DNA from: Amphiscolops sp. MND2022
Taxonomy: Eukaryota
Direction: 5' to 3'
NCBI GenBank assembly: GCA_964187785.1
Contig: OZ076412.1
Location: forward strand, 17,732,001-17,796,000
DNA length: 64,000 nucleotides
The notes under the pieces were generated by a model. The model had not been told where the DNA came from and ran no database searches. It saw nothing but the letters and a program-made list of their open reading frames with translations. The position numbers and the translations under genes were made by a program. Within the stretch, counting starts at the first letter, position 1, and each line of letters begins with the position of its first letter. Shown here one piece after another: positions 1 through 64,000 of this stretch.

Positions 1-120
1 TCAGAAGACAAAAGGTTAGACTTCATTGGTTTGCATAACTATACGTTTGTGTAAAGTAGCATACATTTAGATTGGTATGTGAAAATGAACTTTAACCCTT
101 ATGACTTAAGAATAATTAGG

Positions 121-306
121 GCTTGGGATTCAAAAATTACACCTAGTGGTTTGGGATTCAAATTTTACAAATGATGGCTTGGGATTCAAAAATTACACTT
201 AGTGGTTTGGGATTCAAAAATTACACTTAGTGGTTTTGGGATTCAAAAATTACACTTAGTGGTTTGGGATTCAAAAATTACACTTAGTGGTTTGGGATTC
301 AAAAAT
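121..306. repeat. 28-bp tandem repeat, ~7 copies (GGGATTCAAAAATTACACTTAGTGGTTT)
   Basis: GGGATTC recurs at 125, 153, 181, 209, 238, 266 and 294 with no unique spacers. Confidence 0.95.
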
Positions 307-1013
307 TGCAGTAAACCCCCCCTTCCCTTACTACTACCACAAATTTTTTATGCTTCCAAAAGTAGATGCGAGACCAAAGGTTTTCTTTCGTTTGATTTTT
401 TTCGTTTTTTTTTGGTTGTTGTAGCATAGAACAGAAATATTATTGTTGTCCCTAGCGGCCAATTCCCAAAGTCTGTCGTGCATTCTCATGAAACGTTCCC
501 AAAATAAGATCCCAATTTCTGGATTTCCTGGTTTTAAAATTGAAGCCCTTGTCAAATTTTTCACATGTTACTATTCGCTGCAACTTGACATCCGACAAAA
601 AATTGTCAAAAATTCGCGAAAATTCGAGGTCTTTTTGGCACGAAGAAATTTTAATTTAAATTAGACAAAATCGCCCGACTATTACAGTCATTTGTTTTTT
701 CTCAGGTCAGACACAAACGCGACGAAAACAGATATGATAGGGCGCCTGATAAGCGATATCTTATGGCACATGACCGTATGGGATTATAATGACAATGGGC
801 TCAGTGTTTAGAGCGTTAGCTTCCGAAGCAGGAGGACGGGATTCATTGGTATTTCATTTTTTGCGCCGAGCTGTTTTCGACGAGTTCCTGTTTCTCATCT
901 CCCCAAAAATCTTACCACTGAGTCATGTTCACCATGATGAAGTTATTCATGCATACACTTCCATGGCAGATCATGGTTTTAAAGTTAATTTATTTTTGGT
1001 TCCAGATTGGATT

Positions 1014-1049
1014 ATGAACTCAAGGCAACACGAAAAAGAACCCGTCAAG
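1014..1049 (+). CDS. KIF20: KIF20-like exon 1 (MNSRQHEKEPVK)
   Basis: ATG at 1014; donor GTACGT at 1050, phase 0 to VFLKIRP. Confidence 0.75.
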
Positions 1050-4000
1050 GTACGTTCTTCTGTTTTAATTGCGTCAGTTTTCTATTGCTCTATTCTGCAG
1101 CTACATATTTAACTTCATTGGTGGTGAATTCGATTATCTAGTTCATTTCCAAGTTTTCTCAACAGATTTTTCGTCTTTGGGTGAAATTTCTCGGAAAATA
1201 ATTGCAGAATATAAAGAAGTCCCGTTCCAAAAAGTTTTGCAATTTTCTATTGTCAAGTATCCATTCTCTATTGCTACCATGGTTATTTTTTGCCCAGGTT
1301 TTCTTGAAGATACGCCCGTTGAAGGCGAATGAAAGCAGTTTTCCATACGTGGTCACACAAGACAGAAAGGTGCTGAAGTTTGAAGTGCCGAACAAGAGTT
1401 CCGAGTTTTCCTTTTCCTCAATTTATGATGGCCACACTTCACAGAAAGACTTTTTCGAGCAAACAGTGCTGCCTCTTCTTGAAGATTTCAACACAGGGTT
1501 CAATTGTCTGGTGTTCACCTACGGGGTTACCAATTCTGGAAAAACATACACGTTGCAGGGAATACCCTCTGATCCTGGTTAGTCCTGATTGTTTCGTATG
1601 TATCACCTTTTTACACGGGGTGAATAAATTTACACTTGTTTTGTGTCAATAAAGTTGCGTGAAACTACAAATTAAATAGTCCAATTTTCAATTAATTACG
1701 GGAAGTGCCGTCTTTCAAATGGAATTTGTCCTGGAGAAAGCCGTATCTGAGCGTGAAATAATATTTACTTTTATTTAAAATAATTGAAACTTTTCATAAT
1801 CAAAATATTTTCATGGTTTTTGTCAATTAAGGCAAATGGGAAGTCGCGTTCGGAAACCTCAACTTTCATTGAATGTGAAAGCAAGTCATGGATGATTCCC
1901 TGATGAATTCTCGAAGTTGCCCCCCCCCCATTAATGGAAGCCGTTTCTTTAGATGTTTGATGTTTGAGTGTTAACGATGAAGTACTTTTGTTGATTTTCA
2001 AAGCGAAACGTTGCTTTTGATAATTTTTTGTAAATGCTCGTTTTGGAACAGGTAGCTTGGGTTAGTTTATTTACTATTCACTATGATCGGAGATCTGGAA
2101 GCTATGTTATTATAGAGAAAGAATTATGATTTGAACGTTTCAGATTGCCACGTTAATCTGAGCTAAAGAAAAAAACAGAATTGGCTGATAATTATTCAGT
2201 TCAATTAATACGAATAAAACCAAATAAGAAAGATAAGTAAGTATAGTTCATGTGAGTTAGCTGCCCTATGGTCGACCGTCTCATATAATGAGGGAAAATA
2301 AGCAATTGGTTAAAGAACAAAAGCTGCAGTGACACAGTAATAATGCATTTCAGAGACAAAAAATGCAGTCTCAATCGTCTAGAATAAATAGTCAACTATT
2401 GCTGATCAAACTAAATTTGACACTTTTCGCTACATCTTTCCATTCCTATTGCCGCCGTGTTGTTACCGAAAATTCGACAGCTGGAATAATAGAACCTGAA
2501 ATATTTGTAACAGGATAGATTCACTGGAAAGAGTTGTTTGGAAGGTAAAGAAAAGATGTAACATCAATTTAAGTTTGGCAAGTTACGTTTTGCGTTTACA
2601 TTTTCAGTCACATGTGCTTTTAAAATCTTCGGGATGAATAATGGGTTCGGTAGCAATAACATGGAATTCGTTCACTTCCATAAAACTCATTCTCCAATTT
2701 CGATTACTTAAACCATCCCACAGCTCGGAACTTTTAGGGCAGTTTGCGCTTGGTTGTTGACAAGGATTGTTGATTCTATCAACGAAATACCGAACAGTTT
2801 TTCTAAATTCCACCAAGTTAAACGCCGTGGCGTTTGTGGCCTCAAAGTGTTATGGTTCAGAGTTACCATCCGGGCAAACTTTACTTATACAAAGGACGAC
2901 TTCTGATGAGAATTTCTTCCTAGTGACAGTTTTTCCACCCATTTCACAAACACACAATACTTCCTTCGAAGCTTGCATATCAGAGCAACCTGCACTACAC
3001 AAGTCGACAGTGGGGATCATATAATATAATTGTATACTTCAACTGCAAGTCATCCGTCTCAAAATGGAAGCAGTTGACATCAGTTCCGTTTTCTATGTCG
3101 AATCTGAAAAGTACAAATCAGGCTGTTTCCGAGATAATTAATGTGTGAAGCAATATAGATTGTTAGCCATTCTCCAGATATGCATCAGACAATGAAGAAG
3201 CAAAACTTCCTAATGTCTTTCTAATAGCCCGCGCTATGCCTTAAAAAGTAATGCAAAACCTTAACGTTTTTGCTGTTGTCGATGTCATTGGATTCATGAT
3301 CTAAATTGCATGTTCAATTCTAATGAACATCACCTGCAATATCTGTGAATGCTGAATGCGGAACTAAAACCGCAAAAATACTTGTCTCAATATGGGATCT
3401 CTCTGATTGCAAAAATTACTTGATGTAGACGCAATAATGATGAAAATGTCGCATGAATGGGTGCAGTATGAATGGCATGCAACGTCAGAACTTCACAACT
3501 AAAATTTCGAAGCCAACGAAGGAAAAAAATATACTGAAAGTTGCTATCTCATCAGTTATGTAGCAAAAGTTTACAGGGATTTCCAAATGTAAAAGATATT
3601 CATTCAGGCAAAAGATGCCTGCAACCGGACCATTATTTGAGCCTTTAGAATCAGAAAAGTTCCCACGGAAAGGTTTCACTGTTCTGGTGTTGAAATTCAT
3701 GGTCCAAAACGATCCGGTAAAGGATTGAAATTTCCACCGACTGGGTGCTTAGGCAAATGTAAATGCTCTTTATATATTTTCTAGTGATGCCTACAAGTAA
3801 GCAAAAAACACCGTCCTTTGTAATTAACAAAGTTGGTTTTTAGGGAAGATTTGGGGTCAGCCGGAAAAATGTGATGTCATAATCTGCCGGAAAGTCGTAA
3901 TCGGGTCTCATTCCAGAAAGGTACTCACTTCATTGACATCCGAAGTGGTTGATGGAAAGTATTATTCTGCTTATGTAAAGTAGAAAATCGATTTTTTTCG

Positions 4001-7000
4001 CATTCATCAATGAATTCTTAACCAACCGGACATTTGACGCAGGGAAAACTTTTTTTCACAATATCCGACAGCAGCATATCTTCTTTGAACGAATTGATTT
4101 TTTTTCAGTCGTTGAGTTAAATCATCAAAAATAGGGAGAGTTACCAGATCAACAGGAGATCGGAAGAGTTTGAAAATGATCATCGGTGAATCCAACTGGG
4201 GCGTTTGTCATTGGTATAAGCTGCCAAAAGTTACATCAGCTCTTTTCGTGACTTGAGGCGTTCCAAAAAACCGCTGGCCAGACTTGAAATGGCCTACTGT
4301 CGAATTATTGAATGTGAAGCATTTAGATAAGAATTGAATAATTGACATAGCCAGAATAACTCGTCAATCCATATTTGTGTCTTCTGCATCGATCAGTGTG
4401 TATTATTTGGTGGAACTCTAAGGGGAATGAGTTGGTCGTTATTCGTTTACAGCAGTGACAGGAGACTTCATCGGGCAGCGCAATAGGATCTTCATTGATG
4501 TTTAGAGGCGACAAAACTGTAACCTCGAATGCATCTGAGTCTGAAGTTGAGTAGTTCTGCTCATCACAAATGAACAATTAATTGTTCGGAGCATTCACAA
4601 TCCTGCCGCAATGTTGACATTTCAAGACTTTCCGTTTGCTTCGACGAACCATTTTTCAAAACCTTAAAAAACAATCTGGTTATATAATATATTTTTGTGT
4701 TTGTGTATACATCATTTTCGCAAAAGGAAAAGTCACTTTAATAGTAGACCACCCAAATGTCGGACAATTAGATTAATAACGAGACAGAGGAAAATCCATG
4801 GGCCACTCTCTTGGTAGACCACATGTCAATGAGAAAATTGAAGTTTAACTGAATGAAAAAACTGAAGTATCTGAACACTTATGTTTGCTTAACACTTATG
4901 ACAAAAGAATCAATACAATGAAATCAGTGGAAACAAGCTGTTCCGTTTTCAGCAATATATTCGATTTTCAACATTTGACAGAAATTGTTTTCCCTACAAT
5001 TTAGCTGAAAAGTAAAAATATTAGTCAAAAGACATTTGTTCAGATGACATACGAGCAAGGGAAAGTAGAAAAGCGATCAATCGAAAATACTTACAGAATA
5101 TTTTGTTTCCTATAACGTAACGAAGTTAGCTGGATCCAAACGTTGACAAATGCGCTTTATCTTTCCCGACTATCCATTTGGAACTTATCATTGTCCCATC
5201 CCAATGAACGTGGACGAGCCAGTTGCGGTGTGTTGAATAGCGTGATTTGAATATTTGATGTTCATGAAAGTCGCTTCAGCAATTCGGTGCGGTAACCCGA
5301 GGGCGAACACATTTCCCAAATCCGACAAGTGCTCAGCTGCAGCCAGACTATGACAGACAGTTTCCAGGACTGACCCCTTATACCTCAATTGATCTGAAAA
5401 GAACAGGGCAAAGAAAAATACCTACTGTCTGCAACTATTTTGAGGTCCCGACTATTGATGAAGCTTCTACTAAACATACTTCAACGCGTTAAGGTTGTGA
5501 CATGCAAAATATTTGTGTTTTTCCGACATGTTCGAGAATTGGCTCAAAGGTCAACAATTGGTTCGAGAGTTCAGGTGCCATCATTCAATCATTTGTCCTT
5601 CAAACATAGCACATGCCTTCTACCGAATGTGGCCAACATTTTTGCACTCCTAACCGAGGACCTTTAGACGCACAGTATAAACGTAGGCATTTGAGTCCAA
5701 AAAACAACTACCTTCGTGGGGTCGATTTTGTTGACGTAAAAATACGTATCAGTAGAGTTCTCGGCCCTCTCGAAGTTGGCTCCCCAATAGTCTTGAAATT
5801 CTTGAAATTAAGTTGATCAAGTTTGAGTACTAAACAAGCTGCCTTCGAATACAAGCCTCAAACGTGAAACTTGTGCAAGGTTAAGAAGCTGTTAAACTGT
5901 TATGCCATGTTTAGAATCGAAAAGTATCCCTAACGTGAAGTAAATAAGTCTCTGTCAATGCTCAAGAACTCCGTCAGAAGCGAATTGTTTTGAATGACAT
6001 TCGCCAAAAAAACCCAAGAAATTTTAAGCCAGCTATTTTGATTTCTCGCACCTTTTGTATTGATTGCCTTGTATTGGGAACGGCCATGTTACGAGCAAGT
6101 ATCTTATGCTGGTAATAATGAAAAACGACAATTATCGATGGATAGAGTGACGATTCTTCCTGAAAACAGCTTTTCTAATTTGTAAGTTGATGAACTCCAC
6201 GAATGGACTTTTGGTGTTATCTGTGCGGTGACAGAAGTAAAGAGCGCAGTCTTTCAATTTGTTCAGAACCTGGTTTCGAGAAATTTTGAAACAGTCGTTC
6301 AGAGCCAAATAAGAGAAGGAGGCTTTTTGCTTCGGCTTTGTTTTAAATATTCAAAAGGGAACTTTTGAAACGAAAAAAATCTGAATACCGAAAGTCCAAG
6401 GGGTGTGTTTTTTTGTCTTCTAGTTTTAAAAATGTTAAATACTCTTTAAGTAACCAAAAAGGGAACCGTTCGAATGAGTTTTGTATTTGCTACTCAAAGA
6501 TACACAACGTTCGAAGAAAAATGAGCATTGCAGGCCGAAAAACAGCTAACCTTTATTCTAGCTTTGTCTGCTTTTCCGCGGAAAAGCCCCGACTAAAGAC
6601 ACTGCTGATAGTTTTTTCCATTCTCGTGAGCTTCTACAAGGAATAATTTAAAATTCTGGACTTTCAGGTATTTTACCGAGAGCCTTGGATGTCGTGTTCA
6701 GCAAAATTGCGAATCACCATGACGATGTCAATCCAATGCCCAAGTTTTTCAACCAGTTCCAAGATGCGACTGCTTCGAAAGTGGATAGCCATGAAAAACT
6801 GAAGCTCAGTCTGCTGGCTAGCTCAAACACAGGGGTACGCAGTGTGTTGAACGAGACGATGATCTCAGGGTCCACTGACAGGGAAGTGTCCATGTTCTGT
6901 CCCAGTCTCCCGGCTCAGTCTGTGGAGAGCACTGTGGCCTCTATCGTGGAAGAGCCATCTCGTGTTCTTAGTGACTCCTCCATCTTCGTGTCTCCTTCCC

Positions 7001-10000
7001 CGGACACTGCCGCCCAAGTCGGTGCTTCTAGTTACTCGATATGGGTGTCATTTCTGGAAATTTACAATGAGAAGATAACAGACTTACTTGTCCCCCCAAA
7101 GTAGGATACTTTTTATGTTATTGAAGGAATTTTCATGATTCGAGGCGGCCTTTTTGATAACTTTCTGTCTGAATTTTGCTTTTCTTGATATCAACCATGG
7201 AATGGAATGTCCAAGAAATATCACGAACTAAAAAAACCCTGAGTTCCTTTATTAAAAGAGATATCAATTAGTTTCCTTAGAAAAGGCAGTGTAAATATTG
7301 ATAAACTATTGAATGCTATTAAATTGAAGCAAATACTTGAATTGAATCGAACATTTGATTGTTGATAAAGACCATCACATTTGATTTTTCCATTTCATTG
7401 ATTACGACTGATTGGTAAAGAATAGACCGCGCGCTACGAAACCAGGTTTTTTAGCGATAAGTGACGTTTGTCCATTATTAATCGAGAAGGCGGCCGGCCA
7501 ATCTAGAAATGTGGGTTGGAAGTGGTTTTGTCACGCTGCAAGGTGTAGAGCCTCCTTGCAGTGTCAATAACGGTTCAGTGATATTAAACGGGAAAATATT
7601 AGATGCCAATAGTGTTTGATTTTGCTTTTTTCCAGTAAAAACACCAAGTCGAAGGCTCTCAAGCTCCACGAAGACTCGAGTGGCAACACGTTTGTGGGTG
7701 GTTTGTCGGAAATTAAGGTCAACTCAGCGCAGGAGGCTTGTCAAATTCTAGCGGCCGGTCAGCGCAACCTGAAGTACAGTGCAACTTCGTTGAATCAGAA
7801 GAGTTCCCGAAGTCATTGCATCTTCAACATCAAACTGGCCAAATTGACCGAGACCGGGGTGAAAGTCAGTCTCTTCTCTTTCTGCGATCTGGCTGGAAGC
7901 GAAAGACAATCCAAGGCGAAAACTAGTGGTAAGTTATCAGCTCACACATCTTCACAACTTCAAGATGTTTAACCTCTCTTTTCTACTGTAACATAGCATT
8001 CAGAGATGTGATCTGGGCGTTGACAAACTGCTGCTGCATAATTTTGAATTACATAGATCGCACATTCTTAGTTGCTATTGATCGTTTCTAGTTTTCCCAT
8101 GCATTTTTCAAATGCATTTCTGGTCGCCAAATAAAAGTGCCCCAATCAAGAGCGACTGACGGTTCGATGATTACGGCGACCATCGTTACCATTGCAGACC
8201 ATCATAGTTTCGCTTCGCACGGTCCCCTTATTGATGGTATTAAAAATAAATGAGAAAAAAACTAAAGAATTATCAGTTTTTTCTGAACATGTATTAAGTT
8301 GCTCCATTTTGAAATGAACATATGAATTGGCAGAAGTGCCAAAATGAGCAGTTTAATTGAGATTCGGTAGGGGTGAAAATAGGTAGATTCGTTCAATTAG
8401 GGAAACATTTTGCACTGTGGAACGTATCACTGGATTAAACAGGCGCTTTTGTCTGTACACGGCTTTTTTAGTCGGCGCTTCATGAAGTGAAACGCGACTA
8501 TTATAGTGACTTTTCTTTTTTTTTTTTTTTTTTTTCAATCCACACGAACTGACCAAAATAGTTCTTAAAAGTTCTACAAAATATTATTGGTCCAAAATGC
8601 ACTATTTGGTCTAGCGAACTGAACCAAAAAGGTTTTTCCTGTTTTTCCGCGTAACAAACCATACCGGGCGAGACCAAAGACTCCCCCCTTTCATTTTTTT
8701 CGGCACTGCGAGACTTTTTTTCCGAAAAAAAATTTTTTCCCCAAAGGGTCCCCCTGCATTTTTTTGATGTTTTGCGACAGAATGGATGTTGAAAAATCCC
8801 AAAGGGTCCCCCCTTTCAGTTTTTTTCGGCATTGTGAGATTTTTTCCCGAAAATGAAAATTTTTGTTTTCTTCAATTTTTTCATGTTTTGCGACAGAATG
8901 GATGTTGAAAAACCTCAAAGGGTCCTCCCTTTCAGTTTTTCGGCATTGTGAGACTTTAGCGCGCCAGGGGCTCGCGCTAGCGAGCCCCGGCGCGCCACTC
9001 GGTCCATTTTTTTTGAGTATGTAATTTTTGACTTGGAAGAGTACTTGACACTTGGAAGTCGTTTTGCTATTTTTGAGCCTTGGATATGGCGCCGACTTGG
9101 GCCGGTCCCGGCTTGTTTATCTTATTGTCGGGCGCCGCTTAGTGATGCAAGTTTGTAATTATTTTATTACCTTTATTCAGTTAATATGACTCGGTTACAA
9201 TCAGACAGTAAAGAACAAACTAGGGAAATATTTTGAATTAGGCACTGCTAGGCTTCGTTCTTTGATAGCTTTTTGATAGCACAAGCACTGTTAATCAGAG
9301 TTTTGACAGCGTTATTTTTTTCACTAAACCGCTAATTTCAAAATCACTATTTCGCTGAGAATTTAGGTAAGCGTTGGAATTTTTTCGAAATTCACTTTGG
9401 AACTGTTTTTAGAGGAAAACTTGAATTCGGACAATCTATTAGTTGCCGCTTATTTGAATCGCTGAAAACATGCTGCGCGGCCGTTAAATCGCTTATTAGC
9501 GGTGTCAAATTTTGCTGTTGATTGTTATGAACTTTCAGGCGTTGGGATGAAAGAAACAGCCAAAATAAACGCTAGCATGTTGCAACTGGGGCAGTGTTTG
9601 AAACAGCTTCGGGAAAACTGCGAGAAGAAGCAGAAAGAAAATAAAACCTTCGTTGCTTTCCGAAACTCCAAGTTGACGCACTTGTTCCAAAACGTGCTCC
9701 AGGGGTCTGGCAGAGCAGTTATGATTGTGAACATAGCATCCGACAACAGAGTTATCGACGAAACCTTCAACGCACTCAAACTCAGTGCTGTGGCCCAGAA
9801 GATATCAACCAAAGCGGCTGTCACTACTGAACAGCCCAAAATTGTACCCGAGACACCGGCTGCCGGTAAGCAACTTTTCTACCCCCCCCCCCCCCCCCAC
9901 GATCAAAAATTTTCGAGGGTATTTAGCAAAAAAAATTTCAAACTGGCCGAATTAAAAGTGAAATTTATTTCTTAACAGGAAGTTAACTTCTATTAGAATA

Positions 10001-13000
10001 ATTTTTCAATTGAACAAAACATTTTTCACACTTTTTAACTGTGAATATGTTGAAAATTAACTGTTTTTTTTGTGCTCAAAAAAGGAAGTTGTTACTAATT
10101 TGTATCGGAATTCTAAAGTTCATCCTGAGAATAAATATAGAATTAAAGGTTTCTAATTTACTTCTAAGTCATTTTATCCTTATATTTTCACAAAATTGTT
10201 TCGAAAAATTAGGTGACGGGGACAGAAAAGAACTGAAGAAAAATGTGTGATTTTGAGGAAAGGTATTGATCCTCTTTTGAGTTCTCCTTTCCGTTATATT
10301 TTGTCTTAAAATTTGGTTTAAAAGAGAGTATGTAGACAATCGTCCACCATTGTTTTCTGAGAATCCACCCAACTATGGGCAGTGATAAACATTCAAATAT
10401 TGAAATCTGAATGAATTTAAATCATCATTTAAACTTCAATTGCTTTTACGGCGTTAAGTTTAAATGGAGCCATTTGAATGGACCATTTGAATTTAAAAGT
10501 TGAAAATATATTTATTTTCCATTGAAATCTGAACTTTGAAACTTTTTTTCAGTCATTTTTTTTTCGTACGGGATTCGAGTACCTACTGAAAAATTCAGGT
10601 ATTTCGCTCGGCAGTGAGTATAAGCGTGAGATTTGAATTTCTCAAGCTGCTAACAACAATTCGGTTCTCGTTCGATAGAGAGCGAGTGGTAATTATGCAT
10701 TCGTACGCCGAATTCATTGACATGAAGCGAATGAGTGTTAATAATTCTTTCGCCGAGAGCTTCGCCTGCATTCAAATGCGAATGCGAAACTTCGTCTACT
10801 CTTAGTAGTTATATTTTCTTTAGTCCGAGAAGAATTAAAGGCGGTGCAAACTGGTACAGTGATTAAAAGTGCGCTATGTAAATGATTGAGATATGCTTCT
10901 GTTATTGAACATGAAAGCTTAAAAGCAGAAATATACTGTGCCCCGCAGGGGCCTATTTTTGACAGAAATTGAACGCAGAAATCGACAATGAGTCGTAATT
11001 TCGCTAGTCTGAATAGTTAAAGTTCCTACAGTTTACTGAGTATCGGTAAACCATCTTAAGCAATTATTGAAGGAGGGTTCTCAAAAAAGTTCCTTCCGAA
11101 GAGAGCCATTTTTTTTGAATTTTCATTTCTCTGTGCAATTCAAATCACTGACTGTGGGCCTTATTACTCCATCGCCAGAAATAGTTTGGTTCCATGAATG
11201 GTTCACCCGAATGTTTGTCAAGGTTAAGACGACAGCCCTCCCTCGTGGACTATGGCACTTATAGAGGACTCTTCCCTAGCTGGTCAGTTCACTCCCAATC
11301 CATTGTTGTGAACTGAGGGCTCTCTAGCATGATTACGTAATTAAGATGATTGAGTATTCTTTATTCTTCTACTTATATATCTGGTATGGTTTTGGAACCC
11401 TTCGTGAAATTGTCGGTTCTATTATCTGAATTTTGTGTGCAGTGAAGACGTATCGCAGTGCCTTGGGGGTGCCGAGTTCGGCCAAAAAATGCAAACTGTC
11501 TTTCGACAAAAAAGGGCCCCTCAGGCAGATCCAGGAGGAAGATAATGACGTGGCTGATGAAACCGCAGTTGTTACGTCACCAGAAATAAGTTCAATCCAC
11601 ACAGATGAGAACGGAGAAGACGAGGGTTCCGAGTTGCTGGCCATGTCGGATGATGACCAGTCTGATCAAGAGGAGGAAGAGGAGGACGAAAGTGGAAGCG
11701 AAGAAGGAAGTGAGGAGAGTAGTGACCAGGAGGAAGATTCGGAAGTTGTTAGTAGTTTCGGCCGCCTTTCTAGTCAGCGCATTCGTTAGAAAACACAGAC
11801 TATAGTAGTGCTTTTTTTGAACACCAGTGAACTTACAGATTTCTCAATTTTTAGTCGGCGCTTTCGTAGAAAAAGCAGACTATAGTTGTGACTTTTTTAA
11901 AGACCACCTAACTGACAGATTTTATACGTTTCATAAGTTGCTCAGTAACTTGTAACTTCGACTGCCAGAGAATAATCAGGGTTTTTGAGGTCTGAGAAGC
12001 AAAAGGACGTGGGTTCGATTCTCGCACTTGACAAAAAATTTTAATACTAGTTTTTTTTCGGCTTTGTGAAATTTTTCGAAATGTTTCTTTGTGTCTCCAA
12101 AGGGTCCCCCTTCAATTTTTAATATTTTGCAACAAATTGGATTTGAAAAAAGCCCAAAGGGTCCCTCGTTTACGATTTTCGGTCTTGTGTGGTTTTCTCG
12201 GCACACACTATCCGAATTTTGTTTTCAGACCAGTGTTTTTTCCATGCAACTTTTTTCTAATTTTTTCTTATCGAAGCCCCCTCAATTTGTTCTATAACGA
12301 AACGTTTTGCGAGCATAGAGGATTCCTTAGGGTTTTCGGCACCATTACGAAACATATCCCCGCGAGCAAGTTCCCAGATCTTGCGACTTGCATTAATAAC
12401 CAATCACAGTGAGTTATTATGATGTTTACTGTTTTACACTTTTCTCCTATTACACCAAGTGATAATCAGTTACACTGAATGACAAAAATTCACTAATTGA
12501 CTGGTTTACACTATTTTCCGGTCCATAAATTTACACTAATTGACTGTATTACGCACTGATGCAGTACTACGCACTTTGACTAAATTACGCGATTTTCCAC
12601 TACGCATTTTGACTATGCGACTTACCGGAGATCTTCATAGAAATTTTTCAAAAAAATTTCCTCAAGTTATCGTTATTTGATAGTTTTCTGTGGAGCAAAA
12701 TGGTTTTTGTTGTCTCCAGTTGTGGAAAAAGTGGTCTTCGAGTCTTATGCGTATTCCTTGGGATATTTTTGACACTGTAAAATTGATGAAATTTTAACAA
12801 GTGTCCTTTGGCAAATTCAAAAAACTTTACTCTTCTGAACCTTGAGCGGGCACCGACTTGGGCTGTTCCCGGCTTGTTATAAATTGCTTCCGAAATTTGC
12901 AGCGTAAGTACGGCCACTTTGTAAGTGGATGAGTGCGTGGCTTTGAAGCAAGGGTATACGAGTTCGAATCCGGGTATGGACAATTTTTTGATGTTCGCAA

Positions 13001-16000
13001 AAGTAAAAAAAGGCCAAAACGTCTGCTTTTGGGTTTTGGGAACTATGCTACTGTTTTTGTCGAAAATTTGGGTTCTCAATGTTTCCAATTGTATTTTTAG
13101 GAGTCGGAAAAAATTTTCGACTACTTATACAATCGTGCTGTTTTTTTTTGTTTTTTTTCTCCCGACCTTTTATGAAAATTTCAAATTTCTCAAAAAACTG
13201 TCCATACGATTTTCGTGAAATTTTGTAGTCATTCTACACCCAAAGGGGACCCTGCATGCGCTAAGGCATCAAAATTGTATGACTGGAATGTGAGAAACAT
13301 AGCCAAAGTTAGCCCAAAAATGGTCAAAAAACAGCTATTTTTCGACTTTTTTCGATTTTCTCTAACTGACCATTCGATTCGAACGAATATTTCTAGTCAT
13401 TCTACACCATATTTGAGTCCTATATGTGCAATGGCATCAAAATCGTATGGCTGGGATGTGAGAAACATAGCCAAAATTAACCCTAAAATGGCAAAAAATC
13501 AACCATTTTCATTTTTTTTTGATTTTCGCGAAAACTGTCCATACGATTCGAACGAAATTTTCTACAGTCATTTTACACCATATTATGGTCCTTTATGTGC
13601 AATTTTATTAAATTTGTATGGCTGGGATGTGAGAAACATAGCCAAATTTAGCCCAAAAATGGCCAAAAAAAACAGTCATTTTTCGATTTTCTCAAAAACT
13701 GTCCATACGATTCGAACGAAAGCGAGTCAGAAGGAAAAAGACTTAAGCCGACTCCTTTACCGCATATGCGGCTCTGGTTTTACAATATTCGGTAAAGTAT
13801 ATAAGATTTATAAGGTACCACTTTGATTTGGACATCACTGACTGTAGAGGAAATTGATTTCCATTCTGTTTCTAGTGGAAACAAAGGTGTCGCCATATGG
13901 GCAAGGACTTGGCTGAGAAGAAGCAAACAATTCGCAACCTGGTAACAACGCTGAATGAAACCACTGAAAGCATGAAAAAGGTCTGTGAGTATTACGAGTG
14001 CAAACTGGATGAAAGCAGGGAAGAGCGCCGCAAACAAAAAGAGGCCATTGAAAAAATGAAGGAGGAGCATAATGAACTTCAGAAGAAGCTTGTTGATACT
14101 ATGAAATGTCTCTCCGACAAGGACAAAGAATTGGAGAAGGTGCGTCACGAAATTTCAATAATCGCTTTTGACAAGTCTGAAAGTATGGACGAAGATGGCG
14201 CAATTTCACAAGCAGCTAAAATAGAGCAACTGGAAGCCACTTTGTTCAAAAGTGATGAACTTTGCGCCAAACTCGTGGATGAAAAAGAATTGATCACTAA
14301 GACTTTTGAAGAGCAGATTCAGAAACTTGAAGCGGACGTTGCCAAATTGACTGAAAAGGAGAATGAAATAATTGCCCAAAGTGAATCACTGACTTTCAGA
14401 ATCAATACGCTAGAAGGCGAGAAAGAAGTTTTGGTTGCCGATATTGAACAAAGGACGTTGGACCACTCAGCATTGCAGGAAAAACATGATCAGTTGTTAC
14501 AAGAATTGTCGGTTAAGAACGATCAGTTGGCAAAAGAACTGTCGGTTAAGAACGATCAGTTGGCAAAACAGCAGAAGGAATTGGATGCTTTCAGAGACGG
14601 ATTAGTAAAGAGGGAAAATCTAAGCGCTCAGAACCCTAGAAAACGGTCACTTGTAAGGTAAGACGTCGTTCTCGAAACTGCAAAACAGAAGATCAAAAGT
14701 TTCTTTCTTAAGCGGATGGAAAGAGAAATGGATCAACGGAATATGGGAAAAATGTCGTTTTAAATGAATGTATAAGTTTGCTCTTCCTCATGTTTGTTTT
14801 TAGTCGGCGCTTTTATTAATAAAAGAGCCCGATTATTTACAGTCACTCGTTTTTTTCTTTTCTTTAAGACAGACTCTTTGCGATGAACGTTAACGTTTTG
14901 TTCAGGAAACTAAACGGATACCCGGGAAACGCATCTAAGTTATTCCAAAGGGTCCCCCTTTGGTTTTTTTTACTTTTTTTCTGGAATTTTTTTCTCCAAA
15001 GGTTCCCCCTTCGATTTTATTTGAGCCTTAGATATAGCGCCGACTTGAGACGTTCCCGTCTTGTTTATTGCATATGACGAAGTCAATGTGCATTGCAGTC
15101 CAGCTAAGTAAGTTTTTTTCCCACTATAGTCAACTTCATAATGAGCGCCTTTTAGAAAAAAGCCAAAACCCCAGACAGATTCGAACCTGCAGCCTCCCGA
15201 TTGCACGGCATAAGTGTTGACCACTGTGCCATAGGGACGTTATTGAACAAAGTTGAACTGTAGAATATATACGCATGCGATTGAATATGTGTTGCATCAT
15301 GTTTATGAATATTCTTCGTCATGTGTTGCGAAGCACCGCTTCGCCTCTGTGTCATTATTGCTACATTAACTTTTCCTAACATTTTCCTAAGTTTTCAAAA
15401 TTTCACGTTCATCTGGAATTGAAAAGAGTTAATTCAAGTTGCTAGTGAAGCTCTTTAGTACCGTTTGCCTTCACTGTTGTTGTTTACTAATGTGAAAAGT
15501 GTATAGAGGCGATAGTTTCCCGCTCTGACGAGATGATGTAACATGAATGAAGCTGTTATAGGTTGAAGAATTGAATATAAAACAAGTGAATGTGAAAAAC
15601 TGTATTCTGTAACGGTAATATGATTTTTGGCAGTTAGTAGACTTTTGCCACTTTACTTCGATTTGCCAGGTTGTTAGTAATTACTAATTTACATCATTTT
15701 CACACACTATTTTCTCACGCTATTTATGTTACGGCTAGACTTCATCACTCTACCACACTTCCCTCTCTGATGAGCTCAAAGGAGGAATGAGGATATACTG
15801 AACACAATTGTGGGAATGTACAAACTAACAACTAAGTCTTCACAATGTTGTCCAACTGTTAATAACATAAATTATTTTTACTACAACACATAGTTGAAAC
15901 GAACAATAACACGAGTAATAGTGATTATGTGCATATACACATGAGTTTTGTACATTGTTGTTTTAAGACTGGTTTTGAGGTTTTTGAATTTCGGAAACGC

Positions 16001-19000
16001 TTGGCAGGCTTTCTTCATCTTCGTTGGAGATAGCTTCTACTTTTGTCACCATCACGTTATGGCCAAGCCAGTTGGGCTTCTTCTCTCGTGCTGATGTTTT
16101 AGTTCTTTTCCCGTATTACCGTTTCTTGGGTGGGAGTTGATTCCCTTTCGTCTGGGAGGCTTTGTTCTGCTTCATTCTCCACGTGGTCTTCTTTCTCATT
16201 TTCTTCCTCTTCTTCTCTTTTGGGCTGGAGTGCTACCATTCCTTCATGGGCCTCTTCGTTGTTTACTTCTATTGGCATTTGACTCAGTTTTGGCGTTTCA
16301 CCCATTTCTGGCATTTTCCACTCATTTGCTCTTTTCTTGCTGGTTTGTTGGTTTGCAGGTTTCTTTTTTCACTTCTTTGGGTTTGTGCCATGAGTAACTG
16401 CAATGCGGTTCGTCTTCGGGTTCTTTCGCCACTGCTATATCTTTTAGACATGGTCACCACTTTTCCTGACTTTGGCAAGACAGATACCGTGTGCTCTGAT
16501 TTTACCACTACTTTGCCTTTTACCTTTCTAAAAGCGCGTTCTAATTTAGTCCCACGCATCCTGTCTCTCACCAGGATTGTTGAATCCGCCTCGTCACTGA
16601 AATCTTCTGTTTCGATTTCTATAAGTGGGTCCTTGTCTAAAATACATTTTTGTATCATAGCCGATTTCGGGGTATTTGTTTTTCTACCCGTTTGTTTTTC
16701 AAATGCGGATTTTCCGTCTGCGCCTTTCTCGGTCCTGAACGCGAAAATGCCAGATATTCCGTGTTTGTTCTTTTCGATTACAATTTTATCATTTGTTCTG
16801 AGTCTTTCGTTGTTCGTTCTTATCATTTTTTCCACTTTTCTGTTTCCGCGGTGTTCTCTCACTGGACACATTACATGCTTCATAAACCGTTCTTCACAAA
16901 ATTGTTTTTATTTTTCACTTTTAAATACTGTTCCTGGATCTGTCCGTATTCGTTTTGGAATTCCGTGCACTGCAATATATTGTGATAAAAATTCGATTAC
17001 TTTTTTGCCGTTGGATTTGGCAAAAACAACGCGTCTGGCCATCCCGACTTATTGTCTACGGAAACGAGTATTTCTTTTGTTTGTACGCATTTTGGAATGG
17101 TCCGGCAAAATCAATAGAATTTTTCTCATTCGGTTCTTTAGCTTCCGGTATTTTTCCGAAGTCCTTTTGTGACTCCAAGCATTTTAAGTTCTTACCTGCT
17201 TTCTGAGACTCAGCGCATCTTTGAGCTTTTTCCACTATCTCGCGATGTATTTTGGGCCACCATAGGTCGAACGCCTCCCGCAACATCGCATCTCGCCCGG
17301 CATGCCCGTAGTGAATTGCCCTCATGACGTTTTCTCTCATTTCTTTTGGGATCACTAAGCGTTGATCCATGTAAGATAAACCTCTTTGATCTACGCTGAA
17401 TGAAAAAAGTTTTTCTCTCCATGGTGGAGGTCGTCTGGAGATAATTGCGGTGAATTTGGCGAATTACTTTCACTTGCCATTGCTTGTGAATTTTGACGTG
17501 CGTCCTCTTGTTTACTTTTAATTAACGTGTGCGTTGATGCGTGAACTGTCAAAATTTTTCTCGCTTCATTCTCAGATTTTCTATTTTTTCTGCGCTCTGA
17601 TTGGTTCGTTCGTTCTAGCCAATGCTATCTCATAACTTTGGTGCTACTTCTTTCACTACGTTAATTGTGAACCAATTGTTGAACATTTCTTCCGCTTTTA
17701 TACATGAATTTTGGTACTGTGACGGGTGCCGGGACAGGTAATCCGCCATACCCAGCGTTCGTCCTGGGTTATGAATTACTGAAAAATCGAATGGAAGTAA
17801 CCTGCCTACCCACCTTGTCAGTCTGCTCGAATAAGTTTTATTTCCTTTATTCGACTTTAATACGCTTTGTAGTGCTTTGTGGTCCGACACCATTCCGAAT
17901 TCTACTCCGTATACGTAATTTTTTTAATGTTCGATTGCCCAAACCACCGCCAACAGTTCTAATTCATTTATCGAATACTTCGACTCTAATTCCGTTAGAA
18001 ATCTTGATGCGTACGAAATTGGTTTCCACCCTTTTTCTTCATTTTGTTGCAGAACTGCCCCTAGTCCTTGTTTGCTGGCATCACATATGATTCTTAGTGG
18101 TTTATTTCGCTTGAAATGAGTTGATTCCGTCACTTTTCTTACTTCTTCGTTCTTTTTTTTTAAACGCTGTTTCATGTTCTGTTGACCAAATCCACGAATC
18201 TTTCAAAATTGACCTGAATGGGAAACATATTTATGCCAGGTCCGGGACAAATCTATTGAATGGTTGACTGCACCTAGGAATGATCTCAATTCCTTTAAAT
18301 TCGTTGGTCGCTATTTTTCTGTTAGTCCTTGCACTTTTGAGTTTATTGGCGAAAACCCCGAACTTGTCAATTTAAAGCCTAATCATTCGCTTTCTTTTTC
18401 TGCTATCTTGCACTTGCCCGCCTTTAATTGCAAATTTGCCTCGTCATGTACTTTTAGAATTTCCCGCACTTTATTCGAATGATCCTGCTTTGTTCCCTTG
18501 GTTACTATTAAAATGTCATCAATGAACACGAACACTTCTCTAAATTTTGCAAATAGGACATCCATCACTTTTTGAAATTCTGTCGGCATAACCGCCAGAC
18601 CATAAAATCCCGTTACAAATCGATATGTTCCGGTTGACTCTCCGCCGATTATTTGAAAATTACAATGTTTCGCTGTTTGTAGATGCAAGGGGACTTGACC
18701 ATACGCGTATGTAATGTCCACTGATGAATACCATCCCTCACCTTTTTCTGAATCCAGTTTTTTCGCTAACCATACCTAACAAGTTCTCTAGATTTGGCAT
18801 TTGGTATTTGTCCTTGTCTATCGCATGGTTAAGTGCTCTTGCATCTAGTGCTATTTTTACTGAGCGGTCTTTCTTCACTGTGATTACCGTTGGTTGCATG
18901 AAAGCGGCATCTTTAATATCATTTACTCCTTCTATGTGACCTGTGTCATTATTGCTACATTAACTTTTCCTAACATTTTTCCTAAGTTTTCAAAATTTCA

Positions 19001-22000
19001 CGTTCATCTGGAATTGAAAAGAGTTAATTCAAGTTGCTAGTGAAGCTCTTTAGTACCGTTTGCCTTCACTGTTGTTGTTTACTAATGTGAAAAGTGTATA
19101 GAGGCGATAGTTTCCCGCTCTGACGAGATGATGTAACATGAATGAAGCTGTTATAGGTTGAAGAATTGAATATAAAACAAGTGAATGTGAAAAACTGTAT
19201 TCTGTAACGGTAATATGATTTTTGGCAGTTAGTAGACTTTTGCCACTTTACTTCGATTTGCCAGGTTGTTAGTAATTACTAATTTACATCATTTTCACAC
19301 ACTATTTTCTCACGCTATTTATGTTACGGCTAGACTTCATCACTCTACCACACTTCCCTCTCTGATGAGCTCAAAGGAGGAATGAGGATATACTGAACAC
19401 AATTGTGGGAATGTACAAACTAACAACTAAGTCTTCACAATGTTGTCCAACTGTTAATAACATAGATTATTTTTACTACAACACATAGTTGAAACGAACA
19501 ATAACACGAGTAATTGTGATTATGTGCATATACACATGAGTTTTGTACATTGTTGTTTTAAGACTGGTTTTGAGGTTTTTGAATTTCGAAAACGCTTGGC
19601 AGGCTTTCTTCATCTTCGTTGGAGATAGCTTCTACTTTTGTCACCATCACGTTATGGCCAAGCCAGTTGGGCTTCTTCTCTCGTGCTGATGTTTTAGTTT
19701 TTTTCCCGTATTACCGTTTCTTGGGTGGGAGTTGATTCCCTTTCGTCTGGGAGGCTTTGTTCTGCTTCATTCTCCACGTGGTCTTCTTTCTCATTTTCTT
19801 CCTCTTCTTCTCTTTTGGGCTGGAGTGCTACCATTCCTTCATGGGCCTCTTCGTTGTTTACTTCTATTGGCATTTGACTCAGTTTTGGCGTTTCACCCAT
19901 TTCTGGCATTTTCCACTCATTTGCTCTTTTCTTGCTGGTTTGTTGGTTTGCAGGTTTCTTTTTTCACTTCTTTGGGTTTGTGCCATGAGTAACTGCAATG
20001 CGGTTCGTCTTCGGGTTCTTTCGCCACTGCTATATCTTTTAGACATGGTCACCACTTTTCCTGACTTTGGCAAGACAGATACCGTGTGCTCTGATTTTAC
20101 CACTACTTTGCCTTTTACCTTTCTAAAAGCGCGTTCTAATTTAGTCCCACGCATCCTGTCTCTCACCAGGATTGTTGAATCCGCCTCGTCACTGAAATCT
20201 TCTGTTTCGATTTCTATAAGTGGGTCCTTGTCTAAAATACATTTTTGTATCATAGCCGATTTTGGGGTATTTGTTTTTCTACCCGTTTGTTTTTCAAATG
20301 CGGATTTTCCGTCTGCGCCTTTCTCGGTCCTGAACGCGAATAAAATGCCAGATATTCCGTGTTTGTTCTTTTCGATTACAATTTTATCATTTGTTCTGAG
20401 TCTTTCGTTGTTCGTTCTTATCATTTTTTCCACTTTTCTGTTTCCGCGGTGTTCTCTCACTGGACACATTACATGCTTCATAAACCGTTCTTCACAAAAT
20501 TGTTTATATTTTTCACTTTTAAATACTGTTCCTGGATCTGTCCGTATTCGTTTTGGAATTCCGTGCACTGCAATATATTGTGATAAAAATTCGATTACTT
20601 TTTTGCCGTTGGATTTGGCAAAAACAACGCGTCTGGCCATCCCGACTTATTGTCTACGGAAACGAGTATTTCTTTTGTTTGTACGCATTTTGGAATGGTC
20701 CGGCAAAATCAATAGAATTTTTCTCATTCGGTTCTTTAGCTTACGGTATTTTTCCGAAGTCCTTTTGTGACTCCAAGCATTTTAAGTTCTTAACTGCTTT
20801 CTGAGACTCAGCGCATCTTTGAGCTTTTTCCACTATCTCGCGATGTATTTTGGGCCACCATAGGTCGAACGCCTCCCGCAACATCGCATCTCGCCCGGCA
20901 TGCCCGTAGTGAATTGCCCTCATGACGTTTTCTCTCATTTCTTTTGGGATCACTAAGCGTTGATCCATGTAAGATAAACCTCTTTGATCTACGCTGAATG
21001 AAAAAAGTTTTTCTCTCCATGGTGGAGGTCGTCTGGAGATAATTGCGGTGAATTTGGCGAATTACTTTCACTTGCCATTGCTTGTGAATTTTGACGTGCG
21101 TCCTCTTGTTTACTTTTAATTAACGTGTGCGTTGATGCGTGAACTGTCAAAATTTCTTTTCTCGCTTCATTCTCAGATTTTCTATTTTTTCTGCGCTCTG
21201 ATTGGTTCGTTCGTTCTAGCCAATGCTATCTCATAACTTTGGTGCTACTTCTTTCACTACGTTAATTGTGAACCAATTGTTGAACATTTCTTCCGCTTTT
21301 ATACATGAATTTTGGTACTGTGACGGGTGCCGGGACAGGTAATCCGCCATACCCAGCGTTCGTCCTGGGTTATGAATTACTGAAAAATCGAATGGAAGTA
21401 ACCTGCCTACCCACCTTGTCAGTCTGCTCGAATAAGTTTTATTTCCTTTATTCGACTTTAATACGCTTTGTAGTGCTTTGTGGTCCGACACCATTCCGAA
21501 TTCTACTCCGTATACGTAATTTTTTTAATGTTCGATTGCCCAAACCACCGCCAACAGTTCTAATTCATTTATCGAATACTTCGACTCTAATTCCGTTAGA
21601 AATCTTGATGCGTACGAAATTGGTTTCCACCCTTTTTCTTCATTTTGTTGCAGAACTGCCCCTAGTCCTTGTTTGCTGGCATCACATATGATTCTTAGTG
21701 GTTTATTTCGCTTGAAATGAGTTGATTCCGTCACTTTTCTTACTTCTTCGTTCTTTTTTTAAACGCTGTTTCATGTTCTGTTGACCAAATCCACGAATCT
21801 TTCAAAATTGACCTGAATGGGAAACATATTTATGCCAGGTCCGGGACAAATCTATTGAATGGTTGACTGCACCTAGGAATGATCTCAATTCCTTTAAATT
21901 CGTTGGTCGCTATTTTTCTGTTAGTCCTTGCACTTTTGAGTTTATTGGCGAAAACCCCGAACTTGTCAATTTAAAGCCTAATCATTCGATTTCTTTTTCT

Positions 22001-25000
22001 GCTATCTTGCACTTGCCCGCCTTTAATTGCAAATTTGCCTCGTCATGTACTTTTAGAATTTCCCGCACTTTATTCGAATGATCCTGCTTTGTTCCCTTGG
22101 TTACTATTAAAATGTCATCAATGAACACGAACACTTCTCTAAATTTTGCAAATAGGACATCCATCACTTTTTGAAATTCTGTCGGCATAACCGCCAGACC
22201 ATAAAATCCCGTTACAAATCGATATGTTCCGGTTGACTCTCCGCCGATTATTTGAAAATTACAATGTTTCGCTGTTTGTAGATGCAAGGGGACTTGACCA
22301 TACGCGTATGTAATGTCCACTGATGAATACCATCCCTCACCTTTTTCTGAATCCAGTTTTTTCGCTAACCATGCCTAACAAGTTCTCTAGATTTGGCATT
22401 TGGTATTTGTCCTTGTCTATCGCATGGTTAAGTGCTCTTGCATCTAGTGCTATTTTTACTGAGCGGTCTTTCTTCACTGTGATTACCGTTGGTTGCATGA
22501 AAGCGGCATCTTTAATATCATTTACTCCTTCTATGTGACCTTCTCGTAGCAAGCGTTGTATTTCGGAATCTACCGCTTTTTGTAATTGAATTGGGATTCG
22601 TCTCCCTCTTTGTTCTGTTATTCTCGCTTCTTTCTTTATTCTTTTTTTATTTGATAATTTTTCAACTTCCGCTTCTTTTGAACAATATTTGAAATTCATT
22701 CACCATTCTCTTAGTTTCTATTCTCAATTCTTCGTCCTTTTCTATTGAATTGACGTTTAACTCGTCATTGCTGGTGCAAATGTATAACGCAGCGTGGTTA
22801 GCCATTCTCGTCCAATTATTGATTTTGCTCCACTTCTGGCAACTAGTACTCTGCACTTCTTGATGTACGCATCTCCTACTTGCAGTTCGCAAAATACATA
22901 TCCCAACAGGTTGAGTGGCTTTCCGTTGAAATCCATGTATTTTTCTCCTTTTATGATGTTACGCACTTGCAAGCTTTCTCTCTACATTATTCTCTTCGAT
23001 TCGTCTAGGGCAAATATTTTGTTACTGGGGACCCAGAATCTATCGGCGTTTTGAAGCGGTTTCCATTAATGAAACCCTCCATGAAGTACGGTTTTAAGTT
23101 TTCTCCTCCTTCTACATTCAGCACACTGTAATTGTCATCATCTTCTTCTTCTTCTTGGTCGACTAGCTGTACTCGTCTGCCAGTTTGTTCGAATTTGCCT
23201 GATACTCTGAATTTGCCATTTTTCTGAGAAACGTCATTCTTCTTGTGATTACATACGCGTTCTAAATGGCCTTTTCTGCCGCAGTAGCGCAGGAGTTGCA
23301 CATTACATTTTGTGCTTTACAGAATTTTTTGTGATCTAGGGCGAAGTTCCCTGCACCGCATTCTCAGTCGTTCTGTTTGCTTACGCTCACTGCGCATACT
23401 GGCTCCTCTTTTATCTTCTGATCCTGATTGATGCACCCGTAAGTTTTTTGTACGCGTGGTCCATCCTCAAATGCAATCGCGAATTGCAGTGCATCTGCCG
23501 GGTTATCTTTCGGCTCCGTACAAAGCTTGTTTATTCGCCATATTTAACACGAAGATATCGTACACCAATCCTTCCGTCTGGTTCCTAAAATCGCATTTTG
23601 CGGCGAGTCCATTCAGTATATTTCCAAATTTGGTGTAGAGATTCCGTTGGCTTTTTTTTGACAAAAATGTGTGGCGGTCTAGTGTTCTATTTGTCCTTGT
23701 TTGGAAACTTTCAGTACAGAATCGCAGTAATTGTGCCATTTGAATTAGCAGAATATTTATCTGAGGAAATTTATCCATAAGCATTTTGCGCCCAGTTTCG
23801 CCGATGGAAATGTACAGCAAGCTAGTTACCTTATGTTTAGCTGGTTCTTCCTACTTTCTCATCTTTGCAGGGATTCGCGGGTTTTGTTGGTCTGCCTCTC
23901 TTGTTAAATCTGTCACCGAAATCGAATGCCTCGCCAACACTGCCACCTCAAACAACTGTATCCACTGTTCCCACTCGTAAGTTGGTGGTTTTTCCGGATC
24001 TTGTCAGAAGTAGTGTAAACCTGGCATGGGTGAATTAGACGCCTCATATTCTGATGCTCGCAGCGCCATGTTATAGGTTGAAGAATTGAATATAAAACAA
24101 GTGAATGTGAAAGACTGTATTCTGTAACGGTAATATGATTTTTGGCAGTTAGTAGACTTTTGCCACTTTACTTCGATTTGCCAGGTTGTTAATAATTACT
24201 AATTTACATCATTTTCTCACACTCTATTTTCTTACGCTATTTTTGTTTAGGCTAGACTTCATCACTCTACCACACTTCCCTCTCTGATGAGCTCAAAGGG
24301 GGAATGAGGATATACTGAACACAATTGTGGGAATGTACAAACTAACAACTAAGTCTTCACAATGTTATCCAACTGTTAATAACATAAATTAGTGTTACTA
24401 CAACACATAGATAAAACGAACAATAACACGAGTAATAGTGATTGAGTGCATATACACATGAGTTTTCTACATTGTTGTTTTAAGACTGGTTTTGAGGTTT
24501 TTCAATTTCGAAAACGCTTGGCAGGCTTTCTTCATCTTCGTTGGAGATAGCTTCTACTTTTGTCACCATCACGTTATGGCCAAGCCAGTTGGGCTTCTTC
24601 TTTCGTGCTGATGTTTCAGTTTTTTCCCATTTTACCGTTTCTTGGATGGGAGTTGATTCCTTTTCGTCTGGGAGGCTTTGTTCTGCTTCATTCTCCACGT
24701 GGTCTTCTTTCTCATTTTCTTCCAATGTTACATAAGTCCTTTTGATCATTGAACTCTAAATATAGTTTCAAGTTTTTCAACATCAATGAATCAAGGCTCG
24801 GTCTTTTTGTGGACCATGTTTTGTTTCCCCCCAGGTACACCTTGTTTCGAATCCTTCCGAACACGGAAGAACATTTTGTTGTTGAATGAAAATATTTCAC
24901 TAATACGAGACTATTATATGAATGTAAATACTCAGAGGATTGTCTTTACAGCTATTTTACCCTTTCAGCAATAAATGGCCCTATTGTTTCGACATTATTG

Positions 25001-28000
25001 TCCAAAATAGCAAAAATTCACGCTTGGAACAAGCTAAAATCGTATGAAAATGCCCCTATTTCAACGCAAATTTTCTCAACTATGAAATCTAGTGAGCAAC
25101 TTTTTACTGGCAGTAATTGTGAAAGATATGATTATGTCGACATCAATTATTGTATTTCACCAAACTTTCAACGCGAACGATGTCGACATAATGGAATTTG
25201 AACCTTGTGTCTTATCCAAACCCCACAAACTCCCCCTCCCCCGCGGCCGCTTGGGGAGATTAAGACACATTGTCCCTTTTTGTTGCAGAGACAGCCGTTC
25301 CATGAGTAGTCTGCCAAGTGAAGCAGACGTGTCTCTGCAGCTGAATGTATCTCGCGAGATTGATTTGATGGGCAGAGATATCGAGGCTCTGATTGACTCT
25401 CAGCCTGTGTTGAAGAAAGACCTGAAAGCAAGCCTTCTGAAGAGGCGAAGTGAAATGGAAGAGATGAAAAAGGCCATGGAGAAAATGGATGAAAGTCTGG
25501 AAACGTCGCAAGTTCGTGTCGTCATGGCTAACCAAATATTGCGCAGGTCCAATGTGCTCACAGCTGCCAGGGAACGCGAGCATGAAACTAACAGGTTTGA
25601 GCCACAGTCAGTTCCGGATAATTCGGATCTTCGTTTAATTCGTATGTATCTGCGACCTCCGTTTCGCGAAGACCTTAATAATATCATCCGGTTAATTCGT
25701 ATTTCTCCTTATTCTTAATTTTTTCGGCCCCCAGCGATACGAATTGAGCGGATTCAACTGTATATCGTTCACGCTCATGAACATTTGTTTTTTTTTACTC
25801 TGAATGTTTTGCACTTTATTGGTGAAATATAAATTGAATGCGTACACACACGAAAAGAATCATTTTAAAAAACTGGCGATCTGCGCTCAAATTTTCAACG
25901 CATTATATTATCTTCATTCAAGTGAAAATTGAATCGATTCCCGTAATGGTTTTTAATTAAAGGATCTATTTTAGCAGTTTTGTTAAATTGGTTGTGACTG
26001 ATTTTCAGCTCACGGAATGACTTCTATTCTTAGTGGATCCTGGAATCTCTGTAGAAATCATTGAAAACCAGTCTATCGGCAAGACTTTTCAGCAATTCGT
26101 TTCACTTATGTAGAATGTAAATCTGAATTTGTAGACCTCCACATACCGATGTGAAACCTAGAACGCCGAAAATAATTCCTTCCATCTTGTGCTTTCTTTC
26201 GTTGGTTCCTTTTGTTCACTTTTTCTACAGAAACTGGAATTTTTGATCAGACAATATTTTTACGAATTAGTATCTCAGCAGCTAATCCAACTCTCCTAAC
26301 AGCTCGAAGAGACGCTTTTATTGGGGAACGTTCATTTAGGTCCGAAAACTGCTGCCCGATAATGAAATGGTATTGGAGGCCCGAAAAATCTATCCTAGTA
26401 ATTTGAGGCCCGAAAACTAAAGAAAAATGAGTTGTTTAATGATTGGACAAATAACAAAGAGAAAGGTAATGATTGACTCATTATCGCAGGTTACATGACA
26501 TTTCGTCCTATGCAATTTCAACCTATTGCATTTCCAACCTTCCGCAGTTTCGACCTAAATTAAATTTGAATCTTAATTGGACTAATGGGCCATAACTAGT
26601 TGGAAGGTTGAAAATGCAATAGGTTGAAATTGTCAACGGTTGAAATTGCATAGGACGAAATATCCTGACACCATTATCGCAATTTCAATTCTTGACAGAA
26701 ATATTGAACCACATTTGTGTTTACAGATAAAAGAAACTCATCGGGCCTCAGTTTCATTACTTTCTGGCCTCAAGTTACACTAGCTTCGGGCCTCAAATAT
26801 ACTACCTTTTTATTGACATAAATCGAACGAGTGTTCGCTGAGAGCTGCTTCGCCTGCTTTCAAATGAGTGCATAGGATCATTATCGATTACTAGTGTATT
26901 TTTAGTCGGTGCATTTTCCTTTAAAGGAAAAATGCCCGACTCTTACAGTGACCTTTTTTTCCTTCAGACCACAGACCTCCCACTGATCGGTCCACTTATT
27001 ACAGAAACTACTGAAACTATTCAGGCCAAGTCCGGCCAAGGCAAACTTAGTGCAAAGGGTAGGGTACCCCTTTCGTATTTTACTTTCTCACCGTAACCTA
27101 CAAAAACCTAAGTTTTTTGTTCCCAGTTGGGGAAGAAGTGGTTTCCGACTCTTATCGAGCATGAAAGGCACCCTTTGGGTGTCTCGAAACAGTTTTCTAA
27201 GCTATTCATGAATACGTCCTGGGCATGTTTTAAAAACTTTGCACTTTTTGAGCCTTAGATATAGCGTCGACTTTAGACGTTCTCGTCTTGTTTTCTTCGA
27301 GTAACAAAGTTTATAGCCCGAAATGTGGCTGCTTTCAGTCAAAACGGCTAAATTTGCTCTTTCGCAGAATCCAAAGAATTGAATTTTTGAAAAAGCAGCT
27401 TAGAATTGAAAGATTTACTTTACAGAAATGTTCATAAATTGATTTTGTCTGGGAAAAATTTGTGGAAATGATAGATGATTTTTGCAAGTTTTTTAGTCGA
27501 TGGTTTTCATGAGAAAAATGACAACTTTTACAGTTACAAGTTTTTTTTCACAGTGGTCACGCATAGTAGCAAAGCAAAGGGTCTCACATAGGGGTTTTTT
27601 GTTCTACTGTTTTTCACCGAATAAATATTTTTCGATTATTTAAGCCTCAGAAAAGCGTTTTTAGAGCCTTTGATTTTTTGGACCTCTTATACTTACGAGA
27701 ATTCGCTTGAAGTCACTTTGAATTTATTTGAGACTTGCGCTTTTTTAACCCTTAAGCGAGGCGCCGACTTGAGACGCTTTCGTCTGTTTTCAGTCGGCGC
27801 CTTTTCCCTAGGATAGTTTTTTTAGTCGGCGCATTTTCCTTTAAGGAAAAAAAGCCCGACTATTACAGTGGCTAGTTTTTTTTTTTTCGTCAGACCACAG
27901 AGCTCATCGCGTATGTACCACTTTTTACAGAAACTGATAAGTTCACTCAGGCCAAGTTCCACCAATGCAAACTTACTGCAAAGGGTCCCCCCTTTCGTTT

Positions 28001-31000
28001 TTTACCTTTTTTACGTAACCTACAAAACCGGAAGACTCCAAAGGGACCCTTTCAATTTTTTTTCGGCACTGCGAATTTTTTTTTCGAAAATTTTCAATTT
28101 TTCAAAAGAGTCCCCCTTCGGATTTTTTGATATTTTGCAACAGAAAATATGTTAATGAATCCCAAAGGGTCCCCCCTTTTCATTTTTTGGCACTATGCGA
28201 CGTTTTCGAAGTTTTTTTCAAAATTTTTTTTCAAAAAAAATTTTCAAAAAAATTTTCAAAAATTTTTTTGTTTCCAGTCGAGAAAAGTGATTTTCCAGTC
28301 ATATCGAGCATGAAAGGCACACTTTGGGTGTCTCGAAAGTGTTTTCAAAGCTTTTCAAGAATACATCCTGGGCATATTTAGAAAACTGAGCTTTTTGAGC
28401 CTCAGATATAGCGCCGACTTTAGACGTTCCCGTCTTGTTTCTTTTTCAGCCTACAATCTCACTCTGAATGGTCCACTTTTCTTACAATCTTTGTTCATTT
28501 GTTCAACTAATTTTCTGAGAAGCCGGAGATCGTGGGTTCGATTCTCGCACTAAACCACAAATTTTTTATGCTTCCAAAAGTAAATGCGAGACCAAAGGTT
28601 TTTTTTCGTTTGATTTTTTTCGTTTTTTTTCGGCACTATGCGACTTTTTTTCGAAAATTTTCGGATTCTATCAAAGAGTTGAAGTTTTCGGTTTGTAAAA
28701 ACGTTTAATGAGCCTGAATGGCCTCTTTTTGAGTTTTTCGGCATTTTGCGACTTTCTAAAAAATACTTTTTTCGAAAAAAAAGTTTTCAAAAATTTTTTT
28801 TTTGAAAAAAATAATTTTTCCAAATGTTTCCAATAGTTGTTCTTTGAATATTTTTGAGCCTTAGATATGGCGCCGACTTGAGACGATCCCGTCTTGTTTT
28901 TTTGTAAGATTACAATTTCACTCTGAAAGGTCCTTTTTTCACAATCTCAGACTAAAAGAATTAATCTAAGTGTACTAACAGGTGCTAATTTGGTAGAGGT
29001 TTTCAAATTGATAAATTTTAATGTTCAATTGGGATGAAAGTTGTAGGGTTCTTTCTGTGAATTTCAAATGTGATTAATCCAATTGCAGGAGGAAGAAATT
29101 GAAATTATCCAGTGAGTTGTCAGAAAAAACCGAGACCATCAAAGGGTTGTTGGACACGATAGAGGCAATGAAGGCAGAACTCACCTCTCAGAAGAACGAG
29201 TCGAAGAAGCAGAGTGACAAGATCATTCAACTTCAACACTCCATGGAGGAGTATCAATTAGAGATCAGCCAATTGCAACAAAATTACGTTAGTGATTGCT
29301 TGGGGGAACGTCATATAGACATTATGTAATACACATCTAATTTTCAAACAGCAGAATTCACTCAGCTGAAAACGCGTGTCTGATTTTGCTATTTAATGTT
29401 GCTACTTGGCGAAGGGAGCGAAGCGACCGAGCCATACAACAATTTTGCTAACCTCCGTCAAATAAATAAGTTCCATACATCTTGGCTGCAACAGCACTAA
29501 AAGTCAGTAATTTGAATTCTGCTGTTCGAGATCTTTCTGTAAATTCCGTTGCTTGAATAGTCACCAGAAATTAGATGTGTATTACATTATGTCTGTAGTA
29601 GTTGACTCATTGCTTGCAATGTATTGCGTATCAAGGCAAAATTTTGGATTCGCAAACCTGTCAACTCTATATGAGCACCTCTGAATTTTTTCACCACATC
29701 GTTTCAAACATACAGTCGCTCTCTGTTGACAGCGAAGAGCCTTAGTAGGAAGAGATCAGTTTCATTTCGGTTAAATGAGACCAACTACACATTGAACAAG
29801 GGTCAATTCCAGTCGAACAGTAATTTTTAAACGGTCGAAATTTAAACCACGTCTTCGATGGAATTGGATGCGCTTAGGTGTGTACCGGACATCAAGTCGG
29901 GTTCGGTATCCGGTCGGATTGCGGAAAATTGTCCGGTGCCCGGTATCCGGCCGGACTTATTACAGATTCTGGCCGAATATATATTTTGACTAATCTCAAA
30001 TTGCACGTGGAAAAACATGGTTCGAAACCGACAAAAATTGAAATATGACCAAATCAATTCTTAACCCTAAATGGACCAGGACATTTCCGGATCCATCCAA
30101 AAATCTGGTGCTTCAGCTTTAAACAGCATTATCTCCTAAACTATTCAAGTCCGACAAGCGACTTATAGCGCGTTCGAAGGGAGACAATTAGGGCATTCAA
30201 ATTAATTTTTGAACTGCTGCGCTGGGGGCCTGCTTCGCCGCACTTGCTCCGGACTTTGCGCCAAAACTTTGCACGCCTTGTGTTTGTCTGCATTTCAGCA
30301 TGCTTAAAAACATGCTGTGGCCACTGACCCAATCTTGATAGCAGTGGGATAAAAGGGCCAGAAATGAAAACAGGAAAAACGGAAAATCTGCGCTCAATTT
30401 ATTTCTGAATTTTGGTCACATTTTCATGATTTCGGAGACATCATGTCAATATTCCGTGAAATGGCGTGCAATGCTATGTCAAATCGTCCAAAAACCTTAT
30501 CAAGAGATTTCTTCACCATACGGTCAGCTAGTGCGTTAAGAAGTCTGCAGAATTTAACTGGTACGAAATTGTACCATGGTCCATTTAGGGTTAACAACTT
30601 ATTGTGAAAGAATGATAGTTTTCCTGTTTTTATTCATTATTTTGCAGCATGAGCCTCATTTCTTTTTTCGTCATATTGCAGTTTTAACAAGACGAAAACG
30701 TCAAAAACCCTTTTGACATATTTGGGTATCCTTTAGTTCTTAGGCTAAAGTCTAACAAATGGACCATTCAAGTAAATTCTGTAGTATGACGAAAACACTA
30801 GTCATTAATGGTTGGGCACATTTTCTTACAAAATGCGCTGACTAAAAAGTTTTTGTCACCTTAAGTTTTTGGATGCTCTCTTGTCAGACCGGGCCTTAAC
30901 GGTCCAGTGCACTTCTAGAATGCGCACATGAAGTCTCTGTCAAACTTTGTCAGTGGTAAAATCCACAGAAACTTCAATCTCATCAGAGACCGATGTGTCC

Positions 31001-34000
31001 AAGCAGTAAACATCAATAAGCCGGGAACGGCCCAAGTCGGCGCCATATCTAAGGCTCAAAAAGACTCGAAAACGAAAACCACTTTTTCTACAACTGGAGA
31101 CAACAAATCTCTCAAAAAACTTAAAATTGAGGAAAAAAATTCCGATTTTTTTCGAATTTTTTTGAAGTTTCCGGTAAGTCGCACAGTGCCGAAAAATGTA
31201 AAAGGGGGGACGCTTTGGCATTTTTTGAACATCCATTCTGTTGCAAAATATCAAAAACTGATGGGAGGAACAAAAAAAATTCGGAAAAAAATCAGTCTCA
31301 CAGTGCCGAAAAAAGTGGACCCTTCTGCTTTGGAATGGATTTTTATTTCATGTTAGAGGCTTTGGATGCGTTGAAAATGAAGTACTAAGTACATATGGTA
31401 AAAGTTGGTAAATGTGCATTAATGCACAAAAAGTGGACGTTTCGCGTTGAACTGACGAAAAAAAACTAGCCACTGTAAGAGTCGGGATTTTCTTCGAAAA
31501 CGCCGACTAAAAACAATTAATTTATTTAAAAAACGTATTAAAAACGTTTTTTGAACAACTGAATTTTTAAAACCCAGCATCTCATTTAAGTCATTTAATC
31601 ATTTTGGGAATTTGTAGAATTTTCATGGATCTCCAACTGGATTGAAGAAAGATCCTACGAAAAGTCGCTACAATGATCGCGTTTTATTTCATGAAACGTC
31701 GACTAAGAAAGTCAAATCCATCAAATTTTCGGTTTCGAAATCATCACTTGCATAATGGTTATAATCAGCTGTTTAGTTATCCGCGTAGGCTACTTTATTG
31801 ATTCACCAGGGCAGAGTCTCGAAGAGGTGCAGATCTCATTTTCTGTCCTTATTGACTACATTTAACCTGAAGATTTTAGTTACGTAAAGACCTATGTATT
31901 TATATTTTATTCAATTAAATAAACTTCCTTTTTTCCACTTGGTGAATAATCATTGAAAACATGTAATCTTAAATTGAATGAACGTATTTCAATTTTCCTT
32001 GCACAGAACGAGAAAATAGAATCTCTGGAAAAACTTAACACAGAGCTCACATCTGCCCAACAGAACGACTCTCTGAAACAAAGTGAAGAATTGGAGAAGT
32101 TGCGCAAATCCATCGGAGATTACGAGACCAAAATCAGCCAGCTGATGGAACAGAACGGCAGTTTCACCTCACAGATCGATTCGCTCCGCAAACAAAATTC
32201 GGAGCTTTCCTCGTGTTTACATAAGGTATGTTTTGATTTAGCGCTGTCAGGGTAAACTTGCAATCGGGTTAAAACTTTTTTCACTAATCAAAATAGCTTC
32301 AATCAAAATCAGAAAGTAACAAGACGGTTACGTCTCAAGTCGGTGCCCCACTTAAAGCTGAAAAAGCAAAGTTTTTAAAATATGTTCAGGTCATTTTTTA
32401 AATGAAAAACTCAAAAGTTTCGAAACATCCAAAGGTTTCGTGCTGGGTCGGATAGGTTCGCTTGTTTTCGAACCTCCGTCTCCTTTTTCTCCGCTTTATT
32501 AAAATGCAATATAGTTCTGATATAACGTCAAAATTCGAATAATGTTGAAAAAAATTATTGGTGGATATACAGTACAGTTCCAAAATGTTGAGTACGTCTT
32601 TCACTGCTAACAAAATCTCATGATCGTGAAATCATTTCACTTGTTTCAACGCTTAAGCATAATCAGAAATCGGAAATGCCAGCACCGTTGAATTCTTTTC
32701 TAGCTTGTCAAATTGTTACATTGAAAAACGCAGGCCTTTCTTATCAAAAAATTGCTGATGAGCTAGGTATATTAAGAAACCTGATTTCAGACGAAAAATG
32801 GAGTTTCAAAAATGAGACGGTAGTCTCATTGTGCCGAAAAGGTAAAAGAGGGGCCGTTGGGCTTTTTCAACATCCACTTTGTTGCAAATTATCAAAAAAA
32901 TGAAGGGAGGCCTTTTGGAGACATTGGAAAGTTTTCCAAAAAAGTCTCAGTGCTGAAAAAATCCAAAAGGGGGGACCTTTTAGTCTCGTCCGGTTTTGTA
33001 TGTTACGTTAAAAAAGTGAAAAAAATGAAATGGGATCCATTGCAATAACTTAGATGCGTTTCCCAGATATTCGTGTAAATGACAAAAAAAGAAAAAATTG
33101 AGTGACCTTTTGTAAACGCGCCGACTAAAAAATTTTGCTTCATTTCATCTGTGAGTCCTAATGTTTTTCAGGAAACTAGAAAACTTTTCAACTAACATGG
33201 GTTTAGACTCCGTATGAGATGCTGAGAAAGCTATCCAGTTGTCCAACATTCAAAACAGACGACTGAATCATGGACGAATTGAGACATCCAGATTTGAACA
33301 ATAGTCTCGTAATGAGTTCTAGCTTTAATGATTAAAATAGTTCCAATCAATATAATTATAGTCCATTCATTATAATCAGCTAAACCTGACCGCATTGTTG
33401 TACAAATTTTTGATGAACTGGCCAAAATGAATGACGTTTTTGAACATTTCTCAGCAGATCGTCGTTTGCCTTCGAATATGAGCGGAAATTCCTCGTCGTG
33501 AAAACTTTTTTTATCAAAACAGAGGAGAATGAAATAAACAGTTGATGGTTACTTGTTTCGTTTTGCTCTATAATCTTTCTTTGTTTTCGTAATTTAGTTC
33601 TTTGGTTATTCTTTTAGAATGAGAAGCTTCTTAATTAATACATGCAGCTTTGAATCATTCTGTTTAGATGAGTTCATTAACCGCACAGCCTTCCCAGGGC
33701 GGGACGCTGCCTAAACGTAGCGGAATCCTATCGATCGCGACCTCTTTGGACTCAAAGGGTAGCATGAGTGAAACATCGCCCGTGGAGCCGATCGACAACA
33801 TGGTCAACAACTGGCAATCATCAACCCGCATTGCAGATACTTCAATGGAAATGAAGCAGGAAACCATTCAAAGACAGTCCCGGAGACCCCCATCCGTACC
33901 CCGGGGCAAAGGCAGAAAAGTTGCAGCCATTAGGAAAAATTTTGAAAGCTCTTCTAGAAAGTTAGTTGAAGGAAAGTAGCCCATATACATATACATATTT

Positions 34001-37000
34001 ACATATAAATATTTACTACCTGATTTTTCCCGTTTTCTGTAAACCTTTGGAATGGATTGTCGGTTGGTTTATGGGAGCTTTATCGGAGTTTCTGTCGTAG
34101 TTTCAATTATATCTTGCTTCAGGTTTAGAAACTTTATACTCGAATTACTGCATTGCAAGAATTAACCAAGACGGGAACGTCTAAAGTCAGCGCTATATCT
34201 AAGGCTCAAAAAGTGCGAAGTTTTTGAAGTATGCCCAGGACGTTTTTATGAAAAACTCGGAAAACAGCTCCGAAAAACAAAGGGTTTTCTTTTGGAAAGT
34301 TCGCATAGTGCCGAAAACCCTACGGAGTCCTCTATGCTCGCAAAACGTTTCGTTTCTAGTAAAAGTCGAGGGTGCTTTGATGAAAGTAATTTGGAAAAAA
34401 GTCGCATTGTGCCGAAAAAACGACCATCTTAAAAACAAAATTCGGATATAGGGTGCTGGTTCAGTCAGAAAACCAAATTTTAAGACGAAAAATAATCATT
34501 TTGGAAAATCTCACGATGCCTAAAATTGGAAAAGGTCCCTTTGGGCTTTTTGAAAATCCAGTTGCCAAATCCAATTTGTTGCATGTTAAAAAAAATGAAG
34601 GGGACCCTTTGGAGACATTGAAAAATTTTCGAAATAAAACAAAAAATGCGAATTTGAACAGTCTCATAGTGCCGAAAAACGTAAATGGGACATCCATTCT
34701 GTTGTAAAGTATCAAAAAAATTGAAAGGGGCCTTTGGAGCTTATTATTGAAAATTTTTCTGAATGTCTCAGTGCTGAAAAAAATCAAAGGGGGAAATTCA
34801 GTCTCGCCCTGTTTTGCAAATGCACGAAAACGTTCATGGCTGCAGTAGGGATTCGAAACCGCGACCATTGGGTTCTCCCTGAACCGATTAAAGTGTACTA
34901 AAAAGTGGTAAATACTGGGTGAGCTCTCTGGTCTGACGAAAAAAAACTAGCCACTGTAATAGTCGGGCACTTTTTTAGGAAAAGCGCCGACTAAAAACAA
35001 GCCAAAAACATATCAGAGTCGGTGTCCTACTCAAGACAGCGCAAACTGTTTTGAATGAAATAAATTCGAGTAGAATCTGGAAATTTTCAGAAAAAAATCA
35101 AAGGTGGGATCTATCGTGCTCATGAAAAGCTTTTTCTTAACCCAAAACATCAAAATTTTTAATTTTTGGGGATTTTTTACAACCAAATTGAAACGATGAG
35201 AGTCCAAAGGCTCCTCTATTTGATTCATTCGGCTCTCCGCACTGAACATTTGAAAGGCTTAAGGCAGAACACCATCACACCAACATCCTTCAAAAGGTTC
35301 CTTCATTGATGTTTTTAAGGAGCGGTACTGGATTACTTGCGAAACCCGTGGGAAAGGTAGGCAAGACTGTCGTGGCAAAACGTGTTACACGACGCAGGAA
35401 GCCGCCATCTTCGTTGTCAAATGTTCCTGAAGACTCCATCCTCGAAATTCTTGAAGAAACGAATACGTGCGTGAAAATGGAAAGCAGCTATAACCTCCGT
35501 AAAGATAATAAAATGAGGTTAGTACGTCTTATGTTCTATGATGCATTTACTTTTCCAAATCAATTTAGCGTCTCCAAATTGAGTTTTGCACCGGAATTTG
35601 AAACATTGGTTATTATTATTTCTGCGGTAGCAGAAATATTATTGAAATCTCAACATGTCTTTTTTTCAGTACAATTCTTCGTACGATACTGAATAATTCA
35701 GATATTTGTTCCGCAGTGACTATAAGCGTGAGAATTGAGTTTCTCAAGCTGCCGACGACATTTCAATTCTCATGCGATGGAACGAGCGAGTGGTAATTAT
35801 GCATTCGTACGCTAACGTCATTGAGATGAAGCGAATGAGTGTTAATTATTTGTTCGTTGAAAGCTTCGCCTGCATTCAAATGCGAATGCGAAACTTCGCC
35901 TACGCTTAGTAGTTATACATATTTTCTTTAGTCCGAGAAGAATTAAAGGCGATGTAAACTTATACAGTGATTAATTGTGCGCTAAATAAAATTAAACAGG
36001 AGTGTATTGGTATTCGAGATATGATTCTATTATTTAAGAAACACTGAATTATACCTTTGTTATTAAAAACAAAAAACAATCATCTTGGTTTTGAAACAAA
36101 GCAGTGTAATAATAATGAAAGATTAAAGCAGAAACACTAATGTGCCTATTTTAAATATGGTATCAAGGCTTGTCATGATAATTGTAACTGCTCTTTGATT
36201 GGTTCGTTTGCTCTACCTCGTCTATATTTCACTTTAAAAAACCATATGCATTAATGAATTTTAAATTCATTTTTAGCCGTAGGTTTTACAAACTCAAACT
36301 TTCAATTTTACAGCGGAAATGGTCGGTGACCAGTTTGAAAAATATTCCGAGGCGTGATAATCTTACGATGCTCGAGAGGTTCATCCCTTGGTCTAGAAAG
36401 TGGGTTTTTAGTGGGCGTTTTTAGAATAAAAGAGCCCGACTATTCATGAAAACGTCCAACGCATATTTTAACAAGCCGGGAACGGCCAAAGTCGGCGCCA
36501 TATCTAAGGCTCAAAATTTAAAAGGGGGGCCCTTCGGGCTTTTTGAAACTCCAGCTGGTTGCAAAAAATTTAAAAAAAAATGAAGGGGGGACCCTTTGGA
36601 GACATGAAAAAGTTTCCCAAAAAATTTTTTTAATGAGATTTTTGAACAGTGTCACAGTGCCGAAAAATGTAAAAGGGGGGACCCTTTGCGATTTTTTGAC
36701 ATCCATTGTGTTGCAAAACATCAAAAAAAATTGAAGGGGGGACCCTTTGGGGAAAAAAATTCAATCCAAAAAGTTTCAAAAAGTCGCATAGTTCCGAAAA
36801 AAAGTTGGGATCTTTAGTGTGTTTTCGAGGTTTTGGACGTCTGTTTTGTTTTTTCTTTTCGTTTTGGACGCTTCTGAGGTTGGAGTTGTTGAGGTTTGAA
36901 GTTGTGGAGGTTGTTGAACAAATGAACAAAAAGTGGACCTTTCGTGTCTAAAAAAAAACTACCCACTGTAATAGTCGGGCACATTTTCTACTAAAATGCG

Positions 37001-40000
37001 CCGACTAAAAACTATGCAAAAATTCTCATTTTTGTCTGAATTTGGTTTTGTCAATATATTCAATAATTTTAAGGAGTCGGAAAAAGTTTTAGACTACTTA
37101 TGCAATCGTGTCGTTTTTTTCTCCCGTCCTTTCAATGGAAATTTCAAATTTCTCAAAAACTGTCCATACGATTTCCATAGAATTTTGCACAGTCATTATG
37201 CACCCAAAGGTGCTCCTGCGTGCGCAATGGCATCAAAATTGTATAACGGATGTGAGAAACAGCCAAAATTTAACCCAAAATTTTTTTTTCGATTTTCTCA
37301 AAAATTATCCATATGATTCGAACAAAATTTTCTACAGTCTTTCTACATCATATAAGAGTTCTGTATGTGCAATGACATCAAAATCGTATCTCTTGGATTT
37401 GAGAAACATGGTCAAAATTAGCACAAAATTGACCAAAAACAGCTAATTTTGGACTGTTTCGATTTTCTTAAATGCTTTTTACTCTTTGAAAGAACTTTTA
37501 TGGACTCTCTCCAACATTATAAGGGCTTAATATGTGCAGTTTCATCAAATTCGTATGACTGGGATTCGAGCAGTCAGAAGGAAAAAGACCTCAATCGAGG
37601 TTCGAAAACACGACCTTTATGAAAACGTCCACGCATTTTTTAAATAACTGCGCCTTCTGAGCCTTAAATATAGCGCCGACTTTAAACGTTCCCGTCTTGT
37701 TGTTGATAGCACTTGCTTAGGCATTTTGCACGTAGGTCTTGTAACTCAACAAAGGTGCATTGAAACCAAATGTTATTGTGAGATTATTATAATGATAGCA
37801 GTGGAACGAGTACGACTCCTTCGCTGGATGAATCGACCTTCTATGCGACTGGAGCTGTGAACGATTCAGCTCTCCTGACCGATGACAACGACAATGCCGT
37901 GACTAGTTCCTCGGGATCCAACAGCAAAGTCAACGGCAAACGACGGGCCAACAAACCCACCAGTTAGAACTGCTTCATTGCTTACAATTCAGCTGTAACC
38001 AGGGCTGTCGGTTATAAAAAGACTGTAACCGGTTAACCGAACGGTCTAGAGCTTTTCAATGAAAACATTTTTTGCAAAAACTTTTAATCTGCAATAAATG
38101 AAAGTGCAATGCAAATGAACAGAATATGAATGAACAGAAAAAAATTAAAACTTTCATAACACAATGAAATACAACAAAATAGACAAGCTAATGACTTATT
38201 TTTTCACTAAGGGTAAATGAGAAAAAATGTGAGTGAGCGGAAACTAACAACAAGCCGGGAACGGCCCAAGTCGGCGCCATATCTAAGGCTCAAAAATAGC
38301 AAAAGGACTTCAAAGTGTCGAGTATTCTCTTCTACAGTACCCGCGTGAGAAAAAAATTGAAAAACTCCGTATTTTTTTCGAGTTTCTTTGGTCTCCGGTA
38401 AGTCGCATAGTGCCGAAAAATAAAAAAGAGTGCCTTTTGGGAGTTTTTGAACATTCATTCTTTTGCAAAATAGAAAAAAATGAAGGGGGACCCTTTGGAG
38501 ACATTAAAAAAGTTTGCGAAAAATAGTCTCACAAAGCCGAAAAAACATGCACAAAAAAATGGTCAAGGGCGCGACTCGAACCCACGTCCTTCTTCTTGGC
38601 AGACCTCAAAAAAGCAGTAACCTATATGCCAAGTGCCAATAGAAGTAGTGTGGCACAGCTTAATGCTAGTGCAAGTCAGCTTATAAAGCTTATAAAATCT
38701 CTCAGTTCGTTTGTCTTAAAAAAGTCACTACTATAGTATGCGTTTTTCTACGAAAAAGCGCCGACCAAAAATGTCTTTGATTTTCACTGCAGTAATATAA
38801 CTCAAGTTTTTTTGGTTAACCGGTTATGGACTTCATAACCGGTTAACCGCCGACAGCCCTGGCTGTAACACTTCAAAAAGGGCAACGTTCACATTGGATT
38901 GCGGTCATTTGAGTTTGTTTGCAAAAGGGTTTTTCGGAAGAAATAATAGATACTAGGTCAAGTTAGAGTGTCACGAATAGTTAAACACATGGATATGTCG
39001 AACAATTCAAACTAAAAAACCTGAGTAAAAAGTCTCCGATGGCGTCTGTTTCTCTCGGTTTTCTGTTTTCATTTGAAAGTTCTGGAAGTTTACTTTGAGA
39101 AACTGAAAATCATTTGAGCGACAGCCAAGAGTCGTGGAGAAGGTTGCATTTGAATTTTTTCTCCAAGTATAAATCTTTCGAGTTTCGACTTGTTACTACT
39201 TTTTGAACTTAATGAACTTTTCCAAACCAACTGTTTGGATTCGCCAAAGCGGGTATCGCCAAACGCGTGTACCATAGTAAAGCTTTTAAATGACTGAACC
39301 AGAGATTTGACTCGCTAATTCGGCAAAGTGTCCCTACCTTGCCCATTTTGCCGATTTTTTTTCGGCAAAGTGGGCATCGGAATTCGGCAAAGTGGGCATC
39401 GGAATTCGGCAAAGTGGCCAAGGCAGTTGTCTACATCTGCAAAAACAGAGACTTTTTGAGAGCGAAAAAATAATGTGGGGCATATCCGATGTATGCACGA
39501 TCGCCCTCACCGTCGCAAAGACCAGCTCCCACTACGATCGCTTCGCGATCTCCGTTCCCGCTAGGTCTTTGCTCCTGTTCGACCTCGCTTAGCAAGATGG
39601 GAACATAAGCGGCCCCAAGGGGCCGCTGGGCACTAGAGGAAATGGGGACATATTCGAGACACGTTTTATACTTTGAATCACTTTATAGCTTTAAAAGTCT
39701 GTTTTTGCAGATGTAGACAACTGCCTTGCCGGGTAGGCGGAAATAGGTCGAAGAACGGGATCGAAAACCAGAGTTAGTCCTCAGGTCGACATACCAAATT
39801 CTTGAATAGAATCGAGACAACTCGGATCGAAATTTTTATAACGTAGTCAGATATGTTCACTTTGCCGAAAGCATGGGACATTGCCGAATTTCGATGCCCA
39901 CTTTGCCGAAAAAAAATTCGGCAAAATGTCCCATGCTTTCGGCAAAGTGGGATTCGGCAAAAAGGGCATATACCTGTATTACGCTAACTAATTTCCGCTA

Positions 40001-40485
40001 ATGTAATCCTTCGCTAACGCTAAAGGGGCGCTATTAGCGATTAGCGTCAAATCTCTGGACTGAACTGTTGTTAATTTTTGGCTAGCACTAATCCTACGGG
40101 TTCAGCCTTTTCAAAGTGGACCCGAGACGACACCTTTAGCTGTCAATTTTATGGGGCCCTGGACTTAGTCACTAAGATTGAATGTTGTGAAAAGACAATT
40201 GAAGTTTTTATTACTTATTTTAGAGGGAAAACAGTTTAAAGTAGAAAAAAACTCGTCCAATGATTTACACTGGAAAATCAGCCATGCTCAGTATTTTTCT
40301 AACTCTCCTGAATTTCAATGGGAAATCGTCTGTTTTCAGAAAGGGCGACTCGGCTGTTCACACCCAGTGTCGAAGATGATTTGGATGTGACTCAGGATGC
40401 GTCCGAAATTAACCACTTGGTGGGCAGTGTCGTCAACACAGACAGTGTCAGTACGAGAACCCGCCGAAGAGTTGCTCGCAAGTGA
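1014..40485 (+). CDS. KIF20: Kinesin-6 family motor (KIF20A/KIF20B-like), 14 coding exons, ~1326 aa
   Basis: Join 1014-1049, 1298-1577, 6668-7100, 7636-7928, 9539-9865, 11443-11747, 13876-14657, 25289-25594, 29089-29287, 32007-32225, 33668-33960, 35320-35517, 37799-37962, 40340-40485. All introns are GT-AG with matching phases; total 3981 nt. Motifs: EPVKVFLKIRP, P-loop GVTNSGKT, ILPRALDVVF followed by a long loop-6 insertion before SIWVSFLEIYNE (kinesin-6 hallmark), switch I NQKSSRSH, switch II DLAGSER, AFRNSKLTHLFQ; long coiled coil; basic C-terminus. An extra upstream coding exon cannot be excluded. Confidence 0.9.
1298..1577 (+). CDS. KIF20: KIF20-like exon 2 (motor N-terminus, P-loop)
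   Basis: Acceptor tttttgcccag; VFLKIRP...FTYGVTNSGKTYTLQG; donor GTTAGT, phase 1. Confidence 0.93.
2300..5900 (-). pseudogene. Decayed Cys-rich coding remnant, antisense in kinesin intron 2 (probable unidentified mobile element)
   Basis: Long near-open minus frames with scattered stops and frameshifts: MVRRSKRKVLKCQHCGRIV...SCHCCKR (~4650-4320), IPTVDLCSAGCS...VLCISKVCPDG...STCD*KCKRK (~3060-2300), QLRYKGSVLETVCHSLAAAEHL (~5390-5190). No family motif recognised. Confidence 0.45.
6668..7100 (+). CDS. KIF20: KIF20-like exon 3 (loop-6 insertion)
   Basis: ctttcag|GILPRALDVVF...SIWVSFLEIYNEKITDLL; donor GTAGGA, phase 2. Confidence 0.93.
7636..7928 (+). CDS. KIF20: KIF20-like exon 4 (switch I and II)
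   Basis: LNQKSSRSHCIFNIKL, FCDLAGSER; donor GTAAGT, phase 1. Confidence 0.93.
8464..9118 (+). mobile_element. Non-autonomous Helentron/DINE-1-like element (HINE family 1)
   Basis: 5' T-run plus AGTCGGCGC with a partial inverted partner; ~120-bp internal tandem units; 3' GGCGCCGACT, stem-loop GCCG-GTCC-CGGC, TTGTTT; no TSD. Confidence 0.75.
9539..9865 (+). CDS. KIF20: KIF20-like exon 5 (motor C-terminus and neck)
   Basis: KETAKINASMLQLGQCL, AFRNSKLTHLFQ, MIVNI, ETFNALKLSAVAQKI; donor GTAAGC, phase 1. Confidence 0.93.
10583..10880. repeat. ~300-bp dispersed repeat, copy 1 (second copy at ~35687-35990)
   Basis: Colinear blocks GAGCGAGTGGTAATTATGCATTCGTACG, GCTTCGCCTGCATTCAAATGCGAATGCGAAACTTCG and TTTTCTTTAGTCCGAGAAGAATTAAAGGCG are shared with the 35.7-kb copy. 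Confidence 0.85.
11443..11747 (+). CDS. KIF20: KIF20-like exon 6 (acidic linker)
   Basis: tgtgtgcag acceptor, phase 1; Glu/Asp/Ser-rich; donor GTTAGT, phase 0. Confidence 0.8.
11768..12878 (+). mobile_element. HINE family 1 copy with a duplicated 5' head and an internal insertion
   Basis: Heads at ~11768 and ~11848; tRNA B-box-like GTGGGTTCGATTC at ~12010; 3' CACCGACTTGGGCTGTTCCCGGCTTGTT at 12851-12878. Confidence 0.7.
13094..13781 (+). mobile_element. HINE family 2 with ~165-bp internal tandem units
   Basis: 5' TTTTTAGGAGTCGG...CGACTACT; units at 13197, 13365, 13534 and 13698; 3' CCGACTCCT, hairpin CCGC-ATAT-GCGG, T-run. Confidence 0.7.
13876..14657 (+). CDS. KIF20: KIF20-like exon 7 (coiled coil)
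   Basis: tttctag|WKQRCRHMGKDLAEKK; heptad-rich 254-aa ORF; donor GTAAGA, phase 2. Confidence 0.88.
14797..15066 (+). mobile_element. Short complete HINE family 1 copy (~270 bp)
   Basis: TTTTTAGTCGGCGC...GCCCGATT head; GCGCCGACT plus perfect hairpin AGACG-TTCC-CGTCT (15048-15061) and TGTTT. Confidence 0.8.
15165..15240 (-). other. Degenerate tRNA-like sequence or tRNA-derived SINE head
   Basis: Minus strand has TGGCACAGTGG (A box) and GGTTCGAATC (B box) with a possible GCA anticodon; stems pair poorly. Confidence 0.45.
15554..15757 (-). repeat. Gypsy LTR (LTR-c, 204 bp)
   Basis: Minus strand TGTGGTAG...CTATAACA, preceded by PPT AGAGAGGGAAG. Confidence 0.85.
15963..18940 (-). pseudogene. Duplicated 3' part of Gypsy pol (RT-RNaseH-integrase), disrupted
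   Basis: ORF-track fragments 18383-18721, 17924-18175, 17630-17893, 17056-17370, 16284-16883. Confidence 0.9.
19149..19352 (-). repeat. Gypsy 3' LTR (LTR-b, 204 bp)
   Basis: Appears identical to LTR-c by eye; preceded on the minus strand by the PPT. Confidence 0.85.
19558..24069 (-). pseudogene. Gypsy gag-pol, multiple stops and frameshifts
   Basis: Starts MALRASEYEASNSPMPGLHYF*QDPEKPPTYEWEQWIQLFE; all domains present in fragments; TAA at 19558-19560. Confidence 0.9.
24055..24068 (-). promoter_or_regulatory. Primer-binding site TGGCGCTGCGAGCA (tRNA-Ser-like primer)
   Basis: Immediately follows the LTR-a end. Complementary to a 3' end ...GCTCGCAGCG-CCA, which resembles eukaryotic tRNA-Ser 3' ends as I recall them. 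Confidence 0.7.
24069..24274 (-). repeat. Gypsy 5'/shared LTR (LTR-a, 206 bp)
   Basis: TG...CA; followed by the PBS and preceded by a PPT (24275-24285) and another pol 3' end (to 24723); about 7 substitutions and one 2-nt indel versus LTR-b by eye. Confidence 0.85.
25289..25594 (+). CDS. KIF20: KIF20-like exon 8 (coiled coil)
   Basis: cctttttgttgcag acceptor, phase 2; LLKRRSEMEEMKKAMEKMDESLE; donor GTTTGA, phase 2. Confidence 0.82.
26489..26672. mobile_element. Mutator-like MITE (184 bp, 9-bp TSD ATTATCGCA)
   Basis: Long TIR (ATTTCGTCCTATGCAATTTCAACC / GGTTGAAATTGCATAGGACGAAAT); G...C ends; TSD at 26480-26488 and 26673-26681. Confidence 0.85.
26898..27294 (+). mobile_element. HINE family 1 copy
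   Basis: TTTTTAGTCGGTGC...GCCCGACT head; GCGTCGACT plus AGACG-TTCT-CGTCT tail. Confidence 0.75.
27489..28900 (+). mobile_element. Cluster of three HINE family 1 copies (27489-27787; outer 27787-28900; inner 27817-28440)
   Basis: Three tails with hairpins (loops CTTT, TTCC, ATCC) and three heads; the inner copy sits in a T-run of the outer copy. Confidence 0.72.
29089..29287 (+). CDS. KIF20: KIF20-like exon 9 (coiled coil)
   Basis: aattgcag acceptor, phase 2; ELSEKTETIKGLLDTIEAMKAEL; donor GTTAGT, phase 0. Confidence 0.82.
30065..30590. mobile_element. piggyBac-like MITE (526 bp, TTAA TSD)
   Basis: TTAA|CCCTAAATGGACCA ... TGGTCCATTTAGGG|TTAA. Confidence 0.85.
31016..31513 (-). mobile_element. 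HINE family 1 copy
   Basis: AAGCCGGGAACGGCCCAAGTCGGCGCC on the left; GTCGGG...CGCCGACTAAAAA on the right. Confidence 0.78.
32007..32225 (+). CDS. KIF20: KIF20-like exon 10 (coiled coil)
   Basis: ttttccttgcacag|NEKIESLEKLNTEL; donor GTATGT, phase 0. Confidence 0.82.
32780..33133 (-). mobile_element. HINE family 1 copy lacking the 3' end
   Basis: Internal units (GTGCCGAAAA, AAAGGGGG) and a GCGCCGACTAAAAAA head; left boundary approximate. Confidence 0.6.
33668..33960 (+). CDS. KIF20: KIF20-like exon 11 (tail)
   Basis: tgtttag|MSSLTAQPSQ, phase 0; Ser/Pro/basic tail; donor GTTAGT, phase 2. Confidence 0.75.
34165..34997 (-). mobile_element. HINE family 1 copy
   Basis: CAAGACGGGAACGTCTAAAGTCAGCGC ... 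AGTCGGGC...GCGCCGACTAAAAA. Confidence 0.78.
35320..35517 (+). CDS. KIF20: KIF20-like exon 12 (tail)
   Basis: gtttttaag acceptor, phase 2; KTVVAKRVTRRRKPP...SYNLRK; donor GTTAGT, phase 2. Confidence 0.72.
35687..35990. repeat. ~300-bp dispersed repeat, copy 2
   Basis: Colinear with 10583-10880. Confidence 0.85.
36404..37702. mobile_element. Nested HINEs: family 1 (+) outer, family 1 (-) 36470-37010, truncated family 2 ~37067-37590
   Basis: Head at 36404 and tail at 37702 enclose a complete minus copy and an AGGAGTCGG-headed copy with the family-2 units. Confidence 0.68.
37799..37962 (+). CDS. KIF20: KIF20-like exon 13 (tail)
   Basis: TAGCAG (NAGNAG) acceptor, phase 2; SGTSTTPSLDESTFYAT...KRRANKPT; donor GTTAGA, phase 1. 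If unspliced, an in-frame TAG lies at 37965-37967. Confidence 0.72.
38000..38861. mobile_element. hAT-like MITE (8-bp TSD GCTGTAAC) in kinesin intron 13
   Basis: TIR CAGGGCTGTCGG / CCGACAGCCCTG; TSD at 37992-37999 and 38862-38869; subterminal TAACCGGTTAACC motifs. Confidence 0.9.
38249..38770 (-). mobile_element. HINE family 1 copy nested in the hAT MITE
   Basis: Both termini present; carries an A-box/B-box segment at ~38565-38640. Confidence 0.78.
39310..39975. repeat. Element with multiple TTCGGCAAAGTGG / CACTTTGCCGAA subterminal repeats
   Basis: Motif in tandem at 39320-39417 and in both orientations at 39860-39965; ends not resolved. Confidence 0.55.
39419..39728. mobile_element. 310-bp MITE with 31-bp perfect TIR (CAAGGCAGTTGTCTACATCTGCAAAAACAGA)
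   Basis: Perfect inverted termini; superfamily and TSD unresolved (possibly GCC). Confidence 0.8.
40340..40485 (+). CDS. KIF20: KIF20-like terminal exon 14 (KRATRLFTPSVEDDLD...STRTRRRVARK*)
   Basis: tgttttcag acceptor, phase 1, matches the exon-13 donor. Open frame to TGA 40483-40485. The RxLFT...DxxD...RRxxRK pattern resembles my recollection of the KIF20B C-terminus. Too short for the supplied ORF track. Confidence 0.72.
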
Positions 40486-40870
40486 AATGAGAAGTTGAAT
40501 TGAACTTAAAGTTGATTGTGTTATTGCATTCTAATGAGTTAAAAGCTGCAGACTCCTGCCGCAATTCGACTTGCCCACCCATTTTAAGGCGAATATTTTT
40601 ATTTTTTTGTGTGTGTGATTTGAATAATGAGCTGGGGTGTGATTTGAATTCTGAATTAGTTATGTTTTTGTCATTTGTGATAATTATTTGAAATAATTTT
40701 GTTTTGCTCCGAAATGGATGCTGTCTTTTGAGCGCTGAAAAAGCTAGTGTTGTTGAATTCAAAATTTTTAGTTGCGAATGTTTTCGGCATTTCTTATATC
40801 CATATATTGAAAAGTCATGATATAATGAAAATGACTTCTCGGTTGTCATGATCAGGTTTTTCAGTTTGTA

Positions 40871-42373
40871 ATGGGTGCCTCATCTAGAAATGCTAAAGTT
40901 GAATCATTTCTACTGCGCAGATTTTCGGCTGACGAGTTCGATAAAATCAGATGCTGCGAGAGTGCAATTATTGACGCAAACGGGACCTTGCGGTTTGTGG
41001 TTTTGACTGATCGTGCGCTTTACCTCGTGGAGTCTCCTCCTAAATCTATCAAACTGGTTCTCAAATACCAGAATGTTGTGTCCATTACTTTTGAGCACAA
41101 TTATGCGCCTTTTCTTAACGGAGAGGACAGAGAAAACTGTCAGCATATCAAAGTTGGCTTTCTCCGAGAAGGCTTTGAGGATTCGATTGGCGTTGGAGCG
41201 TCAGAAAATGACAAGGATTCTGTGGATATTCAAAACGACGACAGTTTGGCTATTGACCGTTTCTTAGAAGCGAGAAAGGCAAATGTGAAGGAGTTGCATC
41301 TGTACATAAGATCCAAGCATTCTACATTTTGTTCCAACTTCAGGAACGCGGTGACTGGGTTTGTAGTCCGACAAACGGTTTCTCTATCGCTCTCCAAGGG
41401 ACAGCAATCTCCGGGCCCCATTGACAAGAAACCAAATGAAATTGCTTATCTTTTCAACCAACTCATGCAAGATATCATGCAATCTGAAGATATGATGGAT
41501 TCTTTCATTTACTACAGAGAGTTACACATCGCCGCCACTCGAAGCTTCACTGTGAAAAAATTGTTCTGGAAAAATTGGGAGTTCGTCGAATTCTTGATCG
41601 ATCAACTCAAACAACTTAGTATGAATTCGTCTGTAAACGTGAATCACCCACAAGCGATTCCTTCTAGATGCGATGAGATCCAAGTCAGTTGCCTCATAAC
41701 CGAAATCTTCGCTGAAATGCTCCGAGAAACTGAACTTGTGAGCGAGCGAACGAATTTTTTGCAAGCTAACGAGTTCAGCTTGTCACGAAAGGTGATTAAA
41801 CTGTGTATAAGCAGTCCTCTTCTGCCTGAAAGTTTTCAAAGACCTGCCAAAACCCGTGGAGTTGCAAACTTGTATGACAAATCCATAAATGATGCAAAAA
41901 ATTCTAGTTTCTCCACAGACGAGGAACTGTTGCTCCATTACTGCAATTATTTCTTGTGTAGCCAATCTTTGATATTTGAGTTCCTAATGACGGCCATTCA
42001 AATCAAGTGGATAGACCCTTCTTGTAAGTTTGACATTCGATGGTTGCTGAATGAGTTGGAAAAGAATGCAGATTTCAAGACCTTTCTCCAGACCATACTT
42101 TGGTTGGCCATGATTATGTTGGACACGACGCTGAAGTCCAAACTGACAGCTCAACAATCTTTGTGGGTGTACCAGATATTTGGTTTGGTGCAGAATGTTC
42201 TGGAATACAGCAAAAACTTGGCCACTTATTTCCGTTCTGAATTCAGAGAAGAGTTCAAATATTTCTTCGTGCCGAATGTTGTGAAGAAGCGCCTAGATGT
42301 CGCTATTCCTATCTCAGCAAACATTTTGAGCAAAGTCAGTTTCTTGCAGGAATTAGTTATAAAACATTCGTAG
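40871..42373 (+). CDS. C12orf56: C12orf56/DUF4551 family protein, 500 aa, intronless
   Basis: N-terminus RNAKVESFLLRR..E.FDKIR..E..I, RFVVLTDRALYLVESPPKSI, YAPFLNGEDRENCQHIKV and internal SFTVKKLFWKN match the C12orf56 family pattern as I recall it (not database-checked). Confidence 0.8.
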   Translation: MGASSRNAKVESFLLRRFSADEFDKIRCCESAIIDANGTLRFVVLTDRALYLVESPPKSIKLVLKYQNVVSITFEHNYAPFLNGEDRENCQHIKVGFLREGFEDSIGVGASENDKDSVDIQNDDSLAIDRFLEARKANVKELHLYIRSKHSTFCSNFRNAVTGFVVRQTVSLSLSKGQQSPGPIDKKPNEIAYLFNQLMQDIMQSEDMMDSFIYYRELHIAATRSFTVKKLFWKNWEFVEFLIDQLKQLSMNSSVNVNHPQAIPSRCDEIQVSCLITEIFAEMLRETELVSERTNFLQANEFSLSRKVIKLCISSPLLPESFQRPAKTRGVANLYDKSINDAKNSSFSTDEELLLHYCNYFLCSQSLIFEFLMTAIQIKWIDPSCKFDIRWLLNELEKNADFKTFLQTILWLAMIMLDTTLKSKLTAQQSLWVYQIFGLVQNVLEYSKNLATYFRSEFREEFKYFFVPNVVKKRLDVAIPISANILSKVSFLQELVIKHS

Positions 42374-42899
42374 TACAAACAAAGAGGCTGCTGTTTTGAA
42401 TCACTCCGTGCGGGCTAGATCATTAGTTTATCCTTGAGGTGTCAAATTTGTCTGCCAATTGCAATTTTTGGGTCCTCTATTCTTAGACATTTTGGCTCTA
42501 AATCATCGATAGCATTGATATAATAGTAGTAATTTTTTTATAAATAAATGTAAAATACAAATGAATGTAACACTTTTTGCGGAGTTTTATTTTTCATATG
42601 CTAGTTGCTAGATTTTCCTTACTCAACCCCATTGTAAAAAATAATCACTGTAATGTTTGTAATTATGTATAAATATAAGGTACCTTTCCAACCATGTTTC
42701 AATTGTAACTTCTATTTGTCTGTCTTGGAATCAACTGATGATATTTCAATTCCTGGTTTCTGATTTCTAAAATTGAGTATTACTCTGTTTGATATGTCCT
42801 TAGAAAAGTACTAGGAAAGAAATTTTTGTATTCCGAGAAGCTTGTTTCAAAGGGGGTTCATTCTACAAGACTTTTTCACTTCTAGTTTAGTAGTTTCTG

Positions 42900-43000
42900 T
42901 AAAAAAGTGGACCTTCCAGTGTGGGGTCTGTGTTCTGGCGAAAAAAGTGTCACTGTAAGAGTCGGGCATTTTTTGCTTCACAAAAAGCGTCGACTAAAAA
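42900..43000 (-). mobile_element. HINE family 1 isolated 5' head
   Basis: CACTGTAAGAGTCGGGC...AAAGCGTCGACTAAAAA. Confidence 0.6.
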
Positions 43001-43450
43001 CACGGTTTAAGCTTTCCTTCATTTTTTCAAAGGTAAAAACAGGAGCGTTTTGGTGATGCACAAACATTTGGTTTGCCTTCCGTAATTGTTTTATTGTGAG
43101 GTTCACTATTTTCTATATGTATTTAGAAACTATCTTGTTATCTCGTGTCCTCTAGCCCCGACATGCGTGCTACCTCTAGAAACGTTTGCAATCTATTCAA
43201 GGTTTTTTGCATTCACCACCTTTCAGTCTCCGTTAACTTCACATGTTTTGAAAACAATATTTCACTAGCCGAAAATATATATTTGTTCTCGGCGCCGTTT
43301 CACACATTTCTGAGATCTCGTTTGAGTTGAGTTAGTTGGATTGAAAAGACGTCGAATACTTCATAGTTGAATCATTGGTTTGAAATCTATTCATGTTTTT
43401 AGAGAGTTTTGCAGAGTACCATTGTAGTAGTTTCTCCAGTGGTAAGGACA

Positions 43451-45472
43451 ATGGAATTAGTGGGCACTCTCTACTCCAATGTGCCTGACGCTTTCGACGA
43501 CTCTTCTCATCAACAGAATTTGACCACCGGCGCCGATGGCGAGGGAGAATACTTCTTCTTCTCGGATGGCCAATCAGAGGCCTCCGACACAGAAATAGGA
43601 CACAGCGAAGTCATCATCGAGAGTGCGTCCAATATTTACTACGACGAGAACCAGCCACCGGACATTATGCACGAAGACATAGAATTGGAGCATGAAGAAG
43701 ATGTGATATCACATGTAGAGGAGACAGTTGTAGACGAGGGGTACCGACCGGTGCTCGACGAGAAAGAACGGGAGAAGGTGTACAGAATGGCCATAATAGA
43801 CTCGGAGCTGACCCCTTCGCCACGAGGAAGCAAGTTCTACAACTGCGATCAGTGTGACGAATCGTTCGCTCGCAAAGTGATGCTGGAGAAACATATTGAG
43901 AAGTTTCACCAGGATGACCCAAGGCCATACACCTGCACAATTTGTCTGAAGAAGTTTAAGAAACGAAGCAAGCTGCAGAAACACAGCTGGACCCATATTG
44001 GGCAGCTAGTTGACCAAAAGAAGCCGAAAAGCTCGAAGCGAGCGTCGCTTGCTTCCTCTTCAGATGCGAAAAAGACCAAAAGTAAGGGTTTCGTGAAAAA
44101 AGGCAAACATTCTAGATTCAATTGCGACAAATGTACTGAATCGTTTTCAAATCCCACTAAGCTTCTCAATCATAAGAAGAAAGTACACATACCAATCAAC
44201 AGATGTATCATTTGCGAGGAAGAGTTCGAAACGAGGAAAGCACTCGAAGCTCATCGCAGAGAACTTCATCCCAATGAAAGACCTTACCGTTGCTCTTTTT
44301 GCAAAAAGCGATTCATCTCCGAGGCCTTGTTAATCAATCACAACAGACTCCACAATGGCGAAGCTCCATTCAGATGTACACCTTGTGACAGAGGTTTCTT
44401 ATCTCGCAGGAATTTGGAGAGACACCTGGATACTCACATAGAATCCCAATGCAAGGTTTGTGGAAAAATGACCTTCACTTCCAAGGAAAAGAAAGCGCAC
44501 GAAAAGAAACACTTAACACCCGAAGATTTATACGACTGTCGTTTTTGTGGAGAATCATTCTCCCGAACCAACGACCTCACCCGACATTGCAACGACTTCC
44601 ATAGCGACATGATGACCTCTTCAAAGCCCAAGAGTTCCAACAACTCGCAACTCGTCAAATATTGCAAGATATGCTCTATCGAATTTAAAAACCCCACGCA
44701 GTATAGGAAACATTACGTCCTCACTCACAGCGAACCCTTTTTCTGCCGATATTGTCCCAAACGTTTCCGCCGCATAAAAATGGTAGAAAAGCACGAAAAG
44801 CAATTTCACTCGACTCAGATGGTCTTCGAATGCAAAAACTGCAATGAAACATTCAGAGTGCAACACGAACTCAAAACCCATAGTCGTGTTGAGCACGGAG
44901 CTCTGAAAAGGCGGCATTACTCGCTGAATTGCACCGTCTGTGGAGCCAAATTCGAAAAGCCCACTTACTTGGAAGCTCACAAGCGAGTGCATGATCACGA
45001 AAAGCCGTTCCAGTGTGAAAAAACTGGGCTGCGTTTCACCCAGCTGTCTATGCTGAAATCTCACAACGATATGCTTGCAAGCAATAAAGTATACGAGTGT
45101 CAAATATGCACGAGAAAGTTTACGAAGGCTTCAGCTATGCAGGAACACCAGGTTGTACATTCAGGCTTGGGTTTCAGAAGTTTGGCCTCTGGGTGCGAGG
45201 ATCAAGTGTTCACAGATCAAATGAGAATGCTGAAATACGAAAGACGAGTGCATGCCGGAGAGAATGTGTTCCAGTGTCTGGTATGTCACCAAAGCTTCGA
45301 CCACAGGGCCTGTTTGTTCAGACACGAGTTTACCCACAGTACAGGAGACCAACCCTTGTTCTGCATAGTCGGGGGAGTTCAGATCTCAGACAACATCGTC
45401 GTTCTAGACTACAAAACTGAGTGCTTTCTTGCCCGTAGACGTGAGCAAATGCTGGCGTTGCATTTGGGCTGA
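43451..45472 (+). CDS. Multi-C2H2 zinc-finger protein, ~673 aa, intronless (ZNF-1)
   Basis: First ATG at 43451; acidic N-terminus; many CxxC...HxxxH fingers with HPNERPY/HNGEAPF/HDHEKPF linkers; degenerate fingers at the C-terminus. Confidence 0.92.
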   Translation: MELVGTLYSNVPDAFDDSSHQQNLTTGADGEGEYFFFSDGQSEASDTEIGHSEVIIESASNIYYDENQPPDIMHEDIELEHEEDVISHVEETVVDEGYRPVLDEKEREKVYRMAIIDSELTPSPRGSKFYNCDQCDESFARKVMLEKHIEKFHQDDPRPYTCTICLKKFKKRSKLQKHSWTHIGQLVDQKKPKSSKRASLASSSDAKKTKSKGFVKKGKHSRFNCDKCTESFSNPTKLLNHKKKVHIPINRCIICEEEFETRKALEAHRRELHPNERPYRCSFCKKRFISEALLINHNRLHNGEAPFRCTPCDRGFLSRRNLERHLDTHIESQCKVCGKMTFTSKEKKAHEKKHLTPEDLYDCRFCGESFSRTNDLTRHCNDFHSDMMTSSKPKSSNNSQLVKYCKICSIEFKNPTQYRKHYVLTHSEPFFCRYCPKRFRRIKMVEKHEKQFHSTQMVFECKNCNETFRVQHELKTHSRVEHGALKRRHYSLNCTVCGAKFEKPTYLEAHKRVHDHEKPFQCEKTGLRFTQLSMLKSHNDMLASNKVYECQICTRKFTKASAMQEHQVVHSGLGFRSLASGCEDQVFTDQMRMLKYERRVHAGENVFQCLVCHQSFDHRACLFRHEFTHSTGDQPLFCIVGGVQISDNIVVLDYKTECFLARRREQMLALHLG

Positions 45473-46216
45473 AATTGCAATTCCTTCCGCTTACATCTCT
45501 ATCTCCTCATATTCGTAGTAGTGGCATACGCAACCTGATTTCGATCATAGTTTTGTATAGTTTTGATCAAGAAGTGTGCTTTCTAGCGGGAACAAAACTA
45601 ATTGAATTACTCTGAATATTGGCGGTTTCTTCCTCGTATAAGTTGTTTTTGATAATTGTCATCTCAGCTTGCAGCTGGAATATCAAATATGATTAATTTA
45701 TGTGACGTGGTTTCTTTTTGATAAACAATTTGATAGATTGGATAGTTATTTGTTATCGTAGGTTTCAAAATACATTTTCAATTTTTGCAAATCTTTTAAC
45801 TCTATGTGCCAAGTTTGTAATTTGTTACCAATATGTGGATGAATTGTGTCCGGTAACTATTCGCCAAAATAATTGGAACATCGTGAACGAGAGTTTATGG
45901 TCACCGCGATAACTCTTGTTGAAAACCAATACCTTAGACAGCATTTTCGACAACACTGCTTATTTGAACAATTTTGAAGAAGCTCTGTTACCTCTGAGAT
46001 ACTTTCCTGAGAAGAATGGAATTGAATTATGGAATTTTTGATACTCTGCTCGTCCTCTATGTGAATGACGCGTATCTAATTAATTGCGGGCGGTGGTATT
46101 TTTTACGACCGAAGACAAATTCCCAAAGAGTATTATATCGTGCATTTTTTTTCAGAATTTAGATGCAGAAATTCTTTTCTAGAAAATATTTATCACCATG
46201 GCATGGTTTCTGTCAC

Positions 46217-46776
46217 TTTATAGTCGGCGTTTTCGAAGAAAATCCCCACTCTTACAGTGGCTAGTTTTTTTCGTCAGTTCAACGCGATCGGTCCACTTTT
46301 TGTTCATTTGTTCAACATCAACTTTAACTATGGACCTCCAAAACATACTCGAAACGCCAGAACCTCGTCCAAAACAAAAACATCGACGTCCAGAACTTCG
46401 ATAACATAGGACAACCCCCCCTCTCTTTGGTGTTTTTCACTCTGATTTTTTTCGGCACTATGTGACTTTTTTTGAAGCTTTTTGGATTCCACCAAAGGGT
46501 CTCCCCTTCATTTTTTAAAAATATTTTGCAACACAATGGAAGTCAAAAAATCCCAAAGGGTCCCCCCCCTTTTACAGTTTTCGGCACTGTGACACTGTTC
46601 AAAAATCTCAATTTCAAAATTGTTCGAATTTTTTAAATGTCTCCAAAGGGGTACCCCCTTCAATTTTTTTTTGAAATTTTGCAACCAACTGGAGTTTCAA
46701 AAAGCCCAAAGGGTCCCTTTTACAATTTTGAATCTTAGATAATATAGCGCCGACTTAGGCCGTTCCCGGCTTGTTT
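46217..46776 (+). mobile_element. HINE family 1 copy
   Basis: TTTATAGTCGGCG head; GCGCCGACTTAGGCCGTTCCCGGCTTGTTT tail. Confidence 0.78.
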
Positions 46777-46957
46777 AAATTGAACTATGATAAAACCTAT
46801 TTTGGATATTTATGTCGATGAAGAAAGCTCTCTCCGAATTGTTGACGTTTGTCTTGAAAGGACCAAACTAGTGTTCGAATATAGTCGGATAAAAGGATAA
46901 ATGGAGGAAGTATGCGTTGGCTCGTTTTCTGATCATCAGAGATATTTCAGTTGAGAC

Positions 46958-48390
46958 TATAGCACTGGCTTTTTTTTAAAGGCCAACGAGGTGGTAGATT
47001 TTATAAGCTTCCACTAACTGCCACACTAAACGTAACTTTTACTGCCACTTGGCATAGAGGATAATCTGGTTTTTTTGAGGTCTGGGAAGCAAAAGGACGT
47101 GGGTTCGAGTCTCCCCTTGACCGAAATTTTTTTGTGCATGTTATTTCGGCTTTGTGAGACTTTTTTTCGCAAATTTTTTTAATGTCTCCAAAGGGTCCTC
47201 CCTTCAATTTTTTGATATTTTACCACAGAATGGATGTTCAAAAAATCCCAGAGGGTCCCCCTTTTATATTTTTCCGGCTCTATGCGACTTACCGAGACTT
47301 CAAAAAAATTCCGGAAAAGTTTTTCCTCAATTTTTAGTTTTTTGAGAGGTTTTGTTGTCTCGAGTTGTGGAAAAAAAGGTTTTCGAGTCTTATGCATATC
47401 CCTTGCGGTATAATTTGGCACATGTAAAAAACCTAACTTTTTGAACCTTTGGTGGGGCGCCGACTTGGGCCGTTCCCGGCTTGCTTTTTCGTTTTCTAGC
47501 AATTGAGTTTCGTAAGCGTCATATTTTTGTCCAAAGGCCTCTTGAAAGAGAATACAGAAAATATCGCCGTGATAGCGCGCGCGTCTCGTGTTTTTAGGCG
47601 GCGTTTTCGAAGGAAAAAGCACGACTCTTTCAGCTAGTTTTTTCTCCAGAAGCTCCGATCCGTCCACTTTAAAGAACGCGGAGAACAGATGAAGCAAGTA
47701 TTATTCATACGGTAAAGACCATTTGGTCTTGTCAGCACGCTTTATTCGAATTCTTGACGTTATATCCGAACTGTATTGTGTTCCAGTAAGGAGGAGGGCG
47801 ACGTTCAAAAAAGCGCTCCGCATGCTATATCCGAACCTTTGGCGTTGTATCCGTAGTAAATTGCGTTCGTAAATTTCGAAGGAGGATGCGGAGAAGGTTC
47901 TAATGGAAAAAACCTAGTTTTTCGGCACTGTGCGACTTTCCGAAAGTTGTTAATTTGGTGAAATAAAACCCCTTCACTATTTTAAATTTTTGGCTGAAAA
48001 AAGCGTTTTGCGAAATTAGAGGGTCTCCTTGTGGGTTTGTTGGGGGCACTATGAGACTTTTTCCGCAAAGAAAAAAATTTCGACATGTTTTTCACATGTT
48101 TTTTGATGAATCGAGTTAGGTGCGACTTCTCTGGGAAAAAATTAAGGTACTCACTTGAGTGTCATAAATCGTTTCGGCTTAAAGTTGCTTTTTCGGCACT
48201 ATGCGTTTTTTCTGAAGAGAAAAAAATTTTGGAAAAAAACATTTTGAAAAAAAATTCGTGTTGAAGTTTCCAGGGTATCACTTCGGGTGTTTTTTGGTGC
48301 TGTAAATTTGATAAACTTTTCACTGCTGTGCCTTCGCATATTCAAAATACTTTGCTTTTTTGTAACTTGAGCGGGGCATCGACTTTTTTT
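46958..48390 (+). mobile_element. HINE family 1 fragments (3' part to 47488, head at ~47590, decayed part ~47900-48390)
   Basis: Tail GGCGCCGACTTGGGCCGTTCCCGGCTTG at 47456-47485; A/B-box segment at ~47050-47115; internal units. Confidence 0.6.
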
Positions 48391-49053
48391 TAATCTTTCG
48401 GAAAGTGTCAGAAATAGCACGTGACCCACTTTAGGTTAGCATAACAATAGTTTTCTCATTTTCTACACATTGTTTTCAAAATTGGTCTCATTCAGTAGCT
48501 AACATTGATTTGGGTGGAACAGATGTTAGATATCTTGTTTCTCGTTCGAGAAATACTTGCTCGAAAGTAGCGGCAAAGCACTTGAAGACGACTTCAAAGA
48601 TCGTCTTTCTCGAAAATGACTTATTCACTTCCGTTCAAATGAAGCTTAATGGAGAGCCTATGTTAAATAAATTGATTCAAGTGAACCAGTTTTGCAAACT
48701 TTTGTAATATTGAAGTTTTCAGGTTTGATTAGTCAACAAGAACAGCCACATGATTGGTATCTGGAAATTTTCGTCTAGTATTGTTTCATTTCATGATTTT
48801 TGTGTAACCTAGAAATTTATTAGAACAGTCAAAATTTGTCTTTTGTTCAGTCTTATTTACTTTTTAGAAGCTCTTTTAGAAGCGAGGGCAACTATTCTAT
48901 GGACGCAAACCGAATGAGTGTTCACTAATTATTTTTTCGCTGAGTGCTGCGTCTGCAATTAAATAAGAATACCAAAGGTCAATAACTAGTGGTACTTTCT
49001 TTTCATGTAACAAAGCTTCCAGACCAAGCTGTGAATGCTTTATTTCAAAAATA

Positions 49054-49226
49054 CACTCAACTCCGTTTATAACGATTACGTTTATAACGATATTCCGTTT
49101 ATAGCAATAGAGTTTCATGGTCCCGGCCACGATGCTAGTTTGTAACTATTTTCGGCTATGATGATATTCGGATATAACGATTAAAAAACGCCGGTCCCGG
49201 GCAATCCTTATAAGCGGAGTTGAGTG
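49054..49226. mobile_element. Tc1/mariner-type MITE (173 bp, TA TSD)
   Basis: TA|CACTCAACTCCG ... CGGAGTTGAGTG|TA. Confidence 0.82.
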
Positions 49227-49529
49227 TACTGGCTTAGAGCTTCTGCTGTTGCAGAAGTATTGGTAAGTAATGGAGGTTTGTTTGAAATTTTTCATATTTT
49301 TCATTCAAGAAAATATGGTGTACCATACTGCATCTAGTGTTCGCGGTGTCGAGTCAAACTAAACGTTGCCGTAGCCAGAATACACCTGCCATGAGATTTG
49401 AACCGGCCTTGAACGTCTGCTAACAATATTTTCAGTTTTCTGTTTTATTGTCTGATTTTTCCGGCGCTGGGTTGGTTATTCAGCTGAGCGGGAGGGATTT
49501 TTTGTGACTGATTGGGTAAAATACTAATT

Positions 49530-50026
49530 AAACAAGACGGGAACGTCCCAAGTCGGCGCCATATCTAAGGCTCAAAAATATTCAAGGAACAACTATTAGA
49601 AACATTTGGAAAAAATTTAATTTTTTTCAAAAAATATTTTTAAAATCGCACAATGCCGAAAAACTCAAGAAAGGCCATTTAGGCTCATTAAACCATTTTT
49701 CAAACCGAAAACTTCAAAAAAATGCAAGGGGTACCCTTTGATAGAATTCGAAAATTTTCGAAAAAAAGTCGCATAGTGCCGAAAAAACACAAAGGGGGAC
49801 CCTCTGGTCTCACCTGTACTTTTGGAAGCATAAAAAATTTACGGTTTACTGCGAGAATCGAACTCACGATCTCCTGCTTTTCAAAAAATTAGTTGAACAA
49901 ATGAACAAAAGATTGTAAGAAAAGTGGACCATTCAGAGTGAGATTGTAGGCTGAAAAAGAAAAAAAAACTACCCACTGTAATAGTCGGGCTTTTTTCCTT
50001 AAGGGAAAAGGCGCCGACTAAAAAAA
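49530..50026 (-). mobile_element. HINE family 1 copy
   Basis: AACAAGACGGGAACGTCCCAAGTCGGCGCC ... AGTCGGGC...GGCGCCGACTAAAAAA. Confidence 0.8.
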
Positions 50027-50297
50027 CGATGCCGTTGTTTCGACGAGTAGTCAAGAATATTGTAAATGAATTGTCTGTGAAGGTCCCTTTATTCTATGGT
50101 ACGCTTCACCGTAAATTCAATGAAACAACTGCGAATAGTTGTCCAGGTAAGGAGGTTTGATATGTACCAGACCTAATTATCTTATTGTTTTACTATAATA
50201 TAATGCATGCGTCGAATACGAGTTTTTGACTTCAAACGTTCAAAATCTTTTTAGGTTAATTATGCAACAAATCCCTGACAGTTAGACGTGCAACCAA

Positions 50298-51428
50298 ATG
50301 ACGTTAGAAGCAGAACTAGCAAACTTGCGATTTCTGAATTACAGTGCCGACACCGCGGTAGCAGAGCACAGAGACGAAAACCCGTTAATATTGTATTTAG
50401 ACAATGGCAAGTCTTTCCAACCCCAGGCTAATCAACAGCCACCCTTTCGACAGATACAAATTATTCACATGAAACAGAATGACCTTCCTTTGCCGCCTTT
50501 GACCTCAACTAACCATGGAAGTAATGAAAGCTCTGCCAGTCATAGGGATATTATGGAAGACCCCGAGTCTGAGACAGCAGAAATTGGGAACCAGATCAAG
50601 TTTGAGTGCCACGAGTGTGGCCAGAAGTTTGACCGGTTAGTCCGGCTCACAGAACACAACTGTTATGAGGAGGACCCGTTCTCGAAAAAGGCCAAACCAT
50701 TGCAGCGGGTTTCCGTCCCGAGATCTTCCAATGTGCCCAATCAACGACAACCTCAATATTTCACAAACTCTCACCTATCAACCTCTAGTAGCAGTAATAG
50801 TAATAGGAAATACCCCAATCATGGCCATTTGAAGCATTCCAATCAAGTTACCTCAAAAATTGCCCTTGCATCGGACATGATAAAGTGCCCTTACTGTGGT
50901 TGTATTTTCAACCAATCATATTTTGACAAATATCATCTGCAGAAGTGTTCAGAAGCTGTGTTCAAAGAAGAACAACTCATCACCTTCGAGCGCAGTCCTT
51001 ATAGAAAAAAGAAAAAAGCAGCAAACCAAATAAGAACTGGTTTTGGGCGGCGTTCCTCAGAAATGAAACGGAAAAGACAGCACAAGTTGTCAATCGCGAG
51101 CATACTTAGACCAGTTAAAACTTGGGTATGCGAGCAATGTGGTCAGGTATTTAAGACAGGAAAGCAACAGAAGAACCATTTCTGCATTTATTTGGACTAC
51201 AAACCCTTCGTATGTTTAGTATGCAATCTGGTATTTTCCACAAGAAATGGCCTCTACCGCCATGAAGAGAAAACTCACTCCAACTGTTATGCTGTGTTAC
51301 GCGCTAAGTTGAAACAAGATACGCCTCATGATTTCAAGAATGCGATGCCTCTATACGAATTGAGTTACAGCGTGGAGAACTTTCTCAGACGGAGAAGTAA
51401 AGCTTCCGAGTTTTTGCGGGCCCCGTAA
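50298..51428 (+). CDS. Zinc-finger protein with dispersed C2H2/C2HC fingers, 376 aa (ZNF-2)
   Basis: FECHECGQKFDRLVRLTEHNC, CPYCGCIF..HLQKC, WVCEQCGQVF..KNHFC, PFVCLVCNLVFSTRNGLYRHEEKTH; a possible upstream exon is unresolved. Confidence 0.85.
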   Translation: MTLEAELANLRFLNYSADTAVAEHRDENPLILYLDNGKSFQPQANQQPPFRQIQIIHMKQNDLPLPPLTSTNHGSNESSASHRDIMEDPESETAEIGNQIKFECHECGQKFDRLVRLTEHNCYEEDPFSKKAKPLQRVSVPRSSNVPNQRQPQYFTNSHLSTSSSSNSNRKYPNHGHLKHSNQVTSKIALASDMIKCPYCGCIFNQSYFDKYHLQKCSEAVFKEEQLITFERSPYRKKKKAANQIRTGFGRRSSEMKRKRQHKLSIASILRPVKTWVCEQCGQVFKTGKQQKNHFCIYLDYKPFVCLVCNLVFSTRNGLYRHEEKTHSNCYAVLRAKLKQDTPHDFKNAMPLYELSYSVENFLRRRSKASEFLRAP

Positions 51429-51829
51429 TGTTTTTTGTTCGTTATTTAATTGGAAGTAGCAGTTTTTAAAGTTTATTAGCTTGTGGAACATTTAATATTT
51501 GGTCTATCAAATTGCTTTTCATAAGGAATTGGATAGTCAAAAAGTTTTGAGTTTTTATTGCTCGTAAATATCAAAATCTATCAGGATCACTTATGATCAA
51601 AAATAATGAAACATTGCATATACAATTACTCATTAACCCTAAATAGCCTAGCGATCTATTTAAAGGATCATATCTTTTTATTTCAACTTCTGATCCCTTT
51701 TTCCAGTAGCCCATATTCCTCAGCATAGTTTTCATTTAACAACTTGTTGGCGCTGTGCTTGATTTGAACGGCATAAACAGTAGCGAAAGTGAATTTTTTC
51801 TTACTTTGAGAAAGGCAGGTTTTTCTTAC

Positions 51830-52200
51830 AAAACAAGCCGGGAACGGCCCAAGTTGGCGCCCCACTCAAGCTCCAAAAAAGTAAAAGTTTTTTAAATTAG
51901 CAAAAGAACACCATTGTTGAAATTTCATCAATTTTGCAGTACCAAAAAATACCCGAAGGGATATGCAAAAGGCTCGAAAATTATTTTTCCCCAACCGGAA
52001 ACAGTAAAAAACGCGTCTCGTGCAGCAGAAAACATCAAAAAACGAAAAATTGATTTAAAAATTTTCGAATTTTTCAAACGTCTCCGGTATATCGCATAGT
52101 GCCGAAAACCCTAAGGAGTCCTCAATGCTCGCAAAATTTTTGGTTTCTTGTAAAAATTGAAGGAGGTCTTCGATAAAAACATATTAGAAAAAAGTCGCAA
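51830..52200 (-). mobile_element. HINE family 1 3' fragment
   Basis: AAACAAGCCGGGAACGGCCCAAGTTGGCGCCC; right end approximate. Confidence 0.62.
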
Positions 52201-53289
52201 AAGTTACTACTTCGTCTACTACTGAATTGGAATATGGGACATCATTTTAGGCAATTTTGTAACATTCGGCAGCTAATTTGCAATTTTTATTTGGCAGGTG
52301 CTTCATTTCCTGAAGACATTCAACTGTTTTACATCAAGATAATTTAGTTTTTTATCAGGGGTTTTCTTTTATTCAATTTCATTTACTATCTTAATACGTG
52401 AGACACAGCAATTTTTCGCAAAGATTGTGTATTAAGATTTTGGTTTTAGATTTTTTACCGATAAAATTAATATCAGGAGAGTCTGCTAATTAATGCGATT
52501 GTACCGATTATCTTAAACATTCAATTTGTCTTTCCAGTCCCTTAAATTTATGAGTAGAATACAGATTGAAAGAAATCACCATGTGAAATGCTAGCTTTGT
52601 TTTCATGCAGTCCAGATCATTTCTTACAAATAAGGGTTCAGTCCTTTTCTTACACGTATGTTACTACGAGCTCTCGCACAGCGGTCCGCACGAAGAAGGC
52701 ACTAAAACTCTGAAGAATGGCTCAAATAACTGAAATGAAAGCCCAGTATCACCTTTCAAACATGCTGTAGTTCATTTTTCTGGAATGCGTTGTTGTAGAA
52801 AAGTTCCCTCTGGAGATTTTCAGTCATTTTTTTTTCGAAAATTTGCAAAACCATCAATTAGGGTTAAAAGAACGCTATTTAAACTCGATATGAGTCACCT
52901 AATTAACAGCCGTCAGTCGAAACTCCACAAATAGTTTTCAGATAACATTTGCTTAAATTGGATAATGCCAAATAAAATTGAAAATAAATTCAAATAAATT
53001 GAAAGTCTAAAAAATGCACAATTAAGTGCGATCTCCAGACAAGAAACGTTAGTAGCTATCTGTGCTGACATAAATTTGGGACCATTTTAGTAAGAAGCGA
53101 CTAGAAAGTTTGCTTTCTAGCGGAAAAATGTTTTTTGAAAAGTAGATTTTCAAGTCTCGTACTACGAAGTGCTGAGTGTTTCGGAATATGGAAAACGCTG
53201 GAAACTTTTTCTGTATAGTTTCTAGAATTCTTGACTCATTCTTGCAGCTTCTCAATTTGTTGATGCTTTGAGTTTTTCAGGTATCGGCA

Positions 53290-55122
53290 ATGGAGAGTAA
53301 AAAGGAGTACACATGTGATGTATGCCAAAAATGCTTTGCTCGAGACAAAGCGTTGATCAACCACAAGAATCTCGCTCATCCCCAAAAAGATGCTCCTGCT
53401 AAGTCTTCTACTGCAGTCGCTTCGATGCGAAAAAGAAAAGAACTTTTCAAGCCGAAAATTAAGCTGAAAAAGATCAAGTTGAAAACAGTTGCCGCCGAGT
53501 ACAATCCCGCTCCTTACTTTGGGTTCAAAACTTTGACAGATATGTTCAAAAAGTCTATGAAACCTTGCGTGGAAAAGATGCAGATTCCTGAAAAGTTGTG
53601 GGGTATTGTTGAAGACATTGAGGAAAAGTATAAAGATACTTGTGGTAAGGGAAGCAGCAAAAATTCAAAGCCTAGAATTGATCCCAAGAAACTACCACCT
53701 GTCTCAAAAGAATCAAAGGTCGACGCCGTGTCTGAGAAAGAATCAACACTTCAACTGAGCGGCAAAGCACTAAATCAGGACAGTTTATCAGATGAAACAA
53801 AAGTTTCCGTTGCTCAAAGTCTCAATGAAGTATTAACTGGTGTTAATACTGGAATCTCTCATGGCTCTGATGGAAAAGGATACTGGTGTGAAATTTGTAG
53901 CCGCGGCTTCTCTCGGTTGGCCGCCCTTGAAAAACACAAAAGAGCCAGCCATGATAACAAAACATCTAGCACCGTCAGTTCGCCAGCTTCCAAAAAAGCG
54001 ACCCCAGATCATTCTAGAAAGAGTTTGAAACACTTGAAGCGTAGACGCGAACTTGATAAAATGAGAGACCAAATGTCGAATAGAAAGAGAATGAAAAAAC
54101 ATGTTGCCCGTTCCTTCACACACAGTACTGGTTTCTCCAGGAGGCCAGGAACAATCGTCGATGTGTATGATCATGAGAAGCGACAAAGGAGTTATAGCAG
54201 TCAAGAATCGGTTAGTTTTTTGTGTTTGAATTTTTGTCTATTACCTTTGAAAATATTTGCCATCGCGCCTTAATTTCAAGTCTTCTTCAGAAAATGGAAA
54301 ACTTTCAAACAAACTTTAGTGGTCGAAGTTTTGGATATAAACATAGGATAGGCGTTTTGTTAAACTAAGTTTCAGACATTTGTCATTGTTTATCCTTTTT
54401 AGTGAAATTGTTTTTTTCAGGACTTGAAACGATCCAAACTTGAAAATTCTTTCGTCCAAGATTATGACTATCATTTGTCACCATCCAAGAAGGAAAGCTC
54501 AAAAACTTTTTCCTCCGATGGCAGCAAAGGAACTTGGCGTTTCAAATACTATTGTGATTATTGCTACCGAGCGTTTTCCAGCACCCGTAGATTGGAAGAA
54601 CATGAAAGTGGCCAATGTCCCGTCATGGTCAAGAAAAAGGTTGAGAAGAAAAGGTCACCTAAGCTTGACCCTAAACGAATCGATGACCAGCCAAAGGAGA
54701 AAAGTAGCAAGAAGCTTTTTTATTGCGACAGTTGTGGAAGAAAGTTCGGGTCTCTTTCCGCGTTGAAAGTTCACGCCCAAACTCATTTGAAGGACAAAAG
54801 ATTCCCTTGCGAGTTTTGTGGGCTTGGATTTGCTGACAACAAGGAGTTGGCCAGACATAGGCTGGACCATAATTATGACTCAGAGCACAGATGTTTCATG
54901 TGTAACAAACTTTTCCTGGAAAAAGAAGAATTGCTTCAACATGAATTGCTGCATAAAACAAACGAAGACACTTTCTGCTCCGTCAAGATTTTGGGCCCCA
55001 CTGAAGCACCGGGAAAACCCGGATTCCTCGAAGTGCTGGAGCTCGGATCTGTGATCGAAGATGTTATCGAAAGGAAACGCAAGGAACTTGAAAACTCTAT
55101 TGGTTTCTATCGTGCGGTATAA
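53290..55122 (+). CDS. C2H2 zinc-finger protein, 2 exons (53290-54210, 54421-55122), 540 aa (ZNF-3)
   Basis: Fingers YTCDVCQKCF..HKNLAH, YWCEICSRGF..HKRASH, YYCDYCYRAF, FYCDSCGRKF..HAQTH, FPCEFCGLGF..HRLDH, HRCFMCNKLF..HELLH; phase-0 intron GTTAGT...tttcag. Confidence 0.9.
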
Positions 55123-56584
55123 TTATACATTTTTTTATGTTTTATATTCGTATTGGTGTTTGTTTTCAAAATATTTCAAGGCACAGCATTGAATGTTTAA
55201 CGTTTAGATCGCGCTTGTTTCAGATTTTGTATCAGAAGAGAGCTATCGTGTTGTTACGTTCTGATCAAAATTGTTTCCTTCTTGTCATTGTTTTTTTTTT
55301 ACTTTTTTAAAATTAGTATACTGATTCGAAATAAATTTTTCTACTACAAATCCATCAAGTCCTACCGCTACCGAAATCACTAAATCATCTGCGGGGTCGT
55401 TTAAACACCATAATGACACTTAATCGTACAGTCAGTATTGTCTCATAGGTTGAAATTCAGAGCTGGATGTCTCAATAGCTGGATGATCATATATAGATTC
55501 ACTCGAGTGAACCAGTTTTTTTTCGCAATTTCGCTATAATTTTAATTATCGCAGTTGAAAACTGCAGACGCAGAATGTGACCTTTGCTTGGTGCGTGTAA
55601 CAAAAAACGTAAAATTGTTCAGCAGTTTTGGCCAAAAACTGCAAAAATGGCATTTGAACAAATCTTCTAGTTTAGTTTCATAAATTCATGCTCTTCTGTA
55701 ACTTTCCACTCATTTTCTTCGGTACTGGCATCATTCAATAATGGACCAACTTTAATTTGCTGTCAGTGAAGCCGATTTTCGACTCTGTTTCGTTCTCGCG
55801 TAAAAAACGCGATCGAAAGTATACTAGGATTGTCACATCTATACGAAATTTTTTTAAAAAGTTAACTCGTTTCCAGATGTAATCGAACCTTGTTTTATAT
55901 TGATTGAATCAAATGAACTTTTCCCTATTTTGGAAGAAGTCTCAATCTGTTGAACTTCAGTGATATCTGTCGTTCTCCGCTCGCTTGTCACATGATGCAA
56001 AAATCTTGTGTAAGAGTTTTCTGGAGTCTAGATCTGTGCTCCCACGAGCACTGGAGACTCCTGGGCCAGTGAAGTTGGGCATCAGGTGTTAAAAATCAGT
56101 AATTGAAGAAAATTCTAGGATTGAGAATTCTCACAAAAATTTTATTGATTCGCCCTAAATCTGCTACAATTACTCAAGGTATTATAATATTCAGATTTTC
56201 TGCAAGACAATTTTACAGACTCTGCTCTTGGGTTCTGAAAAAAGTATTGCCATTCAAATGGAAATGAAGCTTTGAGAAAAAAGGTTCTGAAAAAGTCTCT
56301 TTCTGTGCCAACAACTTTTTGAATAGTAGTCAATTTCTTTTGCAAGCAATTAGTAAAATGTTAAATTAAAAATCAAATTGGCGACCGCAAGTAGAAATAT
56401 TCTACAAGGCAACCTTTCAAGATCAAAAAAGGATTTTTGCGGACTGAAAGCACCAGTCTAGCGCCAACTAAAAATGCTCAAACGGGGAACCTTGATAATT
56501 TTCGTCTGCTGTCTTTTTCGATCTATTTTTTCATTTCAGGTTTCATGAGTCATCTTTGATGATTATATTGCTGTTTTTGAGTAA

Positions 56585-56968
56585 ATGGATTATTGGAACT
56601 CTCGCGAGCAAGAGTTGATTAAGAAGCATGCGGAAATTTTAAAACGAAGACAAGAATTGCTAGATGAAAGCATCCAAGAGTTTGTTCAAACCCGACATGA
56701 CGTTACCGACACTGATCATCAAAACATGCTTAAGACTGATCATTATTGGTTTGCGAAGAAACAACGGAACGAAAAACTAGTATCTGAAATCAATGACCTT
56801 GTGCAGAAAATAAAGTTATCACGGGGACGAAAAGAAGACACTTTAGCGGCTACAAAACTAAAAATTCAGAAAGAAGCATACTGGAATTATGTAGCGGCTT
56901 GTTTGCCACAGTGGTTGAAAACTATAGAACAATTGGAGCAAAGATCATCCCGAAACCCCGGCAGTTGA
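56585..56968 (+). CDS. CEP15: CEP15/C3orf14 (DUF4570)-like small coiled-coil protein, 127 aa
   Basis: E.ELIKKHAEIL..R..LL, RNEKLVSEI and EAYWNYVAACLPQW match the C3orf14 pattern as I recall it (E..LSKRHEEI..QR..LL; RN..LL.DI; YW..V...IPKW); similar length. Confidence 0.75.
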   Translation: MDYWNSREQELIKKHAEILKRRQELLDESIQEFVQTRHDVTDTDHQNMLKTDHYWFAKKQRNEKLVSEINDLVQKIKLSRGRKEDTLAATKLKIQKEAYWNYVAACLPQWLKTIEQLEQRSSRNPGS

Positions 56969-57506
56969 ATTTTGTCTTCATACTTACTGCTACTGTAGTT
57001 TGATGTAAATAATAAGCTGTAAAATACATAACTGTATTAGAATGTTTAGTTTTTTTTAATCAATAAGACTGTATTATATGCATATGACCTGTAAATAGAA
57101 TGAAATTAGCATTTTTCATCATAGTTCATGTTTCATCAGGTATATTAGGTTGTATAAGTCAATGGGTTTCAGTTTGTTTCGAAGAGCTGCGCTTTGTGAT
57201 CATGAGATCTTCGCGACGAATCAGTAATCCTACAGCACATATTGTATAGAATTCAATAGGGAATTAATGGAAAAAAATATTCGATAGGTCAGTCAGTAAG
57301 GCCATGTTTTTAATCCCCCGAGCGGCCGCTAAAAGGGGTTGGTTTTGAGAAACACGATTCGAATACCATTGATTCACAGTTGAAAGTTTATTAGTTGACG
57401 TTTCCGAGAGAAAAATTCGACTGTTAGTGGACTTCTTTTCAAGACCAGCGAAAAGACACATTTCTATAGGCATTGCTATGAATTGTAGCTAATTTGCTAC
57501 TTCCGT

Positions 57507-57590
57507 TTGGCCCAGCGGTTAACGTGGATTTCCAGGCCTAGTGGTGGGGCTTCAAAAACAGGAGTACGTGGGTTCGATTCCCGCACTAAA
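57507..57590 (+). other. tRNA-like Pol III promoter segment of a repeat
   Basis: TGGCCCAGCGG (A box) ... GTGGGTTCGATTCCCGCAC (B box), followed by HINE-like internal sequence; no cloverleaf. Confidence 0.45.
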
Positions 57591-58344
57591 CCATTTTTAT
57601 GCACTCTCTCTGGTGTTTTTTCGGCGCTATGCGATTTTTCTACTGAAGCCATCCTCGATTTTTGTAAGAAACGAAGCGTTTGGCAAGCATAGAAGGTTTT
57701 ACGGTTTTTAGGGTTCTTGGCCCTTTGCGACTAGTAGATTTTTTGTTGGAAATTCGTGAAAAATTTCGAGAAATGTTTTTGCGCTATATCAAGTAAGTTG
57801 CGTTTTACTCAGGAGGGGGCCGGAAAAAACGCTCCCATGTGACCCAGCACGCTATAACCCAACTTTTGATGTTATATCCTTTTGAAATTAATTGCGCTTC
57901 GCCTAGAGTAGGTGAAGCTTTCAATCGAAGTGATAAGATCTTTCGCCCCATTTTTCAGGAACAAGGCATTGAGCGTCGCCTCGGGTTTTTTCAGCACAGT
58001 GCGACTTACCGAAATTTTCTAACAATTGAATTGAAATTCAAATTGATAACGTTGATGGGTTATTTGATCGCAGAATCAACACTTTTTGACGTTCCTTCCC
58101 AATCGGATGACGCTCTCATCGTTTTGGACTTGGTTCATTTGAAAGCTAAAGATTATATCAGAATTGAAAAACCCCCAAAACTTGTTTTCTGATCCAACTT
58201 TTGAATTAGTTTTTGAAATATTTTCCGTGTTCTGAATTGCAATTTTCAATCAACTTAATTTTGATAATAATTCGAATGGGATTAAAATGATTAAATTATT
58301 TTCTTCTCAACCAATGCCAACCCTGGCAATGAAAAATATGGTCC

Positions 58345-58553
58345 NNNNNNNNNNNNNNNNNNNNNNNNNNNNNNNNNNNNNNNNNNNNNNNNNNNNNNNN
58401 NNNNNNNNNNNNNNNNNNNNNNNNNNNNNNNNNNNNNNNNNNNNNNNNNNNNNNNNNNNNNNNNNNNNNNNNNNNNNNNNNNNNNNNNNNNNNNNNNNNN
58501 NNNNNNNNNNNNNNNNNNNNNNNNNNNNNNNNNNNNNNNNNNNNNNNNNNNNN
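58345..58553. other. Assembly gap (N run)
   Basis: 209 consecutive N. Confidence 1.
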
Positions 58554-58579
58554 CGGCTTTTCGGCCCCTAGTGGAGCTT

Positions 58580-61325
58580 GCCGTGGGACTCAATACTGCC
58601 CTGGTGGGTTCTCTGGCCTTTGGGGACACACTTTCCTGTGTCTCGCTATGTTGGACGTCGTCTTTGCCTGTCGGCAGTAGGGGCACATTACAGTGCACAG
58701 GCAAGCTATTTTGCTGCTTGTCGTGGAATCCGGGACACGAAAATTGAGAAAAGTGGAATCCAGGACAAAATTTACTTTTGATGTTGAGCGTGTCGTGGAT
58801 TCCGCGACAGTGCTTGTCCTGGATTCCACGCCAACACTGCTGCTATAATGACACTTTTGCCGCTGCTCTCTGATTGGTCCGCTGATTTTGAGTAATCATT
58901 TTTGGAAAGGTAGAAAAATTTAAATTAATTCAATTTTATATCAAAGGAAATTGTTTTGATTGACACGAAAAATCCCAAAGTACGAATAGAGATACTCGTG
59001 ACTGGTACCAAAATTGAAGCATGTCATTAAAAAGTGGCAGATTTTGATGATCTGACAGTTTCTTCAAAACTGGTACTAAACTGAAAAACAGTAATATTTG
59101 CGTAATATAATATTCATTTTGCATGATCATTATAAGAAAGGCAAAAGAACTTGAATTAAATCAATTTTATATCAAAGGAAATTGTTTTGATTGACACGAA
59201 AAATCCCAAAGTACGAATAGAGATACTCGTGACTGGTACCAAAATTGAAGCATGTCATTAAAAAGTGGCAGATTTTGATGATCTGGCAGTTTCTTCAAAG
59301 CTGGTACTAAACTGAAAAATACGAATATTTGTGTAGTTTTGGTGTTTGTCTGAATCATTTTGATTTACTTTACAAAAAGTAGTGCAAAATTTTATGTTTG
59401 TTCAGTCTTCCACTTGAATCTGAGGTGCCGCTTATCGCGTCAAGCACAGTCGTGGAATCCAGGAAATTCATTGTTTCTGCAATCTGATTGGTGGTTCATT
59501 TTGCAAAACTTACGCTTTTGTGGAATCCGGGACACCGCTGCATGCCGACAGTGCGTACAGCTAAGCATTTGTTACTGGAATCCACGACAAAATCCAAGGA
59601 ATCCGGGACAAATGACGTAATTTGCCAATTTTGCACGGTTAAAGGTATGGTCGTGGAATCCGAGGTATTGAAAGCACAAAATTGTGCTTTGAGCAAATTT
59701 AGCTTGCCTGTGCACTGTAATGCATGTTCCCGGGGGGGAGGGGGTTTCCTGCACATCTTTTCTGGTGATTGCGTAGAGCCAATAGGCTCTTTATGGTCGC
59801 GTTGCATTTGCCACATGTTTTGAATTCTTCGGGGTCGTCCTGTGCATTCTCCTGTGGTGAACTTTCAGTCCCAGGGTGTTTTTGCATTCTTTTGTACAGA
59901 TGGAGCAGAGTACGGAGCCGGGGTTACTGCGCGTTTCTTTTGGTTCCGCGTCGTTCCGTCCTTTCTATCAGCTTTCTCGTGTTCCCACTTTCTTATATGC
60001 TCGATTCTCTTCCTTGTGGTCTTCTTGAATTCTTTCCGGTCTAGACACTTTTTGTCAATCAGGTCGGGGTCGAGCCCGGCGTTTCTTAGAGTGGTTCTCC
60101 AGTAGGTTACAGTTCTTCTTCCCACTGGTTTTTCAGAGTTGGTCTTTGGCTAGCATAAGGTCCTTATCTTCGTCATTCTGTCTCTGTCCATCCTTAGAAC
60201 ATGGCCAATCCGCTTAAGGGTCCTTTTTTCGATCTTGAGTTGGAGGCTGTCAACTTGGAGTGATTTTCTTACGCCAAACATGTTTGTCTCTTTCATTTCC
60301 ATGGGGCGGGCCTTGTCTGACCAGATGTGGCGGTACAGTCTGTCTACCACCTGTTGTATCTGGCGTATCTCAGATTTCAGCCACGGTCTAATGGCGGCGT
60401 CAAAGAGTCCTATAGATTCTACGCACGCTTCCACTACTTTTGCTTGGGTGCGTTTGGATATTGTCGATTTGCATATTCGTCTTTTGATTATGAATGCTGC
60501 TCTTTGCATCTTCTCTCTTTCTTTTCGTGTCTTCTTTGTTGCAGCTGTACGATCCGATTATCCGGATTTTTCCACCGGAGGGGTGGCCGATTCGCATCAC
60601 TTCCTCTTTTTCCGGGTGGCATTTCTCTTCAAATCGTTCAAGGATTTCGACTACACAGTCTCTGCCTTGTTGGATCTCGGCGCGTGTGCCCCACAGGGTG
60701 GTATCATCTGCAAAGAGTATCTCACTGATGTTATGTTCTTGGCATACGCTATTGTCTCTAGCTTTGGTCTTGTCTCGCGGTGGGAGGGAGTCGCTTGGTG
60801 TCCATTGCCACTGGATGCCTACTTGTCCAGTGTGTCCATTTTCCTTTGCTCTTTTCTGTCGTTCAATGTTTGCCACGCGCATGCTGGTACTGTGGTAGAC
60901 ATTAAAGAGGGTTGGGGAAGTTGCACATCCTTCTCTCAGGCCTCGTTCTGAGGTCCACTGGTTGCTATTCTTCTCTCGTCCTTTAACTTCGTATGACGTT
61001 TTCTCGTGGAGCCCTTGGAGGATTCTCAGTGCTCTCCCTTTCACTGCGTATTTCTTGAGCATGGCCCAGAGTATGGTCTTGTTGACTCTGGGGTATGCTT
61101 TGGTGATGTCAAGTAAGATAGCCATTGGATCTTCTGGGCTATGTGCTTCCGATTCTGTCTTCAGCTCTTCGTTTATTCTGATCAGTATCTGCGCTGCATC
61201 TGCTGTGGACCTTCCGGTTCTGAATCCGTGTTGGTTGTCATCCATTAGTCGGTTCGATTCTGCCCATGATCGAAGTCGTGTGGCCATTACTCTCGCTAGT
61301 ATTGTTGATCCCATTGCTAGCGACG
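58580..61325 (-). mobile_element. 5'-truncated RTE-like LINE (LINE-A): RT plus C-terminal zinc fingers, disrupted
   Basis: NQHGFRTGRST, LLDITKAYPRV, GLREGCATSPTLFNVY, LFADDT, LKRIGHVLRM; tail CGKC..NHQKRC and CPYC..RHRKVC; frameshifts; interrupted by a MITE. Confidence 0.88.
58691..59717. mobile_element. Tc1/mariner-type non-autonomous element (1027 bp, TA TSD) inserted in LINE-A
   Basis: TA|CAGTGCACAGGCAAGCTA ... TAGCTTGCCTGTGCACTG|TA; subterminal GTGGAATCC repeats; internal ~231-bp tandem duplication (~58925-59330). Confidence 0.85.
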
Positions 61326-64000
61326 ATCATTAGGGATTTGGATCGGCCTCCGATGTTGCGCGGTCCCACTGCGTCTCCTCTGTTGTTGCATGCTCCCATA
61401 TGCACTTTCAGGCCTCTAACTGCGAATTTCTGTTTGCAAATTGGGCATACACCGGGGGGCATTCCGGTGCACGCTTTCCTGTGGTTCGTTCTTTGGCCTT
61501 GTTTGAACGTTCGTCCACATTTTTCGCATGCTTCGGTCTTCAATGCCTTATGGATCTTCCGTTCACGTTGGTTTCTGCCCCCGACCGTTTTGCCAACGAA
61601 GCTGCAGCCTTCCCATCGACAGTGCAGTGGATTCTCCGTTGATGGTGCTGAGTTCCGTGACTGCCTGGGTTCCCCCTTCTTCCACTCGCTCATTTGTTTT
61701 TCTCATTCCATCATTTCTGTTCTCCTGATAAGGCCCTTCCACTTTCCCCTGTTGGCTGTCAGTTTTTCGATGTTCTGCCAGTCTTCCCCCGCCTCCTGGG
61801 CCAGTTTTCTCCAAAAGGGAATGAAACCTCTTGTTCCTGTTGCCGACTTCGGGGGTTCCATCCATTGTCCGAGGACCTCTCCTTTGACAAGCCCTCTTGG
61901 GGCATCGGTGTATGTGGCCCAACCTCTCTAACGCTCTTGTCTCGATTTTTGTCCTGATGGATGCGATGCCCAGTTCTTGTCTCACCGCATCCATATTGAA
62001 CCCGAGTTCTTTCATTCTGCGGAGTGGTTGTCCATTGCCGCCAGACCACACGTGTCTAGCATTTGTCCACCATACTTTGGAGTCTACGAACTGCCCCTTT
62101 CGTCCAAGCTCTCGTGTTGTTGTCGAATAGCAGGGTGCTTTCCACTAGACCTTGGACGATTATTGCTCTGGTCCTCTTCGCCAAGTTCGACCTCCACAGC
62201 CACTGCTTCAACTTGCTCCACGAGTGGTAGTTGCATTTCAACCTCGCCTCCACGTCTTCTTTCAGCCCTATTCTTGTGCTAAGCATTCGGGTGTGTACTG
62301 CTCCTCCTGACCCAAATCTGACACTCTCCCTTTCCGTCGTGACACTTTTCCTCAAATTCCCACAGGGTGTTCACTTCCACTTTTCCTGTGTTTAGTTCCT
62401 GTGTCCAACCAATGAGAGTGGTGTCGTCTGAAACAGGGACTCCGAGAGCAGGAAAACTTCTTGGCTCGTTGCATGTCTGGCTCTTCCCGTATCGATCGGC
62501 GGCAGGCTGTTTCCAGGCACCTATCCCATGTGAGGCCAGCTTGCATCCCTTTGGCTTCTGCACTTTCCTTCTGTGTCTCACTTGCACTCTCGATTTCCAC
62601 CGCGTGGTACTGGTTGAAAAGTATGGGCGATGTCGCACATCCTTCCCTTAGCCCTCTGGCTGACAGCCACTCGTCACTGAGTCCTGCTTTTCCTTTTACT
62701 CTATCTCGTGTGCTCTGGCAGTGCCTTCAGTCTGTCCATGGTCTCTCGCGGGACGCCCAGTTTTTCGAGGACCATCCATAGATGCGGGCGGTTTACTCGA
62801 GGATATGCCTTCGTGATGTCTATCAGTGTTTCACCAGGCCTGTTTTCGTCTATCCTCTTCCCGTATACCATCCTCACTTCCTCGTCAACCTTTGGGATAA
62901 TCTGTGTGCTATCAGCCGTCGATATGCCCCGTCTGAAGCTGATTCTCCCCTAGTGCTTCCGTCTTTTCTGCCCACGTCCTCAGTCTTGTCGCGTACACTC
63001 TTGCAATGACTCTTGATGTCAGTTGTAAAAGGCAGACCCCTCTATAGTTGTTTAGGCCTGTTTTCGGCCCTTTTTTCTGAAGAGGGATGATCCATCCTTC
63101 CTTCACCTCACTTGGCCAATCGTCCGGTTTCATCGCTAAGAGTTCCTTCACACACTCGTACAACTTCGTTCCGCCATCCTCGTCGAGCGATTTGATTGCT
63201 AAGGCTCTTATGCCGTCCACCCCGGGGGCACTGTCCCTGATCATCACTTCTTCGCTCATTTCTTTTCTCATTTTCAAAGTGATTTTTCCTTCTTCAGGAA
63301 TTCCTTGCCTTCTGCAATCAATGGCCCGTTCTCGTGTCCACTTCAGCTGCGGTTGGCCGCACTTCCTCCATAGATCTTTTATATCGATTCTCGGAAACTC
63401 TCTTGAAGTGGTCTCAATAGTCATCTGGGCTGAATTGTTCCTCTTCGACGTTCAGTTTTTTTACCCTAATCTGCCTCAGGGTTTGGTACAGCTGTCTCGC
63501 ATCGCCTGTTTGTTCCGCCTCCTTCGCTTTCTCCACAATTCGCAGCCACCAACTCTCTTCCCTCTGTTTCTTTTGGGCTCTAAAGGTCTCCTTTCTTCTC
63601 TCTCTAGCCGTGGCATTCCCTCCTGCTGTGGCCGACGTGAGTTCCGTTGTCGCCCGCTGGTGTGCCTTAATCTCTAGGGCGTTCTCGTCCAGCCATGGCT
63701 TAAGGTTTGATTTCTTCACGATTCCGCACACTTCTCTCCCCTTTGTCTCCAGTGCCGGCGCGTACTCAGTCCAGGAGGGCGCTTCCTTCAGGGAGTCTTT
63801 TACCTCCTCTCTGAACTTTTCTGCGGTGGCTTCCTTTCCGAGGCAATCCCAGTTGATCTTTTCGGACCTTTCGGCTCCACGTGTTTCCTCTTTTCCTCCA
63901 CAAGAATGTTCATGTTCAGACATTTCGGCTTGTGGTCAGATAGTTTCTCCGTATTTCCTGTCCACATGGCGGTCCTTCCTAGTCACTGCGGCCTACTGTC
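61326..64000 (-). mobile_element. Second RTE-like LINE (LINE-B): APE end, RT, C-terminal zinc fingers; runs off the window
   Basis: SDHKP (end of APE), SAPGVDGI, IIPLQKKGP..NNYRGVCLL, GLREGCATSPILFNQYH, degenerate VSDDT, RLGHIHR; tail CRWEGC, CEKC..NHRKAC, CPIC..HMGAC; many frameshifts. Confidence 0.88.

What the first reader, a model, noticed from the sequence alone, without database searches (positions are those of the whole stretch)
990..56600. Six co-oriented genes, each with a 3' splice acceptor just before the start codon: possible operon or SL trans-splicing
Seen: all six host genes are on +. Pyrimidine-rich AG acceptors end at 1005 (ATG 1014), 40864 (ATG 40871), 43414/43439 (ATG 43451), 50254 (ATG 50298), 53280 (ATG 53290) and 56539 (ATG 56585). 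I could not assign an upstream donor exon to any of them. Established: unpaired acceptors near the ATG plus tight co-oriented spacing characterise spliced-leader trans-splicing and operons in nematodes, tunicates and flatworms. Inference: this lineage may do the same. Ordinary 5'-UTR introns are the alternative.
Basis: partly seen in the sequence, partly recalled or inferred. Interest (0 to 1): 0.72.

Follow-up and report, generated by a model that had tools for sequence, protein, structure and literature searches.

The report
Known acoel spliced-leader acceptors, operon unproven
Six neighbouring genes of the acoel worm Symsagittifera roscoffensis each have a splice acceptor just before the start codon, which fits this animal's published habit of adding a shared 31-base leader to many mRNAs; nothing shows that the six genes form an operon.

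Summary
All six plus-strand genes have a pyrimidine-AG acceptor 6-45 nt before a start codon that is conserved in a related species. This is well above chance (about 1e-4).

The genome carries the exact published spliced leader (SL) of the acoel Symsagittifera roscoffensis, where 30.2% of genes are reported as SL trans-spliced. I found the SL RNA genes as a 904-bp tandem array, each unit linked to a 5S rRNA gene. Each has a 31-nt exon, an AG|GTAAGT donor and an Sm site.

A genomic fossil elsewhere shows the mechanism. It is an SL-capped, intron-less retrocopy of an XRN exonuclease gene. Its parent gene has TTTTCAG 11 nt before the ATG, the same geometry as here.

For gene 2 (C12orf56 homologue), a related species' contig starts with the last 5 SL bases, joined at the orthologous acceptor.

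No RNA data could be reached for the other five sites. Gene 4 has a strong local donor 108 nt upstream, so it may simply have a 5'-UTR intron.

The operon reading has no positive support:
- spacers are 0.38-4.8 kb;
- the tight kinesin-C12orf56 spacing is not conserved;
- three of the genes are zinc-finger paralogues.

Other windows of this scan noted the same pattern. The phenomenon is already known and of low interest.

The parts
994..1005 (+). Acceptor of gene 1 (ttttggttccAG), 8 nt before ATG 1014
   Evidence: no donor scoring 8/9 or better within 1.5 kb upstream
1014..40485 (+). Gene 1, a kinesin. Exon 1 is 1014-1049. Exon 2 starts at 1299 and carries the motor N-terminus and P-loop. The last exon is 40340-40485. 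An LTR retroelement sits on the minus strand in an intron at about 16-24 kb.
   Evidence: Pfam Kinesin 1.1e-20 on 9502-9975; ORF translations; last exon conserved in the relative
40486..40864 (+). Spacer of about 380 nt between the kinesin stop and the gene 2 acceptor. It is single-copy DNA with no AATAAA or ATTAAA.
   Evidence: flat single-copy depth in DNA runs; the same spacer is 4.8 kb in the relative
40853..40864 (+). Acceptor of gene 2 (caggtttttcAG), 6 nt before ATG 40871. This is the best-supported SL trans-splice site of the six.
   Evidence: The orthologous contig L015 begins AATAG|TTATTC-ATG. The relative's genome has ATTTCAG|TTATTTGC-ATG.
40871..42373 (+). Gene 2, a DUF4551/C12orf56 homologue; one exon, 500 aa; AATAAA lies 170 nt after the stop
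   Evidence: Pfam PF15087 3.5e-80
43392..43439 (+). Three candidate acceptors of gene 3, ending at 43402, 43414 and 43439. They lie 48, 36 and 11 nt before ATG 43451, with no upstream ATG after any of them.
43451..45472 (+). Gene 3, a C2H2 zinc-finger protein; one exon, 673 aa
   Evidence: 77% identical orthologue in L026
50138..50254 (+). Candidate ordinary 5'-UTR intron of gene 4. The donor CAG|GTAAGG has its last exon base at 50146. The acceptor tctttttAG ends at 50254.
   Evidence: Only 11 donors score 8/9 or better on the plus strand of the whole window, so 0.02 are expected in 110 nt. The donor has no counterpart in the relative.
50262..50285 (+). Short upstream ORF (7 codons, starts ATGCAA) in the gene 4 leader; the relative also has one
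50298..51428 (+). Gene 4, a C2H2 zinc-finger protein, 376 aa
53269..53280 (+). Acceptor of gene 5 (tgagtttttcAG), 9 nt before ATG 53290
   Evidence: the relative has tgtttttaAG 8 nt before its ATG
53290..55122 (+). Gene 5, a C2H2 zinc-finger protein. It has two exons (53290-54210 and 54421-55122) and a 210-nt cis intron with TCG|GTTAGT and tttttttcAG.
   Evidence: phase checked by hand
56528..56539 (+). Acceptor of gene 6 (ttttcatttcAG), 45 nt before ATG 56585. It is followed by a 4-codon upstream ORF at 56545-56559 and a second upstream ATG at 56559.
   Evidence: the relative has catttatAG followed by a 4-codon upstream ORF
56585..56968 (+). Gene 6, a CEP15-like protein, 127 aa
   Evidence: Pfam PF15134 5e-07; 85% identical orthologue

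Best explanation
The window comes from the acoel Symsagittifera roscoffensis or a very close relative. These sites are the first acceptors of six ordinary, probably separately transcribed genes.

Most of them are probably spliced-leader (SL) trans-splice sites. The spliceosome would join the 31-nt leader exon of the SL RNA to the AG. The SL RNA genes lie in a 904-bp tandem array, each unit linked to a 5S rRNA gene. Everything upstream (the outron) is discarded. The result is mRNAs with 5' UTRs of 37-79 nt.

What is shown:
- The animal has the SL and canonical SL RNA genes.
- SL addition at a TTTTCAG acceptor 11 nt before an ATG is recorded in the genome as a retrocopy of another gene.
- The acceptors here are non-random.

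What is well supported: gene 2 is trans-spliced at 40864 (about 0.85).

What is inferred only: the same for genes 1, 3, 5 and 6 (about 0.5-0.7 each) and for gene 4 (about 0.4).
For: 1. PMC9911081 gives the SL sequence and reports 10,433 genes (30.2%) as SL trans-spliced in S. roscoffensis.
2; that SL is in the window's own genome. There are 1,854 matches to its 3' part plus GT, mostly in an array on contig C1 at 16.23-16.42 Mb.
3. Searches, on locus L018: the SL exon is at 1495-1525, followed by AG|GTAAGT. A stem-loop pairs the exon with the intron. A single-stranded Sm site AATTTTTGA lies at 1591-1599. A 5S rRNA gene scores 117 bits. The fold z-score is -3.5.
4; a retrocopy on contig C7 has the SL joined to AGTTTTTTGCG-ATG of an XRN exonuclease ORF, with intron 1 removed. 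The parent gene on C12 reads GGTTCGTTTTCAG|AGTTTTTTGCG-ATG.
5; an orthologous contig from another species (83% nt identity) starts AATAG|TTATTC-ATG. That is the last 5 SL bases at the place where both genomes have TTTCAG.
6; the enrichment over chance is about 1e-4.
7; acceptors sit at matching places in a related species for genes 2, 4, 5 and 6, although the flanks no longer align.
8; upstream donors are not enriched (4 observed against 5.2 expected at 7/9 or better).
Against: - No RNA read or transcript of this species was seen at any of the six sites. The four runs found behave as DNA, with flat depth and no joints.
- The gene 2 evidence is only 5 nt, from a contig of another species whose RNA origin is inferred.
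- Gene 4 has a near-consensus donor 108 nt upstream.
- Genes 4 and 6 keep upstream ATGs after the proposed site.
- In the relative, genes 3 and 6 have only weak acceptors.
- Only 30% of genes are reported as trans-spliced, so six of six would be unusual if the genes were independent.
Confidence: 0.6

Rival explanations
1. Most of the acceptors are ordinary 5'-UTR introns. They would be cis-spliced to local non-coding first exons, each with its own promoter, and no leader would be added.
For: Gene 4 has CAG|GTAAGG 108 nt upstream of its acceptor, where 0.02 such donors are expected. The cis intron of gene 5 uses the same tttttttcAG type of acceptor, so the motif does not tell cis from trans. 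About 70% of genes in this species are not reported as trans-spliced.
Against: No donor scoring 8/9 or better lies within 1.5 kb upstream of the other five acceptors, and donors scoring 7/9 or better are not enriched. The gene 4 donor has no counterpart in the relative. The gene 2 orthologous contig carries AATAG, the SL end, at the junction. The XRN example shows that this geometry is used for SL addition.
Confidence: 0.25
2. This is an operon. Some or all of the six genes, most plausibly kinesin and C12orf56, are transcribed as one precursor, and SL trans-splicing cuts it into separate mRNAs.
For: The genes are co-oriented, and the order and orientation of all six genes (kinesin to CEP15-like) are kept in a related species. 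The kinesin-to-gene 2 spacer is about 380 nt of unique DNA with no AATAAA. That would pass the under-1-kb criterion used for the flatworm Macrostomum lignano. After removing its roughly 110-bp repeat, the gene 2-to-gene 3 spacer is about 0.93 kb.
Against: No polycistronic RNA was seen. The other spacers are 1.0-4.8 kb. The kinesin-to-gene 2 spacer is 4.8 kb in the relative, with AATAAA 120 nt after the kinesin stop. Only two of the six genes have AATAAA within 300 nt of the stop, so its absence says little. Genes 3-5 are zinc-finger paralogues (24-25% identity), so tandem duplication would explain part of the co-orientation. Gene 1 has a mobile element upstream. Other windows of this genome show the same acceptor pattern, so the pattern is not special to this cluster.
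Confidence: 0.1
3. The acceptors are chance T-rich AG motifs in AT-rich DNA and have no function.
For: The motif is common, at 4.2 per kb. For genes 3, 4 and 6 several alternative AGs lie nearby.
Against: Six of six within 50 nt has p about 5e-5, and four of six within 12 nt has p about 1e-4. The acceptors recur at matching places in a related species whose flanking DNA no longer aligns.
Confidence: 0.03

Closest known systems
SL trans-splicing in Symsagittifera roscoffensis (Martinez et al., G3 2023, PMC9911081)
   Same: The leader sequence is found exactly in this genome. The SL RNA has a donor, an Sm site and the canonical fold. The acceptors close to the ATG are what that paper's 10,433 trans-spliced genes imply.
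   Different: The paper writes the leader as 32 nt. The array genes and the XRN retrocopy show a 31-nt exon ending AAATAG, so the last A belongs to the acceptor exon. The words I searched in the paper turned up no 5S linkage, acceptor motif or operon. I could not check whether these six genes are on its list.
SL trans-splicing and operons in the flatworm Macrostomum lignano (Ustyantsev and Berezikov 2021, PMC8629364)
   Same: About 30% of genes are trans-spliced. The acceptor motif is [T/C]TNCAG. The genome is repeat-rich, which inflates intergenic distances.
   Different: There, operons were called from SL and poly(A) read peaks plus repeat-adjusted spacing under 1 kb, with a mode near 100 bp. 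Here there are no read data. Only one spacer is short, and it is not conserved.
Caenorhabditis elegans SL1 outron trans-splicing and SL2 operons
   Same: The acceptor is of the UUUUCAG type, a few nt before the ATG, with no upstream donor. SL RNA genes are linked to 5S rRNA genes in tandem repeats.
   Different: No second, operon-specific leader was looked for or found here. The spacers are far longer than the roughly 100 nt of nematode operons.

Membership tests
SL trans-spliced genes (outron acceptors) | The organism has SL RNA genes: a leader exon, a GT donor and an Sm site | tested here: met
   There are 1,854 matches. In L018 the exon is at 1495-1525, followed by AG|GTAAGT, and the Sm site AATTTTTGA is at 1591-1599.
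SL trans-spliced genes (outron acceptors) | The mature mRNA carries the non-genomic leader joined exactly at the AG | tested here: inconclusive
   Gene 2 only: an orthologous contig of another species starts with the last 5 leader bases at the orthologous AG. Genes 1 and 3-6 have no RNA data and no retrocopies in the genome.
SL trans-spliced genes (outron acceptors) | The acceptor near the 5' end is not paired with an upstream donor in cis | tested here: inconclusive
   Five sites have no donor scoring 8/9 or better within 1.5 kb, and weaker donors sit at background density. Gene 4 has CAG|GTAAGG 108 nt upstream. Weak real donors cannot be excluded from sequence alone.
SL trans-spliced genes (outron acceptors) | This species uses this acceptor type and geometry for SL addition | tested here: met
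   The XRN parent gene reads TTTTCAG|11 nt|ATG. Its SL-capped, spliced retrocopy is joined at that AG.
Eukaryotic operon resolved by SL trans-splicing | A polycistronic precursor RNA spans adjacent genes | not testable with these tools
   Only DNA-like runs were offered.
Eukaryotic operon resolved by SL trans-splicing | Short intercistronic distance (about 100 nt, or under 1 kb after removing repeats) | tested here: not met
   The spacers are about 380, 1030-1066, 4782, 1852 and 1417 nt. Only the first clearly passes, and the second is borderline after removing a 110-bp repeat.
Eukaryotic operon resolved by SL trans-splicing | Tight linkage kept in related species | tested here: not met
   Gene order and orientation are kept. 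The kinesin-to-gene 2 spacer, however, is 4.8 kb in the relative against about 380 nt here.

The most novel reading that the evidence does not exclude
The kinesin and the C12orf56 homologue, separated by about 380 nt of unique DNA without a canonical poly(A) signal, are co-transcribed and resolved by SL trans-splicing, possibly together with further genes of the cluster. As far as the searched literature shows, this would be the first operon described in Xenacoelomorpha.
Probability: 0.1. Interest if true: 0.5.

Novelty: already known. Interest (0 to 1): 0.2.

Why it matters
The finding would have mattered if it had revealed SL trans-splicing in a new lineage. For this animal that was published in 2022-23, so the six sites are a local instance of a known property.

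Two questions remain open:
- Do acoels have operons? Neither of the two papers in the library that mention a spliced leader in acoels was found to report operons (the word is absent from the genome paper).
- Is the fraction of trans-spliced genes much higher than the reported 30%? This window and other windows of the scan show the acceptor-before-ATG pattern at nearly every host gene.

Both can be tested directly with the existing public RNA-seq data.

Tried and rejected
- **RNA reads.** The look-up of sequencing runs returned four runs of one study, none on record as RNA. Laid on 40000-45999, they gave flat depth, no joints and contig breaks only at repeats, so they are DNA. Both caps are used.
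- **Exact-protein look-ups** of genes 2 and 3 found only a genomic contig.
- **Protein searches for transcript contigs.**
  - The whole gene 2 protein gave one orthologous Logan contig, which was useful.
  - A mixed profile of the five N-termini found only genomic copies of gene 6.
  - A mixed profile of genes 3-5 found no transcript contigs.
- **More distant DUF4551 contigs** (L034, L035) are from unrelated organisms and have no leader.
- **Fossil retrocopies of the six genes.** An SL-plus-exon junction pattern for gene 2 and DNA searches for genes 1 and 3-6 found only the genes themselves.
- **Rfam on the window** gave nothing. The SL itself is absent from the window.
- **My first acceptor rule** (a 10-nt tract with no AG) was too strict. 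It missed sites of the same form as the proven XRN acceptor, so I replaced it.
- **Absence of AATAAA after the kinesin.** I rejected this as operon evidence, because four of the six genes lack a nearby hexamer.
- **Not attempted:** a search for a second, SL2-like leader class, and repeat-adjusted lengths for the three longest spacers.
Full report
**What is in the window.** The DNA is animal-like, at 36-42% GC up to 60 kb and about 50% beyond. The stretch 1014-56968 holds six plus-strand genes:
- A multi-exon kinesin at 1014-40485. Exon 1 codes 12 residues, and exon 2, from 1299, carries the motor N-terminus and P-loop. The motor domain is confirmed by Pfam.
- A single-exon DUF4551/C12orf56 homologue at 40871-42373.
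- Three C2H2 zinc-finger genes at 43451-45472, 50298-51428 and 53290-55122. The last has a 210-nt intron at 54211-54420.
- A 127-residue CEP15-like gene at 56585-56968.

Retroelement ORFs lie on the minus strand inside a kinesin intron, and there is a LINE reverse transcriptase beyond 60 kb.

**The observation.** The distances from the AG to the ATG are 8, 6, 36 and 11 (plus an unlisted one at 48), 43, 9 and 45 nt.

I tested this against chance with the motif [CT]4AG, which occurs 4.2 times per kb on this strand. A random position has such a site within 50 nt upstream with probability 0.19, and within 12 nt with probability 0.054. Six of six within 50 nt and four of six within 12 nt each come to about 1e-4 or less. 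The motif was chosen after looking, so the true significance is somewhat weaker, but the pattern is not chance.

**Which animal, and what is already known.** Earlier notes of this scan named the acoel Symsagittifera roscoffensis and a published leader. I checked both claims.
- The genome paper (PMC9911081) gives the leader sequence and reports that 10,433 genes (30.2%) are SL trans-spliced. The word operon does not occur in it.
- The leader is present exactly in the window's own 1.07-Gb assembly.
- Its 3' part followed by GT occurs 1,854 times, mostly in a tandem array on contig C1 at 16.23-16.42 Mb with a 904-bp period.
- One repeat unit (L018) contains the 31-nt leader exon at 1495-1525 and the donor AG|GTAAGT. 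A stem-loop pairs the exon with the intron, followed by a second stem-loop. The unit also has a single-stranded Sm site AATTTTTGA and, 200 nt further on, a 5S rRNA gene.

The lineage-level inference is correct, but it is not new. A literature search found no paper other than this one and its preprint that mentions a spliced leader in acoels.

**A genome-only calibration of what an SL acceptor looks like here.** Among leader copies not followed by GT, one on contig C7 is joined to AGTTTTTTGCG-ATG and an open XRN 5'-3' exonuclease ORF of at least 497 residues (XRN_N, 1.4e-104).

The same 37 bases occur once more, on contig C12. There the genome reads GGTTCGTTTTCAG|AGTTTTTTGCG-ATG, and the first exon ends at a GT intron that is absent from the C7 copy. 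[quoted passage not shown]

This shows three things:
- A TTTTCAG acceptor 11 nt before the start codon is a trans-splice site in this animal.
- The leader exon is 31 nt long.
- The geometry of the six sites in the window is the geometry this species uses.

**Direct evidence for the six sites.** This is where the case is thin.
- The read tools offered only four runs of one study. They behave as DNA: even depth across genes and spacers, no joints, and breaks only at repeats.
- Protein-based routes to transcript contigs gave one useful hit. It is a 1,510-nt Logan contig of another species, 85% identical in protein and 83% in DNA, and it hits only this gene in the genome.
- That contig begins AATAG|TTATTC-ATG. 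At the same place the window has TTTTCAG|TTTGTA-ATG, and a third species' genome has ATTTCAG|TTATTTGC-ATG.
- The contig therefore departs from both genomes exactly at the AG and carries the last five bases of the leader. This is short but specific, and I rate trans-splicing of gene 2 at about 0.85.
- For the other five genes, no transcript contigs and no retrocopies were found.

**Comparative evidence.** Another assembly (L026, L027) holds the same genes in the same order and orientation, at 55-85% protein identity. The kinesin's last exon lies upstream of them. Non-coding DNA no longer aligns. Even so, the start codons are conserved and acceptors recur at matching places:
- Gene 2: 8 nt before the ATG.
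- Gene 4: 34 nt before the ATG, followed in both species by a short upstream ORF starting ATGCAA.
- Gene 5: 8 nt before the ATG.
- Gene 6: catttatAG, followed in both species by a 4-codon upstream ORF.
- Gene 3: only weak candidates in the relative.

This supports real exon boundaries at these AGs. It does not by itself tell cis-splicing from trans-splicing.

**Cis or trans.** Donors matching the consensus at 7 or more of 9 positions are at background density upstream of the acceptors (4 observed, 5.2 expected). None scoring 8/9 or better lies within 1.5 kb of five of them.

Gene 4 is the exception. CAG|GTAAGG ends at 50146, 108 nt upstream, where 0.02 such donors are expected. The chance of one such coincidence over all seven sites is about 0.12, and the relative has no counterpart. 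Gene 4 may thus have an ordinary 5'-UTR intron. The cis intron of gene 5 uses the same kind of acceptor, so the motif alone cannot decide.

**Operon.** Nothing positive was found.
- The spacers from stop codon to acceptor are about 380, 1030-1066, 4782, 1852 and 1417 nt.
- The short kinesin-to-gene 2 spacer is unique DNA without AATAAA. However, four of the six genes lack a nearby hexamer, so its absence is uninformative.
- In the relative the same spacer is 4.8 kb, with AATAAA 120 nt after the kinesin stop.
- The three zinc-finger genes are paralogues, so tandem duplication would explain part of the co-orientation.
- The 10 kb fetched upstream of gene 1 are filled with mobile-element ORFs: integrase, an A32-like ATPase and a type-B polymerase. 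Gene 1 is therefore not a downstream cistron of a tight operon.
- First readers saw the same acceptor-before-ATG pattern in other windows of this genome. That fits a genome-wide habit rather than a special cluster.
- By the operational rule used for Macrostomum lignano (co-oriented trans-spliced genes less than 1 kb apart after removing repeats), the kinesin-C12orf56 pair would qualify and the next pair is borderline. I keep about 0.1 for a real polycistronic unit.

**Verdict.** The trans-splicing reading is probably right for most of the six sites, but it is already known for this species. The operon reading is unsupported. Interest is low. The decisive test is to map leader-containing reads and 3'-end reads from the public runs named in the paper onto this region.

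Noticed in passing
L001 (G000:C7, about 10868860-10870392, minus strand) and L037:1480-1600 (G000:C12:51521015): An SL-capped, intron-less retrocopy of a host XRN 5'-3' exonuclease gene with at least 497 open codons. Its intron-containing parent gene has TTTTCAG 11 nt before the ATG. The retrocopy might still be a working retrogene.
   Followed up: partly
L001 and L012, the 25 nt upstream of the leader copy: Two leader copies on different contigs (C7 and C3) share the same 25 nt upstream of the leader (they end in ttttatcgaaa), although different sequences follow the leader. This is unexplained. It may be a second kind of SL gene or a preferred insertion site.
   Followed up: no
L018 (G000:C1:16235380-16238406); array at C1:16.23-16.42 Mb: SL RNA genes and 5S rRNA genes alternate in a 904-bp tandem array. 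The copy at L018:2399-2415 is cut after 17 leader bases by an insertion.
   Followed up: partly
window 50262-50285 and 56545-56559; L026:13986-14015 and L027, about 9969-9983: Short upstream ORFs follow the acceptors of genes 4 and 6 in both species (7 and 9 codons; 4 and 4 codons). They may regulate translation.
   Followed up: partly
window 42890-43000 and about 49920-50030: A roughly 110-bp element with about 200 times single-copy depth in DNA runs lies a few hundred nt upstream of gene 3. A similar element lies about 100 nt upstream of the candidate first exon of gene 4.
   Followed up: no
window 16100-23900, minus strand: Two tandem copies, offset by 3,595 bp, of a retroelement pol region (reverse transcriptase and integrase-like ORFs) lie inside a kinesin intron. 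They cause the strong AT skew there.
   Followed up: no
L039 (G000:C4:17722001-17732000), just upstream of the window: ORFs with integrase core, poxvirus A32-like packaging ATPase and type-B DNA polymerase hits, the gene set of a Polinton/Maverick-like element. Observed only.
   Followed up: no
window 120-310: About six tandem copies of a roughly 30-bp unit (gggattcaaaaattacacttagtggttt) lie 700-900 nt upstream of the kinesin acceptor.
   Followed up: no
   Followed up: no
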